Below, in pieces: positions 1-61,954 of a stretch of 61,954 nt of DNA. The notes beneath the pieces were generated by a model. It ran no database searches and was not told the origin of the DNA. It saw only the letters and a program-made list of their open reading frames with translations. Positions within the stretch are counted from its first letter, which is position 1. Every line of letters starts with the position of its first letter. The stretch covers positions 1 to 61,954 of IMG/VR virus record IMGVR_UViG_3300037840_000222. One strand, written 5' to 3'. The position numbers and the translations under genes are program-made. The stretch comes from a virus (Duplodnaviria > Caudoviricetes).

Positions 1-270
1 CACAGTACCTTCGAATATCGGTTCCACCATAGATAGAACTTGAGTTAATCCTGGGTCTCGGACATCGGGTATTTCTATGGGAAGAGAGTTCATAGTTCGT
101 AGATAATATTGGGCTTGGAGAATACGACCGAGATTGCCGTTCTCAAATCCAGCTTTTACTCTATTGTTGATGGCGAAAAGTACGGCCAAGATTCCATTGA
201 CGCCGTTCTCTTTTCCCTCCATCCAGGCTAGGTGACAGGCTAATCCGTTTAATAATTCAGAGCCTACCAT
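1..270 (-). CDS. SleB-like cell wall hydrolase (Hydrolase_2), partial; runs off the window edge
   Basis: Manual translation MVGSELLNGLACHLAWMEGKENGVNGILAVLFAINNRV resembles the SleB N-terminal LA..E..GE...G..AV..VI.NRV motif. Not in the ORF track because it is truncated. Confidence 0.55.
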   Translation of the reverse strand, partial: MVGSELLNGLACHLAWMEGKENGVNGILAVLFAINNRVKAGFENGNLGRILQAQYYLRTMNSLPIEIPDVRDPGLTQVLSMVEPIFEGTV

Positions 271-379
271 CAGCACCCCTTAATAGCAAAAAATAAAACT
301 ACGGTTAAAACAAAAACAAATCCGAATATAACCGTAAATATGGCTTTCATCGGATTAGGCAATCCGTTTAGCGGTTCAC

Positions 380-748
380 TCATGCTTCACCCACCTGTAT
401 CACTCCGTCAGTCTTAGGAATTCCATTAATGGAATTTTTCTTCTTTGCTTCGACTTGTCTATTTATCTCGTCCTGTTGGATCAATTCTTTTGGGGAATAG
501 GGGTCAGGAAGGTCTCTAAGGAACCGCCAGTTACAGTCCCGCGAACAGAAATTATACACCTTTTGTGGTTGAGAAAGGTCGGACCGCTCTTCATAATTCG
601 GCTGCCAGTTACAAGCCTTATAGTATTCATCCGGCATCTGTTCCGGGTCTTGACTAACTGCCGCAGGACTCCAAGCTATCCTACATGCCTGTCCGTTCTG
701 GCCCTTGGTACATTTTATGTAATCACATATTACGCCGTTAATAATCAA
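380..748 (-). CDS. hypothetical Cys-containing protein
   Basis: 122-aa ORF in the minus-strand gene block; contains a palindrome-encoded SINGI. Confidence 0.55.
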   Translation of the reverse strand: MIINGVICDYIKCTKGQNGQACRIAWSPAAVSQDPEQMPDEYYKACNWQPNYEERSDLSQPQKVYNFCSRDCNWRFLRDLPDPYSPKELIQQDEINRQVEAKKKNSINGIPKTDGVIQVGEA

Positions 749-899
749 TCAGTTATCTCCTCTACACAATCAACTCTAAAATAAGGCTCTCGATTCCTTA
801 GGATCGATACTGCGATTTTTTGCGCCCATTCTTCTGTAGTGGCGGCTACTTCGACCATCTCTTGATCTGGATAAGATAAAAATACCCTGTATTTTTTAA

Positions 900-1382
900 T
901 CACGCCATCATTTCCTTCAATTCTTTAAGGGCTTTCTCTTTTTCCCTATGCACCCAGTATCTATCTTTACCATACAGTTCCCCAATCTCAGTTTCTGTGT
1001 GCCGAGTTGTACCACCTAATCCGAAAAACGATTCCAAGATAAATTGATGTAGTGAAGAGAGACTGTTTAAACATTCAATCGCTTTGGTAGCGTCTATTAG
1101 AATATCGACTGATGGCTGACGAATTTGCTGGCGGTCTATTTTTTTCACAACTCCCGGATCAGATATATCTTCTGTGTTAGGTGGACGGATTCGGAGAGAA
1201 TCGATAATAGTATTCCGGATAATAATATAAGCTAGCCGAGGGCTATTGATCTTTTCTCTATTCACAAAAAGAGCGAGGTTCGCCTCCTGCCTCAAGTCTT
1301 CCTTATCCTGCCAAGGAATCCTACGGGCGTATTTATAGATGACTTTTTCTATTAGTTCGTCGTATTTACTATTTTCGCCCAT
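900..1382 (-). CDS. phage sigma-70-like RNA polymerase sigma factor
   Basis: Region-2-like DKEDLRQEANLAL and region-4 HTH TETEIGELYGKDRYWVHREKEKALKELK. Start at MGENSK (1382) is more plausible than 1454. Confidence 0.8.
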   Translation of the reverse strand: MGENSKYDELIEKVIYKYARRIPWQDKEDLRQEANLALFVNREKINSPRLAYIIIRNTIIDSLRIRPPNTEDISDPGVVKKIDRQQIRQPSVDILIDATKAIECLNSLSSLHQFILESFFGLGGTTRHTETEIGELYGKDRYWVHREKEKALKELKEMMA

Positions 1383-1518
1383 TCGGCTTCCAGTCTTTGT
1401 GTCTCTTCCGTTTGTTGAACGATTCCGACTTTTGATACTTGGCACCCGGTGCAATACATACTGGGATCGCCGTCAGTTGTTCCATTATAAAGTCCATGAG
1501 GGCATCTAGGTATCGACA

Positions 1519-1905
1519 TTATTGTTTCCCACCCCAGCGGCGGTTACCATGAAAACTGTCTTTGTGCCCGGTGTGACAACTATTACAGATAAACCAACTA
1601 TTCTCCACCGATACCTCTCCTTCGTGCCCTCTCGGAACCATCTCGTGCATTTCCCCACTGCGCTCCGTAGTTATTTCGCCGCAGCGTTCACACTCTCCCT
1701 GAGATCGTTCAAAGACTATCTTACGCACGACCGCTACGGCATCTTTTTTTGGCCACTCTCCCACCCGACCTTCAGCGTAGGCAGGGGATAGAACTGCGAA
1801 GGTTCGTCCCCTGAATATCCTGATGGGATAGCCGTTAACCAATTCTACGTAGACTCGGTTACGGCTCAATCGTGCCACGCATCCGGACAGTATCCACAAT
1901 ACCAA
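1519..1905 (-). CDS. HNH endonuclease
   Basis: CERC...HEMVPRGHEG...N...ICNSCH, a zinc-binding HNH pattern. Confidence 0.75.
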   Translation of the reverse strand: MVLWILSGCVARLSRNRVYVELVNGYPIRIFRGRTFAVLSPAYAEGRVGEWPKKDAVAVVRKIVFERSQGECERCGEITTERSGEMHEMVPRGHEGEVSVENSWFICNSCHTGHKDSFHGNRRWGGKQ

Positions 1906-2004
1906 TATTTATCATCTACAGTACACTCCAACTCTTTACCTCGTTTAAACCCTCTAGGGAGTTTTGCATCAGCATCCCACGCGGACACATAGAATTTATA
2001 ACCT

Positions 2005-2772
2005 TTATACTGACTTAGACAAGTTGGGCATTGCTTCTTCGTTTCCATTTTTTATCCATTCTATCTCCGCAGCGCCATCAGGGTTTTGATTAGACTTCCA
2101 CTCGTACTCTGAGATAAATTCGCGGACTAGTTTTAGCAGGACTTCTTTCATTATAACATGAGCGGGTAGGGCCTTCGGAATTGGTGGGTCGGTTTTAATA
2201 GCTAGATCGAACCCATGAAGTAACTCTTCTTTCTCTCCTGGGGTTAGATAACAGCCCTTCAAATCAAACCATTCGCCTTTTTCGTTATGGTCGATAACGT
2301 GGAACGATTTATGGACGGCTTCTCTGAAACTAGCGGCTGTCACTTTCGGGTCACGGGCTTGTTCTAATATCTCTTCTGACGGCGCTTGATCTGTAGCAGC
2401 GACCGCCTTACGTAATTCTCCTGCCTTATTAATCCCCATCTTTAACATAGTCTCGTCATCTACATATTCGGACAGAGTTTTGACGGTGGACTTATAGGCA
2501 TAGAGTTGACTCTTTCCCTTCCCATAAATCTCTTCTAGAAAAGAGTAATACTCTCTCCAATTATTATAACCGAGAATAGTCCAGTAAAGTTTCTTCTCCA
2601 TTTCATAGATATCTCTACCAAGGGAGACATAGCCTTTGTCTAACGCAGCTTCTGATACTTTGACTTTCTTGATGGTATCTAATATGCGTTGGTGGGTTTC
2701 GTGCGCCAAATTTTTCTCTTGAGGAGTAGGCGGCTCAATTATTTTAGGCTCATACTGTTTAAGTTGATTCAA
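2005..2772 (-). CDS. hypothetical protein, possibly DNA-binding
   Basis: 255-aa ORF; the LGYNNWREYY...SQLY segment resembles helical phage DNA-binding proteins. No firm family. Confidence 0.6.
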   Translation of the reverse strand: MNQLKQYEPKIIEPPTPQEKNLAHETHQRILDTIKKVKVSEAALDKGYVSLGRDIYEMEKKLYWTILGYNNWREYYSFLEEIYGKGKSQLYAYKSTVKTLSEYVDDETMLKMGINKAGELRKAVAATDQAPSEEILEQARDPKVTAASFREAVHKSFHVIDHNEKGEWFDLKGCYLTPGEKEELLHGFDLAIKTDPPIPKALPAHVIMKEVLLKLVREFISEYEWKSNQNPDGAAEIEWIKNGNEEAMPNLSKSV

Positions 2773-3120
2773 TCTTTTGTCCCGTCACAAAAATATCTTG
2801 TCCCGTTAATTCTTTAATCAGTTCGTTAAAGGCTTTCCAATCAACATGATAGCCTTGGGTTGCTAGTTGCGAATGTACTTCCAAATTTTCTAGAAGTTTT
2901 ACCAATTGTGGTAGTGCCGAACACAGTGTTGCTTCTCTTGCGTATGTCAATTATTCTTTGTACTCCAATCCATTAACGTTATATTCGATTGCGTAGTGAT
3001 AGAAATTCCTAACTTTGGGTATACTAGATATATACTGTTCGGCCAATTCCTTCGTCGCGTAAACCCCTAAGATTTCTACCTCGTGATCTACAGAATCTAT
3101 TTTTGTAATAATCCAAACTG

Positions 3121-4167
3121 TCATATCTTCATACCCGCCATAAGTAATCTTTTTTCTCCGGCTTCTATAAGGAACGGACTTCCTGATCCGTTCACCTTGA
3201 ATATAATGGTATCACAACCGCGAAGAGTTGTCAAGTGTTTTTTTAAGAAATTTTCATTCACCCCTATTTTAAAACAGACTGGCTCATCGAAAGCGTCTGG
3301 AACAATTGGGGTATATTCGATCTCATGTTTTGCCGACCCCTCCGAGTTTTTACAGGAAAGACCGAGAACATCGCCCTTGAAGTCAAATATGACAAGAGGC
3401 TTTTCCTGATCGACGGTGGGGGATAGAAGGGACAGTGCTTCCTGCAATTCATCAGTTTTGATCTCCACTATTAGTTTATAGGATTTAGGAATTACTTTTT
3501 GGATATCCGGAAAAGGCTTTGTCAGTTTCTTTGTCCAGACCGTTAACTCGTTTGTTTTAAAGAAGATACAGGAATTGGATTCTGAAATCTCTATATCTGA
3601 TTCTAAATCTTTAATGGCTCGGACGATCTTGGAAGGGATGAGAAATTTGATCCCGGCTTCGATTAACATTTCTGCCGTCATGAAGGCTATTCTTAGATTG
3701 TCCGTGGCTGTAGCTTTTAGAGTATGGATTCCGATTTCCAGATGAACCGACCCCGTATGGTCGAACCGAACGCCGTCAGTCGTGACTGAAGAGGCATAGG
3801 CCAATAGGTCGTTTAAAATCTTACCAGACAGCTTAATTCCATTAATGGAATTTTGGGGAACCTCTGGGGGTTTGTCTTTCAGAATCGGGATGTCGGCTTT
3901 GAACTTTCCGCTACGGATGGTAAGCGGCTTGCCTTCCTCCCAACTTATGGCGGCGTCTTTTGTCAGTTTAGAACATATGGAATTGAACAGACGGCTGTTC
4001 ACCATAAGTCTATTCTCTGCCTTAAACAAATCTGACGAGATTACTATCCCCATATCCCCGTCAGAAACAGAGAGACCCTCGCCCCCGATACAGGTGTCGG
4101 TACTGGCTACGGTCGAAAGTCTCTTCACCAACTGTTTTAGATGGCTGGCAGAGATAGAAAGATTCAA
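3121..4167 (-). CDS. dnaN: DNA polymerase III beta-like sliding clamp
   Basis: 348 aa; ATATDNLRIA and KPFPDIQKVIP match the beta-clamp ATDG.RLA and G.FP.Y..VIP motifs. Confidence 0.85.
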   Translation of the reverse strand: MNLSISASHLKQLVKRLSTVASTDTCIGGEGLSVSDGDMGIVISSDLFKAENRLMVNSRLFNSICSKLTKDAAISWEEGKPLTIRSGKFKADIPILKDKPPEVPQNSINGIKLSGKILNDLLAYASSVTTDGVRFDHTGSVHLEIGIHTLKATATDNLRIAFMTAEMLIEAGIKFLIPSKIVRAIKDLESDIEISESNSCIFFKTNELTVWTKKLTKPFPDIQKVIPKSYKLIVEIKTDELQEALSLLSPTVDQEKPLVIFDFKGDVLGLSCKNSEGSAKHEIEYTPIVPDAFDEPVCFKIGVNENFLKKHLTTLRGCDTIIFKVNGSGSPFLIEAGEKRLLMAGMKI

Positions 4168-4339
4168 TTTTTTATGCTTTCAAAAACTCTACCTAAACAT
4201 ACTATTACGGCTACACATACCATACAAAAGAAGTCAAGTCCGCTTAGTTGTTTCTTTAAAAGATCGTAGGTTGTTCCGGCTATTGTGCACATGAAAAAAA
4301 TAGTAGTCATTGCCCACCACAATCCCATCTTTACGCTTT

Positions 4340-5125
4340 TCATATTTTCCATTTCTGCCAGTGACGGCGGTAAGCCTCTGATATTACGCGACTTATAAAA
4401 TTCCTATCCAGTTCGGCAGGGAGGGGGGATTTTGCTTCAGCTTCTTTACATATCTCAAACATCTTAGTGGCTTCTCTGATCACCCAATCCTCTGTATATT
4501 TTCCCGTTCTAATATTAATCAATATTTCTTTCTCTGGAGAGGGTAGAGTTATAATTCCTGATCTCATCAGTTCTTCACATTCAACCAAGAGTCGGATTAC
4601 GTGCATCGCAAACTTAGTATCGTACCCATATTTTTCTATCAAGTCGGGACGATTAACGTTTCGGCTTCTCTCCCCCGTCATCCGCATTAATTGAGCAGAA
4701 GCAAAGCCTAAAAATTGTTTAGAGTGTTTCTTACAGAGAAACGCACTTCGATATTTTCGGACAGCGTGAAACCAAGTGTCGGATTCCGACGGTCCTTTTA
4801 CAACATTGTCGGCAAACAGACTGTGTAGGATTGATGGATTGCCTTTACAAGCTAAGTTGGCCCATTTCTGTAATCCGTATAAAGTTATATCTACGTCATC
4901 TTTTCCGTTCTTTTGATCGTTCCCTGAAGTAGACCAGACGAAGTGTTCATAAGAATCTATCCCGATTATTTTCTCTGGTGGCTCTACATATACCCCATAG
5001 ATATCTAGGTCGTCGTAGCCTTCAACCTTGGCCCCGTGGAGAGCAGACCCACCGACAAACAGGTGGATAATTTCTGACCAGTACGGAAATTTAGCTGCTT
5101 TAACGTGATCTAAAAGATCAGGCAT
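4340..5125 (-). CDS. Pol-beta superfamily nucleotidyltransferase (YcgL/Nuc-transf type)
   Basis: GGSALHG...DDLDIYGVY, KGNPS and YDTKFAMHVIRL motifs. Confidence 0.85.
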   Translation of the reverse strand: MPDLLDHVKAAKFPYWSEIIHLFVGGSALHGAKVEGYDDLDIYGVYVEPPEKIIGIDSYEHFVWSTSGNDQKNGKDDVDITLYGLQKWANLACKGNPSILHSLFADNVVKGPSESDTWFHAVRKYRSAFLCKKHSKQFLGFASAQLMRMTGERSRNVNRPDLIEKYGYDTKFAMHVIRLLVECEELMRSGIITLPSPEKEILINIRTGKYTEDWVIREATKMFEICKEAEAKSPLPAELDRNFISRVISEAYRRHWQKWKI

Positions 5126-5133
5126 TTTACTCC

Positions 5134-5688
5134 TTATTGGTTTAAGAAAAATTTAACCGCTTCTTTATCTGGCTCTCTACCAAAAGTAGAGATGAATAGT
5201 TTTTCGGTCATACCTGGGTGGGTTAAATATTCTTCTGGAAAGAAAGGAATATCTCCTCCAGATAGCCATTTAAAATAATCCTGTCTCCACATTTCTAGAT
5301 CGAGACCCTTTACTGCCTTCGCTTGTATCAGGTCAGCTAAAGTTTCTGGGTCTTCTAGAGAGGCAGGGAAGCTAACTCCCTTCGTATCGTTATCCCAAAA
5401 ACACTGAAAAGCCATCAGTCCGTTTGATTCTTTAGCGAACTCGGAGGGCCGAAAGAATATGCTATTTGTTGGTTTCCATAATAGCAGTGTCAATAGATCA
5501 GCATATCCGTCCCAACTTAAAGCAGTTGTCTCGGATATCTTTTTATTGAGAGCATCGTAGCCTACCTGAATGCACCATCTTACGTGGCTATAGTCGCATG
5601 GTATGGCGATCATCTTTCTATCTTCAGAATCAAACTCCATTTTACATTTACATTTACAAATAGTGGATAGCCAAGTTATAAATCTCAC
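5134..5688 (-). CDS. hypothetical protein
   Basis: 184-aa ORF coupled to the primase-helicase stop codon. Confidence 0.55.
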   Translation of the reverse strand: MRFITWLSTICKCKCKMEFDSEDRKMIAIPCDYSHVRWCIQVGYDALNKKISETTALSWDGYADLLTLLLWKPTNSIFFRPSEFAKESNGLMAFQCFWDNDTKGVSFPASLEDPETLADLIQAKAVKGLDLEMWRQDYFKWLSGGDIPFFPEEYLTHPGMTEKLFISTFGREPDKEAVKFFLNQ

Positions 5689-7577
5689 CTGAACAACCTC
5701 TCCGGTTCTTTTTCTCTAGTAGTTGGGAAGAACGTACATACGTCCCCGTCAAACATCAATTCTGTATATGCATTACCAATTCCTAAATTTCTCCCCTTCT
5801 GTAAATAGACTTTGGTAAGCCGTTCATACGGTTCCCGTGGCGGTTTATCAGGATTGTCTATAGGGGCAACATCCCTGTGAATCGCATAGGCAGCATCGCT
5901 TGCGCTAATCAGCATCTCAGAACCCTTAGCGTCGGTTATGTGAATCGGCTTGCCTTTCATGGTGGAAAGAGCTTTGCGAGGTTGCCCCAGGTTAAACCAT
6001 TTGGTGCCGAATTTTTGGCTTAGGGATTTGATTCTATTCATCGCATTTTCCTGAGCCTTAATAGGGTCTTTTTCATTCACTGTTACGAAATGAATAGTAT
6101 CGAGAATAACGGTCGTTGCGCTGCTTCGCCGTATCGCTGCTTCGATTACATCTAACACCCCCATGATATCAGGAGTGTCGTTATTTCGTCCTATGTAATA
6201 CCGGGTATCAGACAGGAGCAGACCGGCTCGATCATAATCTTCTGGTTTCAGTTCGTGTCTGTTTTTATTTAGAAGGTAGGAAACGACGATTTGGTTGTAC
6301 TCTTCGTCAGATAATTCTGCGCTGTAGTTTAGAACTATCTCTCCACGTTTAACGGCCGCGTCTATGCTAGCATTCATCATCAGAGTGGACTTCCCCATCC
6401 CAGTTTGCGTGGCTGATAAATAAACCACTGACCCCGGCATGATAGTCGCCATCGCATCCATTTGTGGCCAGGGCCAGCGCCACCTGTACGGACTGTTTTC
6501 CGTGTCAATCCGCTGCCCGCGTTTAAGGTTATCTTTTAAATTAGAGAAGCCGGGTACTAAAATTTCTTTCGCCTTCACGGTTAGGCTCTCCACCAAATCT
6601 CTAAAGGCTGAGATGTCTGACTTACTGGCTTCAAGGAATAGTTGATTAGCGTCTTTTATCCCTTCTGGCCACGTCAATTTATAAACTCTTTCCTGAATCT
6701 CCCGAAGGGCTTTGTCCATATAATCAGACCCAGTTTGGTCGTTATCCCCGGCTAAGATTATACAATCGGCTTCTAAGAGTTTCTCCTTGTTGGCTGCCGT
6801 CAGAGGAGTTGAAGAGGATTGAACAGAGACGCACCTGAACCCCGCCTGTTCCATTGTTAAACAATCTATCTTACCCTCTGTTACGTATACGGCGTCCAAG
6901 GGTTCGATTGTGTCGGAGTTGAAGAGGGGAGTTGAGTCCCCTTTGGCCATACCGGATTGTCGGCAGAACTCTTTTTGGAGGATAGATCGGTACTCGATTG
7001 CGAGAACTCTTTCTCCTGAGACCGAAGGTAACGATATCCAGCCGCCGCCCGACACCATTGAATTGGCGGAAAGCCGTCCCACATCCTGCCTAAAACCGAG
7101 ATGCATTTTCTTAGCAGTTTCATAATCTATCCCCCTAGATTTTAACCAGTCTCGCCCGGCTTGACTTTCTTCTAAAGCCTTTTCGTATGTAGAATATTCT
7201 TCGAGTGAGTAAGAGACGGCCTTAGAATCTTTTCCATTAATGGAATTGAAAATCTTATCAGCAATTTTAGTCTTAGAAAACTTCTCACCGATTCCGAGTT
7301 CTGTTTTTGCTTTTCCCACTGCGTCAGGGAACTCCAGATTATCGAACTTTGTTATAAAAGAGATCACATCACCGCCAAAATTGCAGGCTCCAAAACATTT
7401 CCAATACCACCCGCCATTATAACTAATTACTTTGAATGACCCGGTTTTCTCGTTGTGGAAGGGACAGATCGCCGTGTAGTTTTTATCGGTTCCCTTCTTT
7501 AAACTAATCCTAGATGAGTAGAGGGGGAGTGTTCCGGGGTGGTTTTTTATCTCAATTACGTCTTTAGAATCAAACAA
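5685..7577 (-). CDS. DNA primase-helicase (CHC2 zinc finger + TOPRIM + DnaB-like SF4 helicase)
   Basis: CPFHNEKTGSF...CFGAC zinc finger; TEGKID and GDND TOPRIM motifs; Walker A ATQTGMGKS; ILDTIH. Confidence 0.92.
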   Translation of the reverse strand: MFDSKDVIEIKNHPGTLPLYSSRISLKKGTDKNYTAICPFHNEKTGSFKVISYNGGWYWKCFGACNFGGDVISFITKFDNLEFPDAVGKAKTELGIGEKFSKTKIADKIFNSINGKDSKAVSYSLEEYSTYEKALEESQAGRDWLKSRGIDYETAKKMHLGFRQDVGRLSANSMVSGGGWISLPSVSGERVLAIEYRSILQKEFCRQSGMAKGDSTPLFNSDTIEPLDAVYVTEGKIDCLTMEQAGFRCVSVQSSSTPLTAANKEKLLEADCIILAGDNDQTGSDYMDKALREIQERVYKLTWPEGIKDANQLFLEASKSDISAFRDLVESLTVKAKEILVPGFSNLKDNLKRGQRIDTENSPYRWRWPWPQMDAMATIMPGSVVYLSATQTGMGKSTLMMNASIDAAVKRGEIVLNYSAELSDEEYNQIVVSYLLNKNRHELKPEDYDRAGLLLSDTRYYIGRNNDTPDIMGVLDVIEAAIRRSSATTVILDTIHFVTVNEKDPIKAQENAMNRIKSLSQKFGTKWFNLGQPRKALSTMKGKPIHITDAKGSEMLISASDAAYAIHRDVAPIDNPDKPPREPYERLTKVYLQKGRNLGIGNAYTELMFDGDVCTFFPTTREKEPERLFR

Positions 7578-7841
7578 GTTACCTTCTATTTTTCATCTTG
7601 GAGTTGATAAGTCAGCAACATCCCTTTTTCGCCGTTAGTTTTTTCTATCCAATATCCATATCCTATTCCTTTAAAGAAGGCTCTTGGTTGTCTACCGTTA
7701 GGTTTATAGACCGTCTCCAATTGAACATCTATCCAAACTTTTTCAGTGTGAAAACAGGTTTTAGATGTTCGAATAGACCATACCTTTGGGTCGCCTCTTT
7801 GCATTGCTATTCTGTTAAAATGTAAATAAAAGACTTTCGGT

Positions 7842-8466
7842 TTAGGAAACTTGAATTTTTTCAATTGGCTTCTCAAATTTTAAATATTCGTATATCTTAA
7901 TATTATTACTATTTACCCCTCTGGCTAAATATTTATCAGGTTTTTGAAGGAATTCGTCGAATTCGACGGGCTGATATTGAGTGTATTCGATTGCGAACAA
8001 ACGCTGCCAAGGATTCTTTAATAATTTTCGATGGGGTAATGGACTCTCGTTTTCTTCTGGATGAAAGCCGTGCCATATGTTATGCAGATGTCCGTGGACT
8101 GCCAGATTACACCCCGGCGGCAGAAAATCTGATGGTTTGTGGGACAACCAAACTCCCCGATAGATCATACCGTCGCAGCAGAAATCCCACCCGTTGTTCA
8201 TCCACCAACTCGCAGAATGACCCTCATCGTGGTTCCCCCGTATGAGAATCTTCCTACCGGGGATATCTGCCAACATATCTTTGACGGGTTTCTTATTCCC
8301 TATAGCAACATCCCCTAGACAGATAGTCGTATCTTGCGGACGGAGTAACCGCCTCCAGTTTTTTAGGATTAGCTCTGTGAAGTTCTCCGGTCGTTGGCAG
8401 TATGTAATAATGTTTGAATGGTTAAAGGTGCAGATCAGAAATCAAGAATGTCGTATCTGGTTTCAC
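7842..8466 (-). CDS. calcineurin-like metallophosphoesterase, split by a +1 frameshift near 8425
   Basis: AGGAG RBS + GTG at 8466 gives KPDTTFLISDLHL-stop. The +1 frame continues NHSNIITYCQRP...LGD...RGNHD...HGHLH. Confidence 0.8.
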
Positions 8467-8493
8467 TCCGGGTCTCCTTTCCATTAATGGAAT

Positions 8494-8709
8494 TTAAATT
8501 TCTTCTATCTTACAAGAATGATGGCGGCGACTGTAGGAATTTACCAATTCCCATTTGTTATCTTTTAGCTCATACTTATCGACATTGTTGGTCCCACTTC
8601 GACCGGACGGACTATTTAGATAATCTAAGGCTTCGATAGAACTAGTGGTTAGGTTTGGAGACCCGTAACCTTCGTACTCATACGCATCGTACATAACAAA
8701 TAGAATCAC
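8494..8709 (-). CDS. 71-aa hypothetical protein, copy 1 (paralog at 35677-35892)
   Basis: Near-identical protein encoded 27 kb away. Confidence 0.75.
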   Translation of the reverse strand: MILFVMYDAYEYEGYGSPNLTTSSIEALDYLNSPSGRSGTNNVDKYELKDNKWELVNSYSRRHHSCKIEEI

Positions 8710-8893
8710 AGTCTATTCACACTCCCTCCCAGTCTTTCTATCCACCTCTTGAGATTCCCTAACGGCTGTTTTAAAAACCGTCGGAGAATAGGGGCGGCTT
8801 CTACTATTATACCATCTAACTCTACCACTCCACAAGTGAAGTTTGGTCCTCGGATATAGTACCAGTTAGCCCTTGGTTCCCACATTGGTCTGT

Positions 8894-9433
8894 TCATAGA
8901 TTGCTTCGCCATCTTTTATTGTTAATTATCTTAGAGATGGCCTCTCGCTTGACTCCGTACATGCTCGCCAATTCTCTTTGTAATACACCGCCTTTTGCGT
9001 AAAGACTACGGATATCGTCCGCTATTTTTTGGCTCAAGCTCCCTCTTCCGTGCCTGGAATTATGCTCGGCCCTAGTTAGAGGTTCCATATGATCGGGATT
9101 AACACACCCAGAGTTTTCACACTTATGGTGAATTTCAGCACCATCCGGTATTTTACCTTTTGACCGTTCGTAATAAACTCTGTGAGCTTTTTGAACAGCA
9201 CCATCAATGTTTAGTGATGCGTATCCGGTTCGGCTATCTCGGCATCGTTGCCAATTCCAGCATTCGGTATTGGTGTCTACTATATATTCCACAGAATAAG
9301 GATACTTATGGTGTCCGGATATATACTTTCTAGGTTCACCTTTTACAAATCCATATCTGGAATCCGTCTGAACGGCCAGAGATGTGGCTCGTCCACAACC
9401 GCACATACACAAACCGCCGTTCTCATTATACAT
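8894..9433 (-). CDS. HNH homing endonuclease with C-terminal HTH
   Basis: CWNW...AHRVYY...HHKCENSGCVNPDHM (HNH_3 type); N-terminal CMCGCG. Confidence 0.88.
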   Translation of the reverse strand: MYNENGGLCMCGCGRATSLAVQTDSRYGFVKGEPRKYISGHHKYPYSVEYIVDTNTECWNWQRCRDSRTGYASLNIDGAVQKAHRVYYERSKGKIPDGAEIHHKCENSGCVNPDHMEPLTRAEHNSRHGRGSLSQKIADDIRSLYAKGGVLQRELASMYGVKREAISKIINNKRWRSNL

Positions 9434-10076
9434 CTAATACTATCGGTTCGTTTCTAATTTTATAGTCTTCCCCGCAAGAGCTAGCGTTTATAAAAGTCGT
9501 TCCATTGAAGTCTTTTATTCCAGCATCTCCGTGCACGTGGCCAAAGCAGTGAATTTTTGGACGGACTTGTAAGGCTCTAGTTAATAGATCGTCACAACCA
9601 ACATGTTCGTATCTACCGTAGGGCCGATCTAAAATTCCTCGCGGGCCTCCGTGTGTCATCAGAACATCTATCCCCTCCGGAATCAAATCCCATTTAGATT
9701 TGATCGGTTCGCCTCTATCTAACATGAAGGCCCACTGTCCGAATGAAGGCGTCCAAGGAGAGCCGTAGATACGAAGACCTTCTAAAGTGATTTCAGAATC
9801 GGTTAGATGATGAAACCCTAGCCCGTTACTGGTGGCGACATACCGTCCCGTTTTCCATCCTGCATAGTAGTCTCGTTCATAATTGAAATCATGATTGCCG
9901 CTTATTAGTACGCGATGGAGGTGAGGCCGGGAGGAAAACCATTCGTGAAAATCAGATTCCTCTTTTCTCCATCCGGAGTTCGTGGAATCTCCACAGTGTA
10001 AAAGAATATCCCCGTCTGGCAGAGCAATCTCCCTATGACGGTTATGGGTATCGGAAATTATTACCAATCGAGGCAT
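9426..10076 (-). CDS. metallophosphoesterase (MPPED-like)
   Basis: SDTH, HCGD, GNHD, THG and FGHVH motifs. Confidence 0.9.
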   Translation of the reverse strand: MPRLVIISDTHNRHREIALPDGDILLHCGDSTNSGWRKEESDFHEWFSSRPHLHRVLISGNHDFNYERDYYAGWKTGRYVATSNGLGFHHLTDSEITLEGLRIYGSPWTPSFGQWAFMLDRGEPIKSKWDLIPEGIDVLMTHGGPRGILDRPYGRYEHVGCDDLLTRALQVRPKIHCFGHVHGDAGIKDFNGTTFINASSCGEDYKIRNEPIVLDV

Positions 10077-10294
10077 TTATTTATTCACCACCAAACAAGG
10101 TAGGGTAACATAAACCCCATCTGAATAGACAAGTGTTACTTCTGTGTCTGTTTTACAGGCTATCCGTAATTGTTCTAAGTCGGAACGCAGCATCCATACC
10201 TGAATAAAGACGGCGTCTGTCGACTTCTTAGGTGGGGTCTTTGAGGGAACAGAGAATCCTGTCGTCAGTAGAAACAGTATTAAAAGTAATCGCT

Positions 10295-11299
10295 TCACAG
10301 TCTCTCCTCTATTAATTCTTTTTCTGCTAGTTGTGCTAGCCTGTGTTGAACAGACGCCTGTGCGTCCTCGTTTGCTCTCTTTAAGAACTCTTCTTGTTTG
10401 ATCTCTTTCTCTTTCGATTCCCTATTGGCTAAAATGATAGTCTTACCTCCACCTTCTGTGAAATCCCTGGTGGCGTATTTAAGAGAGAATTCATCCCTGG
10501 TGGTGATGAAATCTTTATACGCTTTTTCTATCTCTAAAAAAGAGAATTCGGTTAACAGAAGATTCAGAATCTCTCTTTTCTTTCCAGTGAAAGGCTCTCC
10601 ACCAATATGATAAAGAGAAGTACAGAGGGCATCCAGTCCAGGGTCTTCCCTAATCACTTCATGCTTTAAATAAGTATGAGCGACTTTTATAAAGTCTCCT
10701 ACTGGATAATTAGGAGTCAGTGTTTGAGTGTTCGCCCATATTTCGAAAGCAGTAGAAACGGCGGTACCGCCGTACGTTTCTATCAATTCATCTAAACTTC
10801 TCTTGAAGTAACGCTCTGCTTCCGGCCCTCGCCCGAAAGCAGTGTAGCAGTATTCAGGAATCATTTTAAACGGATTAAGCTCTTTCGGTTTAACTGTACC
10901 GAAAATTTTACCGTTCCACCTAGTATTTCCCCCTGCTTTTCCTCTTTGAGAAAGAGATTCCCGTTTCTCTACCAGTTTACTCCAATCCTTACGGAGTCTA
11001 TTTTGGTAATAGACTTCCTGATCCTCTCTATTTTCCTTAGAGAATTTCTCTAAAGGAACAGAACAGTTTTCTTCCCACATTTGCTTATCTTTACATCCAG
11101 CCAATTTCCATAACACATTGGGATCGGTCGGCAAATCAGGTCGGGTAGAGTAGGTCCAAGCATTTGTCAGAAGTCCTTTATATATGTATTTTTCCAGCCA
11201 CGTCATAGTCCTAACATCTATGTCGGACTGAAACGCCTCTTCATCCCATAATTGATAGTCGGCTTTGTCCCTTTCTAAGAACGCCATACCGGAAGCCAT
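10295..11299 (-). CDS. DUF1376/YdaU-like replication initiator protein
   Basis: N-terminal W...AFQSD...MT..E..IY..LL..AW...LP.D pattern, then QNRL...RGKAGG...W. Confidence 0.65.
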   Translation of the reverse strand: MASGMAFLERDKADYQLWDEEAFQSDIDVRTMTWLEKYIYKGLLTNAWTYSTRPDLPTDPNVLWKLAGCKDKQMWEENCSVPLEKFSKENREDQEVYYQNRLRKDWSKLVEKRESLSQRGKAGGNTRWNGKIFGTVKPKELNPFKMIPEYCYTAFGRGPEAERYFKRSLDELIETYGGTAVSTAFEIWANTQTLTPNYPVGDFIKVAHTYLKHEVIREDPGLDALCTSLYHIGGEPFTGKKREILNLLLTEFSFLEIEKAYKDFITTRDEFSLKYATRDFTEGGGKTIILANRESKEKEIKQEEFLKRANEDAQASVQHRLAQLAEKELIEERL

Positions 11300-11495
11300 C
11301 CATATTTAAGTTTTTCAGAAGCTATATATGTGCAAATAAACCCGACTGGATGAAGTATTGCCCCGATGGTGGCCATCAGAACAGCAAACTGACGATTATT
11401 TTCTTCTGGGAAGAAATGATTAAAATAGCCAAAACAATATCCTTGTATAAAAATCCAGCTTACAATAGCTGCCGCTAAATATATAAATAACCAAA

Positions 11496-12485
11496 TCATA
11501 AGTTTTCTCCTGTCATATCCTCTAACCAATCATCTTCTTCCATTAATGGAATTTGTTTAAAATTATCCGGTAAAGAGATTGGTAAAACATTTACCGAATA
11601 TCCCGGCCAAGAATCTTCCTCTACACATTTTTTATATACACGAAGTAACCTTCGATATTCCTGACGGCCAACCTCCAACATTTCTTTCGTTGGAAAATAG
11701 AGGGCGCTGGCGTAGGGGATATGTTTCTCCCAGGCTGCGAATACAAATGCCTCAACCGAGTATCCTAGAGCCTCTAATCCGTCTGTATACATCGCGGCCT
11801 GAACGTAATACCGATATTTGCTGACTGATCTTTGAAAGCCGTCAGGACTAGCATCCGTTGTTGATTTTAAGTCTACGATTATCACCCCAGTTGAATCTTT
11901 ATCGATTGGACCGTTTGTCAACCAGTCAATTCGGCCTTTACACGGAACCCCTGTGTCTTTATCTGTCCAAAAAATAGACTGTTCAGCCTGTCCCGTTTTA
12001 AACAGTTCCGATGCGGCCGGGTGTTTTTTTACTCTATGAGTGACAGCTTTACACACTCTCCAGTCGGGAATAGACAGAACTTTTTTTCCATTAATGGAAT
12101 TTTCGTAGATGTCATCCCAAAATTTGTACTTGTCGGACGCCGATTTAATCGCCGTTTTCAGTACCGGCTTGGTTCCGGAGACCGGCAGACCGAGTTCCTT
12201 TGCCGCCCGTTTATAGTCTTCGGCTAGATCGAGCGCTCCCGGATAGTCTTTTATATCTGGCTCGCAGACAAAATCTTTTTCAAACCGCTCCGGTTCTAAG
12301 ATAGAAATGTGGAGGGCGTTCCCTAGCTCTCTTGCGGGCGTTACCTTCTGCGGCCCTCGAAGGGGGTTCAAATAGAATGACCAACAATGAAGCGGACTAA
12401 TAGACAGGGCATCTAAAAGATGCTTTGAAGCCGCTGGAATCGATTCGTATTGTTCGAAGGGAATGGTGTAGATGCCTTCAATCAT
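11496..12485 (-). CDS. RecE/ExoVIII-like PD-(D/E)XK exonuclease (DUF3799)
   Basis: LGNALH, EQSIFW, CKGRID, VDLKST and YYVQAAMY motifs. Confidence 0.9.
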   Translation of the reverse strand: MIEGIYTIPFEQYESIPAASKHLLDALSISPLHCWSFYLNPLRGPQKVTPARELGNALHISILEPERFEKDFVCEPDIKDYPGALDLAEDYKRAAKELGLPVSGTKPVLKTAIKSASDKYKFWDDIYENSINGKKVLSIPDWRVCKAVTHRVKKHPAASELFKTGQAEQSIFWTDKDTGVPCKGRIDWLTNGPIDKDSTGVIIVDLKSTTDASPDGFQRSVSKYRYYVQAAMYTDGLEALGYSVEAFVFAAWEKHIPYASALYFPTKEMLEVGRQEYRRLLRVYKKCVEEDSWPGYSVNVLPISLPDNFKQIPLMEEDDWLEDMTGENL

Positions 12486-12946
12486 TTACTTCTATACCGT
12501 AGTTTTCTAAATATTTCCGAATTATTTTCACTGCCTCTGGTATCGGATCAAAAATAGTTCTAGACCCGTCTTCATCTTCACTTCCTGGTATCTCGTCCTG
12601 TAAATTTAAATCATGACAGATATCCTCAATTTGCCACATCCGAAGTTTTATCATTCTCCCTCCAGCGGGTCTATGGCTTCCACTATTCGCCATTCTTCGT
12701 ATTCGTATTTCCGTCTCGCGGTTAGAAGTTTCTCGGCATCTATATGGCTGTCTAAAAGTGCCGCGTTGTACCATTCTTTTTGTTTTGTCGGCAATTCATC
12801 GAAGTCATAGACTTGCCATTCAGTTCGGAGATAGTTGAACAGACGAAGAAACGCTGACTGTCTTTTCAACGGAGTAGAGATATCCCATATCATGTCATCT
12901 TGTTTACGATTGCCGTAGATTAGTAGTTGCATTAGTTTCCTTTCCA

Positions 12947-13498
12947 TTAATGGAATTCTAAATAAGACGCCATCACAGCGATATGAAAACAATAAGGCTC
13001 GACAGCGAACTCGATTACCCCTCTATTCCTCATATCAATTAAATACTTCTTTATCCAGGTTCGTTGTTTTTTATTGTACTCCCGTTTGGCCAGATCAACA
13101 GTGATCCCTGCCGTGTGGGAGGATAGATTTTCAGGAGCGGCGAAGCGGTTTGTTCTCCGCAGTTCCCGTTGCTGTTCTACTGTCCTAACGGCGGAATTAA
13201 CCGTAATAGGGCGTCCAAAAAGATCATAGAAAGTGCTAGCCATATCCTGAATAAAAACTTTAGCCCACGGTCTAACGTATTGTCGGTCTTCTCGAATGTG
13301 AGCAGCCAGTTTAATTTTTTCATCATTGGGAAGCCTCACTAGTTCCCCACTCTGTTCCAATTGGTGGAGTTGATTATTATCTACTATCCTTGGCAGATTT
13401 AGGCTGTCTATTTCCTGGTTTTGTCTAATCATAGAAACAGACGAACCGGGTTTAGGGTGGGGGTGGTGGGCCATCAAGAAGAGTAAGATTAGCCACAT
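12947..13498 (-). CDS. DUF5715 / peptidase M15-like protein
   Basis: NSAVRTVEQQ...SSHTAGITVDL...E..CFHI, a LAS-type zinc-peptidase pattern; hydrophobic N-terminus. Confidence 0.7.
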   Translation of the reverse strand: MWLILLFLMAHHPHPKPGSSVSMIRQNQEIDSLNLPRIVDNNQLHQLEQSGELVRLPNDEKIKLAAHIREDRQYVRPWAKVFIQDMASTFYDLFGRPITVNSAVRTVEQQRELRRTNRFAAPENLSSHTAGITVDLAKREYNKKQRTWIKKYLIDMRNRGVIEFAVEPYCFHIAVMASYLEFH

Positions 13499-13751
13499 CA
13501 GTTTCTCGCTATCGTAACTCGACCGTGTTTGTCTAAAGGCACCCCTATTTTTTTATCTACAAAAAATACTCGTCTGACAACCCCACTTGGTTTGAATTCT
13601 AAAATCGCGGTTTCTGTTAGTGCGTTTTTTGCTACAATGTGTATGCTGTTCCCATATTGCTTTATATGGAAAGTTAAATCGGCTCCCGAATCCTTTACAC
13701 ATGAGAGGCCGAGTTTTAGGTTGATCTTTGGTTTAACGGTTTTTGGTTTGG

Positions 13752-14120
13752 TCACGATACCTCTTCTAAGATAGTTTCTACGGCGACAGCAAGTTTATGC
13801 CAACCGTCTTCCCATAAAACGTTTCCGACGTGTAATCCTGATAATTTCTTAAGTCGTTTAATTAGTTTATCACGATCCGTCTCGATATCTTCGTAGCCTT
13901 TTGCCCGTTTCTCTTCCTCAGTTTTACTGAAAATCTTTGCCGCTTCATAGAAAGTGACCAAGCCTTTAGTCTTATCGACATGAGTGAGGGTGCCGCCTCT
14001 AGGACCGAACTTAGCAGTCACTCGATATCGGTTTTCTTCACATTCCATTATAAGATGGTACTCTTTATCACTCTTATAATCTTCGTAAAATAGATGTATT
14101 TCTTTGTAAACTATACTCAT
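13752..14120 (-). CDS. WGR-domain-like protein
   Basis: SDKEYH...V.AKFGPRG...A.KIF....EEKRAKGY. Confidence 0.7.
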   Translation of the reverse strand: MSIVYKEIHLFYEDYKSDKEYHLIMECEENRYRVTAKFGPRGGTLTHVDKTKGLVTFYEAAKIFSKTEEEKRAKGYEDIETDRDKLIKRLKKLSGLHVGNVLWEDGWHKLAVAVETILEEVS

Positions 14121-14128
14121 TTTTCTCC

Positions 14129-14521
14129 TCAGAACGGGATGTCGGAATCTTCAGAATTACCATCGGCTTGTGGACTGGTCTTCTCTTTATTACCGAGCAA
14201 AACTATATCACTGGCGATGACTTCTGTGCGGTATTTCTTTTCGCCAGATTGCTTGTCTTCCCAGGTGGACGTTTGAAGCCGACCTTCTACGTATAGTTTG
14301 TCGCCTTTCTTGACATATTGGCCTAAAATTTCAGCCTGTTTCTGCCATGCGACGACATTATGCCACTCTGTTCGGTCGGCCCATTCGCCGTTGTTTTCTT
14401 TATATCTTTCAGTAGTGGCAATAGTAAATTTCGCTACTGCGGTTCCGCTTTTTGTAAAAGAGACTTCCGGATTTTTCCCCAGATTCCCTAAAATTGTAAC
14501 TCTGTTTACAGATTTAGACAC
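14129..14521 (-). CDS. ssb: single-stranded DNA-binding protein
   Basis: SVNRVTILGNLGKNPE...TEWH...EGRLQT...DIPF. Confidence 0.97.
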   Translation of the reverse strand: MSKSVNRVTILGNLGKNPEVSFTKSGTAVAKFTIATTERYKENNGEWADRTEWHNVVAWQKQAEILGQYVKKGDKLYVEGRLQTSTWEDKQSGEKKYRTEVIASDIVLLGNKEKTSPQADGNSEDSDIPF

Positions 14522-14666
14522 TAAAAATCTCTCCTTCTATTCCAGCTTCGTGGGTGGACTGTTCCACCAGATCAGTTAGATCGTCTTCCAGGTTTTGAAT
14601 TGCTTCTTCGACTTCGGGAGTCAACTCATCGCCTTCTATTACAATTTCAAACCTTGCTAGTACCAT
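14514..14666 (-). CDS. 50-aa highly acidic protein (not in the ORF track)
   Basis: AGGAGG RBS; MVLARFEIVIEGDELTPEVEEAIQNLEDDLTDLVEQSTHEAGIEGEIFSV. Confidence 0.6.
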   Translation of the reverse strand: MVLARFEIVIEGDELTPEVEEAIQNLEDDLTDLVEQSTHEAGIEGEIFSV

Positions 14667-14689
14667 TGTATCCTCCTTTTAGAAATAGA

Positions 14690-14709
14690 AGCGGGAGTTT
14701 CCTCCCGCT
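14690..14709 (-). terminator. putative intrinsic terminator or hairpin
   Basis: AGCGGGAG-GAAA-CTCCCGCT on the minus strand, followed by TCTATTTCT. Confidence 0.5.
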
Positions 14710-14844
14710 GACGGGGACCGGCTCTTATGGGTGGCCGGTCTGTCCCCCATTATTGAAACAACAACACTATTATTCGATTGACAATATAGATAAAAGCAAT
14801 CAACTCTACCGCTATTGCAATCTCAACTAATGCGTGTTTCATGT

Positions 14845-15777
14845 TTATCCTTTAATCAATTCTCCTATCGTTCCTGCCTTAAGAGCGTCTTCTAGAACGG
14901 GGATAATCTCATCAAACTGTTTCTTGGTTATCTGGGTATAGAGACAACCGGCTTTCTTTTGAAGGTATTCTTTCAACAACCGAGAGTCTTGTTTCAGCGC
15001 CTTCAGTCTGGTTCCGTAAGCCGTTTTTTCTAACGGAGTCGGAAGTGGGCTATCCGGTTTAGGTAGATCAGCGTCAGACAAAGGACAGCCGTCAGCATCA
15101 GCATTCGGAACTTGGACTGGTTTTTCCATTAATGGAATTACCGACTTAGTCGGAATTTCCGGTGTAGAGAAATCTTGTTGAGCGAGTCCGACTGGCCTAT
15201 TGGGCAGACCGCCGATAAACTGGCCGCCCTGTCCGAATCGTTTTGGCTGTTCTGACGGCTTATCTTGGTTTACTAATCCATTGCCGTCGTCATCTTCTGT
15301 TGCTAGGTTTAATGCACGAGTCTCGGCGTACCGAGCTAGGTATGTAAATGCAATACCGATTGTCTGGGCATCATACCTGCTCCCACCCTCTTTCAATTTT
15401 TGGTCAGCAGGACAGCCTGAGATAGTCATCTCTATAAACCCACCTGATATGTGGGAGATAAGAGTGACGATACCGGCAGTTCTATCGTTATTTATAAATG
15501 GCGCTTGAAAAATATAAATTCCGGCTTCAGCCAATTGGTCGGCAGTGTTGCCGATAATTTCTGAGATGTCGGCGTACTTTCTATTCTTTCCTTTGGCATC
15601 TTTATAGAATGGATTTTCGGCAGACTTCTTAATTACTCCGAATTTTGGTCTAGCTTCGCACATCGCTTTCGTAACAGCGGCTAACCCTTCCGGGCTTGAC
15701 GCTCTGATGGCGACTGTTGGTTGGAAGCCATCAGGGATTTGTGGTACTTTTTCTAGTTGTATTTCTGGTACTGACAT
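14845..15777 (-). CDS. ERF-family ssDNA annealing protein
   Basis: ENPFY..KYAD, AQTIGIAFTYLARYA and EDDDGN motifs. Confidence 0.9.
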   Translation of the reverse strand: MSVPEIQLEKVPQIPDGFQPTVAIRASSPEGLAAVTKAMCEARPKFGVIKKSAENPFYKDAKGKNRKYADISEIIGNTADQLAEAGIYIFQAPFINNDRTAGIVTLISHISGGFIEMTISGCPADQKLKEGGSRYDAQTIGIAFTYLARYAETRALNLATEDDDGNGLVNQDKPSEQPKRFGQGGQFIGGLPNRPVGLAQQDFSTPEIPTKSVIPLMEKPVQVPNADADGCPLSDADLPKPDSPLPTPLEKTAYGTRLKALKQDSRLLKEYLQKKAGCLYTQITKKQFDEIIPVLEDALKAGTIGELIKG

Positions 15778-15786
15778 CTATTCCTT

Positions 15787-16552
15787 TCAGATTTGATTTT
15801 TCTTTTTACTATGTTCGTTCCAGTAAAGAGTGTTTGCTTCTCTACACTTCTCACATCGACACTTAAAAACTGTGTAGGTTCTTAGGGTCCCGTGTTTGAG
15901 GTTCTTTGCTTCGTCCGCTAATCTTATGTTTCGTTTTGCCTTTTTAGCGTTAACACTATTCTGTATAGCGGTTTTACTTTTAGGTTTGCCTTTTAGAGCC
16001 TTAGAGATATTCTCTCTATGTTGTGGCGGCTTGGGCAAACGGGCATAAGCTCCTACGGCGAGTTTAGTATTAGGATGGGTTGTCTTTCCAATACACGCTA
16101 ATTGCGCTTTTCTAATAGCTGCCATAGCTTTTTCGCTATGCTTATGTGCTATAGACATATTACGTCGCCATTCTAAGGAAAACTCCGGGCGTTTTATCCC
16201 TTTCCGGCTAACGGACATCTTCTTTCTACTTTCAGTAGAAAAATCAATACCCAGAACGCCTTTACCGCCATCGGTTAAGTTTACCAATCTACATCCTATA
16301 TGGCGAAAGAAAGCTATCCAGAATATTTCTCGCTCATCTAACATTTCGACTGGAATATTTTCCTCTACGATATTTACATCGTACACGCTTCCCTTTTTTC
16401 TTAAGAGAATCTATCCAGTTACGTAGATGTCTATTAGTCGTAGTGGCACTAACATGCGCTAGCGGACGAACCATCCCTCTGGATGATTGCCCTATATACC
16501 TAATTTCTCCGGTATAGGGGTCAGACAATGCGTATATGAGATTGCTAATCAA
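15787..16552 (-). pseudogene. GIY-YIG/NUMOD3-type homing endonuclease split by a +1 frameshift
   Basis: IYALSDP..GEIRYIGQS lies in ORF 16334-16552; EREIFWI...LVNLTDGG lies in ORF 15787-16386. The junction is in the AAAAAAGGG run near 16390-16400. Confidence 0.75.
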
Positions 16553-17712
16553 TTAAGAGATAGATACTCCGGATTTATTAGCTTCAATTTCAACCGTCCT
16601 AATCCGTGTACATGTCTTTCTGCTATCGGCTTAATTACTATTCCTTCTCGAATGGTTTTATTGTCTAGAACAGATTTACCGCCGATAAGGTTTTTAATAA
16701 GAGTTTCATCATAGGGTATTCTTTCTCCTAAGATTGGAACCCTATTTAGATCATTAAGTGCCCATTTGTCTAAAGGCGCTATCCACTCTTCTTTTGGAGT
16801 CAGAATGTCAAACACATAGAATTCAACTTTTCCGGGCGCACAACCGTATAGGAAGTTCTCGCCCTGACAAGGAATCAACTCCCCGTAGAGGGTAAACCCT
16901 TCGTTTTGACGGCACCACTTTTCTATCCACGAATTTTGTTCAAGTGCTTTTCTCCAGATACATCTGCTGTTTTTACTCTTCCATAGCCGCCTAGAACCGG
17001 CGTACATATGCCCATCTTGATAGACATATCGGCCTTGGCATCCATGAATCTTTTCACTAACCCAGACTTGTTCTCCAGGTTGAAAGGCGTCCGTAAAATG
17101 TTTCCAGTTTTCGATATCGTAATAAGGCTTATCGGTCTTCGGCCCTCGTTCATTACTCCCTCTAGTTGGGTCGTGGAAACCGAACAAGCCTTTAAGTCGA
17201 TGCCAACCAAACCACAGCCAACCCTTCCATGATCTAGGCCAAGGTGATTTCGGGCCCCGTTCGTTCTGTCCACCAAGGTCTTCGGGTTCTGGGGGAGAAT
17301 AATGAACTATTCCGAGAATATCAGATATGTCTTCGCCTTCCTGTAATCCTATCGCCCATGCATCGGTGGATTTGAACGGCATTAATAGCCCCTCGCTCCA
17401 CAATTTTCGAAATCTACGGACTTTAATTACCCTGTATTTTGGCGGAACTTCCTTCATCCCATCTCGAAAAGTCCCATCTGGTAGAATTATGCTATTCCAT
17501 AAGATTGAATATTCTGGTCTTGTTGGAACTATCATTTCCGGGGGAATATAATAAGCCAAATCTCCGATTTTAAAATCATCAGTCTTAGTGATAACTCGGT
17601 ATCCAGTACCGGGGATTTTTATGATAGAGAGAGTGTCAGCATTTGGGTGTTTTGTGATCTCGTCTATTCGAATTACTCGAACTTTATGGTGCTCCGGTTT
17701 TTGTTCTTCCAT
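16549..17712 (-). CDS. RNA ligase (DRB0094-like: OB domain + ligase domain)
   Basis: HPNADTL N-terminal OB domain; SEKIHG motif I; YGE, FD and EGIVIK motifs. Confidence 0.88.
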   Translation of the reverse strand: MEEQKPEHHKVRVIRIDEITKHPNADTLSIIKIPGTGYRVITKTDDFKIGDLAYYIPPEMIVPTRPEYSILWNSIILPDGTFRDGMKEVPPKYRVIKVRRFRKLWSEGLLMPFKSTDAWAIGLQEGEDISDILGIVHYSPPEPEDLGGQNERGPKSPWPRSWKGWLWFGWHRLKGLFGFHDPTRGSNERGPKTDKPYYDIENWKHFTDAFQPGEQVWVSEKIHGCQGRYVYQDGHMYAGSRRLWKSKNSRCIWRKALEQNSWIEKWCRQNEGFTLYGELIPCQGENFLYGCAPGKVEFYVFDILTPKEEWIAPLDKWALNDLNRVPILGERIPYDETLIKNLIGGKSVLDNKTIREGIVIKPIAERHVHGLGRLKLKLINPEYLSLN

Positions 17713-18560
17713 CTCTTCTTCTAAAATCTTATATACTTTCGTGAGATACGAGAACCTCGCGGCTCCTCCTAATCCTAGCCTCAGATTGGTTAATTAATCG
17801 TATCTCCGAAAACATATAAAATAAAAATTGGAGCGGCTTTCACGTTTGCACTAGCCGCTAGGCGGGCCTTTCGAGTCTTCGCTAGGTGCGCGATCAAAAC
17901 TATCCCGTCCTTCTATTCTATTAATGTAATTATAGAATAACCACCGTCTGTTCTTCAGACGAGGCTTTGAAAATGAAACGAATTGGAACATGGTTTCCGT
18001 TAGCATCTACGGTTTTAACAGTAGCGCCGACTGGGAACAAAGTTAACTTATCGATTGCTTCTTCTACAGTCATTGTTTTCTCCTTTGTTGGATAGATTAA
18101 AATCGAACACTAGGCCCGTAAATATGGTGGCCGTTTGGATGAATCGGACAACTAAGATGCGCCCCTTCTGGCGGAATTACCATCCATAGCGGTTTGTTAA
18201 GCGTACATTCTGGGCTATAATCAGGATGTCGTCTTGGCTTCGGTCTTTGACAATCTGGACAGGGTTTTCTGCCTATTACTTGTCCCCAAATTTCATCTTC
18301 ATTCATCAATCTACCCATTACTTTCCTCCTACCTTTCTACAATACTCCCCGTTGAACAGATTAAAACATTTTTACGCAGTGCGGGCCATTCCTCTAACCA
18401 TTGTAGAGCAGTTTTTCCGTCAGGCATATCGATTTTACTGTAGAATTCTGGTGAACTATCTCCCGCCTCGGCGCAATTAATTGCGGTTAGTTTAAATCCT
18501 ACATCTTGCGCGGTTAATCCACACCGCTTTTCTTGGCTAAATAGATTAAAGAATTTCATA

Positions 18561-19499
18561 TCATGCCTTAACTTTTTTACAATATTCCATCAATAAAGCC
18601 GTCAGGGCGGTCAAATCAACCCCCGATTCAAACGCCGTATAAACCGCCAACCCTTTTGCGAGGGACACACCTGCCTCTATCATACTACCAGATAATTGTT
18701 TTTCTGTCAAGAGCAAATATCGTAGCTGACCGGAAACCGCCGTTCTTAGCCCCTTAGCATCAGCAGCCTTCATTTTCAATAACTTAGGGAATAGATAAAA
18801 CCAGTTCCCTTTTAAAGCAACGGTGGCTATTTCTCCGTACACCGGATCAGACTCAGAAGATTGAACAGCTTCCCTTGGCGACATGCCGTTCGCGTACAGC
18901 TCAACGGCGTTTATAATTGCTCGACCGGAAGTGATATCGTATTCTTCGATGAATTCCATTAATGGAATTAGCGCCCGTTCTGTATCGGTAAGGTTCCACG
19001 TCCGTTCAACTAATTCGGCTCGATCTTTTCCCTCTATTCCCTTCAAATTGAAGGACATACATCTATCTCTTAACGGCTGAAGAAGACCTGAGATTTCAGT
19101 AGTTGTAATAATAACTATGACAGGGAGATCGGTTTCCTCTAGAAAATCTAATAAGGCGGATTGAGCGGCTCCGGTTAACTTCTGACCTTCATTTAGAATA
19201 TAGATTTTAAAATTTCCTTGTAACGGATGATATCGAGAATCCGAGATCAGTTTCCTAATTCTATCCACCCCAGTCTCGTCTCCGCAATTAATTTTTTCTA
19301 TTTCAGGAGAGTCTGTTTGGCAAAGTTCTTTGGCTAGAATTTCAGCCAAGGTTGTCTTTCCTACCCCAGTTGGACCGGCGAAGATATAGCCATTAGCATG
19401 CTGGCCGGATGAGAGATGGTTTTTAAGGGCTTTGACAGTTTCGGGTTGCCCAATCACGTCGTCGAAGGATTGGGGACGCATTTTGAGGGCGAGATTCAT
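18561..19499 (-). CDS. dnaX: clamp-loader AAA+ ATPase (Pol III gamma/tau-like)
   Basis: LALKMRPQSFDDVIGQ, GPTGVGKTT, AAQSALL and RDRC motifs. Confidence 0.88.
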   Translation of the reverse strand: MNLALKMRPQSFDDVIGQPETVKALKNHLSSGQHANGYIFAGPTGVGKTTLAEILAKELCQTDSPEIEKINCGDETGVDRIRKLISDSRYHPLQGNFKIYILNEGQKLTGAAQSALLDFLEETDLPVIVIITTTEISGLLQPLRDRCMSFNLKGIEGKDRAELVERTWNLTDTERALIPLMEFIEEYDITSGRAIINAVELYANGMSPREAVQSSESDPVYGEIATVALKGNWFYLFPKLLKMKAADAKGLRTAVSGQLRYLLLTEKQLSGSMIEAGVSLAKGLAVYTAFESGVDLTALTALLMEYCKKVKA

Positions 19500-19903
19500 T
19501 TAATAATTCGCCGCATCTTCAAAGTTAATAAATATAAGATTGCCGCAATAATATCCACAATATGCGTCATCAGAAATATACGTGATGGTGGTAGTTTTAC
19601 CTTTATTTATCCCCGATTTAGCTCGTATCCAATCTCCCACTTTAAAAATTTTCATTTACCCTTCCTGATGGCGTGTTCAACACCATGTTTTTTTAGTTTG
19701 GTCATTATTTTTCCTGATGGCATCGTCGATTTCGTGCTGCTCATCTTCGACGTTACGGTTGTCTATCCACAAAGTTAACCCACCTATAACTATCCCCGCT
19801 ATTCCATAACCAATACTCTTTGTTTGAAGTGCGGTGGATAGAAAGGCTCCGCAGATAACTAGTCCGATATCGACTAGACGGTGACGGGATTTAATTTTAT
19901 TAC

Positions 19904-20332
19904 TCATGTTGAAAACTTCTCTTCTCTTACCTGTATAAGCAATTTACCGAGATGGTTTTCTCCTACTCCTACCGGACATTGGCCCCAAAATGTGTCATTC
20001 CAAGTATTGCCTTCAATTAATTCGGCATCTTCTGTGTTTAAGAGGTATCTTTTTAGGTCTGGATTTTTAAATTTCTGACGGAGTAGGTTTAGCATAATAT
20101 CCAGACTCTTAGTTTTCCAGTCTGGACCCTGTTTATTTCGTCCTAGTCTTTTAGCATCCCCAGGTTTATCACAGATACGAATTAACTGCCGATATTCAGG
20201 ATCGGTTCTTTTCGCAGCTTGATATGCGTGTTCGACGGTTGGGTAGACTTCTCCATCTAAGATTACTGGAGCGTAGTAGAAGTTACTAAGAAATCTATAT
20301 TTGCCGGTAAAGCTAGTTATTGGGTTTGTCAT
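19904..20332 (-). CDS. NADAR (YbiA-like) family protein
   Basis: FLSNFY, YPTVEHAYQAAK, D.FWG and GENHLGKLL motifs. Confidence 0.93.
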   Translation of the reverse strand: MTNPITSFTGKYRFLSNFYYAPVILDGEVYPTVEHAYQAAKRTDPEYRQLIRICDKPGDAKRLGRNKQGPDWKTKSLDIMLNLLRQKFKNPDLKRYLLNTEDAELIEGNTWNDTFWGQCPVGVGENHLGKLLIQVREEKFST

Positions 20333-20467
20333 TTTCTATCCCTAAAGAAATATATCTTTCCCCATCTGTGGGCATTTGTTCCTACATAGAAGGCTAGTTC
20401 TCCCTCTCTCCCCCACCAGATTACAAATTTATACCCAGGGGATTTACGGACGAATTCGAATCTCATT

Positions 20468-22528
20468 TTACTCCTTACGATAGCTAACACATTCAAAACC
20501 TGCCGCATCGAGTGGCAATCCTGGTGCCCAATCTATTGATTGTCTCATACATTCTCGAAGTTCCTTGACTCCTAGGTGAGAAGTCTTTTTTACAACTGCC
20601 GCTATTTCGTCGTGGGCATGTAAAAAAATTGGAAAACCAATTTTATCCGCTCGTAGCACCCCCACCGATAAAATGTCGCGTGAAATAGCTTGATCTGCAT
20701 TTTCGAGCAACTTCCCCCCATGAGTCGGAATCCGAGAATATGTATGCTGTTTTAAATCGTTTCCCCAATAAACTAAAGTCTTCTTAGTTTTTCCAAACCA
20801 TTCTCTTTCCTCCACTGTGGGATTAAGATAATGAACACTTCGTCTTGATGGTAAAATCATCTTCAAAACATCATCTAACAGTTCAAATCGCAGAAATCTG
20901 ACTTGTTGGGGTTTCCCGGTTTCCACGCATTTGATACTGGCGTTTTCCAAATCATACCATAATTGGACAATCTCGTGGTATTTTTCACGAAATAGTTCCA
21001 CGGATTTATGGGCTAATTCTTTCGTCATTTCTACGCCTAAATTTTGGGCGTATCCCCAAAGCCCTGTTCGAATTTTATCCCCTGTCTCGGTTGTGATCTC
21101 GTCTCCCCCACCTAATCGGAAAATAGCGCCCAAGATCGCTGGCTTAGCATTCTGACGCATCTCTTTAACGGCGGGGTCTTTCGTTTTTAATAGTATTTCT
21201 AAATCTTCGTACTTTCTGTCATATAGTTCACAGGCGAAGGCTAGATAGGCGTCTTTGCCATCAGCGAAAACTTGAAGAAGCGGTTTACAATCAGCTAACC
21301 ACGCTCCTACTCTAGTTTCGATTGCCGACTCATCACAAATGACCAGCTTTTCATCATCACCGGCTCTAAACGAGGAACGAAGACACCCGGCTAATACATC
21401 TAATGGATCAGACTTAAAACTAGATATTAGTCTATTAAAATCACCGGCTCGGATTATCTCTATTGCTTCGTCAACCCGCTTTTCTAGTTCCTTATTCGGC
21501 CTTGTTAGGTTTTGCGGTTGTACCCCATGCCCAGACCAGCGGGCAGTCCGACTTGCGCCCATGAATTTAAAGGAATATCTCAGCCGACCATCTGATCCCA
21601 CCATATCCTTGATGGTGCCAAATTTCGAATCAAACGTCTTGGCTGATTGTTGGCGTATTTTTAACGCCGTCCGACACTCTCCCGTCAAACTATAATTGCC
21701 GTTAAGAGCAAGATTAACAAAAGATTTATTAAGAGTGCTAAACGGGTAACCGTTCGCTCTGGCCCAATTTAAAAGCTGGTTTCTTGAATTTGGATTATCT
21801 AATCCTGTAATATTTTTATGCTGAATAGCCAAACCATCATGGATTCTCTCAGCAAAATCGGCGGCATTATTAACCAATAACATATCGCAAGGGATGCCAA
21901 AATCATTAATTTTTTGATCGAGTTGATAGAGTTCCCATTCTTGTAGGGGAAGCGGAAATTTAGCCATTCTATTTATGATGGCGCGTTCAGCCACCACATC
22001 TTGAATGCAGTAAGAACCGAATAACTTCCAGTCTTCCGGATCACTCTCCCAATCCCTAAAAATTGCCTCTGAGATACCGAATAGAGTCTCTTCCCCGCCT
22101 TCCTTGGCAGGTAAGCAGAACTTTTTAATAAGGCGTTTGCCTTCTTCCATCTTAGCCAAATCTGGCGGCAGTCCGAGTTTTTCTCCACATTCTTCTAAGC
22201 TACCTGGAAGACTGAGATATCGGGCTTGTACCATAGCGCAGCGCCATTGATTAATCGGAACTTCTATCCCTAAAATCCATTGAGTAATAACCCGTTCAAA
22301 CTGAGCATTAAAACTCCACTTATTCACCCTATCATCTAATAACCCATCCTCCAACTCTGGGGGAATTGATGAACAGAGATGGGGTTCCCACAGTTTTACT
22401 GGGCCATCATCGTAGCAGTACGCCCCCAAGATGACTTCCGTGCTATGATGCGTAGCATAAACATCCAGCCCGACTTCAGCCAAATTTTTTTCTGACCGTG
22501 ATTCGTAGTCCAATAGCAACCGTTTCAA
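20468..22528 (-). CDS. polA: family A DNA polymerase (APSE/SPO2-like) with 3'-5' exonuclease
   Basis: LDYESRS (Exo I), FNAQFER, YCIQDV, RTARWS...QPQNL, DESAIE (A), RQNAK (B), HDE (C). Confidence 0.93.
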   Translation of the reverse strand: MKRLLLDYESRSEKNLAEVGLDVYATHHSTEVILGAYCYDDGPVKLWEPHLCSSIPPELEDGLLDDRVNKWSFNAQFERVITQWILGIEVPINQWRCAMVQARYLSLPGSLEECGEKLGLPPDLAKMEEGKRLIKKFCLPAKEGGEETLFGISEAIFRDWESDPEDWKLFGSYCIQDVVAERAIINRMAKFPLPLQEWELYQLDQKINDFGIPCDMLLVNNAADFAERIHDGLAIQHKNITGLDNPNSRNQLLNWARANGYPFSTLNKSFVNLALNGNYSLTGECRTALKIRQQSAKTFDSKFGTIKDMVGSDGRLRYSFKFMGASRTARWSGHGVQPQNLTRPNKELEKRVDEAIEIIRAGDFNRLISSFKSDPLDVLAGCLRSSFRAGDDEKLVICDESAIETRVGAWLADCKPLLQVFADGKDAYLAFACELYDRKYEDLEILLKTKDPAVKEMRQNAKPAILGAIFRLGGGDEITTETGDKIRTGLWGYAQNLGVEMTKELAHKSVELFREKYHEIVQLWYDLENASIKCVETGKPQQVRFLRFELLDDVLKMILPSRRSVHYLNPTVEEREWFGKTKKTLVYWGNDLKQHTYSRIPTHGGKLLENADQAISRDILSVGVLRADKIGFPIFLHAHDEIAAVVKKTSHLGVKELRECMRQSIDWAPGLPLDAAGFECVSYRKE

Positions 22529-23660
22529 TCTTCTGTTCTATCCTCTCGAATTTTCTCGCTTATCTCTATTACTCTATCTTTGATATAGTAATAAATATCC
22601 TGATCGTCATCCTTGACGGTACTGGAGTTTAGAACATAAATGCAGGCTACCATAAGGCTATTTATCGCATCGTAGTACCGCTTTTTCATAAGGCTCCTTT
22701 AAATTCCATTAATGGAACAGAGAAAATCAATCAACTCCTGCCGCTCGTTCTAAATTCGAAAGATGCTTATGGAGAGCGTCATCTTCCTCCTTTACGGCTT
22801 CTTCTAAATTAGCAAGAGCCGTTCTAGCTGCGGCGAAATATTCGTCTACTATGTTTCGTCTGTCGAAAAGCACTCTACCGGACTCTCGTATTTTATCAAA
22901 TTTTTTGTTCATGGAGTTTTTCCTTTACCATCAAACAGATAGCATCGCAAACGACCATACATCTAACAGCTATCGATGGATTTTTCATACAGGCATCGTT
23001 TACCCATAACATTGGCGAATTCATTACCACGCCTTCTTATAAGAATAAGTTCTCTTCCGGGGTTGATAGAGTTTTCTCCCAGCTAGAAAATCTCTGTCTG
23101 CGTTGGATAGAAGAACCGTATCTTGGTAATTTTTCCACCATGATGGAAAGAAAGTAGTCGGATTGAATCTCGGACTCTGTTCCTCATAGCCTTTATCTAT
23201 AGTACAGTTAAAACAATGAGTCCTACCGGGATAAAAACGACACTCACAGAAATCGAGTGTCCGGAGATTACGTTCTTTACTTTTTTCGAATCCTTTGGGT
23301 CTGATCATATGGTTATAACCTGAAATCTTTCCTCTTCTTCTTCAGCAGGTAGTTCCGGCCAGTAACAGATGTGAATATTACTTTGAGAGCAATATTTTTC
23401 CGCCATCTCTGTCTCCGGAGGCCGGATTTCAAACACCCCATCTGGGGTGTGTTTTAAAACTAACAAATCCGGCCCTTCTAATAATTTTCGGGCTAATTCA
23501 TGGCTTGTCATTTTTATCCCCTTTTGAAAGAATCCACGCCCTAGCTATATTTGTAATAAAGTTATCCGCGATTAATAGAACAATCGAGACTAGGAGTATT
23601 GCCCAACCCGGATGTTCGCTTGCGAAATACCAAAAAGTCATCTTACCCTCTCGATTGGCT

Positions 23661-24137
23661 TTACTTAATCCAAGCTGTTTTGGTGGAAAGACTGCCGTCG
23701 GTTTCCACCGTTAACGCGGAAACTTTTGCCCGTAATTCCGGGCAGTCAAATACCGGCATTTCTTCCGTTTTTAAAACGAATCGGAGGTTTCTACATTCGT
23801 GCTTATTTCGAACGCCACTGACGGTCCTGTCTGACGGTTGATGAGCTTCGACCCACAAACCCCAATTTAACTTGACCGGCAGGAGTTTTTCATCTCTGGC
23901 ATCGTGAAGGCTAAATTTCCAGTCAGGATGGTTTTTCTTAAAATTTGCTAAATCCCTGTTAGCCCATTCCCAACCATCAATCTTCTGTTTTTCGCTTGTC
24001 CAGTAGAAAAAAGTTCGGTTTGGTTCGACTCCCAAACTCCATGAATTTTCAATAGGCCCGTAGATTTTATTGTCGTTCGGTTTTCGGATTAAGATAATAT
24101 AGCCGGGTACCGCCATCAATTCTTCAGTCGTTGACAT
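23661..24137 (-). CDS. hypothetical protein
   Basis: Likely start is MSTTEE after a GAAGG RBS. The track start is the ATG inside the palindrome. Confidence 0.55.
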   Translation of the reverse strand: MSTTEELMAVPGYIILIRKPNDNKIYGPIENSWSLGVEPNRTFFYWTSEKQKIDGWEWANRDLANFKKNHPDWKFSLHDARDEKLLPVKLNWGLWVEAHQPSDRTVSGVRNKHECRNLRFVLKTEEMPVFDCPELRAKVSALTVETDGSLSTKTAWIK

Positions 24138-25169
24138 TTCACCCTTCGATTCCATTAATGGAATTACTAATTAATTATTTTTTGGTCTTTCTGTTCACTT
24201 CTTTTGCCCACTTAATAAGTTTCTTAGTTTCTGCGGGTGAAAAGAACATGCAACCGATACGGAGAGATTTTCCCGATTTTTCTACCGTTGCGAGACATTT
24301 GCCATATTCGTCTCTAGACGATCTAATGTAGTAAGCCACTAAAAATTGACCGTTGAGACCAGCGATAAGCTCTTTCTTTGTCATTCGATACGGTCTTTTT
24401 GACCTAAATCCCTTACCGCCGTCCGTTTGCCAAATTTCCGTCATGCTGGCTCGATTTAGACGGAAGGTGAAACCACTATCCGATTTTACTGTTCTCATAA
24501 ATTTTCCTCTACTATCTCTGGTTTTGGTACGTCAGAAATAGAGACAATAAACTTTGCTGACGTAATATGCTTCTTTTTTATCCCCTTGGTGGAGGACAGA
24601 ACTTTCAGAGCCTTATAGACCGCCATCGGCCAAGTGCTGCCGGTTCCTTTACTGGTGAAATCGGCCTTGCCTTTAGCTTCAGGAAAGAATGCTTCTACGA
24701 TTACAGATTTCATTGGGGTTCGTCCTTCATCCAATCAATCTCATCTTCTAACCATTCTACACGTTGATCCAGTGTGTCTATTTGTTTTTTTCTCTCCTCC
24801 GCTATATCTTTCCACGAGAGATAACATTGGGCGAGATTACGGATTCCGCCTAATATGTCTTCCTCTTTACACATGGAAAGATACTTCTTAAGTTCTTTAC
24901 GGGCAGCTCGAAGTTGGCCTATCGGTGTTAGTTTTTTCGGAATAGATTTTTTCATGGAAAATTTTTTATCCCTTCATATTCTAATTTCTCCCAATCATCA
25001 TTTTTAGAAAACGATGAATTTAACCATATGGAAAAATCTTGGATCAGAGTATCGCCACTTAGAATCGGGCGGTTTCTGTTTACCTGAGAAAGATAGTTTT
25101 TTACGATATCAGTTAGAATCTCTTCGTCGGAGTAGCATCCCCAATCTGCTTCGTTTTCAGGTGATGGTC

Positions 25170-25586
25170 TCATACTTCATACCCCTCTGATTTTAAAAGA
25201 GTTGTAGCAAACGGCATCGCTATTTCTACCGCTGGTTCGAGGTAAGTTTCTAGTCTATCAAAAACTTCGTCTTCTGTCAAGGGGAAAAGATTGGCTACGC
25301 CAAATCGGGTTTTCCATCTCTCCACCGCTCCCCGGCCTTCAATATCAATATAATTGCCGTCATCTGTTTTTACGAGTATATGTCCGGGGTCATACGGTAG
25401 CCGATTTCGTCCGTCACCTAGAGCGATTAACTGCCAATCTGGTTTTAATTGTTTGATGGCTAAAGCCAATGCATGGCACTGGCCGTGCCGGAACGCCATT
25501 TTAGCGGAATCGTCTATAATTCCTTGATCATTTAGGGGAACAGATAACGTTTCTTCGTGGTTTTTCCATATTTGGACCGTTGGCAT
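25170..25586 (-). CDS. hypothetical protein, possible papain-like C/H/D triad
   Basis: GQCHALALA...GHILV...IDIEG. Confidence 0.45.
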   Translation of the reverse strand: MPTVQIWKNHEETLSVPLNDQGIIDDSAKMAFRHGQCHALALAIKQLKPDWQLIALGDGRNRLPYDPGHILVKTDDGNYIDIEGRGAVERWKTRFGVANLFPLTEDEVFDRLETYLEPAVEIAMPFATTLLKSEGYEV

Positions 25587-26796
25587 TTATAGGAAATTTT
25601 CTTGTTTAATTTCCTGAATTAGTATTTCTAGGATTATCATACCCAAGCCAAGGTTTATAAAAGCGACCCAAACATGATTGTTTAAAATCATCATACCAGA
25701 TGCTGCCAAGTTTACTATGATTGCGGCTTTATATAAAATTCTCATCATCTCTCCTGATTAACTATAACAAATTCCTGTGGGATACCATATCTGTTGGCGG
25801 TTTCGACCATATCACGGAAAGTCATCCATTGATTGTTGAAAGCGTAACGCAATAGAGGGGCGGGATGAACAGATGTACAGAGGATTTCCGCCCCTCTTTT
25901 TAAAAACCAATTACAAAAATCATCTTGACAGAGATAAACAGAGTCGTCTATCAATGCCGATGTTGTGAAATCGTTATAGATTGCTAGTGCCGTTGCCACT
26001 TTTGCTCCTAAGGTAAGAATCGAGATTATATCTCTTCAGCCACAGTTTCGCCGCCTCCCGGCTATCGTGAGAGACGCCTTCCATATTTTTATAAGATATC
26101 GCCACCATAATGGTTTCTTTCACATGTCCTACCCATTCCGGTCGGCCTACCACTATGTACGGCCCTTTTTCGTTAATACGATTTTGGGCTCCGATCTTAG
26201 CCTGTGTTTTGTTGAACTTATCGATTGGATTATAACTAGAGACGCCAAATCGGATGATAGACAGGCCGTTCCCCATTGGAAACTTGTCGGAAGCTACACA
26301 TCCGACCGGAAAGCCTTTTCTGTTTCTCAGATAGAAATATCTCATACTCCTCCTAAAATTCCATTAATAGAACAGACTCTTGATTCACCATGTTTATCTT
26401 GGCATATCGTTTGTCCAAGTTGAAATTCACCTAAACAAAACGGACAACCTCCGTATTCATCAGAATAGGTGTACCCCGATCCTTGGTCTTCGTTACAATA
26501 GCATCGGGAATGGTGGCTATGGCCACAATCACCAGCTTCGGCATCGCAAATTTTCATCTGTCCTCCGATTCCATTAATAGAATAATTAAAATCCCGTCAT
26601 CAAAGCTTCGATATTTGATTCATCCATCCGATAATTAGCGTATGCTTCGCAGATATCGGCTATTTCTTTGACATCGTAAACTGATGCCGCCCACTGAAAA
26701 GCGATAGAATTTAGAATAAGAGCCGCCGCCTCCATTTTGGTTGATGGTATTTTAGGTGGGTTTTCTAAAATATCGTAAATTATGTCGTAATCATCC

Positions 26797-26826
26797 TTGA
26801 CAATCTGTTTATCCATATGTTATACT
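26797..26826 (+). promoter_or_regulatory. sigma70-type promoter
   Basis: TTGACA-18 nt-TATACT with extended TG, upstream of an AGGAG RBS and ORF 26845. Confidence 0.75.
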
Positions 26827-26844
26827 CTTTTCTAGGAGATTAAA

Positions 26845-27030
26845 ATGGCTAAAAGCAAAGGCGTCAGACTCGCCGTAAAAACCATGTCTGAAATTTTATC
26901 CAACCCTAAATCTACCACCAGTCAGAAAATAGGTGCGGCTAGAGTGATAGCTTTAATTTATGGTGGTAAAAAGAAAGCCATGAAAGAGAAGAAAGAGAAA
27001 AATACCGGGGTTTCCCCTCTGTTAAACTAA
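26845..27030 (+). CDS. 61-aa basic protein; lone plus-strand gene in the minus-strand block
   Basis: Has its own promoter and AGGAG RBS. Confidence 0.7.
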   Translation: MAKSKGVRLAVKTMSEILSNPKSTTSQKIGAARVIALIYGGKKKAMKEKKEKNTGVSPLLN

Positions 27031-27819
27031 TCTTGAAAGAAACAGATGGTGGCTCCTTTGGGGAATGTTTCATGTCCCATCTTTACATAGTATTTAACTT
27101 CGTCAAGAGCTTTCTCTTGTGAGATTGTTGACCAATATAAAACATCATCCCCCACTCGGATTGCAACATTATGTTTTGATGTCATATAAAGAACAGGTTC
27201 TCCGTCTGGAATCTTGTCGGCCCCGCCGATAGGCGTTCCTATTTCTTCTTCGCAGTGTTTTAAAGAGTAAGTTATCTTCATTTTACTCCTGTATTAAAAC
27301 GACAACCGTTCCTTTGGGTAACAGACGGTACTGTTGAATAAAGTTTTCTGGGTTTTGATCTTGTGGATTGGACCCGATTCCGGCAGGAGAATTAAACCGG
27401 AATATCCGCTCGCCTATACGAATTACAGGTCTATTAGAATCTGACTCGGCTAAAGTATATTCCGGCAGATTTTTAGCCTCTGTCCATTCCCCATAATTCC
27501 CTTTAGCGTGTTTAACAGAGATAAAGCATTTCATGAATAGCCCTCCGATTCCATTAATGGAATTATCTATGAACTTCAGTTTTATGTCCGTTTTTACAAA
27601 TAATAAACTTTGGTGGATTGGTTCCGTCTACTACTTTATGGATATTAACTTCCGGATCGGCTTGACTGATAGGATTGCATTCAGAGCAGAAAACAACATA
27701 TTTGATCCCTTGTTTGGTTTTAGTTCGGGTTCCGTTTTTCTTGTTCTTTCTGTTTATTCGAGGCATAAGCCCTCCATAAGAAAAGGGAAGTTCTGATCCT
27801 TCCCTTGCCCTAGCAGGAC

Positions 27820-28065
27820 TTAGATGGCTAGAGTGAGATCACCGAGAAGAGTGATATCCGTGCGGCTGCCGAAATAGCTGGCAGGCTTCACCGTTACCTG
27901 ATTGGCTCCCGCATTACCGGGGTGGCCCAGCTTTACAGCTTCACCACCAGTGGCCTTGACGTAAACGCGGCCATAGGAGGTCTGAAAGAATCCGCCGACC
28001 GGAACATCAGCGAAAGTGACGGACTTAGGAGCCGCCTTAGCGGCTGTGGTAAACTTAAAAGGCAT
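27820..28065 (-). CDS. hypothetical small protein
   Basis: 81 aa, GC-rich codon usage, flanked by conserved hairpin elements. Confidence 0.65.
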   Translation of the reverse strand: MPFKFTTAAKAAPKSVTFADVPVGGFFQTSYGRVYVKATGGEAVKLGHPGNAGANQVTVKPASYFGSRTDITLLGDLTLAI

Positions 28066-28704
28066 GTTTTTCTCTTTTCATTTGAAATTCTCTCTTTTGA
28101 GAGTGAGGTTCTGATCCCTCCATAAGACAGTCTAAATTAGACTGCCCTAGCAGGAATGAAGCTCTAATAACCTGAAATAACGCCGGATTGTAACTCTAAA
28201 TACCACGCACCTCCGTCATGGTCTTTTGTTTGGATATCGGCTTCCGCCTCTTCATTAAACAGAATTTTAACATATTGAAGATATCGTTCTGTTACTGTTA
28301 AATCTTCTTGTGTAGAAAGATCGAAACGATATTGATAATTAACGTAATAAGATAGGATACTTTTTCTTATCATTAATTCGATTTGTTCTCTGTTTGGCTG
28401 GCAATCATCTCTATAATCTAGAGCCAATTTAAGGCCATTTAACATCGGACGGAAAGTATTGCTAAAATCGTTGTCGCCTAAAACTATCGCTATTGTTCTT
28501 ATCTGTTCCACGTTTACCCCACCCAAACCCAATTACAAACACAACTTATTGTCTCATGAAGCGTCTGTTTTGGGTACTGTCCTTCCCCAATGTTGTCCCG
28601 CCTAAAACCGGCGGCCCTATTAGGAAAGATTCCGGAATAAGTGGCACAGGAAACGTAAATAGTTTGTTCGAGGTTCATCTGTCCTCCTATTCCATTAATG
28701 GAAT

Positions 28705-29808
28705 TTAAAACCCGCCTAGCAATTGAGTTTGACTGTTATTTTGATAAGTGCTGGCGGTAGTTTCATATTTGAATTTTGCTTCGAACTTATCCAGTTTACC
28801 TGCGACAGACCAAACGGCTTTTTCCTGTATGAGTGCCTCAATTGCCTCTGGGCAGTGCATAGAATGAACGAGATCAATTGCCGCCCTTGGCTCCATCCCA
28901 CAAGCTACGACAAACAGAGAGGCTAATGCTGTTCCAGTCCGACCATGACCACCTACACAAAACATTAACATTTTGTATTTATTGGTTTTGAGATAGTTTA
29001 CCAAATCTCTCCAAAATTCGCCTGGAAGATTAACCACCCCTCTATCCGGCCAGTCAAGAACAAATTCTCTATATGTCTGTCCTCCAGATTCCCATTTAGC
29101 CAATTCGGGGACAGGTAATTTGTGCTTTTTTCCTATTTCATTTCCAGTTAGATTGAGCACTATATCAAATTCGTTTAAACGGGTTTCGCAATCATACCTG
29201 CGGCCTACCCAAACACCCCACGTTTTCCCATCAATCATTTGTTTTGGTGGGTGGGAACAGTGTTTAACGTTAGACGTATAACTGGCGAAGCCGTTCGCTT
29301 TCCGGCCAGCAGGAGTTTCGTGCTTTTCAGCTAATGCCCAGGTATCGAATTTTTGTTTACAGTATATGCATTGTTGAGAACATTCTTCTTTAACCCATTT
29401 ACAATAATGGAGTTCTTCTTTTTGCTCATCCTTCTTTTCAGTCTGGATCATAGAATTATCCCTTTCATGGTTGGTGGCTTCCTGCATATACCAAGTTTCA
29501 AACTTACACCCGGTACAATGCCAGATTTCATATTCATCAATGTAAACTTGATGTTTTATTTGGTCTTGATCTGGCAGAAACTCTTTAGTCTCTAGATTCC
29601 AATCTTTTTCACATTTATCACAGTAACCCAGCCAAACACCGTGCCATTCATATTCATAACTTGCAGTTTGGCATTTTGGGCAAGGAGAATAGACAGCTTC
29701 GCCTACCCCCGCTTGTTCGACATCCGACTGTTCCATCATAGATAATTCCAGTTCGTTATGGGGCCGATCACAATCTATTTCTTCGCATTGACAGATTAAA
29801 TTATTCAT
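28705..29808 (-). CDS. Cys-rich N-terminus + PTP/dual-specificity phosphatase domain
   Basis: Cx5R loop FCVGGHGRTG, upstream DWPD loop, downstream E...Q. Confidence 0.82.
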   Translation of the reverse strand: MNNLICQCEEIDCDRPHNELELSMMEQSDVEQAGVGEAVYSPCPKCQTASYEYEWHGVWLGYCDKCEKDWNLETKEFLPDQDQIKHQVYIDEYEIWHCTGCKFETWYMQEATNHERDNSMIQTEKKDEQKEELHYCKWVKEECSQQCIYCKQKFDTWALAEKHETPAGRKANGFASYTSNVKHCSHPPKQMIDGKTWGVWVGRRYDCETRLNEFDIVLNLTGNEIGKKHKLPVPELAKWESGGQTYREFVLDWPDRGVVNLPGEFWRDLVNYLKTNKYKMLMFCVGGHGRTGTALASLFVVACGMEPRAAIDLVHSMHCPEAIEALIQEKAVWSVAGKLDKFEAKFKYETTASTYQNNSQTQLLGGF

Positions 29809-32344
29809 TAGGCTCCGTTTCTTCTTCTATTTCTGGATTACAGTTTTCACAATCGGTATTCTCGCAATCATGACAGTCTGTGTTTGTACAGTTACATCCA
29901 TTAGGGCAGCAATTTTCACAATCATGGTCATTACAGTCACAGCAGTTTGGGCACATCCAATCGGTATCGTGACAAGATATGCAGTTACAGTCGCAACCGT
30001 CGGGATAGCAGATACTACAGGTGTGGTCTTCACAATCGCATTTTGGAATAACTACCGCCGGATGGCAATCTTCGCATTCAGGATTCCCGCAACATTCATT
30101 CGTACAGCAAACTTTCACTGATGAAGAAGAGACTTGTTTCTTGTAAATCTCAGTCTTATATCGTTTCCGGTGTTCTTCTAGATACGTTTTCGGATCGAGT
30201 GGCTCGATTTTGAACTTTCTGGCTTCTACAAATCTTTTTTCTAACCCTATTCCACCGTCTTTTATAGCATCATAAAGAATTGGGGCTACGGGTAGAATAG
30301 AATGAATCGGATTATTCGCAGTATAAGTCATCTCATTTGGAGAGATAAACTTATTAAAAGTCCATCCCCCATTGTGAACAGAGTTTACCCCGTTATTCAG
30401 TGCTTCGAGAGCCGCTTGATAGTTTCCATCTACCAAAGCATTAAAAATAAGACCGGCCCAGCGGGCTAACAGAAACCATCTAGGCCCGCCGATGCTTGAA
30501 TTTCGCCAATCTTCTTTATCGAAAGAATCCATCGCGGAGACATATCTTTTCCTGGTTATACCGAAAAAAGTCCGAGGAAAATAGGTGTTGTATTCTGTTT
30601 CCCGGTCTCCGATACTCCCGGTGCCCAATATCGTGCGATCTCTTCTACGATATTCCCCTAACGTCGCCGTAACTAGAAGTCGATAACAGCACCCCATTGC
30701 CAGTCCTAACAAGAGATCGGCTTTTCCTAACCATTTAATCGTATGGTGGCACCCCGCCATCATGATATAAGCGGCATTTTCCCTTTTTACTTTAATCTTA
30801 CATCCTAACATAAATCCGCGCTTCATCGCGATTATATCAGGCGTAGATTTGGAGGATAGAGGCTCTAAAATCTCTCCGATCTTAGGCTCTCTAGATACTA
30901 GAATGGGGATGTTTGACAGGTAGGCATGAACAGCATAATGGCTGGCTAAACTACCTCCTGGGTGGTAAACGACTGATCCTTCAGGGAGGGTTTTTACCTT
31001 TTTCTCCCATTCTAGTAAGTCGCCTTTAGCTTCGACAATTGAAGTAACTGTGATTTTCTTAGGGATAAAATCAATCGAATCGGGGAGTTTCGGCCCGTTT
31101 CTTAGTTGGACATATTGTGGACTATATTCCTTGTCTTCCCTGATTACTAATTTCTGTTTGATGTTGCAAAAAACACAAAGTTTATGCGTGTATTCTCTCC
31201 ACAATATTTCAAGATATGGTGCCTCAGTTATCCCGGCATCTTTTAATAAATTACCCCAAATAACTATATGACTGTAGGGACTACCGATTGTAGATATTCT
31301 TATCGAATCTCTTCCGCTAGTGGCCCCGTCGTTACCTTGGCCGATAGACAACGATCCTTCTGTCCATACTCCGCTATGACTGGACTTGATAAAAGGCATA
31401 GCGATAATCTCCGCGTTTTCATCAGCCTGCCGAGTCTCTTTGACTATTTGTTGGGCTTCTTCAAGCGTGTTTACAGGCCGTGAATCAACAAATCCGTGTC
31501 TAGGAATAACAGGACAAGGACGGACGAATTTACCTATCAATTCTTGTAACTGTTTTTTGGTCTTTAACCATTCTATATCATATAATTTGTTCTCAGGAAC
31601 AGGGAAATAATGTTTACTTAGGGCCGACAATCCTCTAGTTTTTTGGGTTCGATAGTCGATTGGTGTTTGTGATAACGTTTTACGATCACCAACTTTTTTA
31701 CCTTTTGCGACAATCGTGTCACCACAAATATAACAGCCGCAACCAACCGTTCCGTAGATTTCAGCAGTTCCTTGAATAATCGAACTATCTCCTACGATAG
31801 CCCCTGACAAAAACGATTTATCGTTAACAGTGGTATGCTCTTCTATTTTTGAATCATGAACCAGGCTTTCCCCCCAAATAAGACAATTTGGACCCACTAT
31901 AGAAGATCCACATACAACGGCATTTTTGCCCACATTAGCCGACGCATCTACCTGAGAATCTTTATACACCCAGCCACCAGGGAGGTATCCGTTTGTATTT
32001 TTATGGCGGTGCCAATCTTCAAAAACAGATCCAGGCATAAGATCAAGAATTTTCTGGGTTGGCACATCCGGTTTTGTCTCTTTCATTTCTAGAATAGCAG
32101 TATTTTCCATATTTTCTTCCTGTAGTGGAATAGAAAAAGCGGGGTCAATTGGATAAAAGATTTGATTATCTTTTGGAGTAGCGTATTCAATCTTATACGG
32201 AAAGCCTACAGTCGTCCAGTCTTTTGAGATAGGTATTGATACGTCTACTACTGGTGCAGTGTAAAACCATGATTGCGGAATTTTTTCTTTAACCAGAAAA
32301 TAGGTTTTAGACAGTTTTTCAAAGTCATCTAATTTTAGAGCCAA
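29801..32344 (-). CDS. multidomain protein: hexapeptide repeat + PEP-synthase/PPDK-like ATP-grasp + His-swivel domain + Cys-rich tail
   Basis: GGWV...VGKNAVVCG repeats; FVRPCP...; GNDGATSG; VQLRNGP; HPGGSLASHYAVH; C-terminal CxCxxC repeats. Confidence 0.6.
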   Translation of the reverse strand: MALKLDDFEKLSKTYFLVKEKIPQSWFYTAPVVDVSIPISKDWTTVGFPYKIEYATPKDNQIFYPIDPAFSIPLQEENMENTAILEMKETKPDVPTQKILDLMPGSVFEDWHRHKNTNGYLPGGWVYKDSQVDASANVGKNAVVCGSSIVGPNCLIWGESLVHDSKIEEHTTVNDKSFLSGAIVGDSSIIQGTAEIYGTVGCGCYICGDTIVAKGKKVGDRKTLSQTPIDYRTQKTRGLSALSKHYFPVPENKLYDIEWLKTKKQLQELIGKFVRPCPVIPRHGFVDSRPVNTLEEAQQIVKETRQADENAEIIAMPFIKSSHSGVWTEGSLSIGQGNDGATSGRDSIRISTIGSPYSHIVIWGNLLKDAGITEAPYLEILWREYTHKLCVFCNIKQKLVIREDKEYSPQYVQLRNGPKLPDSIDFIPKKITVTSIVEAKGDLLEWEKKVKTLPEGSVVYHPGGSLASHYAVHAYLSNIPILVSREPKIGEILEPLSSKSTPDIIAMKRGFMLGCKIKVKRENAAYIMMAGCHHTIKWLGKADLLLGLAMGCCYRLLVTATLGEYRRRDRTILGTGSIGDRETEYNTYFPRTFFGITRKRYVSAMDSFDKEDWRNSSIGGPRWFLLARWAGLIFNALVDGNYQAALEALNNGVNSVHNGGWTFNKFISPNEMTYTANNPIHSILPVAPILYDAIKDGGIGLEKRFVEARKFKIEPLDPKTYLEEHRKRYKTEIYKKQVSSSSVKVCCTNECCGNPECEDCHPAVVIPKCDCEDHTCSICYPDGCDCNCISCHDTDWMCPNCCDCNDHDCENCCPNGCNCTNTDCHDCENTDCENCNPEIEEETEPNE

Positions 32345-32652
32345 TTTTGTTCCTCGGTTGAAAATATTCCATTAATGGAATTACAGTCGTTTCTCTTTCC
32401 TGTACCAGCTTTTTTGCCATTGTTTTAAGACATTTTGAGAAATAGACAAAACCACCACCATAAGGCCTATTCCCGCTCTGGCTGTCGAATTAGTAACATC
32501 AACTAATCCGTTCCATAAATCCATTAAATGGGGTTTTGCGTGATCTCTAAACCCCCTGGTGGTTTTTAGATAGTGGAATTTGATTGAGTGGTTTATATCT
32601 CTAATCATTAAAACCCTCCATTGGGCGCTCTGCGGAGCGCCCTAGCAGGGTT

Positions 32653-33126
32653 TTAATATCCAGTTTTGATGAAATGTAAAACTCGAAGTTTAGTTGCCTT
32701 GAACCGCCCTTTTCCAGTCTTAGCTGCTTTATACATATTTGAGTATTTTTCAGGCCATCCATACCCCCCATTGCAAGAATGTTCTTTGAGAAAGAACAGT
32801 CTAGCGGCTTGTTGATCCGTGAGACCGAGTATTTTCTTAGCAGGATCAAATGCATCGGGAAATCCATCGTACTTATCTTCGAAGAATCCATAATCCTTCA
32901 AAAATTGAATACCTTTTTTAGTTACAAGGAGGCAGGTTCCGCCCAAACAAGAGGTGATTTTACAAGGCGGAACAGGTTGCATTTTATGATCAACTCCGGC
33001 TACTTGGTCGTCTTCGTGAAAAGCACCCCAGTGTACCATGTTAAGCCGGTCTTTCTCTTCTTCCAAATATTTCAGGATTCGGAGTAGAATTCGTTCTGTT
33101 TTCTTTGATACTGCGTTTTTTGTCAT
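32653..33126 (-). CDS. hypothetical protein
   Basis: 157-aa ORF with an AGGAG RBS. Confidence 0.6.
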   Translation of the reverse strand: MTKNAVSKKTERILLRILKYLEEEKDRLNMVHWGAFHEDDQVAGVDHKMQPVPPCKITSCLGGTCLLVTKKGIQFLKDYGFFEDKYDGFPDAFDPAKKILGLTDQQAARLFFLKEHSCNGGYGWPEKYSNMYKAAKTGKGRFKATKLRVLHFIKTGY

Positions 33127-34086
33127 TTTGTTCTCCTAAAGAACGTTATAATTCTGTGAAAATATAACCGCCATCCATAGTAGATGGTTGTTCCCGCTAC
33201 GACCGTAGCGGTACCTATTTCGGGTCAGATATAGCACATAAAACCCCCTTAAGACAATCTGTTCTCTCCTAGCCAATAATCACCGTGAGATGAACAGACT
33301 TTATATCCTAGAACAATCTTGCCATCTTGTAAATCCCGTCTCCAGGCTCTGATTTCTTCTACTTTACCGGACAGACGGGTTCCGTTAATGGAAAAAAGAA
33401 CTTTTTGGCCGATATCGAACTTAAGTTTCATGAATAAGCCCCTATTTCTTTTTCTACTCTGAAAGCAACGGAAATTTTCTGTCCACATCCTGTACAAGTA
33501 AACTCCCTGCCACTATGAGTATGACCGGTGTTTACAAAATGTGAATGACACCCTTCTGAAGCGTTCTCACAACTTATGTGATAAAAATCCATAGTTGCTT
33601 TAAAATGTTAAGTTACCATAGTTTTCCTTCTCTATTCCATTAATGGAATTATTTATGAAGTTCATTACAGACAGTACAACGAAACCCGCCTGTTTTGTTA
33701 AAAGAGTTACGGGCGAAATTCATCACTCGAAGGAATTTTCCATATTTAAAATCTTGGTATGAATGGGCGCACTTACAGGGTTTAATAGCGGTCATACTCC
33801 TAGCTCCTCTGCGGTCAGTTTGGATATTTCTTTCTGTAAACTCTGACTGGTTAAAACGATTTCGCACTCCATCATTGTGATAGCTAAAACTAATACATGG
33901 GATATTTCTCGGATTGACGCCCCTTGGAGAAGATATGAATGAATTGTATTTTTTAAGGCTTTGATGGCTTCAGCTTCCAAGTTTAAAGCTAAATCCGTGT
34001 ATTTATCTCTATTAAAAAGCGAAAGATTTTCTTTTTCCATAAGCACCTCATCGCGGTACATAGTTTGTATGTACCGAGTCAAGCGA

Positions 34087-34455
34087 TTAGAATGAAACTA
34101 ACTCCTTCCTGGGATGAGGTTTTTTAACAATCGGTATTTCGGTTGATAGATTTTCATCCCTACGGGTTTGTTTGGCGGCCACTGTGGCCGCGCCATCAGT
34201 GGTCAGGGTTAATAAATCGGCGTGTATGGACAGAAAAGACAGCACTTTCTGTCCATTTGTAAATAAGAATTTTACTACGTCGGCGGGGATATTGATTGCC
34301 GACCGGATATAACCCCGGATTTGGAAATCGCCATCATAGGAAACCATAAAAGTAGGTTCAGCCGATGGCTTTTTGTTTTTCCATAGAGTTGCTTCAAGCT
34401 CTTTGACATAAGTTTGAAGTTCCTCGGCGGACATTCCAGTTGTATCTTTAAACAT
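34087..34455 (-). CDS. hypothetical protein, distant paralog of 42306-42713
   Basis: Shared coiled coil ELEA.L.KN..P followed by TF...G...I.G. Confidence 0.6.
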   Translation of the reverse strand: MFKDTTGMSAEELQTYVKELEATLWKNKKPSAEPTFMVSYDGDFQIRGYIRSAINIPADVVKFLFTNGQKVLSFLSIHADLLTLTTDGAATVAAKQTRRDENLSTEIPIVKKPHPRKELVSF

Positions 34456-34948
34456 ATTTTCTCCTAAATTCCATTAATGGAATAGATTTAATCTCGGTCG
34501 TTTTCGTAAACTCTGCGGGCGTTTCTTTCTAGTGCCTTTTGCCGTTTGGGATTGTTTTCGTCGTAAGAGAAATCTTCCCTAGATTCCTCTTCATATCTTC
34601 TTAATGATTCGTTTACATTACCAAGATTAATTCTATTCTCCTAAATCCCTAATTCTTCGTTTGTTGGTGTAGGCCCAATATGATGTCCTAGATGTATTTT
34701 AGGGGATAGACGATCAGGATTAGCTTCTTCAGATTTCATCTTTCCATACCATCCTATCGTCTCAAGGCATTGTTTCAAATATTCGATACTTGAAGCAGCT
34801 ATACAGGTTTCCAAAACATCGTGCATACTACCACTATCTGCCGTCCCGTCAAGTAGACAAATAAGCCCTCCTATTTGGCGCTGTTGTTTTTCTGTGGATG
34901 TTTGTAGAAATTTTTCTATATAAGATAGAATATGATTCTCTTCCATAT

Positions 34949-35650
34949 CTACTCCTTTCTCCACACAATCGCTGTGGCGTTATCTTGTAAACCATTGTTT
35001 TCAGTTATAGTTAGTAAATCTTTAGCTATTGGCGTTCCTTCTCCTGTTAGAGAAGAGATAATTTGTTTACGTACATCATCATTTTGATGGCTAGGATCAA
35101 ACAAGCCATCTGTAGCCACCAATATAATAGCCGGATTGGGGATAGAGTAAATCTCTGGCTCGCTTATAACTACGGGTTGTAATTCCCTATCTCCCAAAGC
35201 CCTACCCATTTGCAGTCCGGGACCAGAGAAATACTTAGAAGCATACCCTCCGTAGACAAAACCACCTCTATCCTCCACAGCTTTGGCTTCTTTCTGGTTT
35301 GTTCTTACATTGTGGTCTGGACTATAGTGGATATCTCCCTTATCATCAATAACAATAACAGGAGAATCGCCTATGATGGCGATATCTGCCTTGTTTTTAC
35401 TCACCAATACTGTGGACAGAGTAGAACCGTCTGTAAACTCGCTTGTTTGATAAGCGAGATTTTTTAAAAAGTTGAAATTTTCCGGAAATATATTCATCAA
35501 TTCGAAATAGTGATGGATATACTCTGAGCACCGGCTACCACCATGCCCATCAGCTACCATCATGATGGCAAATCCAGATATAGACTCGCAGGAGTAATAT
35601 CTGTCTTCCTGATATGGCCTTGGGCCTTGAAGTGTTCCGCTGGTAATCAT
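34949..35650 (-). CDS. PP2C/PPM-family Ser/Thr phosphatase
   Basis: G.RPYQED, ADGHGG, GST, GDS, RALGD, ATDGL and DNAT motifs. Confidence 0.92.
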   Translation of the reverse strand: MITSGTLQGPRPYQEDRYYSCESISGFAIMMVADGHGGSRCSEYIHHYFELMNIFPENFNFLKNLAYQTSEFTDGSTLSTVLVSKNKADIAIIGDSPVIVIDDKGDIHYSPDHNVRTNQKEAKAVEDRGGFVYGGYASKYFSGPGLQMGRALGDRELQPVVISEPEIYSIPNPAIILVATDGLFDPSHQNDDVRKQIISSLTGEGTPIAKDLLTITENNGLQDNATAIVWRKE

Positions 35651-35676
35651 TGAACAGACCTTTTCATTAATGGAAT

Positions 35677-35892
35677 TTAGATTTCTTCTAGCTGGCAAGA
35701 ACGGTGACGACGACTATAAGAGTTTACCAATTCCCATTTGTTATCTTTTAGCTCGTACTTATCTACGTTGTTGGCTCCGCTTCGACCAGATGGGCTATTT
35801 AAGTAGTCTAACGCTTCGATAGAACTGTTGGTTAGATTCGGAGACCCGTATCCTTCGTATTCGTATTCATCGTACATAATAAACAGAATCAC
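35677..35892 (-). CDS. 71-aa hypothetical protein, copy 2 (paralog of 8494-8709)
   Basis: Same length from GTG and near-identical sequence. Confidence 0.75.
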   Translation of the reverse strand: MILFIMYDEYEYEGYGSPNLTNSSIEALDYLNSPSGRSGANNVDKYELKDNKWELVNSYSRRHRSCQLEEI

Positions 35893-35949
35893 AAAATTCT
35901 CCTCATCCAAACAGATAGGTTTAATATCTGCTTGGTCAAAAGAATTTTC

Positions 35950-36320
35950 TATTCACCAAGTAGCCGTAGATGGGAATAGTTGAATAGAGTGACAGAACGC
36001 CTAATAGAACAGACTAAAATAAAGCCGGTCTGCTGGCCATATCAGAACAAGGGACATTTATTGATAATCTGTTCAATAAGACGTTCTAACGATGCAGAAG
36101 TGGTTAATGGAGAACAGAATAAGATCGATTTCCCGGTCGCATACAGGCGACCAGCAATATTCTGCTCTCTATTAACCACTCCCTGCCCTATTTAACGTCC
36201 ATTACCAACTACCGAGTAGGTTTTTACTCTATTCTCCGATTGCTAGACATTACTCTAGATTTCATCCGGGGATGAATAGATTAAAACCCGCCACCAGAAT
36301 CTTAGGCAGCTACTCTGCCT
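35950..36320 (-). ncRNA. putative structured RNA
   Basis: Imperfect inverted repeats 35994-36013/36068-36087 and 36099-36121/36158-36180; no credible ORF. Confidence 0.4.
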
Positions 36321-36646
36321 TTCCATTAATGGAATTAGTAATGAAACCAAGAATTTGTAACTTCGAGAAATACTTGTTTCTCGCGGCCAGCCTTTTTATT
36401 TTCCATCCACTCCCGGTTAGCTTCGTGATTCCGCTTACTTTTCTTTGGCCCTTTCCATCCACCGCGCTTAGGATGGCGCATTTTCATTGTTCCGTTCATT
36501 TCTACCCTCTCTTCTTCGGCCTCTCCCATTTAAGAGCGGGCTGGCCGTTGGTTAGTTTAAACTCTCCTACTCTTGTTCCACGTAGGAGTCTAGCGTCTCT
36601 TTTTCTTTGGGAAATAGTTTTAAAGATTCGTTTCATGAACAGGCTC

Positions 36647-36910
36647 CTATGGTAGTTCGAATACGTGAAAAACTAGACTGCCGCCATCTAAGAAATACGA
36701 ACCAAGATAATCTCTGTCAGCTTCGGGTATTGGATGGCCTGTACCGAAGATTTCAAACTGTCTATCTACCTTCGGAGCTGTCGGGTCAACTTCCACCCAA
36801 AGGCAGGGAATGTTAAATTGTGCGGCGACGTGCAATATAAAGCCGTCTTTCGGGATGGCTATCGTTTGACGGCCCGTAGTTTCTAAAGGAAATTTCCAGA
36901 TTGCTTTCAT
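36647..36910 (-). CDS. conserved small phage protein
   Basis: IWKFPL...P....LHV..Q...PCLW.EVD...GTGH...YLG...LVFHVFE, a pattern common in phages. Confidence 0.7.
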   Translation of the reverse strand: MKAIWKFPLETTGRQTIAIPKDGFILHVAAQFNIPCLWVEVDPTAPKVDRQFEIFGTGHPIPEADRDYLGSYFLDGGSLVFHVFELP

Positions 36911-36949
36911 CGTGTTCCCCTCTCTATTCCATTAATGGAATTAAAACAA

Positions 36950-37550
36950 AAATAGAACGCCTATAGGGATCGGGGAATAGATTTAGGAAAAAGTGGTATG
37001 TGGCACGAAGCCTTCCACCGGGTTATCTATACGCCGACCCTTAGAGACGTTCTAGTTAGGAATAGAACGGCGATATGTGGGTAATAGGTTAGCGTATACT
37101 CTTAAGTAGTAAAGAGGCCCGGCAGGGAAGTTCTCAGTGCAAATCTGAGTGCGCTCCTAACCAATGGCTAAGGTTAGATCAAGAATGCAGATAGACGTTA
37201 GTACTAACGGAACATTGTGAAATCCTGCATCTATTACCCACATATCGCCGTTCTATTCACAGAATGATGGCGAACAGAGGAATTTTAGCCCTTGCGGAAC
37301 GCACCTCTGTTCACCGGAGCTAGTAGCTCCCTAAGATTCTGGTGACTTAGCAGACCAATAAGCGGCTACCCTCAAGCTCAGACTCTTGTCTAGCTCTCCT
37401 TACGTGGATATGATATGGTCTAACAAGTCCACCCATTCCCTAACGTAACCCTTTGGGACTATGCCCGGTTATGCTTCTTTCCATAAGTACCGCGCTAACC
37501 TATTGAGTGCTGCCGACCGGACCCCGCAAGCGGGATTCGACGGCAAACGC
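36950..37550 (-). ncRNA. putative ~600-nt structured RNA
   Basis: Perfect 28-bp inverted repeat 37060-37087/37231-37258 plus many hairpins; extended -10 TGGTACACT at 37551-37559 on the minus strand. Confidence 0.55.
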
Positions 37551-37757
37551 AGTGTACCACAACCGATTTTGCCGAGAGTCCGAAAAATCGCGCAAGTGCT
37601 TTGTTTTCAGCGCGAAAAAAATTCTTGACAGGTTTCGCCGGTCAAAACCGGCGGAGGCGTAAATCGTTGAAAACACGGCACTTAAGTTTTGAAAAGTTTC
37701 GTGAAGATTCGTAAAGCACTGCGCATATAAAGGACGGCACTCGATTTAATTTTTTCC

Positions 37758-37787
37758 TTGACAGAAAAACGGAGACTGTGGTATAAT
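37758..37787 (+). promoter_or_regulatory. consensus sigma70 promoter, probably leaderless
   Basis: TTGACA-18 nt-TATAAT with TG; ATG follows after a 6-nt spacer. Confidence 0.85.
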
Positions 37788-37793
37788 TATTGC

Positions 37794-38471
37794 ATGAAAA
37801 TTAAAAAAGAAGTGTTTAAGATCATAAACTATGATGATTTTAAACTATCCTATTATGTTTATGCTTGGATTCGAAATAAAGACTGGTTGTACGTTGGTCT
37901 GTCTAAAAACGTCCATCAGAGAATATTCGACCATAATGTAATCGGAATAGAAGAACCTTTTCAAATAACAGACAAAATTTTATTGTTTAATTGCTCTAGT
38001 AAAGACGAAATGTGTCTATTAGAGAAGCAGTTAATTAGAGAAAATAAACCGAAATACAACAAATACGGATATATTATTAAGGAAAAAATACCTGTACATA
38101 AGCAAAAAAGTAAAGAAAAACTAATTGAAGAACCAATTATTAAAGACAATAGCGTATCATTGAAAACTATAACGAAAGAAACTGCATCAAAAGAAATTAA
38201 TTATTTTGACCCTTTATGGGAGAGCAACAAAAATTTAGTAAAGGAATATTTCCACTTGCAAAAAGTATTACCATTAGTTGATTCTCAAACACATATTATA
38301 ATGGATAATAAGATATCGTCCAAAATAACTAAGCCTCGTATTAAAATATCTTTGGCAGATAAACAGGCAGCCATGCGCGAAAGATATACTCGACAAAAGT
38401 CTGTCCCGATTTTTTCTATTCCTGTCTCTTTGAGCCAGAATGATCAGCCTATAATAAAACCAGCCCCCTAG
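37794..38471 (+). CDS. GIY-YIG nuclease-domain protein
   Basis: YVYAW...LYVGLS..V.QR..DH...E..LI...KPKYN; AT-rich relative to its neighbours. Confidence 0.75.
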   Translation: MKIKKEVFKIINYDDFKLSYYVYAWIRNKDWLYVGLSKNVHQRIFDHNVIGIEEPFQITDKILLFNCSSKDEMCLLEKQLIRENKPKYNKYGYIIKEKIPVHKQKSKEKLIEEPIIKDNSVSLKTITKETASKEINYFDPLWESNKNLVKEYFHLQKVLPLVDSQTHIIMDNKISSKITKPRIKISLADKQAAMRERYTRQKSVPIFSIPVSLSQNDQPIIKPAP

Positions 38472-38487
38472 ATATACTAAGGGGCTG
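38461..38487. terminator. hairpin at a convergent gene junction
   Basis: CAGCCCCCTAG...CTAAGGGGCTG. Confidence 0.5.
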
Positions 38488-38937
38488 AGAAATTCCATTA
38501 ATGGAATAGAGTTAGCGACACACTGGATTCTTTGGTGGCCACGGTTCGAACCGCGAGAAGTTTTTCTGTAATGGTGGTTTTTGTTGTTCTTTTAGATAAT
38601 CATTAACTGTTGGCAGAGCATCACGGAAACAATGGCTATGGCGAAGAATAATACAACCATGAGCAACTATCCAACGTTTTCTGGTAATTGAAAAATAGAC
38701 TCTCACTTTCATCCAATCGCCATTACGGGTTTTTACTCTATTCACTCAGCACACTCCTATTCTGATTACCAAGTTGATAAGACACGGTAATGTTGTTAGT
38801 GATCTCTTGATTAATAGACTGAAAACCACCATAGAGATGATAGAGATCTTGTGAAACGGTTTGGATACTTGTTTAAACAGTTTATCTATCATCGAACCTC
38901 CTTTGCCGCCTATAGACGGCAGAATCAGAAAATGTCA

Positions 38938-39100
38938 GTTATAACCGTCATGCAACGGCCTAGCTACAGCCTAGCCGTTGTATCGGTTTCGATGCTTTGG
39001 CTAGGCCATAGCCTAGCCGCTGCCTAGCTAAAAGTGTTTTGGCTAGGCCAACAAACTAACCTAACCTTAACTCTACTTACCTTCCCTTACCTTAACTTTA
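38938..39100. repeat. iteron-like array A (GCCTAGC repeats + 5-bp periodic tract)
   Basis: GCCTAGC at 38958, 38969, 39011 and 39022; inverted at 39000 and 39042; then CTAAC/CTTAC-type pentamers. Confidence 0.7.
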
Positions 39101-39397
39101 CAGCGCCGGTTAAAAGCGGTAACGGTTTTAACTAGCGGAATCGCTGTCCTTTAAAATCGTCCGCTGCGGATTCGACCCTTTCAGGGAATGAGTCGCATTC
39201 GTGAGCTTTCCGTGCGATTTAAAGCGTTCGGCGTTCGAAATGACCTGGGCTACATACTTTTCCGAGAATCGCTCATATCGAATCGTGGCGACAAAAACTC
39301 ATTTCTTCACCGAACTTCATCGAACTTTACAAACCATGATGGCGCTCTCCTGAGCTATTCCATTAATGGAATAGATTAAGACAACGCCATAAAACAG

Positions 39398-39432
39398 AAA
39401 AAACCCTAAGAGGCTGGTTTTCCTCTTAGGGT
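39398..39432 (-). terminator. intrinsic terminator
   Basis: 11-bp stem ACCCTAAGAGG/CCTCTTAGGGT followed by a U-tract on the minus strand. Confidence 0.7.
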
Positions 39433-39999
39433 CGTCGCCGCTGTTCCATAAACCCTCCATAAGCCATCATAGGGAATAGAAAAACCATATGATGGCCTAG
39501 CAAGGTTTATAGGCTTATTTTTACTCCATGAAAAACTTGAACAGAATACCCTTGTTTTTCATACTCTCTTACGGCATTAGTAGCTACTTCAACATCTCTA
39601 TACCAATCAACACCCTCGCAATCATTTTTACATGTAGCCACTACATAAAATTTCTCTTCCATAATCCCTCCACTCGGGGACAGAGATTAGTCTGTCCCCT
39701 GATTGATGGATTACTTATACTGACCGCAGGATATCTGAACCTCGTTCTTTGTTTCAGACGTTCCCTTGACCGTTGGGTCGGCGTTTTCATCACAAGTCAC
39801 AATAAAATCTGTTTGGCTCAGTTGATGGATGTGAAAGCGACGGGAAAAACGCTTGTTCTGTGCCTCAACGTGAAGCGAGTACATCAGAAAAAACAGAACC
39901 AAACCCGCGATTGTGATTACTGCCCACGTTCCTGCTTTTTTCATATTAAAACCCTCCATAAGAGAACAGACTGGTTTTTTCTGTTCCCCTAGCAAGATT

Positions 40000-40467
40000 T
40001 TAGAATATACTCTTACCGTTCCATGAGTTACACGGAACTTGCTGTTTATGGAGAATGTTGAGTTCGTCTTTGCAGTCGGCGTCTGCCTTCTGCCAGTCGG
40101 CGTCTGCCTTCTGCCAGTCGGCGTCTGCCTTCTGCCAGTCGGCGTATGCCTTCTGCCAGTCGGCGTCTGCCTTCTGCCAGTCGGCGTCTGCCTTCTGCCA
40201 GTCGGCGTATGCCTTCTGCCAGTCGGCGTATGCCTTCTGCATTCCTACAGGAAGTTCGCCTTCAAACGGACGGAAATTTGTTAGCCGAATTACTCTTTCC
40301 TGTTGTGGTTTATTGTTTAAGATATATTGAATTCGTTCTTCAACAGGAAAAGCCAACGGCTCAATTTGAACTTCATGATGGCAACACCATGCAATTTTGG
40401 AACGGGTATTTGCCCATACTTCGCGGCATTCTTTTGCCGCTTGTTCTATTTGATCGTTTTGGATCAT
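40000..40467 (-). CDS. early protein with heptad repeat (QKA[Y/D]ADW)x8
   Basis: Starts MIQNDQ after GGAGGG; in-frame 21-bp tandem repeat. Confidence 0.75.
   Translation of the reverse strand: MIQNDQIEQAAKECREVWANTRSKIAWCCHHEVQIEPLAFPVEERIQYILNNKPQQERVIRLTNFRPFEGELPVGMQKAYADWQKAYADWQKADADWQKADADWQKAYADWQKADADWQKADADWQKADADCKDELNILHKQQVPCNSWNGKSIF
40073..40240. repeat. 21-bp tandem repeat, 8 units
   Basis: CAGTCGGCGT[A/C]TGCCTTCTGC repeated contiguously. Confidence 0.95.
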
Positions 40468-41272
40468 AGTAAAACCCTCCACTGGAAATTCCATTAATGG
40501 AATTCCCTAGCAAAATTTTACTTGGGATGAGCCAATTGATAGATGGCCCAACGTTTCGCTAAACCTTTGGAAATTGGCGTCTCAGATTCGGCTCTGATAA
40601 TCCGAATCAATTGCTGGCGTCTCGCACGTCTTGCTTTTTTCTGTTCAGTCATAAAACCCTCCCATAGAGCTAGTCCATTAAGAGAACAGACTAGCCTAAT
40701 GGCAAGATTTTAGCCAAATAGATGCTCTGGTATCCAAAGCAAAATATCATCGGCCATCATTGCTCTATAACCTCCGCATGGACAAAAAAACATGCCGCTA
40801 AATGGAACACTTCCGCAAGATTTTCCGCATTGTGGGCATGTCTTAGGGTTTTCGTTTGAATTAGGAAAACCCGCCACTATAAATTCAGGCGTAATACTTC
40901 CCTTGCCATAAGCCATCTGTTTACCTCATTTCGATTGAACTGGTTTAGTCATTCCGGCATATGGACAGGCAACGGAACAGTGATAACATGGGCAGCTATC
41001 GGGATGTTTATAGCAATTACAAACAGGCTTACGCTTTTGCTTTTCTCTGTTCATCTTACCTCCAAACCTGTGAACGGTCTTTTGGTTGTGGTTTACCACA
41101 AACGAAGCATGTTGTCTTAACCAGTCTCCGATTGCGTCTATGTTGATTCTTCCAAAGTGAGCCGCAAGGCTTACACTGGCGTTTTCCTAATCGCATGGTG
41201 GAATCGAGTTTTGTCATAAATCCTCTAATTAGGACACTCTATTCCATTAATGGAATGTCCTAAGTGCAAGAT

Positions 41273-41719
41273 TTACCCGGTATATAGAGTATCAGCATTT
41301 TCTGTTTTACTAGTTCTTAAAAACTTTGTCATATTGGCGGAATTCAGATATACATGTGCCGTTGCTGGTTTTCCGCAAAATGTTCCGCTCTGAACAAGGG
41401 CAAAACTGTCCGGTAAAAATTTGAGAGTGACGTTGCCAACATGGTCAACGGCAAGGTGTTTATCTTCCGAATTCACCAAACCACGGTTAGCGATATCGAA
41501 AAACGGATGAGTGGATGTTGGCATTGGTTGACGTTGCATGGTGGCCAGATTCACAATGGCATACTCGTCCCGTGATCCGCCGTCCCAGTAGCTATTGATA
41601 TTCTTACCATTATCAGGAAATGCAGAGAGAAAAGCATTGTGTTTCTTATAGCTTGGAAACGCCAATTGAATTACTCTCTTCACTTCCGGCGCTATCCTCA
41701 AAGTGATAGTTTGAAGCAT
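41273..41719 (-). CDS. hypothetical early protein
   Basis: 148 aa with an AGGAGGG RBS; NSYWDGGSRDEY and FCGK segments. Confidence 0.7.
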   Translation of the reverse strand: MLQTITLRIAPEVKRVIQLAFPSYKKHNAFLSAFPDNGKNINSYWDGGSRDEYAIVNLATMQRQPMPTSTHPFFDIANRGLVNSEDKHLAVDHVGNVTLKFLPDSFALVQSGTFCGKPATAHVYLNSANMTKFLRTSKTENADTLYTG

Positions 41720-42305
41720 AAAACCCTCCTGAATACCCTATTGCATTGGGTGTTTCATTGGACGTGCCCTCGTGCTGTGATGTTTTCGCATCAATTCTAT
41801 GCAAGCCTCTTCAGGTGAGGAGTAAAGTTCCCTGTGGGGTGAAGTGCCGTCTTCCATATACCAACAAAATTTGCTTATATAAACCATTCGCCCCAAATAA
41901 GGGACTAAAATCTCTGTTTTGAGTAAAATCAGATTACTGGTACTATAATCATAATCTGCACTCGTATTACGAACTTCCGCTGTCGCATAGATATAGTCTT
42001 CCATAAACCCTCCACTAGGCAGATAATTCCATTAATGGACAGATTATCTGCTAGGTGCAAGGTTTATTGGGCAAACTTGCGCCGGTACTGCTCTTTCCAA
42101 TCCCTGATGGCAAGTTCAGGGCGGGAACCTGAGCCACAGATACTGTCTAGATTGTTTCCAATCCAATCTGTAGTAACATAGCATTGCCATGTCTTACCGC
42201 ATTGTTTCAGATTATACGTCAAACTTCTGAAAAGTTTTCGTCTGTTCTCCATAAATCCTCCACAAAATAGGGGAACGATATTCTGTTCCCCTAGTCTAGC
42301 AGGAT

Positions 42306-42713
42306 TTACTTGCCGTTGTTCTTGCCGAACTTGGCAATGTTCGCTTCCGTGGGATGCTTCACTGCTCCTGTGGTATCGGCAACACGGAGCAGGCGCTTGT
42401 TTTCGGATGCTGGCGTGTCTTTTTCGGCCTTAAGAGCCAAAAGAGCCGAATGCTTTTTCATGAATACACTGATCGGCGCGTCATCGGCCAATGGCTTGCC
42501 AGTCAATGCTTCAATCAATCGCGGCATCTGTTCCGAGTACACGGTCAACGGGAACGTGGTATTGATCCCGTAGATACCGATTGCGCCTTTGTCTTCGCCA
42601 ATGCCGAACGTGACGGCTTTGGGCTGGTTATTCTTTGCCAGTTGCGCTTCTAATTCGGCAATGCGGGCTTGCATTTTCTGTACTTCAGTCAATTGCTGAT
42701 TGTTATTACTCAT
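42306..42713 (-). CDS. hypothetical early protein (coiled coil + KG.I.IYG...FPLTVY motif)
   Basis: Starts MSNNN after GGAG; GC-rich codon usage. Confidence 0.7.
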   Translation of the reverse strand: MSNNNQQLTEVQKMQARIAELEAQLAKNNQPKAVTFGIGEDKGAIGIYGINTTFPLTVYSEQMPRLIEALTGKPLADDAPISVFMKKHSALLALKAEKDTPASENKRLLRVADTTGAVKHPTEANIAKFGKNNGK

Positions 42714-44150
42714 GTCTATTCTCCATAAATCGCTGATTTTAAAGGGATTCAGCCAACCCTGATTAGAGGCATTGAATGCCTCAAGGGAAACAGATGAAAA
42801 ACTGTTTGACGCGGGACTATCCCGTTGGTCTGGATGACAGTATAGCAATTCTCTGTTCCCCCTGAGATATTCAATTCCATTAATGGAATTGAGGTTTTCT
42901 CTGTTCACTTAGCAATAGCTTACGCGGTACATACCGCGCTATCTGGCTGATAACCAGCGTAACACAAAATCTGCGAGTGTTTCCGTTGATTCCCGTTCTC
43001 TTTTCGGCCATTTCTTTATTTTCATCTAATTCCCTTTCCTTTCAGCCAGATACAGAGCGTACTCTAATTCCTCTTGTTCTCTGTTCAGCCTGTTCTTGAC
43101 GGCTTGATTGCCGCTAATGTCTATCCGATATTGGAGTGAATCAATTCTGTTCACTAACTCTTGTTGGTTCATCGCTATGCACCCCGTAAGCTATTGCTTT
43201 GGTTTTGCTTGTTCTATTCACCATTGACGGCTGCTATCATTCCCGCTACGGTTCATCTCCGTTGAGTACAGAGGGGAAAGTTATAAGCGAATTCCATTCC
43301 GTCTTTGGTTTCGGGGGTTTTCTCTCCCCCTGTGTTGGTTACTATCAGCCATACTCTGAAAACTAGTCCGATTGCCGTCTATTCAGGCTGCTTTCCCGGT
43401 CATGGCTGTTAGCTCTCGGTACTTGCTCGGTGATCGTTTTCAGCGGCTTGTTCTGTTCGCCGTTCCCGCTTGCCGTTTGGAATCTGCCGCGAACGAATGC
43501 AGGTTCTCATGATCGCGTTTCAGAGTCAAGTTAAGAATTGTAAAGCACCGTAAGTCGTTGAAAACAAAGCGAAAAAACCGTGAAAAAAGTTTTGCGGCAG
43601 GGATTCGCGGCTATTTTTTAGGTTTAGTTATACTGTGTGGCATACAGTATTCGTTCGAACGTTCGTTCGGTTGTGTTTCCTGACCAAACCGCTGGTTATA
43701 ACCGTCATCCCCAATCGCAATAACGGCAATCGCAAACAAAAACCGTCACTTTTAACACAGAAAACTGAAAAGCTAAGTGCTTTAGAATCAACATCCGATG
43801 CCATCTGCTCACCGTATAGCTGAACGTCATAGTAGTTGTTCTCTTTCCCTCTCTATAATCTATCCCTAGGGAGTAACATTAACTTCTAGATAGCCTAGGG
43901 GGAGGGGGAAGCCCCTTTGGGTTGGGAGGGGAGGGGTTTAGTGACCTGGCGATACCTCCTTCCTTTTCAACCACTTACAAGCCATACAATAATAATCCTT
44001 AATTTCCCACCACCTTTTTCTTTTTAGGGACTCCAAAACCATAGGTACCCTTTGGAACCCCAAAAGGGACTCCTTTTTAATAGAGGGTGCTACCTACGGA
44101 AAAATAACCTCTCCCGGCCACCAAATGTTAATTAAATAATAACATGAGCA

Positions 44151-44250
44151 TTATAACCGGCATGGCCATAGCCTAGCTACGGCCTAGCTATAGCCTAGCG
44201 TAGTAGAGATAAGGTAAGTAGAGGTAAGAGAAGTTAAGTTTAGGTAAGTA
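44151..44250. repeat. iteron-like array B
   Basis: GCCTAGC at 44171, 44182 and 44193 (11-bp period), then GTAAG/GTAGAG pentamers. Confidence 0.7.
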
Positions 44251-44339
44251 CCGGCCATTAAGAAAAAATAAAATCTTTTCTTTAAAACCGCACACCGCGC
44301 CTCTAGAATACGATATAGTATATAGAGGGACAGATAAAC

Positions 44340-44730
44340 GTAATCTGAGCGCCCGATCAGGCTAATGTAAGTGCCTGGGCCTGCCGTGTGAACGAAAACC
44401 AGCGAAACACCTGGGGACGTGGCCGGGGTCAAACTAATATGTGATACAGCGGGTTAACCGTATCACGCATAAGGCTTTACACATATGGTATTGTCTTAGC
44501 GGCCTGCGATAGAAATAGATTTAGGGTATATAAACCGGCTCGGTACCCTACTCCTCGGAGTCCGGATTAATTTGTAAGCCCAGTCTGACCGCTTACTGAA
44601 GTCTTCTGGGTATCGCTTTCAGGAAATCGTTCCCACTGCCCGGTGGGTGATCGCAAACAGCCGGTTCTGTTAGAATGCCGCTAAGGGTGATGCGAGCCTA
44701 TGCGCTTTTAATAGAACCGGAAGGGATTAG
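44340..44730 (+). ncRNA. putative large structured RNA
   Basis: Stems 44661-44672/44709-44720, 44495-44503/44677-44685 and 44467-44476/44695-44703; no credible ORF. Confidence 0.5.
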
Positions 44731-44742
44731 AATTTAAAGTTT

Positions 44743-44804
44743 TGCGGTTTAGCATCAGTCGGATAGATGTGCAGTTGGCCGTGGGTTCGACTCCCACAAC
44801 CGCA
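44743..44804 (+). ncRNA. tRNA-like RNA lacking an anticodon arm
   Basis: Acceptor TGCGGTT/AACCGCA, D arm GCATC/GATGT, T arm GTGGG-TTCGACT-CCCAC; only 10 nt between the D and T arms. Confidence 0.6.
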
Positions 44805-44857
44805 ATTAGTTTAACCGATGCCGGATGAGAAAGAAGTTACCCGGACGGTTTTCGATT

Positions 44858-44936
44858 TGCTGGCGAGTGGAACGGATTACCATCCAAGTCTCATAAACTT
44901 GGGATAACGGGTTCGACTCCCGTGCTTCAGCAACCA
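44858..44936 (+). tRNA. tRNA with CAT anticodon (Met or Ile2), atypical acceptor stem and D arm
   Basis: CCAAGT-CTCATAA-ACTTGG anticodon arm; ACGGG-TTCGACT-CCCGT T arm; encoded 3' CCA. Confidence 0.72.
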
Positions 44937-45443
44937 AAATTCCATTAATGGAAACGAAGCGAAGACCGGATCGCATCTGGTCGTGGTGGGTCGCACTCGC
45001 CGTTCCTAAAACGTAGTGGGGATCATTGATCCAGCCCCTCCCTCTAGTGAGGGCTGGTGTTACCAACAATCTACGATACGGGATTGGGCCTGAAAAACCC
45101 AATCCGCTAAACGGCATACACGCGGTATGATAGGGTATAAATTTTTAGCGGCGCTGAAAAATGAAGGCGGGGTGGCATCCCCTAGCGACTCAGAAGAGTA
45201 CTAAAGCGCCCACAGCCGCTAGACGCGATTAGGAGAATAGATGGATGGTTACGAGTATCAAATACCTTCGATCAGCAGCAACTCAATAACATTGGGTACG
45301 GACGAAGGGGTTCACAAGGAGCAACTTTCTAAACCTCCGAGTGAAGTGTCTATTCGAATTCTAAATTCAATCATTTACGCAAGAGTTCCAGAGTCTAACT
45401 TTTACCGTGACGCCTTAGTAGATTAATTCCATTAATGGAAAAT

Positions 45444-45632
45444 ATGGTTAATGACCGGCAGCTAGCGTACTGGTTTGGAAAGTATAACCGGCTATACTTT
45501 GGAGAACAGTTACCCAAAACCCAAGTCTACTGGGAACCACCACCCTCTTCTTATGGGAATACTTGCCGGGTAGAGGAAACCCCCAATCAGTTTATAATCC
45601 GGCTTGACCCGGCTACAAATGGTTCATGTTAA
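45444..45632 (+). pseudogene. SprT-like N-terminal fragment
   Basis: L..WF..YN..YFG..LP...V.W pattern, but it stops before any HExxH. Confidence 0.4.
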
Positions 45633-46143
45633 ATTATGGCCCAAACACCCCGCTCACCGTCACGGAAAATTGTTCCAGTCAGAGATGAAGAGACTGGTCG
45701 AGATGGGTGCGCTCAAGAAACTTTGGTAAGCCAACCGTTCCCTTTTGTAGAACCTTGGCGCTGTGATAACTGTCTCGAATTGATGTACAATAAAACTCCT
45801 GATGGCTATCCGGCCCCAGGCGCTCCGGTCGGATTAAACATTTCGATTGATGGAAAGAAACTGCGGGTTTGTCTTCTTTGCGCTCAGATGTTTATCTCTG
45901 TTACCCAAAGCGAGTTCTTTAGAGATGAACATAGTAAGTGGGTTAAAGAGATGGAACACCGAAAGAAACTTAGGTCTGGAAGCAATTACTTAGATAGGAA
46001 AGACTAATTCCATTAATGGAAATCTTTATATTAGGCTTTGCGTTCGGAGTGCTATGTACTGTAGTCGGTCTTGCAATTTGGTCTAGACTAGGTTACTGGG
46101 GTTCAAATTTCTGAAGTGGCTTGAAACACATAAGCACCTAGCG

Positions 46144-46797
46144 ATGGTGCTGATTGCGGCGGTAGTTCTTCTGTTAACGTACTACAAAGCCGTAGCTCAC
46201 TTCGACGGCTTAGCCCACGACAAATTTGTTCTGGCTAAAGCCCAACTGGAAACAGACGTTAAAACCGCCAAGACTCAGGCCGTTCAAACCAACACCGACC
46301 AGATTGATCTTCAGAACAAATTGAACATAGAGATCGCTGCTAGACAAAACCGGGATCAGCAGATAGCAAAATTGCTTTCTGATCTACAGACGCAGCGTCA
46401 GAAAGACAATTCTTTAACCCCATCCGACCTGTCTCTGAGATGGTCTGGTCTAATAGGGGTTCAGCCATTAGAGATAAAACCAAATCCTGATGGCTTGGTA
46501 GTTTCTATTCCCGCTAGCCACGAGACCGTGAGCCAGTTAGAAGAGATTCCGGTTCTAAGAGAAACTAATAAGCAGGATCAAACTCTGTTGATACATCAGA
46601 ATGATCTGATGGGTGGGTTTCAAAAAGTCATAACCGATTTACAGAATGAGAAATCTACCTGTAAAAAAGAACTGTCTGATAAAGATATTGAGTATAAAGC
46701 TGAAATAGCTAAGGTGAAAGCCGACTCCCGTAAACACGGTTTCTGGTATGCTCTCGGTGGGTTCGTAGGCGGGGTTCTGTTGAGTAAAAGATTTTAG
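46144..46797 (+). CDS. membrane-anchored coiled-coil protein, possibly spanin-like
   Basis: N-terminal TM segment, long coiled coil and hydrophobic C-terminus; upstream of holin and lysin. Confidence 0.45.
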   Translation: MVLIAAVVLLLTYYKAVAHFDGLAHDKFVLAKAQLETDVKTAKTQAVQTNTDQIDLQNKLNIEIAARQNRDQQIAKLLSDLQTQRQKDNSLTPSDLSLRWSGLIGVQPLEIKPNPDGLVVSIPASHETVSQLEEIPVLRETNKQDQTLLIHQNDLMGGFQKVITDLQNEKSTCKKELSDKDIEYKAEIAKVKADSRKHGFWYALGGFVGGVLLSKRF

Positions 46798-47001
46798 GAG
46801 TTTATATGTGTTTTCTTTTTGTATGCCTATCATTTATCGGTGGGGCAGTTCTGTTTAATTACCTCGGTAGCCAGTCTAAAGACGCAGCTATTAAAGCTGC
46901 CTATGAAGCCCGCGATTTTGCTTACAAAAATTTCAACGACGCTCGTGTAGAATATAAGAAATTGAAGGCGGGAGTGAGACACGATTTGGATAAGGTACTG
47001 A

Positions 47002-47214
47002 ATGTTTTCTAAGCTGATTAAATGGGCTACCGGCAGACATACTCTGTTCGCTATCTATTTCACCATATCGGGAACTGTTCTCCAAATTTATCATAAACTG
47101 GATGGCAATTTTATAGCTCTTATAGCCGCCATTCAGGCTTTTATATTAGGCCACTCTGTTAAAGAAGATTACTTCTCTTCCAAGAACAAACTGGAGTCTG
47201 AGGACAAACCTTAG
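47002..47214 (+). CDS. putative holin
   Basis: 70 aa with two hydrophobic segments and a charged C-terminus; abuts the endolysin. Confidence 0.55.
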   Translation: MFSKLIKWATGRHTLFAIYFTISGTVLQIYHKLDGNFIALIAAIQAFILGHSVKEDYFSSKNKLESEDKP

Positions 47215-47651
47215 TGGATATAATCGAGCAGCTTAAACGCGATGAAGGCTTGCGTTTGGTTCCGTACCGAGATAGCGTCGGCATCTGGACGGCGGGGTAC
47301 GGTCATAACCTTCAATCACATAACGGTTCCCTAAACCCAATAACTCAAGAGCAAGCTGATTCGTGGTTAGAAGACGACGCCGATGCTGCCCATGTGAGTG
47401 TTTTAAAATGGTTGCCTTGGGCTAGTAAACTTAGCGACGCCCGGTTTGGTGTTTTACAAAACATGTGTTTTAATATGGGAATAGGTAACCAGCATCATGG
47501 ATTACTATCGTTTTCAACATTCTTGGGTTTAGTAAGAAATGGAAAATACGAAGAAGCGTCCCAAGATGAAATACACACCAAATGGTCTGTAGAAGTGGGA
47601 GCAAGAGCCGACCGACTGGCTAATCAAATGAGAACAGATCAGTGGACCTAA
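47214..47651 (+). CDS. endolysin, GH24 phage lysozyme
   Basis: DEGLRLVPYRDSVGIWTAGYGH (E-8-D-5-T triad); MCFNMG. Confidence 0.92.
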   Translation: MDIIEQLKRDEGLRLVPYRDSVGIWTAGYGHNLQSHNGSLNPITQEQADSWLEDDADAAHVSVLKWLPWASKLSDARFGVLQNMCFNMGIGNQHHGLLSFSTFLGLVRNGKYEEASQDEIHTKWSVEVGARADRLANQMRTDQWT

Positions 47652-47812
47652 TTCCATTAATGGAATGCTGGCATAAGTTTGACGCAATAAATAGAGGGTT
47701 GAGATGTCGTTTCTGTGGCCACCTATTACCTCTGGTAAGTTTTAAAGGGATGGAAAATCCGCCTGCCAAAGAGCCGGTAGCTCCCTGTAGAAAATAATTT
47801 AAGGAAAATAAT

Positions 47813-48388
47813 ATGAGTAATATGAATACTGTGTTTGGTCTGCCGAGTTTGGCTGGCCCCGTCTCTGCTACCGAGACCGCCGTTGCTGCCGTAGCGGGCG
47901 GAACTACTCGCGCACTGTTTGGATTGACTTCGGATGTTAACGGCGGATTCTTCGATGGTCGGCCTTTTAAGATTCGTGTGGTTGCTTCCGCAGTAGCAAC
48001 CGGCACCAGTAACCTGACGGTGAATTTGTATTGGAATTCCGCAGCCAATACTAACCTGACTACTTTTACTGGTGACATCCTTGTTATCGGTTCTGGTGCT
48101 CAGGCACTGGCTAGTAAATCTGGTTCCATATTTATGGAAGCCACTTTGATGTGGGATTCTACTCTTCAGGCGCTCGGCGCGTTCTGGAACGAAGCTGCTG
48201 GCTTGGCTAACATCGTTACCACTCCCGCTATTATCAAAACCTCTGCTGCTGTTACTGCTACCAACCCCGTCACTTCTACTGGTGTAGCGACTCCTAACCT
48301 GCTTCAGTTCTTTGTCACTATGACCTGTAGCACCGCTGCTAACGTCACTTCTACCAAGTTGGTAGAGGCGGCAATCGACCGTATTTAG
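47813..48388 (+). CDS. putative virion structural protein
   Basis: Ala/Thr/Gly/Val-rich, few charged residues; late arm. Confidence 0.55.
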   Translation: MSNMNTVFGLPSLAGPVSATETAVAAVAGGTTRALFGLTSDVNGGFFDGRPFKIRVVASAVATGTSNLTVNLYWNSAANTNLTTFTGDILVIGSGAQALASKSGSIFMEATLMWDSTLQALGAFWNEAAGLANIVTTPAIIKTSAAVTATNPVTSTGVATPNLLQFFVTMTCSTAANVTSTKLVEAAIDRI

Positions 48389-48714
48389 TGAATAGTACTT
48401 GGGCAAGCCGTATTCGAAGAGAGTACGGCTTGCACCCATCTGGTTATAACCAGATGTTGGTAGAACAGAATAAAGCTTGTGCTATTTGTAAAAAGCCGGT
48501 TGAACCTAATAAGAAACTGAATGTAGATCACTGCCACAAGAGTCAGAAGGTGCGGGGTCTTCTCTGTTTCAAATGTAACACAATACTAGGGCTAGCGAAC
48601 GACGATCCTTCTATTCTGACGAATGCCATCAGTTATCTCAATAAACACTACGATCCGGGTTACGATGTAGCAGCGATGGCGGAAAAATATAAAGATATGG
48701 TGTTTAAGGGATAA
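48388..48714 (+). CDS. endonuclease VII-family protein
   Basis: QNKACAIC...VDHCH...VRGLLCFKCN. Confidence 0.9.
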   Translation: MNSTWASRIRREYGLHPSGYNQMLVEQNKACAICKKPVEPNKKLNVDHCHKSQKVRGLLCFKCNTILGLANDDPSILTNAISYLNKHYDPGYDVAAMAEKYKDMVFKG

Positions 48715-49265
48715 TGGCTAACTCCTATAATTCTCTTCCAATTCGAATCGATACTACTTTCGTAAGTTGGGAGGCATCGCAGACTCTTAATACCGGAACC
48801 CTGCCATCTACTCTGCAAAATCCTGGACCTATAAATGCTCAATGGGGTTTGCAAATATATCAGATGCTATGGAAAGCTCCGGGAGCTTCAGCTAGTTTTA
48901 CTGTTACTGATCCCGATGATGGAACGGTTTTGTTTAATAGTATAACTCCTGCCGCCTTTGTCGGGGCCGATCCTTATTGGTTCTTTCAAGCACCTTTGCA
49001 GTGGAGAGATTTTAGCGTCACCATAAGTGCTGGTACTCTTCATATTTGGTATAGGAGTTAAAATGGCTGATGGAATTTATTTCACACCTGCTGAACAGGC
49101 TATAGTAGATTTATTGGAACAAACGCAAATAGAACTGCGCGGAATTAGGTTGGCCCTTATTCATATGGCAACACAAGATGGTAAGGCAGTTCCTGATGAT
49201 TTTGATATAACTTCTCCTATTAATATATCAGAAGTTACACAACAACTTGAATAAAGGAATTTAAT

Positions 49266-49946
49266 ATGCTATTTGTAGGAACTGTAGGGCAACAGCAATT
49301 TTCTGACGGTACTCCCCAGTCCGTTCGTCTTGGTAGACAGGCAGATTTGGATGTGTCGGAACTTCATGGCCGGTTTTATGAACAGACTTTTCGCGGAAAT
49401 ATTTTTTCCACTGGAATGTCGATAACGTCGATTAATAATGCTACTTTTACAACGGGTACTTTGGGGGCTACTTGTACTCCTATTCTTGGTGTATGGAACC
49501 CTTCTAGCTCTGGGGTTAACCTTAGTATTTTGCAGGCTTCTTTATCGTGCGCTTTAACGGCGCTAACTGCTACTGGCGGGGCTCCTTTTGTGTGGGCAAC
49601 CTCTGTGGGTAATACCGCTGTTTCCAGCGGTAACGCACCGTTTAGTCGTAAGACTCTTCAGGGTGCTGGTTCTCAGGCTAAAGCGTTCAACTGTTCTCCT
49701 GCTTTGACCGGACTTACAAATAACTTGGCAGTTCAGTTTGGATCGATTATTGCGGTGGGTCAGCCATATAATATCTCTGAGGTTGCAACCGCTGCCGGGT
49801 TCATGACTTCCGCTAGCTCTGATATCGAAAGTTTTGATGGAAGTTTTATCGTTCCTCCAGGCGGTGTAGCTGCTTTGTTGGCTACAACTACCCCAGTAGC
49901 GCATAGTGTGGCAGGATACTTACTCTGGGAAGAGAACCCCGCCTAA
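49266..49946 (+). CDS. putative virion structural protein
   Basis: Thr/Ser/Gly/Ala-rich; part of a run of similar genes at 48.7-53.5 kb. Confidence 0.55.
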   Translation: MLFVGTVGQQQFSDGTPQSVRLGRQADLDVSELHGRFYEQTFRGNIFSTGMSITSINNATFTTGTLGATCTPILGVWNPSSSGVNLSILQASLSCALTALTATGGAPFVWATSVGNTAVSSGNAPFSRKTLQGAGSQAKAFNCSPALTGLTNNLAVQFGSIIAVGQPYNISEVATAAGFMTSASSDIESFDGSFIVPPGGVAALLATTTPVAHSVAGYLLWEENPA

Positions 49947-50293
49947 GTAGGAGAATAAATGCTAACATATTCAGCATACATTGCTCCTGGTGTTTTTGTA
50001 GATCGTTCTGGAAAGATCACTACTGGCGGGACTTCGCAAACAGCGATTCCCGCCAATGGTAATCGACGCAGATTGATTATTCAGAATCCAGCTACAGCAG
50101 GTAGTCAGGGTATCGGTACCGCAGAAAATCTTTTTGTAAATTTTACTCTTGGTGCGAGCGGTACAGCGGGATCAAGCATAGAACTACTTCCCGGCGGATC
50201 ATATGATACAGATAGCGGTCCTTGTACAACGGAGCAAATAAATATAGTGGCTGCAACCACTAATCATCAGTATCTTGCGAAAGAGATGACGTA

Positions 50294-50833
50294 GTGTCTA
50301 TATTTAATCCAACTGCTGCTACCGAATCTAGTGTAACCATCAGTGTGGTTCCTGTTACTGTAAACGCCAACACAACCGGCGATCAGAGTCTTTCTTCATC
50401 CACAATTACAGCCGGTCTATTAAACTCGGTTGGTAAGACACTTAGGTTGTTTGCGGCTGGTGTATACAGTACTCCGGTTGCTTCAACAGCAACCATAACC
50501 ATAAAAGTTAAACTTGGGTCAGTAACTCTTTTTAGTGCAACGTCTAGCGCCAATCCTGGTACGGTAACTAACAATTCATGGAATGCAAACGTCTATGTAA
50601 CGACTCAGACAGCGGGTGTTAGCGCGGTATTTGAGTGTCACGGTAATATGGTTATCGACCTAGGGGCATCTCCTGGTCTACCAGATTCAACTTTCAGTGA
50701 CACTAACATTGCCGTATCTAGTGCAGTTGACTCTACCGCTTCTCAGACTATGCAAGTTACTGTTGCATTTTCTGCGGCTAGTGGGAGTAATTCTTGCACA
50801 CAGCGTCAGTGGTTAATAGAAGCAGTTAATTAA
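50294..50833 (+). CDS. putative virion structural protein
   Basis: Ser/Thr/Ala/Val-rich, beta-rich composition. Confidence 0.5.
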   Translation: MSIFNPTAATESSVTISVVPVTVNANTTGDQSLSSSTITAGLLNSVGKTLRLFAAGVYSTPVASTATITIKVKLGSVTLFSATSSANPGTVTNNSWNANVYVTTQTAGVSAVFECHGNMVIDLGASPGLPDSTFSDTNIAVSSAVDSTASQTMQVTVAFSAASGSNSCTQRQWLIEAVN

Positions 50834-51245
50834 TATTTAAGATAGTCTGTACAAATATAAGGCCGGGTGAGTTCTATTTCAGAACCCCGGCTCAGACTTA
50901 AGGATTAAAATGGCTAAACGTGGTGAAAAGGCTATGGGCGGGAAGAAATCCGCCTCCAAGTCTAAAGGGAAGAAAAGCGGCAAACATGTTCACGAGATTG
51001 TGCTTCGTAGAGCGAAATCGGGAGAACTGTTGGCTAAACATCGGCACATGAGTAAGTCGGGTGAACCGGCTATGGAAGATGAGGAACACGTAGTCGCTCC
51101 TGGCTCATTAGACGACCATGTGGAACAGCATATGCCTATGCAGCAAGAAGAACAAGCCCCGGCTCCTGCCGGTGCCCAACCTAACCCAATGGGTGGCGGG
51201 GCAATGATGGGTGGAATGTAATTCCATTAATGGAATCGAGATAGC

Positions 51246-51425
51246 ATGGCGCGATCAGCGGCGGGACGAATTCTAGGCTCCAAAACACGCAAGAGAACCA
51301 AAATTAAGAAAGTTATGCGGGAGTTTAAGAGAGGGTCTTTGAAATCTTCTTCCGGACAAAAGGTTACTAATCCTAAGCAGGGTATCGCTATAGCACTCTC
51401 TGAAGCTGGTCTCTCTAAGAAATAA
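51246..51425 (+). CDS. DUF6496-like small basic protein (59 aa, below the track cut-off)
   Basis: KIKKVMREFKRGSLKSSSGQKVTNPKQGIAIALSEAG. Confidence 0.75.
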   Translation: MARSAAGRILGSKTRKRTKIKKVMREFKRGSLKSSSGQKVTNPKQGIAIALSEAGLSKK

Positions 51426-51921
51426 TGTCAGAACCCAATATCTTTTTATATACCGGGAAACAAATAGAAACTTCTTTCACTGACGGCATGTATCGTGCTG
51501 CGGTAGAAGGGAACAATTTTTGTAGTGGCAACCTTAAAGGGTTGATAGATGCTATCAGTTTCTTTCATTCCATCTATGTTACGACTGACCCAGTTATCGT
51601 TCCTGAGAAACCTCTTGTCCAAAAATTGGGCGAGATACTGGCGGGAAACAGTTCGCTAGAAGACAAACAAAGAGCGTTCTTCCAGATGGAATCTCTGGCG
51701 ATACAGGGAAATCAGATAGCTTCCCGTACCGTGGCTGAAATCAAAACCAAGCCTGTATCGTTCGGTGCAGCTTGTGTTGTCCGTTGGGCGGGTAAAAAAG
51801 ATTTAGCGGAAGTAACATCAGTAGAGATTTCATCGTTGGTGGCGGATGTAGTTCATAGGGCTGAGTTGCTCAAAGAGCTGTCCAACCGAATCAGTTTACC
51901 AAGTTTCATGGCGAGGGAATA

Positions 51922-52581
51922 ATGTTAGGTAATGTTAATCCTTTAGCCCCGATCACGGTGGGTAGCGGCTTTATCGTGACCGTAAATTCCGCGATTGTTC
52001 TTATCAACGGAATCCCGACCACCATAGCATCGACGGTCGTTTCTCTTACCCCCGCAGCCACTAACTATGTTTATGTAAATTCTAGCGGCGTGGTGGTTGT
52101 TAATACCAGCGGATTCCCTGTTGGCGTTCTTCCTGTTTCCACCATCACCTGTAGCGCAACCAGTATTACAAGTATCGTTGATAGTCGATCTGATTTTTCT
52201 TTATCTGGCAGTACCGCAGCTACCAACGCTTCTGTTACTATTAACATTGATGGCGCGGGGTCTGTTCCTTCAACCGGAGTTCATGCTAGATTGTCTGTTC
52301 CCGTAGCCTGTACTGTTAAAGGATGGATACTGGTAGCAGACGTGGCTGGCTCCGCTGTGATTGATGTTTTAAGAAGCACTTATGCTGCATTTCCTACAAC
52401 TGCCTCAATCGCTGGTACCGATAAGCCGACTTTGACCGCTGTTCAGAAAAATGAGAATCTTGGTCCTTTGACTTTGTGGGGGAGTACGGCTTTGGCTGTT
52501 GGGGATGTTTTAGAGTTCAATCTAAGCAGCGTAGCCACTTGTAAAGTTTTAAGTTTGACTTTGAACGTAAGTATACCATAA
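51922..52581 (+). CDS. putative virion fibre or decoration protein
   Basis: Beta-rich, Thr/Ser/Val-rich composition. Confidence 0.5.
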   Translation: MLGNVNPLAPITVGSGFIVTVNSAIVLINGIPTTIASTVVSLTPAATNYVYVNSSGVVVVNTSGFPVGVLPVSTITCSATSITSIVDSRSDFSLSGSTAATNASVTINIDGAGSVPSTGVHARLSVPVACTVKGWILVADVAGSAVIDVLRSTYAAFPTTASIAGTDKPTLTAVQKNENLGPLTLWGSTALAVGDVLEFNLSSVATCKVLSLTLNVSIP

Positions 52582-53279
52582 TGGCGATAACGTTTGTTCA
52601 ATTTAAAGATGCAGAAGATCAGGCGGCGGCTGGAACAATATCTGCTACCTTTACATCTGTTCCTGAGAGTGGAAATTGTGTCATAGTTGGGACATATGCT
52701 CAGGCTACAAACCCGGCTACAACTGTTACCGATGATATGGGAAATACGTATCACAAAGCCACTTCTCAAACTATAAATTCTGCGGATTTAGGAGTTGCGA
52801 CTACAGAGATTTGGTATGCGTGGAATATTTCTGTTGCAGGAACCCATACTATAACATTTACTTCTGGTGCAGGTCATAACAGTGGAATAATTATACATGA
52901 ATTTTCCGGTGTAAAAAAAGTAGCTGATCCGCTTGATGGTACTGGAGTTGGCGCTGACCAAACGACTCCTCCAGTTGATCAAACGTCTGTTACAGTAGTA
53001 GGGACGACTGACTTATTGTTTGGTTGGGGAATATCTGAATCTTTCAGAGGCTCTGTATTAAATCAAGGCGCTACTTTTACTAACGTAGTATCTGTTCTAA
53101 TAGATTCTGCTACTGGTTGGGATTCGACTTCCGAATATAAAATACTATTATCTAGCGGTGTAAAAACAGTAGATTGGGATAATTCGCAAGGCGGGTTGGC
53201 GTGGATAGCTTTAGGTGCTGGATTTTTACCCGCTCCACCGGTTACAAGCACTACACAAGTAATTAAATTCGGATTTTAA
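52581..53279 (+). CDS. putative virion fibre or adhesin-like protein
   Basis: MAITFVQ...VTDDMGNTY...EFSGV pattern seen in phage fibre modules. Confidence 0.5.
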   Translation: MAITFVQFKDAEDQAAAGTISATFTSVPESGNCVIVGTYAQATNPATTVTDDMGNTYHKATSQTINSADLGVATTEIWYAWNISVAGTHTITFTSGAGHNSGIIIHEFSGVKKVADPLDGTGVGADQTTPPVDQTSVTVVGTTDLLFGWGISESFRGSVLNQGATFTNVVSVLIDSATGWDSTSEYKILLSSGVKTVDWDNSQGGLAWIALGAGFLPAPPVTSTTQVIKFGF

Positions 53280-53644
53280 ATTAATAGAGGTTAAAATGGC
53301 GATTGATAATTTTATAACACCCCCTAATGGTGGATATTTACTTTTTTCTGATAACGGTAATTTTACTGTTTATAGTCTTCAGAACGGTTTTAACGTGTCT
53401 GTGGATACTGGTCGAGGTGGGCCTGATATATCTAATGTATATAGTGGTACCGATTCGGCTGCCGCGAAAAACGCAGAAGTTATCTAATGCGTACTGCCGC
53501 GAAACGTACCCTTGGTAATAAAAAGAAGATTAAGAAATCTTCTAAGAAGACCAAGATTAAACTAAAAATTAAAAGTAGCTCGCCTGAAGGCGTCGCTAAC
53601 GCGGTTTCTAAACTTGCTGGTACTCTGGGGAACATAAAGACTTA

Positions 53645-55678
53645 ATGATTGCGGACTTCAATGAACTCGTATCGATTCACGGAAGTCCGATCTCTATTCC
53701 AGATGAAGACCTTTATAGGTTTATAATCAGGGCTGATATTTGTAAGAACACCGTTAACCAGCACAAACTAGGGTTAGAGAAGTTTAAAAATCTCCCTCTA
53801 GTCTTTGAAGTTCGTAGGCGCTGCGAGCGCTCTCTTTGGTTTCTGGGAAAATATTTTCTTAGAGATACCGACGTTCACGCCGCTGGTCTTCCTGAAGATG
53901 AATTCTTTATCTGTGAACATGTTCATCGTCGTCTTTGTGATATGTTCATTGTTAAAGATAAAACCAAGTCTATCGGCGCTCAAGACCCGGATTTTAAAGA
54001 TCGTCTGATTCTTTATCCACGATATACGGGTAAGTCCGCTTGGGACAGATATGACACTGTTCAGTGGATGCTGAACTTTCCTGATATACGTATTCTATAT
54101 CTGACGGCGACCCAGCCTTTGGCTGAAGGGTTTGTAGCCGAAACTAAAGGCCACTTCGTAATTAACGAAGCCACCCCCAGCCTTATGAATCTTTATTTCC
54201 CTGAATATTGTTCTGAGGAAAAAGATTTAGGTGGAGCTAATCGGCTGGTCTGCCCTAATGCGGAGTGGGTTAAAAAGGGATTAGACAGAAAAGAACCTAC
54301 CGTTCTTGGTGGCTCGATTGATACCAACCTATCAGGTTGCCACTTTGAAGTGATGAAGGCCGATGACGCGGTATCAGACGAAAATAGCCAAAATGAAACT
54401 CAGTGTAAAAAAGTAACCGCTGATTATAATCTGAAACACAAGATGTTATCTCCGGTTGGATACGCCGATAAAATCGGTACCCGCTATGCCGATGAAGATA
54501 TGTATGGTGATGGGTTAAAGAAGAACGTTGGAACTAACATCAAACGGGAATCTGGCCCTAATTGGGACATAATCGAAAACCGAGATATTAGTTTTAAAAT
54601 CCTTATTGGCCGTAGTATTGTAATCAAACAAGAAGTTCGAGAGAAGTTAGAACGGGAAAACAAGCCCGTTACTTACGGTAACGCGGGAAAAGATGGCTGC
54701 TATATTCTCTTTCCCGAACACCATCCTTATGAATGGTGCATGTTCGAATACAGTAGGGATGAGATAATCTTTGAGGGTCAGCAGAATCAAAACCCTCGTA
54801 GCCGCGTTAACCCGATGTTTGATTTACCGTTGTTAATGCGGCATACGGTTCCGTTTAACGATAAAATAGTTCCTCAGACGGGGCCGATATCTCAGTTTTG
54901 GGATTTCGCCTATAGCACTAAGAAGGGTCGTGATTACTCTACCGGCTCTTGCGTTATATGGAACAATCAAAGACAGTGCGTAGTAATCGATCTTATACGG
55001 GCTAAGTTTAAACCATTAGACTTAGCTAAAGCAGTGGTAGACTTCGCTGTTAAATATAAGCCATATATAATCGGGGTTGAAAAATCCCCTGGTTCTGATT
55101 TCCTACAGTTTGCGATAAACGCAGAAGCCATGAAGACTAAAATCCCTCAAGTGATCGATGTATGCGGGAGAATAGATTGGGTTCCGATTAGCAATCAGAG
55201 AGATGCTAAGGATAATAGAATCCGAAGTCTCCATCCGATCATAGCTAGCGACATGATGTACTTTGTCGCTAATCTGCCACACAAAGATGTTTTGTACGAC
55301 GAGTTCGAGCGGTGCCTCAGTACCAATAACCATTCTACTCACGACGATATCCCTGATAATCTAAGCTATCAACCTAGATACGCTCCTGCGATGTTGGCTG
55401 CGATAATGATGCAGGAACAAGATAAATTTAGCAGGGCTGATGGTGCGTGGCAAAATGTATTCGATCCTAGTGGTGAGTTGTATGGCGAGTGGGGTTCCCA
55501 TGATATGCCGTCACCGTTTAAAGGTTTGATTCTCAGACAGGATGTAGACAATCAAGGGAACATAAACCTGCGATGGGTATCGGATCAGATAGAAAATCCA
55601 ATTGTTCAAGTTACGACTAATGACGAGTTTTATACAAGAGACGATAGCGGCTTAGACCCTGTTCTTGGCGCACTATAA
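53645..55678 (+). CDS. terL: terminase large subunit
   Basis: Walker A PRYTGKS, IGTRY coupling motif, nuclease WDFAY...DYS and HDDIPD. Confidence 0.9.
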   Translation: MIADFNELVSIHGSPISIPDEDLYRFIIRADICKNTVNQHKLGLEKFKNLPLVFEVRRRCERSLWFLGKYFLRDTDVHAAGLPEDEFFICEHVHRRLCDMFIVKDKTKSIGAQDPDFKDRLILYPRYTGKSAWDRYDTVQWMLNFPDIRILYLTATQPLAEGFVAETKGHFVINEATPSLMNLYFPEYCSEEKDLGGANRLVCPNAEWVKKGLDRKEPTVLGGSIDTNLSGCHFEVMKADDAVSDENSQNETQCKKVTADYNLKHKMLSPVGYADKIGTRYADEDMYGDGLKKNVGTNIKRESGPNWDIIENRDISFKILIGRSIVIKQEVREKLERENKPVTYGNAGKDGCYILFPEHHPYEWCMFEYSRDEIIFEGQQNQNPRSRVNPMFDLPLLMRHTVPFNDKIVPQTGPISQFWDFAYSTKKGRDYSTGSCVIWNNQRQCVVIDLIRAKFKPLDLAKAVVDFAVKYKPYIIGVEKSPGSDFLQFAINAEAMKTKIPQVIDVCGRIDWVPISNQRDAKDNRIRSLHPIIASDMMYFVANLPHKDVLYDEFERCLSTNNHSTHDDIPDNLSYQPRYAPAMLAAIMMQEQDKFSRADGAWQNVFDPSGELYGEWGSHDMPSPFKGLILRQDVDNQGNINLRWVSDQIENPIVQVTTNDEFYTRDDSGLDPVLGAL

Positions 55679-55693
55679 TTTAAAGGAATAAAT

Positions 55694-56332
55694 ATGGCCT
55701 TAAGTAAGAAATTTAATACTGGTCCAGAAGCCGTAGCTGGCAATGGCTCTAAGCTGAATCCGAAGAAACCCGATTATCGTTCGGCATCCGGATACTCGCC
55801 CGAAGAAGACGTTAACGCTGGTCCGCATGGTGGAAAGAAAGGTAAGGTTTCTCCTTTCCACGATCAGAACTCCGACAATTGGGCTGCTGAACATAACAAG
55901 TTGGTCGGTCAATCCGATTACCAAAAAGACCCGTATCGTGCGAAAGGTAGCGACTTCCCGGTTAAAGCCGTGGACGCCCGTACCGGACAATCTGGTTCTC
56001 ACGGAATGTCGTCCGGACATAACGAGTTGGTTATGCAGGGTATTGGTCTTGAAGGCGCTCGCCATGCCGAAGACGACGGCCCCATGACTCCGGTTCCCGG
56101 AGATAGAAGTAGGGTAGTAGCGTCCTATTTTCCAATTGAAGTCAGTAAGGGTGAAGGTAGTTCTGATACCGGCGAGATTGGCATTTCCGAAATGGTCGAT
56201 CTCGAATGCGGCTATATTGTTGGCGGCGATACTGGAGTGACTGACCGTGTTCCTGAATCGAAAGTAAGTGTCGGTAAACCACCTGCCCGTAATATGAAGG
56301 CTGGTATGGTTGGACAGCAACGTAAAGGTTAA
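55694..56332 (+). CDS. hypothetical Gly-rich, probably disordered protein
   Basis: 212-aa ORF with an AAGGA RBS. Confidence 0.6.
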   Translation: MALSKKFNTGPEAVAGNGSKLNPKKPDYRSASGYSPEEDVNAGPHGGKKGKVSPFHDQNSDNWAAEHNKLVGQSDYQKDPYRAKGSDFPVKAVDARTGQSGSHGMSSGHNELVMQGIGLEGARHAEDDGPMTPVPGDRSRVVASYFPIEVSKGEGSSDTGEIGISEMVDLECGYIVGGDTGVTDRVPESKVSVGKPPARNMKAGMVGQQRKG

Positions 56333-56640
56333 TAAGTTCGGGTATTGGAAGGCTCCCGGCTTTGCTGGCAAGGGATAAGGTGGTACGGCAGTACAACCTC
56401 CATTAAGCTATCTGTAGTGGACAGCGCCCGATAACTTTTTCCATTAATGGAATACTTTGAAACTGAGGAAATGTAGATGGGCTGGATGGAGGAAGTTAAA
56501 GCGAACGAGAAACACGGTCTTTTAAATTCCGTGACGGCTTTGATGCATCAGGAAAGTCGGGCTTCCGGCCAACCTGATCTAACAGTAGATCAGATTACTA
56601 AACTCCATCAATTTATTCAAGGTGATCGATCTGTTCTTTA

Positions 56641-57342
56641 ATGTTTACTATATACTGTATAACTAATACTATCAATGGTAAGAAGTATGTTGGTCAGACA
56701 TCTCGTAATATTAAACAGCGATGGTGGGAGCACCAGTCTACTGCTCGCTACGAAGATACCTTATTTTCTAGGGCGATTCGTAAATACGGTCAAGACGCCT
56801 TCGAAATAAAAGAGATAGATCGAACCGAAGACGAAGATGTAGCTTCTTATCGGGAAATGTTTTGGATAACAGTTTTAGGGACATACCGAGACTACGGTTA
56901 TAATAGTGATATTGGTGGTTCGGGTTACTACCAACCTAGCGAAGAGACTCTTCGGAAACGAAGTGAATCTTTGAAAAAGGGCTATGCCGAAGGGCGCGTT
57001 ACTTGGTGTACCCGTACTGATTTGGATGACAATAAGATTGCAGAGATGTATCTGAACGGTTTGAGCCAACGTGCGATAGCGGCTCAACTAAATACATCGA
57101 AAAGAACGATTGCGGTTAGGTTACATAAACTGAACGTACCGCAGCGGGATAAGATCGATCCTAACCGGGTAGGCTATATTTTTACTCCGGAGACTAGGCA
57201 GAAAATGCGAGATGCTAAACTTTCCGATCCTCTGACCGCCGAGCGGTGTCGTAAGATGACTAGAGAGCGGATAGAGAGGAGAATAGATGGCGGTTCTCGA
57301 TCCCCAAGTAATAGACCCGCACCGACCGATATTAGAGTCTGA
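56641..57342 (+). CDS. free-standing GIY-YIG homing endonuclease
   Basis: TIYCITNTINGKKYVGQT...R...H...E..WI...GYN; HTH/NUMOD-like C-terminus. Confidence 0.9.
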   Translation: MFTIYCITNTINGKKYVGQTSRNIKQRWWEHQSTARYEDTLFSRAIRKYGQDAFEIKEIDRTEDEDVASYREMFWITVLGTYRDYGYNSDIGGSGYYQPSEETLRKRSESLKKGYAEGRVTWCTRTDLDDNKIAEMYLNGLSQRAIAAQLNTSKRTIAVRLHKLNVPQRDKIDPNRVGYIFTPETRQKMRDAKLSDPLTAERCRKMTRERIERRIDGGSRSPSNRPAPTDIRV

Positions 57343-59595
57343 AGCTAAAGCGGCGTTGTCAGATGGGTTGTTTGAAGACGATCCAAGTTTAATATTGGTT
57401 TTAGCGGACACGTTAAAAGCCGAAGCATATGCTGGTACGAAGTCGTGGGTAAACTAAAGCTGCCCACTTTAAATTTCTCCTGATTAAGCTGAACCCTGTG
57501 ACGGGAACAGACTGCAAGCAACCGTATGGTGGGCAGCAGTAGAGACTGAGCGGAGAAACTCCTAACGGAGATGCGACAGTCCGGACTAACGGGAATCAAA
57601 CCGTTAGAGGTAGACAGAAATGATCTACCCTTTCCATTAATGGAATGTAACAAGTGAGCTTTCTGGCCGCAAGCCTCTGTTCTTTATCAATCCCCCTTCG
57701 AAGCTAAATACTGGGAAAACACTTTCGTACCCCGTGCTTCGATTCCTTTTTACACTCTAGCCACTGCGGTAAACAGCCTTGTTCCGAAAGTAATGCAAGG
57801 TCTGTTTTACGAGAATCCTCCTTTTCTGATTCAGAAAAGACCTAAGACTTCCGAGAAGGCTGCTCAAGCCATCGGAGCCATCATTGGGTATCAACTCGAA
57901 GATGAGGATATGGAGTTCCGTCGTGAAACAGAATTAGGCGTTCGTAATGCTATTCTATTTGGTACTGCGATTTGGAAGTGGGGATGGGAGATTTTCACTC
58001 GTGAAAAGAAAACCTATCAGCAGAAATCTGAACCCCTTAAAATCCCTAATCCTCTCAGCGGCTTGGGGCAGGACTCGATAGAGATTCACGGTGACGATGA
58101 CATTGAAGAAGTCATCGAAGAAGAATATATAGATAGACCGTTTTTTAATCACATCCCTAATCTTAGGGAAGTGTTGGTGGCTCCGACTCTCAGAATCCCC
58201 GACATCCGTAAGGCGAAGTATGTTATTCACCGGATGTTTCTCAATTTCAAAGATTTAGATAAACTGCGGGATCGTCCTGGTTATAAAATACCGTCAGAAG
58301 ACGAACTGATTAGTTTGTTCTTTCCCCCGAAGGAACAAGTAGAAACTCCTCTGGGAGAGATGGCAGCACGTAATCCCCTTTGGGATTTGAGGGCGCAGCC
58401 TCGTAACGAAGAAGATTCAGAAGACCCGTTTAGCAAACCATTAGAGGTTCTGGAACGGTGGGATAACGAAACTTGTATCGTCGTTCTCCAAAAGAAATTA
58501 GTTCTGTGTAATGATAAGAACCCTTATGGGAAGATTCCGTTTTTGTCTGTTAACTGGTGGGATATCCCCGAAGCATTTTATGGGATGGGTTTGGCAAAAA
58601 CAATCGGGCAGGAACAACGTCTTCAACAGGGTATTACGGGTACTTGGTTAGACAACGCATCTTTAAACCTTAACGGTGTTTATGTCCGTACACTCGGTAA
58701 AGGTCAGCAGTCTCAGTCTATCCGTATAATGCCGGGTAAAGTTGTTAACGTAGAGTTAGATGCTAACGGCAAAGGCGATTTCAAACCCCTAGAACGTTTA
58801 CCGGCTGTTCCCGAAGCGGCGGAACATATTGCGATGTCTCAGGCTCGTGTAGAGTTGAACAGCGGTGCTAACGAAGTTACTGCTCAGGGGATCGCAGGTA
58901 ACGCCGCCCACAGTAATATGGGTCGTACTGCGGCGGGTGCTAACTTGATTGGTGCTGGTGCTGATTCTCGCCCACAGGATTTTGTAGAAAAATTTGTATC
59001 TCAGGTCTTTATTCCATTCCTCTACGAAGTGCAGGAAATGGATAGACGACTGTTACCCAAAGAAACTATTAAGTACATTCTCGACGAAGAGTTGGAACAT
59101 GCTTATTTCTCTGAGGGCGGGTCTGTAACCGAACTGTTAAACGCTCGTATTAAATTCTCAGTACTGGCTGGGGCTAAGATGCAGGCGCGTAGACAAATGG
59201 CACAGGCGATGCCACTTCTCATACAATTATTGACGAACGAGCAAACTACTAAGCAATTGGGTATTCAGAAAAAGAAAGTTAACGTAGCTGCCATCCTTGA
59301 AGACTTCATCGAAGTATCAGGTTGGAAAGTTCGTAACGATTGGATTCAGGATATGACTCCTGAAGATGAAAAGCGGTATATGGCTCAGTCTCCCGCTGCC
59401 CAAGTCCAAGCTAAAGCCCAGGCTCAGGGTCAGTTACAGCAACAACAACATTCGAACAAACTAGAACTTATCGATCAGGAAAATTTGAGTCGTGCTGGTA
59501 GAGAAGTTTTAAGGCACACTATGGAGCAAGCAGAGACTCCGGAGGCAACGTTTGGTTCCCCGGCTAGCGGAGCAGGCTTTGGTGGATCATTTTAA
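57287..59595 (+). CDS. portal protein, spliced (exon 1 57287-57450, exon 2 57657-59595; about 700 aa)
   Basis: GAGGAG RBS + ATG at 57287; splicing gives ...TKSWV-AFWPQ... in frame with ORF 57793; portal-like FGTAIWKWGW and NPYGKIPF motifs; follows TerL. Confidence 0.85.
57451..57656 (+). ncRNA. group I self-splicing intron without an ORF, 206 nt
   Basis: P1 GTGGGT/GCCCAC with U.G at the 5' splice site; P7 GACTG/CAGTC; P10 AAAGCT/AGCTTT; terminal G; removal restores the frame. Confidence 0.9.
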
Positions 59596-60243
59596 ATGAG
59601 AACTAAAACCTGCTCTCAATGTAATGTTGAGAAACCCATCAACCTTTTTCGACAAGAGAAAAGAACTAAAGACGGCTATCAAGCTAGGTGTAAAGCGTGT
59701 GAAATGAAGTACAAAAATGAGCATAAGACTTTACCTGAGAGTATAGATAAACGCCGCAAAGCTGATGCTAAACGAAAACTATCTTATTTAGATTTATACA
59801 CAAGTAATCCAGACTTAATCGATAACGAAAAGTACTGCCCACGATGCGACCAGGCTAAAGAAGCGATTCACTTTAGTAAAGAACTTCGTCGTAAAGGTGG
59901 TCTTAAAGATTATTGTAAAGTCTGTGAAAGGGAGATGTGTAAAAGTAGATATGATGAATTAAAACAATTGGTGTTTCAGAAATTAGGTTGGAGTTGCTGC
60001 CGATGCGGATATCACGATGTTCGCGCACTCCAGATAGACCACGTTAACGGCGGTGGTAATAAAGAACATAAACAAGTAAAGAATAGTCTTTCTTTTTTAA
60101 AGAAAGTTCTTACTGACGATAAAGGGAGCTATCAAATTCTCTGTGCTAACTGCAACTGGGTTAAACGTCACGAAAACAAAGAAGAGCCTTTTTATACCCT
60201 AAAATTAACCGATTCCATTAATGGAATTACAACCTGCCGATAG
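59596..60243 (+). CDS. HNH-like endonuclease with tandem CxxC zinc repeats
   Basis: Two CxxC...F......DG....CK.C repeats, then CCRCG...LQIDH...LCANCN. Confidence 0.75.
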   Translation: MRTKTCSQCNVEKPINLFRQEKRTKDGYQARCKACEMKYKNEHKTLPESIDKRRKADAKRKLSYLDLYTSNPDLIDNEKYCPRCDQAKEAIHFSKELRRKGGLKDYCKVCEREMCKSRYDELKQLVFQKLGWSCCRCGYHDVRALQIDHVNGGGNKEHKQVKNSLSFLKKVLTDDKGSYQILCANCNWVKRHENKEEPFYTLKLTDSINGITTCR

Positions 60244-60249
60244 GAGATT

Positions 60250-60444
60250 ATGGAAAAAGCAATTGTAGGCGACGTAGTAAGACTGAACAGCGGCAGTCCT
60301 GCTTTGACGATTATCAGAGTTAATAACGGGACTGTTGATTGTATATGGCTGTGCGAAGAAAAGTTTGAACAAGGTAATTTTCCTCTGCCGTGTGTTTATA
60401 AAGATGAGTTTATAACTGAGCAGCTTAGGAACCTTCTCGCGTGA
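60250..60444 (+). CDS. YodC/DUF2158-like protein
   Basis: VGDVVRLNSGSPALTI...VDCIW...F. Confidence 0.75.
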   Translation: MEKAIVGDVVRLNSGSPALTIIRVNNGTVDCIWLCEEKFEQGNFPLPCVYKDEFITEQLRNLLA

Positions 60445-60878
60445 TACCCTACGAACCCGTTAAACCGGACTACTCCGACATTGAAAAAGCTGTAGAGTAT
60501 GTTAACGAAGCATACCGGGCCGAGTCTTCTCGGACTGGTCTATCCACAAGAGAAGTCTCTGGTGAAGAGATACAGGAAGCCGTCAGATGGGCTGATGGCC
60601 AAGAACTTCAGAACATAGTGGATACCCGTGGATACGGGATTGTTATTAGTCTCATTCACGGATATATGGACGGATATATTAGGGATTGCATCCTGACTAA
60701 CCCGGCTAACAAAGACGAAGTTCTTCAGAATCAGTGTCTAGCCCACTCAGCGACACATATTTTCGAGCGGCTCGAATCAGATGTTAAATCCAGATTGGTG
60801 GCTGCCGAGTCTGTCCCCGAAGTAGTTAAGTTAGGAATAAGATTAGCAAGAGGGGTTCCGGTCGGGAGTGCTGACTAG
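60441..60878 (+). CDS. hypothetical head-module protein
   Basis: 145 aa, lying between the portal and the putative scaffold. Confidence 0.55.
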   Translation: MIPYEPVKPDYSDIEKAVEYVNEAYRAESSRTGLSTREVSGEEIQEAVRWADGQELQNIVDTRGYGIVISLIHGYMDGYIRDCILTNPANKDEVLQNQCLAHSATHIFERLESDVKSRLVAAESVPEVVKLGIRLARGVPVGSAD

Positions 60879-61134
60879 TGGCGTTAGATAACACATCCTT
60901 GATTCCTATCGCTCTTGGTGGGATCGCCATAGGAGCCGCCGCTCTCAAAATAATTGACAAACTAGTTTCCGGCAGGAATGGAAACGGTAAAAGCAGAAAA
61001 TCTGGTGAAATAGCTATTGCAGAGTGGGAGTTGTTTTTCACCAAAATGAAAGACGATATTGTAAACGAAGTTGTTAAAAGAATTAAAGACTAAAATTTCC
61101 GCTCGCAGTCGGATTACTGCATAGGAGAAATTGA

Positions 61135-61954
61135 ATGCCCGTTGGAACGCCCGCACCACCTTCTACTGAAGTTGATCCTTTTACCGATACCCAGTTCGCT
61201 CCGTTAGATACGAGTGACGGTCCTAAACATATTGCTGCTCTTGGGCGAATTGCCGAAGAACATCCTGAGTTGCAGACCGGACTTTTACAGGAGTCTACCG
61301 AACCACAGCCTACTCCGACATCTGTTCCCCCAGTTGACGAACCGGAAGTAATCGAAGTCGAAGGCGGAACGATTACCATTAGCCACGACGCTAAAGGCTG
61401 GCACGGAGTTTTAGAACAAGAAGATGGAGGGGGGAAAGAAACCTTCCATGGTAAGACCCAAAAAGAACTGATGGCCAGTGTTCTTCAAGGGAAATTGAAA
61501 GCTACTGCTCAGATCAGAAAGCTGAACAAGAAACTTAAGTTAGGTACGCCTGTCGCTGTTCCGGAAACAGTTGTACAACCGGCAGTCTATCAATCTAAGC
61601 AACTGTCAGCCAATGATATTTTTGAAATAAAGACCGAACTAGCTAACGATCCGGATAAGGCATTCGAATCCTGGTTTCAGAAGAAGTTCGGAATGTCTGC
61701 TACCCAACTGGTGGCTACAGCCCAAGAGGCTAACAATCGTTCACGAAAAGGCGAAGAAGCCTATGAGGAATTGAGTATTGAAGGGGTTTCTAAGGAATTC
61801 TTGGAAAAACATCCTGATTACTATCCTCACGTAGATAACGGTCAGAACATTATGACTTGGCTGTGCCGAAACAAACTAGGTCGTCAAGTCACTCAGAACG
61901 ACAATTTTGGTACTATCTCCGGAGAACTTCTCCGTAAGGGATTGTACACGGTAG
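61135..61954 (+). CDS. putative scaffolding protein, partial
   Basis: AGGAG RBS; Pro/Glu-rich N-terminus MPVGTPAPPSTEVDPF...; open to the window end; downstream of the portal. Confidence 0.55.
   Translation, partial: MPVGTPAPPSTEVDPFTDTQFAPLDTSDGPKHIAALGRIAEEHPELQTGLLQESTEPQPTPTSVPPVDEPEVIEVEGGTITISHDAKGWHGVLEQEDGGGKETFHGKTQKELMASVLQGKLKATAQIRKLNKKLKLGTPVAVPETVVQPAVYQSKQLSANDIFEIKTELANDPDKAFESWFQKKFGMSATQLVATAQEANNRSRKGEEAYEELSIEGVSKEFLEKHPDYYPHVDNGQNIMTWLCRNKLGRQVTQNDNFGTISGELLRKGLYTV

Follow-up and report, generated by a model that had tools for sequence, protein, structure and literature searches.

The array described here finds its closest precedents in the Cluster A stoperators and the unexplained 17-bp palindromes of the Cluster O mycobacteriophages. 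The soil phage record IMGVR_UViG_3300037840_000222, which is 56% complete, carries the 14-letter palindrome TTCCATTAATGGAA in 31 exact and five one-mismatch copies across the window (the whole stretch of DNA analysed, 61,954 bases), where 0.04 are expected (mean of 100 dinucleotide-preserving shuffles, maximum 1). Our recount agreed exactly with the numbers and coordinates given in an earlier note on this DNA, and with its gaps, the largest being 5217 nt and those of the replication block 3059-3830 nt. Another word, TTCACT[G/C]AGTGAA, is repeated in 38 exact copies in G001, a phage record that is unrelated and 99% complete.

A window-wide array of one palindrome

The 36 copies are listed below by window position; no strand is assigned to the palindrome itself, and signs in brackets are gene strands.

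421-434, exact: NSING, last 18 codons of an unannotated putative ORF, 380-748 (-)
3837-3850, exact: NSING, deep in the DnaN-like clamp gene 3121-4167 (-)
7232-7245, exact: NSING in the primase/helicase gene 5685-7577 (-), just N-terminal of the match start (residue 123) of one primase family
8479-8492, exact: 1 nt past the TAA of 8494-8709 ('gene X' paralogue)
11538-11551, exact: IPLME, C-terminal tail of the RecE-like gene 11496-12485 (-); next start 38 nt on
12086-12099, exact: NSING, deep in the same RecE-like gene 11496-12485 (-)
12942-12955, exact: internal TAA is the stop of 12947-13498; next ATG 9 nt on
15124-15137, exact: IPLME in the Erf-like gene 14845-15777 (-), C-terminal to the Erf domain
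18954-18967, exact: IPLME in the clamp-loader gene 18561-19499 (-)
22704-22717, exact: intergenic; TGA 9 nt before, ATG 14 nt after
24150-24163, exact: intergenic; TAA 11 nt before, ATG 12 nt after
26359-26372, one mismatch (TTCCATTAATAGAA): last 10 codons of 26342-26557; next ATG 13 nt on
26569-26582, one mismatch (TTCCATTAATAGAA): TAA 3 nt before, ATG 11 nt after
27549-27562, exact: adjoins a TAA; ATG 14 nt after
28690-28703, exact: 1 nt past the TAA of 28705-29808; ATG 11 nt after
32367-32380, exact: adjoins the TAA of 32381-32608; upstream of an 847-aa gene
33380-33393, one mismatch (TTCCGTTAATGGAA): within the 79-aa ORF 33249-33488
33635-33648, exact: adjoins the TAA of 33649-33795
34469-34482, exact: TAA 5 nt before; ATG of 34087-34455 13 nt after
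35662-35675, one mismatch (TTTCATTAATGGAA): 1 nt past the TAA of 35677-35892 ('gene X' paralogue); ATG of a PP2C gene 11 nt on
36321-36334, exact: adjoins the TAA of 36335-36499; short hairpin next
36927-36940, exact: end of a 589-nt non-coding stretch; ATG of 36647-36910 16 nt on
38493-38506, exact: between the converging GIY-YIG gene (+) and 38512-38745 (-); terminator-like hairpin 38488-38460 directly after
39358-39371, exact: past the terminator-like hairpin 39433-39402; ATG about 20 nt on
40489-40502, exact: inner-hairpin apex of an anti-SD/SD cassette; ATG 21 nt on
41242-41255, exact: between the inverted-repeat arms ttaggaca and tgtcctaa of an anti-SD/SD cassette, its 5' part pairing inside that hairpin's stem in the predicted fold; ATG 24 nt on
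42027-42040, one mismatch (TTCCATTAATGGAC): cassette-hairpin apex; ATG 22 nt on
42875-42888, exact: palindrome 4 bp longer on each side; scanned as a 10-pair stem (TTCAATTCC..GGAATTGAG) once a G-T wobble is included
44940-44953, exact: 7 nt past tRNA-Met (44859-44932), head of the + arm
45427-45440, exact: adjoins the TAA of 45241-45426; ATG 3 nt on
46008-46021, exact: adjoins the TAA of 45636-46007
47652-47665, exact: adjoins the TAA of the lysozyme gene 47214-47651
51222-51235, exact: adjoins the TAA of 50910-51221; ATG at 51246, 10 nt on
56439-56452, exact: 24 nt ahead of the ATG at 56477
57632-57645, exact: in a 450-nt non-coding stretch between a GIY-YIG gene and the portal gene
60213-60226, exact: DSING, last 10 codons of the HNH gene 59596-60243; next ATG 23 nt on

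Copy number falls off sharply with mismatches (31 exact, then 5, 2 and 3 copies with one, two and three mismatches; chance alone should give about 5.4 matches with three or fewer), all 14 positions are fixed, the centre included, and none of the 36 copies holds a compensated pair change. Bare half-sites are not enriched in the window (TTCCATT 9 against 9.6 expected, AATGGAA 3 against 4.5), and this combination fits base-by-base reading of the dyad by a dimer. Conservation so nearly all-or-none exceeds that of most operator sets, a point that we count against a DNA-binding dimer. Extension to an 18-mer does occur, although 'often', as it was previously described, overstates five exact instances; the exact 16-mer is found 18 times. 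Neither target duplications nor a larger shared unit were found around the motif.

The array is not an artefact of one assembly, since TTCCATTAATGGAA recurs in Logan contigs of two sequencing runs, each belonging to a different study, those of the second run covering at least five sites (27549, 28690, 34469, 39358 and 42027 among them) with zero differences. A second IMG/VR contig (L186), whose tetranucleotide composition correlates with that of the window at r=0.908, has five exact copies and one with a single mismatch in 8 kb, and is 77.6% identical over 116 nt to the 450-nt stretch around 57632. That stretch had been taken for a group I intron, a designation that finds no support: Rfam gave no match at gathering score in the whole window, and none at E up to 1 in 55500-58000.

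Placement and spacing

About 26 of the 36 copies are untranslated, falling after a stop codon and ahead of the following ribosome-binding site, while six lie deep in genes and four in gene tails. The in-gene positions reported earlier (3837, 7232, 11538, 12086, 15124, 18954 and the HNH tail at 60213) are all correct, and to these can be added copies in the 79-aa ORF (33380), in a gene tail (26359) and in the tail of the unannotated ORF (421). Where an upstream stop is nearby, it abuts the copy or falls within it in 13 of 20 cases. Some 17 to 21 copies end 3-26 nt ahead of a start codon and immediately precede its ribosome-binding site, and 17 stand 9-26 nt ahead of a start with a Shine-Dalgarno (SD) sequence. 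The flanks are asymmetric on the sense strand, with AA upstream in 24 of 36 copies, including all six in-gene sites of the replication block, and TT downstream in 11 (AA only 19 versus TT only 6, P=0.015).

Over the whole array the evenness of spacing exceeds random only weakly (P=0.04 by the coefficient of variation, P=0.12 by the largest gap). In the replication block, the six in-gene copies close the gaps more effectively than sites placed at random would (P=0.0035, in a post hoc test chosen after the data had been seen): with the four intergenic sites of 1-22704 fixed and six sites placed at random, a largest gap of 3830 or less was reached in 0.35% of 20,000 trials. When 29 other sites were fixed and seven randomised, the observed evenness was reached in 0.44% of trials.

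Origin of the in-gene copies and comparison with relatives

The earlier note had proposed a homologue alignment and a codon-preserving shuffle as checks, and both favour its view. In alignments, the NSING and IPLME peptides sit opposite variable residues in the linkers or tails of homologues, with no indels, indicating that substitution there, and not insertion, gave rise to the in-gene copies. These copies use exactly the codons that make the motif, six being observed against 0.71 expected under synonymous shuffling, with at most four in any of 1000 shuffles. Gap filling, motif codons and substitution origin together bear out the claim of selection for presence and spread rather than for control of single promoters.

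At three of the four in-gene places tested, relatives have SSLSE or SSLSG instead. The IPLME place of the RecE-like protein (11538) is exactly SSLSE in 10 of 18 close homologues; the NSING place of the DnaN-like protein (3837) is SSLSE in four of seven homologues and SSLSG in one more, with no indel; and the closest homologue of the primase (60% identity) has SSLSG at its NSING place (7232). The fourth, the NSING place of the RecE-like protein (12086), reads QTFG, LVGN or LVAG in homologues, in the same columns and again with no indel. SING or PLME is absent at the aligned places from all 22 RecE and seven DnaN homologues.

The peptide SSLSEL can be encoded by a 17-nt palindrome, and no palindrome of the SSLSE type occurs in the window. 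The 17-nt palindrome AGTTCACTNAGTGAACT was predicted from the SSLSE and SSLSG peptides and then found in L136, the single relative whose DNA was compared and the one DNA instance of the relatives' word; there the predicted palindrome AGTTCACTAAGTGAACT codes for SSLSEL. The PolA of L136 is 52% identical to that of the window and is followed downstream, on the same strand, by homologues of the clamp loader and of two small ORFs. Its palindrome overlaps the stop of a 'gene X' homologue, and both 'gene X' paralogues of the window have the window motif 1 nt past their stop. Placement seems to be kept between relatives while the word changes, which fits a co-evolving reader. L136 is the one case in which DNA directly shows another palindrome at a corresponding place; at the three further in-gene places, we infer replacement of the word from peptides alone.

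Candidate readers of the word

The palindrome is probably a docking site for a putative protein, most likely a dimeric DNA-binding protein that acts over kilobases. A dimeric reader, suggested previously, remains the best reading of the data, although ORF and family scans identified no binding protein. Pfam or PHROGs scans of the 88 window ORFs found no candidate, returning just helix-turn-helix stretches within homing endonucleases and, at 900-1454, a protein with sigma-70 region 2. In six-frame searches of the window, ParB_N, HTH_ParB, HTH_17 and HU were all absent, and HTH_3 was confined to two homing-endonuclease genes.

The asymmetric flanks and the position just 5' of ribosome-binding sites keep alive a reading at the RNA level, which we regard as possible but unlikely. 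The motif would then work in long polycistronic transcripts as a hairpin (UUCCA-UUAA-UGGAA, up to seven pairs with the AA/UU flanks), recognised by an endoribonuclease or RNA-binding protein that controls antitermination, transcript processing or stability, or translation of the cistron that follows. Similar cases are lambda boxB, the RNase III sites of T7 and the targets of RegA and RegB in T4. Consistent with this are the prevalence of copies in untranslated gaps and their closeness to stops and SD-bearing starts; three early-region copies also lie inside hairpins in which an anti-SD pairs with the SD (fold z-scores -3.6 to -4.4), in two of the five variants the transcript carries U for C, which preserves a wobble U-G pair, and the relatives' palindrome would fold too, into a 7-pair stem with a triloop. 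However, on its own the hairpin has little stability (-3.3 to -4.5 kcal/mol, z-scores -0.08 to -2.0), its loop is itself self-complementary, compensatory changes are absent from every stem pair across the 36 copies, and six copies lie deep within translated sequence. Unrelated hairpins occupy the same slot in other cassettes, so the cassette needs no TTCCATTAATGGAA. In G001, moreover, the centre is invariably G or C, and against rough gene calls it reads either way round (16 G to 11 C); the two orientations are the same to a DNA reader and distinguishable by an RNA reader, which favours DNA.

Distinctly less probable is a role in controlling a processive DNA enzyme, such as a nuclease, helicase or recombination machine. 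The word would then be a two-way, Chi-like mark of phage DNA as self, and the enzyme, whichever way it travels, would need to encounter a copy at intervals of a few kilobases. The gap test argues for required coverage, a palindrome operates from both sides, Chi is likewise conserved in an all-or-none manner, the word differs among relatives, and RecE-like, Erf-like, SSB and endonuclease VII-like proteins are among those that the phage encodes. The lack of half-site enrichment, however, argues against two short Chi words back to back, no enzyme was linked to the word, and we know of no precedent for a 14-bp Chi-like signal of this kind.

We find it very doubtful that the copies bind a host protein, as a sink, decoy or means of recruitment by the phage. 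The window scans found no phage-encoded reader, and G001, despite its completeness, likewise lacks the common DNA-binding families searched for; yet a scan for the 18-mer in 185,579 species genomes gave 28 single matches in mixed, unrelated taxa and no bacterial genome with more than one copy, and a different word at the same places in relatives is easier to reconcile with a phage-borne reader. More improbable still is a selfish or neutral palindrome, functionless for the phage, that multiplied through insertion or conversion, perhaps in connection with homing endonucleases. The 62-kb window has seven homing-endonuclease-like genes and L186 a further three in its 8 kb, and near-identical copies could reflect recent spread, but in-gene copies swap residues one for one, copies fill gaps, places are apparently retained despite a different word, and neither target duplications nor a shared unit accompany them. 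Promoters for a phage sigma factor or host polymerase are scarcely credible despite the sigma-70 region 2 protein and the many copies upstream of genes, as a palindrome would fire in both directions, the short distance to the start leaves no space for an SD-bearing leader, nothing is conserved downstream of copies, the six copies deep in genes have no start after them, and sigma-70-like matches at 32-48 kb are not enriched (34 versus 31.9 expected).

Proposed model

We infer from the sequence a protein as the reader, DNA rather than RNA as its target, and the following function. With moderate confidence, we propose that the copies are double-stranded DNA docking sites that tile the chromosome for action over a range of kilobases. 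Each copy would be a two-fold symmetric site for a homodimeric protein particular to this phage lineage, possibly encoded in the 44% of the genome outside the record. The sites may be nucleation or loading points for a spreading or sliding protein that coats or marks phage DNA, following the logic of ParB, Noc or KorB; equally, they could be repeated transcription roadblocks or silencers, following that of stoperators. In this model, the phage chromosome would be tiled because the reach of the bound protein is a few kilobases.

The palindrome and its copies

The 14-bp palindrome TTCCATTAATGGAA occurs 31 times exactly and five times with one mismatch over the whole 61,954-base linear record, where the mean over 100 dinucleotide-preserving shuffles was 0.04 copies and the maximum one; the figure of about 36 copies proposed in the earlier note is thus borne out. 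Matches at zero, one, two and three mismatches number 31, 5, 2 and 3 (41 in total, against about 5.4 by chance at three or fewer), and this sharp fall-off indicates that the word is all-or-none. Longer forms are found as 18 exact 16-mers and five exact occurrences of the 18-mer AATTCCATTAATGGAATT.

Two soil-metagenome runs, each from a different study, also have the stretch in their Logan contigs, with word shares of 0.98 and 0.81. In the second run, at least five copies are spanned by contigs that show zero differences, so the motif is not an artefact of a single assembly, one of the refutations that the earlier note had considered. Comparison of the contigs of the two runs with the window yielded no usable polymorphism; the single difference within a copy, 40498 T>C, is found 31 nt short of where a contig ends, at a depth of 4.4. 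No RNA dataset is listed among the runs carrying the stretch. At four loose ends (27544, 28706, 32384 and 42889), other contigs of the same samples have a copy and a few flanking bases in common with the window and then diverge, and two of these four run on as flanks of sites in L186, a second IMG/VR contig with the window motif.

Genome layout and position of the copies

The leftward arm starts at about 44.4 kb with small unknown genes, followed by genes of DNA metabolism and replication. The rightward arm starts at about 44.7 kb with two tRNAs, followed by genes for lysozyme, an endonuclease VII-like protein, TerL, GIY-YIG, portal and HNH proteins.

Principal genes of the two arms
900-1454, leftward, sigma-70 region 2 protein at the distal end of the arm (E=9e-6, which passes the Pfam cut-off)
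3121-4167, leftward, DnaN-like clamp
5685-7577, leftward, primase/helicase
11496-12485, leftward, RecE-like protein
14129-14521, leftward, SSB
14845-15777, leftward, Erf
16549-17712, leftward, RNA ligase
18561-19499, leftward, clamp loader
20468-22528, leftward, PolA
47214-47651, rightward, lysozyme
53645-55678, rightward, TerL
56641-57342, rightward, GIY-YIG gene
57793-59595, rightward, portal
59596-60243, rightward, HNH

Several other features of the layout were observed. The tRNA genes (44743-44805 and 44859-44932) sit at the switch between the arms, and the callers differ over them: ARAGORN reports only a tRNA-Met, and Rfam at gathering score only the other one. Genes of an RNA-repair or signalling type encode an RlaP nucleotidyltransferase (4340-5125), a metallophosphoesterase (9426-10076), the RNA ligase (16549-17712), a NADAR domain (19904-20332) and a PP2C phosphatase (34949-35698). 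Seven homing-endonuclease-like genes are present in the window; a GIY-YIG homing-endonuclease gene at 15787-16552 (minus strand) is seemingly split by a frame change into an N-terminal GIY-YIG-like part (ORF 16334-16552) and, in another frame, a DNA-binding part (15787-16386, PHROG 314). Adjoining the GIY-YIG gene at 37758-38471 is a 589-nt non-coding stretch (36911-37499), which has no Rfam family at gathering score and contains a perfect inverted repeat of 28 nt, with arms at 37060-37087 and 37231-37258 and 143 nt between them. Within the gene at 40000-40467, eight tandem 21-bp units (40073-40240, 97% matches) encode the seven-residue repeat ADWQKAD/Y.

When oriented by the direction of the local genes, 26 of the 36 copies are intergenic. 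Six lie deep in genes (copies starting at 3837, 7232, 12086, 15124, 18954 and 33380) and four in gene tails, within the last 10-18 codons (421, 11538, 26359 and 60213); as had been claimed from the sequence, these copies are coding, and they use two open frames of the word to give (N)SING or IPLME. A stop codon lies nearby upstream of 20 copies, with TAA 0-1 nt 5' of the word in 11 and the word's own TAA serving as the stop in two. An SD-bearing start codon follows the end of the copy at 9-26 nt in 17 cases, and a few more copies precede weaker starts.

The copy at 57632 had been assigned to a group I intron, an assignment that Rfam does not support: no such intron matched at gathering score over the whole window, nor with E up to 1 between 55500 and 58000. 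The 450-nt stretch between the GIY-YIG and portal genes (57343-57792) is non-coding, and over 116 nt it has an identity of 77.6% to L186:6492-6607.

Selection for placement and origin of the in-gene copies

In the test of spacing that the earlier note had called for, the array as a whole is only weakly more even than uniform random placement (largest gap, P=0.12; coefficient of variation, P=0.04). The in-gene copies show a clearer effect. With the 29 other sites fixed and seven placed at random, 3.3% of trials matched the observed largest gap and 0.44% the observed evenness. For the replication block (1-22704), four intergenic sites plus six random ones kept the largest gap at or below 3830 in 0.35% of 20,000 trials, a test picked post hoc with the pattern already seen. 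Synonymous shuffling of ten long genes with the protein kept yielded 0.71 copies on average and at most four in 1000 shuffles, against the six observed; shuffling of codon order in the same genes yielded 0.009. The excess of in-gene copies therefore holds under the codon-preserving count.

Alignment with homologues suggests how these copies arose. Both RecE copies align without indels to homologues of 54-68% identity, which carry QTFG, LVGN, LVAG and similar residues at the NSING place and SSLSE at the IPLME place. Opposite the window's NSING, DnaN homologues (42-48% identity) have SSLSE or SSLSG, and the closest primase homologue (60% identity) has SSLSG. Judging by these alignments, the in-gene copies arose by substitution within variable linkers and tails and not by insertion. 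A gain of sites in linkers, which the earlier note had suggested checking in DnaN and DnaX among others, fits the DnaN comparison, by substitution; for the clamp loader (DnaX), the search returned no close homologue.

Indications of another word at the matching places in relatives

Exact SSLSE stands at the RecE IPLME place in 10 of 18 close homologues, with one-residue variants in two more, and at the DnaN NSING place in four of seven, with SSLSG in one more. Since the same pentapeptide recurs at motif-aligned places of unrelated proteins, a common DNA word was suspected. Enumeration of all codings revealed that SSLSEL can be encoded by a 17-nt palindrome, AGYTCRCTNAGYGARCT; among random pentapeptides, 25 of 300 (about 8%) permit a palindrome of 13 nt or more.

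The sole close-relative DNA examined is L136, a stretch of 1,976 b whose PolA is 52% identical to that of the window and which carries, downstream on the same strand, homologues of the clamp loader, of the small ORF 27283-27534 and of gene X, a gene with two paralogues in the window. After its prediction from the peptides, AGTTCACTAAGTGAACT was found in L136 at 1178-1194. It encodes M-S-SSLSEL at a gene start and overlaps the TAG stop of the preceding gene, which is the homologue of window genes 8494-8709 and 35677-35892; in the window, copies 8479 and 35662 each lie 1 nt after the TAA of one of these gene X paralogues. The two paralogues are near-identical 71-aa proteins. A diverged contig from a soil-metagenome sequencing run covers 35659-35893 with 12 and 24 differences.

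SING and PLME are absent at the aligned places from all RecE and DnaN homologues compared, and a search of the window for an SSLSE-type palindrome found none; the window word and the relatives' word are mutually exclusive. From the RecE and DnaN alignments and the enumerated SSLSEL coding, the centre of the window palindrome would lie about half a nucleotide from that of the SSLSE palindrome. The half-sites are similar, AGTTCACT with a 1-nt spacer against AATTCCAT with a 2-nt spacer, and are identical at five of eight positions. The comparisons with homologues and with L136 are an indication that a different word occupies these places in the relatives.

Other carriers of the word and of similar arrays

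L186 (8,089 b) has five exact copies and one with a single mismatch. It has no protein in common with the window except for one 34-residue ORF match, which sits within 116 nt that are 77.6% identical to window 57541-57653. Its tetranucleotide usage correlates with that of the window at r=0.908, within the range of 0.805-0.945 for the window's own 8-kb pieces, and L186 is probably a missing part of the same genome or a close co-resident relative. Elsewhere in IMG/VR, the 14-mer gave single chance matches among the matches listed; the 16-mer matched 48 stretches (47 single matches and L186 with four copies) and the 17-mer 49 (48 single matches and L186 with two).

Apart from L136, the relatives of TerL and PolA in IMG/VR and metagenomes are distant (27-44% identity), and 57 loci, 877,319 bases in all, contain no copy at one mismatch or fewer and no other repeated palindrome. 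RecE relatives reach at most 43% identity in IMG/VR, save one partial match of 51% over residues 136-306, and less than 38% in the phage collection.

Among relatives of the window, scans of IMG/VR for the predicted 17-mers revealed no array. In one of these scans a single conserved word, AGTTCGCTWAGCGAACT, accounts for 68 of the 83 matches, mostly on contigs of 1-4 kb (L322-L404), many with similar flanks; it may be a conserved hairpin of some small-virus family, unrelated to the window phage. L324, L361 and four other loci with one or two copies have no clear window homologue, the sole match being of 22% identity (E=7e-6). The same scan turned up G001 (behind L347 and L431-L433), an unrelated phage record of 59,767 b, 66% G+C and 99% completeness that weakly matches phages of Arthrobacter, Microbacterium and Streptomyces and has only SSB in common with the window in an all-ORF BLAST. 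It carries a palindrome array of its own, 38 exact and three one-mismatch copies of TTCACT[G/C]AGTGAA spread genome-wide and in many cases immediately 5' of an SD. Only G or C stands at the centre, in both orientations (16 to 11), a rough count given that gene strands were assigned crudely from third-position G+C. A centre that is accepted either way round fits a reader of double-stranded DNA.

A DNA site or an RNA hairpin

The word could instead act as an RNA hairpin, a reading that we consider unlikely. It would account for the location of copies between a stop codon and an SD, and for a sense-strand asymmetry of the flanks, in which AA stands upstream of 24 of 36 copies and TT downstream of 11 (19 versus 6 where just one side carries it, P=0.015). 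It also draws on a set of early-region cassettes, intercistronic structures in which an anti-SD box pairs with an SD and in or at whose inner hairpin the word is found in three cases (40489, 42027 and 41242). These are arranged in the order stop codon, box (aaTCCTGCTAG or AACCCT type), variable inner hairpin, tatGGAGGgttt and ATG.

Intercistronic cassettes (minus strand)
27767-27819, cassette, RNA fold
28066-28163, cassette-like box and hairpin, by eye, no fold
32609-32652, cassette, RNA fold
40468-40517, cassette, RNA fold
40653-40709, cassette, RNA fold
41218-41272, cassette, RNA fold
42005-42063, cassette, RNA fold
42253-42305, cassette, RNA fold

In the predicted folds (z-scores -3.5 to -5.2), the SD of the downstream gene is paired with the box that directly follows the stop, which suggests that the cassettes may provide translational coupling or SD sequestration of early genes. 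The word forms the apex of the inner hairpin at copies 40489 and 42027; copy 41242 is flanked by the two arms of an inverted repeat and is partly paired within the stem. The remaining cassettes have unrelated hairpins in this slot, and the apex may therefore be the sole slot in which a DNA palindrome spares the RNA fold.

Against an RNA hairpin, and for a site read on DNA, every base of the word is fixed, the centre included, and no compensated pair change is found among the copies. Some copies are deep within genes, the centre of the G001 palindrome behaves as a DNA reader would need, and a hairpin made of the word alone is weak (-3.3 to -4.5 kcal/mol).

We consider it improbable that the word is a Chi-like signal for a processive enzyme; half-sites alone are not enriched in the window (9 against 9.6 expected, and 3 against 4.5). 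An intrinsic terminator was rejected on the weakness of the bare hairpin and on a scan of the 15 copies in 32-48 kb that flagged 42875 alone, with just three G-C pairs, and a sigma-70 promoter on 34 matches against 31.9 expected at 32-48 kb and on motif ends lying 3-26 nt 5' of start codons.

Search for the reader

Comparison of 88 ORFs with Pfam or PHROGs gave no plausible candidate in the window for a protein that recognises the word; the homing endonucleases and a sigma-like protein supply the only DNA-reading parts among them. CheckV puts the completeness of the record at 56%, with 44% of the genome absent from it. Six-frame searches were made for the tyrosine integrase family PF00589 and for the DNA-binding families PF02195, PF17762, PF12728, PF01381 and PF00216. 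ParB_N, HTH_ParB, HTH_17 and HU are absent from the six frames of the window, and HTH_3 occurs only within two homing-endonuclease genes. The tyrosine integrase domain is likewise absent from this partial record (serine recombinases lay outside the search), and neither the ORF scan nor the profile searches found a repressor-like family in it. For two basic window proteins, the ESM Atlas gave no usable lead. Tyrosine integrase, HTH_3, HTH_17 and HU were not found in G001 either, and its ParB_N ORF at 4629-5159 was dropped as a candidate reader, no other domain being recognisable on inspection.

Comparison with known systems

To our knowledge, phage genome-wide arrays of one short word are unexplained apart from the stoperators. 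The closest in print is the repeat of the Cluster O mycobacteriophages, itself unexplained, to which we know of no function assigned since 2015. This is a 17-bp palindrome, TGTTCGGNNNCCGAACA, with 34 invariant and three one-mismatch copies in Corndog; in the part of the report available to us, its authors put forward a dimeric regulator without naming a binder and consider a promoter role unlikely (PMC4351075). As described there, more than 30 near-invariant, dyad-symmetric copies extend over the entire genome in short intergenic gaps, gene starts and gene interiors, and the repeat is absent from host genomes, all as in the window (PMC4351075). In the window there are 31 exact and five one-mismatch copies; 26 of these 36 are intergenic, and the other 10 lie in genes or tails. 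However, the Cluster O repeat has another sequence and a 7+3+7 structure with a free centre, against the even 14-bp palindrome of the window, and comes from high-G+C phages of an actinobacterial host, unlike the window (PMC4351075). Recoding by substitution, gap-filling and a change of word at kept places are seen for the window only, with none reported for Cluster O in the accessible text (PMC4351075). Kinship with Cluster O was rejected: the word differs from TGTTCGGNNNCCGAACA, the best RecE matches in the phage collection are below 38% identity, and no mycobacteriophage is among the best 20 records listed.

The closest understood system is the pairing of stoperators with their repressor. 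The original L5 stoperator work is reportedly that of Brown et al. 1997, and repressor and stoperator are said to co-evolve in Cluster A. In Cluster A/CA actinobacteriophages, according to the portion of the source consulted, at least 25 copies of a 13-14 bp word lie on both arms together with an immunity repressor, are intergenic or over gene termini, and vary in word between related phage groups (PMC13313380). In these respects they are like the window, with its 36 copies over both arms, 26 of them intergenic and four in gene tails. Unlike the perfect palindromic core of the window, with six copies deep in genes, stoperators are asymmetric and come from temperate phages with a known repressor; their orientation is strictly tied to transcription (PMC13313380), whereas in the window only the flanks are biased.

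KorB operators form a palindromic-site system that is grouped with ParB-parS and Noc-NBS. In this type a dimeric reader spreads or slides over kilobases, by a CTP-dependent process, from palindromes of 14-16 bp scattered on the replicon, and the window has a core of 14 bp and 18 exact 16-mers. In the excerpt available, parS is TGTTTCAC-GTGAAACA and NBS is TATTTCCC-GGGAAATA, with NBS spread widely in the genome (PMC7383237). The half-site GTTCAC of the relative thus resembles the GTTTCAC of parS, and ATTCC of the window the ATTTCC of NBS (PMC7383237), a resemblance of sequence that we take as a lead only. Unlike in the ParB, Noc and KorB sites, a short spacer splits the halves here, of 1 nt in the 17-mer and of 2 nt in the 18-mer reading. 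The type also requires a ParB family protein on the replicon, whereas the window lacks PF02195 and PF17762 in six frames; a gene for one could lie in the missing 44% of the genome.

Conserved inverted repeats are present in phiC31. T1-like phages such as TLS, a virulent phage, also carry repeated words between genes, to which their authors assign no function and which they liken to stoperators; as far as the available text describes them, these are oriented direct repeats upstream of starts (at distances of up to 76 bases), with no palindromes and none in genes (PMC11447400). REP elements and bacterial intergenic palindromes have many short intergenic copies, for which roles in mRNA stability and DNA topology have been proposed, and, in the parts of the sources seen, are imperfect, 20-40 nt long, marked by a GTAG/CGTC tag and a RAYT transposase, and free of in-gene recoding (PMC3733652, PMC8266576). 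The window word was rejected as a REP/RAYT element, being a perfect 14-bp palindrome with no such tag and with flanks that are just A/T-biased. Among the papers searched, none has the motif strings in a phage context; the four matches to one string were papers on human serpins.

A tentative model and its meaning

We propose, at about even confidence, that the array is a set of docking sites for a putative dimeric, lineage-specific DNA-binding protein with a reach of only a few kilobases. Because the action of such a reader would span only this distance, its sites would have to tile the chromosome. The reader could spread from its sites, marking the DNA as self, or repeated transcriptional roadblocks could form there, and we regard the two as about equally likely.

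A more speculative extension, which we put forward in the knowledge that it is rather less likely to be right than wrong by a good margin, is that lineages of soil phages write a private palindromic 'name' every few kilobases as a mark of identity or immunity, from which a co-evolving reader spreads or at which it stops a processive enzyme. Where necessary, the linkers and tails of essential replication proteins would be recoded to hold the name. The word would be exchangeable in place, AGTTCACTNAGTGAACT in the relatives against TTCCATTAATGGAA in the window, with centres predicted to fall no more than about half a nucleotide apart at the two in-gene places that align best, and the array might distinguish self from host DNA and from related rival phages. 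The arrays of G001 and Cluster O could then represent independent inventions of the same trick.

What is new here is the recoding of essential proteins by substitution, the filling of gaps and the indication of another word at the same places in relatives. The copies are under selection for placement, even in the clamp, primase, RecE, Erf and clamp-loader genes, and arise by point substitution. Places that relatives apparently keep, though with another word, indicate a co-evolving reader, and provide two matched probe pairs. The words would be usable as lineage markers in metagenomes. If the reader spreads or blocks a processive enzyme, it would represent a new viral means of marking or organising a whole chromosome.

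Follow-up and report, generated by a model that had tools for sequence, protein, structure and literature searches.

Repeated hairpins predicted to bury the Shine-Dalgarno sequence between small genes of a phage, and a tentative case for translational coupling

Several described systems offer points of comparison for RNA structures that lie between genes. In E. coli rpmI-rplT, a case of translational coupling by RNA unfolding, the stop-to-start spacing is +52 nt, a distance at which the upstream ribosome can unfold the structure and leave the downstream ribosome-binding site (RBS) unobstructed (PMC12548453). The early polycistronic mRNA of phage T7 carries five RNase III-type signals; a review gives 22 bp as the ideal RNase III substrate and describes irregularities of the target site (loops, bulges or mismatches) as leading to single-strand cleavage and stabilizing 3' hairpins (PMC3867540). 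RNA thermometers of the ROSE type have as their hallmark a U(U/C)GCU anti-Shine-Dalgarno (anti-SD) motif (PMC3669281), and the microROSE core consists of U9-A22, G10.G21, C11-G20 and U12-A19 (PMC9016746). In Cluster K mycobacteriophages the start-associated sequence (SAS) is a 13-bp GGGATAGGAGCCC motif at gene starts with 17-bp inverted repeats upstream; about half of these motifs are associated with imperfect inverted repeats whose center varies, and a role in translation is suspected (PMC3203893). In the soil-phage DNA considered here each hairpin copy covers the whole intergenic region, and in its lower stem the UAA and the next 5-6 nt are opposed to GGAGG and the first base of the AUG.

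Hairpin copies and their shared architecture

The window, by which we mean the whole 61,954-nt stretch that was analyzed, had been described in a preliminary description as carrying 11 copies of an SD-sequestering hairpin before about 10 early genes. All 11 are present at the coordinates given, on the minus (mRNA) strand. They precede nine genes and one 7-codon ORF, with one further copy lacking a start codon, and the label "early" reflects position only. The list was incomplete, as a divergent structural copy at 35893-35948 had been missed. The copies and associated features are as follows (R1, score of the covariance model R1; z, fold z-score; gap, stop-to-start distance):

42250..42308, minus strand: hairpin c42253, between the UAA that ends gene 42306-42713 and the AUG that opens gene 42064-42252, both included; R1 52.1 bits, fold -28.9 kcal/mol, z -6.82, gap 53 nt, stop U paired with start A
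42002..42066, minus strand: hairpin c42005, upstream of gene 41738-42004, apical palindrome with one mismatch; R1 49.1 bits, z -6.88, gap 59 nt
41215..41275, minus strand: hairpin c41218, upstream of gene 41056-41217, exact apical palindrome, SD AGAGG, 4x4 internal loop; R1 52.6 bits, z -5.09, gap 55 nt
40650..40712, minus strand: hairpin c40653, upstream of gene 40518-40652, 3-nt insertion after UGC; R1 48.0 bits, z -6.29, gap 57 nt
40465..40520, minus strand: hairpin c40471, upstream of gene 40000-40467, apical stem-loop formed by the exact palindrome; R1 54.4 bits, z -5.11, gap 50 nt
39942..40002, minus strand: hairpin c39948, upstream of gene 39711-39944; R1 58.1 bits (top match), z -5.47, gap 55 nt
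39660..39713, minus strand: divergent hairpin c39665, upstream of gene 39507-39662, lower stem and SD retained, no G.G, stop UAA paired; R1 23.1 bits, z -4.46
39447..39509, minus strand: hairpin c39450, final copy of the operon, its AUG starting only a 7-codon ORF; R1 56.1 bits, z -6.49, gap 57 nt
39426..39449, minus strand: the 7-codon ORF (MEQRRRP) that c39450 precedes; its last three codons overlap the terminator's 5' arm
39402..39433, minus strand: intrinsic terminator, a 12-bp stem then a T run, closing the small-gene operon
35890..35951, minus strand: the added divergent structural copy, upstream of the GVG-start gene 35677-35892; fold -27.2 kcal/mol, z -5.83, a stability that none of 200 shuffles reached
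34038..34089, minus strand: possible weaker relative between genes 34087-34455 and 33792-34040, G.G opposite the SD, gap 46 nt, predicted opening cost 18.4 kcal/mol; z only -1.66 (16 of 200 shuffles equally stable)
32606..32655, minus strand: hairpin c32610, upstream of gene 32381-32608; R1 46.9 bits, z -7.39
28114..28157, minus strand: hairpin c28114, stop UAG (28164-28166) outside the stem, SD without a start codon after it; R1 54.9 bits, z -4.78
27764..27822, minus strand: hairpin c27767, upstream of gene 27563-27766; R1 51.5 bits, z -4.14

The repetition is above chance. The pattern TGCTAG-N10-40-TGGAGG occurs seven times, without exception on the minus strand, where 100 shuffles give an expectation of 0.11 occurrences. 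With its filters off and both strands of the 62-kb window searched, R1 placed ten copies at 46.9-58.1 bits and the divergent copy (39658-39736) at 23.1 bits, the best non-copy match in the 62-kb record reaching 17.1 bits. Fold z-scores lay between -4.1 and -7.4 in all 18 copies of the folding set (the 11 from the window and seven from relatives), and none of 200 shuffles was equally stable. The pairing also covaries: the window copies, 11 in number, have 87.9% paired cells and five pairs that changed on both sides, while the 19 model-aligned copies, an alignment fitted to the model and thus biased towards structure, give 93.2% and six such pairs in 26 cells; in neither set did any of 500 shuffles do as well. 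In the 19-copy alignment, a shift of the 3' partners by 1-3 columns lowers pairing to 40-63%, and one compensatory change, A-U to G-C at alignment columns 9/76, lies in the lower stem of c27767. The sense strand is the more stably folded in 18/18 copies, by a mean of 8.75 kcal/mol, and G.U pairs make up 49 of 397 across the folds; the predicted fold is thus specific to the mRNA strand. The earlier proposal of a family of cis-acting RNA elements that bury the SD is supported, because of this strand-specific predicted fold, the covariation and the raised predicted RBS opening cost given below.

One architecture is shared by all 18 folded copies. Three signals fall within the lower stem, UAAAYCYU:AGGRUUUA: the UAA of the gene upstream, the SD (GGAGG) and the first base of the AUG. 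Above it there is usually a mismatched G.G, followed by a single C-G pair and a bulged U, and an upper stem of variable sequence completes the hairpin. What had been called a conserved internal loop is indeed a conserved irregularity, but a small one: in 15/18 folds a 1x1 G.G mismatch is found immediately above the lower (SD) stem, and the full irregularity (G.G, one pair and one bulged nucleotide) is found in 12/18, with a larger loop in most of the others. The stop codon, described as preceding the arm, lies inside the stem, UAA being paired with UUA of the lower stem in 10/11 window copies. The U of the stop pairs directly with the A of the start in six window copies and in 4/8 copies of relatives (L074c, L073, L075 and L071), and the gap from stop to start is 44-59 nt in 10 copies. 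The 14-bp palindrome was located in the apical part of three copies, as reported, exactly at 40489 and 41242 and with one mismatch at 42027. A scan for terminators flagged two of the 11 upper stems, and the elements are otherwise without promoter or terminator pattern.

Two kinds of copy depart from this plan. In three of the 19 (c28114, L074a and L070) the SD is not followed by a start codon within 12 nt, in agreement with what had been noted for 28114-28157; these copies retain the consensus, at 54.9, 56.1 and 37.7 bits in R1, respectively. The added copy at 35890-35951, recovered by a descriptor scan, has the same architecture in another sequence: the lower stem is of 11 bp and contains GAGGAG, the irregular zone consists of G.G, A-U and a bulged A, and the upper stem is again 11 bp long. 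The approximately 380 nt upstream of it contain no ORF with a start codon, and its position is that of an untranslated leader.

Beyond the window, the family is represented in five contigs from soil metagenomes and in a provirus, and it matches no Rfam family. A 56-nt element is identical in two of the relatives, L073 and L075, where the genes on either side of it differ, three copies from one metagenome have nearly the same upper stem, and the GCTAGG core is found again in iteron-like arrays (38946-39042 and 44159-44199). These observations would suit a role at the level of DNA, with the hairpins acting as recombination linkers (stop-RBS-start) for gene cassettes, as a selfish repeat or as sites for a factor of the GCTAGGC arrays, and the PeSL cassettes of T4-type phages provide a precedent (PMC2839356). 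However, the G.U content and the sense-strand advantage point to RNA, the conserved arms are only ~14 nt long, no integron-type recombinase was seen in the scanned ORFs, and the metagenome contigs break at the 14-bp palindromes and not at the hairpins. We regard a DNA-level role as quite improbable.

Masking of ribosome-binding sites and its possible relief

The predicted cost of opening the RBS has a median of 17.4 kcal/mol for hairpin copies (7.6-24.4, n=10) vs. 6.9 kcal/mol for other gene starts (1.0-18.4, n=71; Mann-Whitney p = 5e-6), the gene starts in this comparison being our own crude calls. With the SD and the first base of the AUG engaged in the lower stem, initiation by a free 30S subunit should be rare. 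One candidate means of opening is temperature, with a G.G-weakened SD helix melting to set early-gene translation in the manner of a ROSE thermometer. The anti-SD arm reads UUGCU, which carries the ROSE hallmark, in 8/19 copies, and the local geometry (U-A, G.G, C-G, the bulged U, U-A) resembles the microROSE core. The remaining arms are CUGCU in seven copies, which falls outside the motif, UUGCC/UUGCA in three and none in one. Moreover, no ROSE family of Rfam matched at the gathering score in the whole window or at E <= 10 in 27000-43500, the predicted opening cost at 45 °C is still 7.8-21.7 kcal/mol for 10 starts, and the elements are single intercistronic hairpins and not the multi-hairpin 5' UTRs of heat-shock genes. 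A thermometer is accordingly the least probable of the readings considered, and we give it hardly any weight.

The layout of the small-gene operon, which runs from 42713 to 39426, suggests a different means. Its first gene has no hairpin and a predicted opening cost of 5.3 kcal/mol, and its 11 junctions comprise eight hairpins and three short ones (1, 9, and 18 nt), with no long unstructured junction. The stop lying opposite the start within the stem, the hairpin-free first gene and the restriction of the other junctions to hairpins or 18 nt at most lead us to suspect, tentatively and at somewhat below even chance, that the hairpins couple translation, as intercistronic locks opened by the ribosome that terminates at the stop codon which the stem contains. 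This combination of stop-in-stem anatomy and operon layout points to the pattern predicted by ribosome-driven unfolding, a mechanism absent from the preliminary description. The mRNA channel of a ribosome at the UAA would be occupied by the 5' arm of the lower stem, so that this stem would melt while the upper one remained folded. The SD and AUG, ~44-59 nt downstream, would then be released outside the footprint of the terminating ribosome and yet physically adjacent to it, and either a new 30S subunit or the ribosome that has just terminated could initiate the next cistron. The conserved G.G and bulge may serve as a hinge that keeps the SD helix meltable and separates its opening from the upper stem. 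If this is correct, the chain of small genes would be translated as a relay in which only the first gene has an open RBS.

The closing sequence is located where an upstream ribosome would terminate in 10/11 window copies, but not in c28114 or in the added copy at 35890-35951. For the latter, no start-bearing ORF lies upstream, and no upstream ribosome could open the hairpin. That the three start-less copies keep the consensus also counts against coupling pure and simple, as does a reported library screen in which structure directly after the upstream stop correlated negatively with coupling (PMC12548453). Nor does coupling alone explain the conservation of GCUAGG/CUUAUGG and of the G.G-plus-bulge geometry.

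This conservation bears on another means of opening, a protein that opens the stem having been one of the two roles originally proposed: a trans-acting RNA-binding protein of phage or host would read GCUAGG/CUUAUGG, the G.G and the bulged U, locking or opening all the RBSs together as a translational regulon. Conservation of the sequence exceeds what SD pairing would require: the L071 ortholog of gene 32381-32608 is 34% identical over 80 aa and carries the same element, both arms of which are identical to those of c32610. The irregular geometry is likewise conserved, and one site is common to many genes. The persistence of the arms beside so diverged a protein may equally be counted for coupling, and so may the outcome of a Pfam scan of 31 + 67 phage ORFs, in which no recognizable nuclease, RNA-binding regulator or RNA-binding domain was found. 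The same scan leaves a protein operator with no candidate, and the small genes next to the hairpins have no PHROG match. We consider such an operator unlikely.

The start-less copies and the leader copy make sense if the hairpins are instead endoribonuclease processing signals of the RNase III type, one of the two roles originally proposed. A host double-strand-specific nuclease would cut at the G.G and bulge, leaving a protective 3' hairpin on the upstream mRNA and freeing the SD at a new 5' end. The helices are of suitable length (19-26 pairs in the 18 folds, about two turns), and the irregular zone is retained even in the sequence-divergent copy at 35890-35951. On the other hand, processing needs no pairing between a stop codon and a start region, and the T7 early junctions, which when folded gave a clear hairpin in 2/5, showed the opposite pattern, with the SD outside the hairpin and conservation in the upper stems. 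R1 reached at most 8 bits on T7 nt 400-8200, i.e., there is no sequence relation. Processing of this kind is a possibility to be taken seriously, although on balance a doubtful one, and it could coexist with coupling.

Comparison with described systems

The Cluster K SAS/ESAS resemble the present elements in placing a conserved SD motif directly before the starts of some non-structural genes (PMC3203893). In the extended form (ESAS), however, the 17-bp inverted repeats are found upstream of the SAS, separated by a 4-13 bp spacer, whereas in the present hairpins the SD forms one of the arms, the variable region is base-paired and the stop codon belongs to the structure; the sequences of the two are unrelated. 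Membership of that family was rejected on the differing arm sequence and the SD forming one arm; the layout alone is comparable. PeSLs (PMC2839356) are likewise small conserved regulatory cassettes with a stem-loop that flank small non-essential early genes and may be recombination points, but they consist of a promoter and a terminator and act on transcription.

The likeness to ROSE elements lies in the SD helix, in which a UUGCU/CUGCU arm pairs imperfectly with the SD (PMC3669281, PMC9016746) and a G stands opposite a G of the SD, in 15/18 folds and in the copy at 35890-35951 (PMC9016746). The phage elements differ in having a long stable upper stem and one extra bulged U, and their predicted stability is far too high for physiological melting. 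With the T7 early signals (PMC3867540) they share the form of repeated intercistronic hairpins of about two turns with an internal irregularity in polycistronic early phage mRNA. The T7 hairpins leave the SD on their 3' side and are conserved in their upper stems, whereas the present ones enclose the SD and are conserved in their lower part; the analogy is architectural only.

A close parallel in mechanism would be RNA-unfolding coupling as in E. coli rpmI-rplT, phage f1 VII-IX and MS2 coat-lysis (PMC12548453), where the RBS is likewise closed by sequence that the ribosome traverses; the gaps of 44-59 nt are also close to the rpmI-rplT spacing. Unlike those individual and unrelated structures, the phage hairpins represent one conserved cassette that is reused about a dozen times in a single phage and shared with related phages, and, unlike in the known coupling cases, their stop codon pairs directly with the start region.

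The hairpin family and its anatomy

[quoted passage not shown] The core TGCTAG-N10-40-TGGAGG occurs seven times in the window, every time on the minus strand, versus 0.11 expected. A covariance model built from the eleven copies (R1), run with filters off against both strands of the window, gave scores of 46.9-58.1 bits for the ten canonical copies and of 23.1 bits for the divergent one at 39665, with the best score elsewhere in the window being 17.1 bits; as R1 was trained on these copies, its informative part is the score gap to everything else. When 18 copies (11 from the window and seven from relatives) were folded singly, their stability relative to dinucleotide shuffles (z) ranged from -4.1 to -7.4, and for each copy none of 200 shuffles was as stable as the native hairpin. 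Across the window copies 87.9% of cells are paired and five pairs vary on both sides, which none of 500 shuffles matched. In an alignment of 19 copies, which was made to the model and is hence biased towards its structure, 93.2% of cells are paired and two-sided changes occur at six pairs (26 cells; equalled by 0 of 500 shuffles), and sliding the 3' partners lowered pairing to 40-63%. No Rfam family meaningfully overlapped the canonical copies, with either gathering scores or E <= 10 as the cut-off. The window was found in two soil-metagenome DNA runs, whose contigs over 27500-43499 revealed nothing informative on hairpin variation; the sole difference is a single, low-depth one at 40498, close to a contig end.

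One common plan underlies all 18 folds. The lower stem (P1), (U)AAAYCYU paired with AGGRUUU(A), spans 8-11 bp and is almost invariant in sequence, its support coming from alternation among U-G, C-G and U-A pairs and from two compensatory cells (G-C in the copy at 27767 and U-A in that at 28114). The conserved internal loop of the preliminary description is real but small: a 1x1 G.G mismatch above P1 in 15 of the 18 folds, in which the G of UGC lies opposite the second G of GGAGG, followed in 12 folds by one C-G pair and one bulged U. Four copies have 3-5 additional bases after UGC, giving a bigger internal loop or added pairs. Above this irregular zone the helix proceeds as UAGG... : ...CUUA into an upper stem which, as described earlier, differs in sequence from copy to copy and always keeps its pairing in the folds. 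The complete helix has 19-26 pairs (G.U accounting for 49 of 397), and in all 18 copies the sense strand folds more stably than its complement, by a mean of 8.75 kcal/mol. Burial of the SD by the lower stem also held: the opening cost, that is, the predicted energy needed to free the stretch from -18 to +2 relative to the start (like every energy given here, a nearest-neighbour prediction), has a median of 17.4 kcal/mol (7.6-24.4) at ten hairpin starts versus 6.9 kcal/mol (1.0-18.4) at 71 other starts of our own crude gene call (Mann-Whitney p = 5e-6).

The local geometry is that of microROSE, for which the available text of PMC9016746 gives U-A, G.G, C-G, U-A, and UUGCU, a form of the ROSE anti-SD motif U(U/C)GCU as it appears in the accessible part of PMC3669281, is present in 8 of the 19 copies. 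It is nevertheless highly improbable that the hairpins are ROSE-like thermosensors, as the ROSE models gave no match in the Rfam search and the predicted opening cost at 45 C is still 7.8-21.7 kcal/mol; we read the G.G mismatch as a shared means of keeping an SD helix meltable. Four further candidate identities were ruled out: a promoter (the arm spacing ranges from 17 to 40 nt), a sigma-54 site (GG is missing at -24), an intrinsic terminator (a scan flagged just two of the 11 upper stems) and an integron attC-like site (R-box sequences and an integrase were not found).

Genome setting, relatives and other repeats

The window (61,954 bp, GC 0.43) has the following layout.

~43 kb down to 1, minus strand: gene block with small genes lacking a PHROG match, then phosphatases and replication genes
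Within the minus-strand block: replication genes (family A polymerase, clamp loader, RNA ligase, Erf, exonuclease, primase-helicase, clamp, sigma factor)
44743-44805: tRNA, in the divergent region
From ~45 kb, plus strand: lysozyme, terminase, portal
37758-38471 (+), 56641-57342 (+), 59596-60243 (+), 8894-9433 (-), 1519-1905 (-): free-standing GIY-YIG / HNH endonuclease genes, one of them on the opposite strand inside the minus-strand block

Isolated phages are at best distantly related: the terminase is 26.6% identical to that of a Tunturiibacter phage and the polymerase ~41% identical to those of Enc34 and BcepNazgul-like phages, and megablast of 27000-45000 against isolated phages gave no match. 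Within IMG/VR, DNA polymerase relatives reach only 33-34% identity, and their top 10-mers do not include the window's repeats. Relatives of an 847-aa protein were sought in metagenome and viral collections and none were found.

A strict-pattern search identified five soil-metagenome contigs (L071-L075), in which R1 confirmed seven copies at 34.6-56.1 bits, three of them within 1.1 kb on L074; the same pattern gave no match in IMG/VR viral contigs or GTDB species genomes. Seven relaxed-pattern matches in genomes were rejected as chance (at most 19.5 bits), and just one of 38 loose-pattern viral loci holds a real copy, a provirus record (L013/L070) with a single copy of 37.7 bits directly after an anti-restriction gene. 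The five contigs derive from related phages. The L073 nucleotidyltransferase is 73-78% identical to that of the window (a search with it returned nothing useful), and a hairpin on L071 precedes a homolog, 34% identical, of the gene at 32381-32608, just as the copy at 32610 precedes that gene, with both arms identical despite the divergence of the proteins.

Among these few, short relatives, L073 and L075 share an identical 56-nt element whose flanking genes differ on both sides, and the GCTAGG core of the hairpin 5' arm is found again in the window's iteron-like arrays; both points suggest a DNA-level cassette or binding site. The strand asymmetry of the hairpins opposes a DNA-level role, and we consider a cassette or binding site acting as DNA very unlikely.

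Several other repeats occur in the window. The 14-bp perfect palindrome TTCCATTAATGGAA is present 36 times (31 exact, five with one mismatch) versus 0.04 expected, for example at 27549-27562, 28690-28703, 32367-32380 and 42875-42888. It lies in both transcription blocks, with at least five copies inside long genes, and the junctions that carry it typically have the form TAA-palindrome-T(A/C)GGAGG-N-ATG; at its sites a number of metagenome contigs stop or become divergent. It is in none of L071-L075, and a search with the palindrome and its flanks returned 18 viral loci, essentially all single matches. Two iteron-like GCCTAGC/GCTAGGC arrays (38946-39083 and 44159-44250, the latter with three units at 11-bp spacing in 44172-44194) lie on either side of the small-gene operon together with the non-coding stretch upstream of it, and each is adjoined by a GGTAAG-rich repeat, the two being mutually inverted with 31-nt arms that are 81% complementary. 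The 7-mer GAACAGA occurs 58 times, both strands summed, versus ~8 expected (maximum 17 in 100 mononucleotide shuffles), and directly follows several start codons; two upper stems contain it as well. Within the gene at 40000-40467, a 21-nt unit coding a 7-residue repeat is present eight times in tandem (40073-40240, 97% matches), and this tract is a breakpoint of metagenome contigs.

Stop/start geometry and proposed modes of hairpin opening

The upstream gene's UAA is wholly paired in P1 in 10 of the 11 window copies; six of those have a direct U(UAA)-A(AUG) pair, as do four of the eight copies from relatives, and in the ten copies having a start, 44-59 nt separate it from the stop. Many copies lie in the small-gene operon, whose 11 junctions comprise eight hairpins and three gaps of 1, 9 and 18 nt, and whose first gene has an ordinary open site (opening cost 5.3 kcal/mol).

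42713 to 39426, minus strand: small-gene operon
39433-39402, minus strand: intrinsic terminator closing the operon (terminator scan)
39426-39449, minus strand: 7-codon ORF MEQRRRP after the last hairpin, with Arg codons CGG CGA CGA
41720-41760, minus strand: short junction before the gene at 41273-41719, reading ...AAACACCCAAUGCAAUAGGGUAUUCAGGAGGGUUUUAUG

The 41720-41760 junction looks like a decayed hairpin copy without its upper stem (opening cost 12.4 kcal/mol). The 7-codon ORF ends within the 5' arm of the terminator, a layout resembling a leader-peptide attenuator, and its translation could set transcriptional read-through.

When a UAA is in the A site, the next ~8-10 nt occupy the mRNA channel of the ribosome. 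At these junctions that stretch would be the P1 5' arm plus the irregular zone, so P1 would be open during termination with the upper stem still folded, and the SD and AUG would become accessible, beyond the ribosome footprint in sequence and adjacent to it in space. RNA-unfolding translational coupling, in which the terminating ribosome opens the hairpin, is accordingly named here as our tentative preference, somewhat short of probable. The accessible text of PMC12548453 describes such a case in rpmI-rplT, where at +52 nt the upstream ribosome unfolds the structure and the downstream site is not occluded; however, in the screen it reports, structure after the stop lowered coupling, counter to this reading. 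Also against coupling, three of the 19 copies (that at 28114, one on L074 and the provirus copy) keep the consensus without a start codon, and a copy at 35893 has no translated gene upstream. A 10-mer, GGATCAGAAC, is common to the loop of the copy at 27767 (27783-27806) and to 28104-28113, directly after the SD of the startless copy at 28114, and is perhaps the remnant of an earlier rearrangement.

The copy at 35893, before the gene at 35677-35892, follows the identical plan in other sequence (z -5.83), and a 22.9-bit miRNA-like Rfam match covering it is due to chance. Its 11-bp P1 holds GAGGAG and is topped by the G.G mismatch; an A-U pair and a bulged A come next, below an upper stem of 11 bp. 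Upstream lie ~380 nt (35950-36330, minus strand) without a start-codon ORF, which may be a non-coding RNA or other regulatory structure; they hold a long near-perfect hairpin (36093-36187), the region of which gave weak miRNA-precursor-like Rfam matches only (30-32 bits). The 34038-34089 junction is a weaker look-alike, with a G.G opposite the SD, a 46-nt gap and a z of merely -1.66.

The conserved GCUAGG/CUUAUGG zone is not explained by coupling. An operator for an RNA-binding protein would account for such sequence conservation, but a scan of 31 + 67 ORFs revealed no RNA-binding or nuclease domain, and we think an operator distinctly unlikely. RNase III-type processing sites are a possible, if doubtful, alternative: the hairpins have 19-26 pairs and, at a constant position, a mismatch and a bulge, irregularities of a kind that, according to PMC3867540, lead to cleavage of a single strand and give rise to 3' hairpins with a stabilising effect. 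When the T7 early junctions were folded, however, the SD lay outside the hairpin and the upper stems were the conserved part, and R1 had no match on them, so the likeness is one of layout, not of family.

Coupling could also be one part of a joint reading, which we consider unlikely, in which the hairpin would be a portable stop-RBS-start module, its G.G core ROSE-like, that makes the whole early operon a translational relay, gates a terminator and, in a double role, is a processing or protein-binding site. The last copy would gate the intrinsic terminator by licensing the 7-codon ORF with its three Arg codons, early-gene ribosome traffic would thereby set transcription read-through into the next gene block, and the startless copies and the leader copy would double as processing or protein-binding sites.

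Comparison with known elements

The closest published layouts are the SAS/ESAS elements of Cluster K mycobacteriophages, which have a conserved SD motif at starts, half with variable-centre inverted repeats, and are of unknown function (PMC3203893), and the PeSL cassettes of T4-type phages (PMC2839356). As far as the available text of these two sources describes them, and unlike the window hairpins, their SD is not a hairpin arm and the stop codon is not included. A full-text literature search returned no description of this hairpin element, which does not prove its absence, and we regard it as a candidate for a new RNA family that Rfam lacks. SD-masking hairpins and translational coupling are both known. 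To our knowledge the known cases are one-off structures, unlike this one conserved module, which recurs at a dozen gene junctions, is maintained among diverged soil phages and has its G.G anti-SD geometry in common with ROSE thermometers. If coupling is true, the phage would use one RNA device to program in which order and proportions many host-takeover proteins are made, and the device would offer a compact natural part for the construction of coupled operons; if the hairpins are instead nuclease or protein sites, they would mark a new post-transcriptional regulon.
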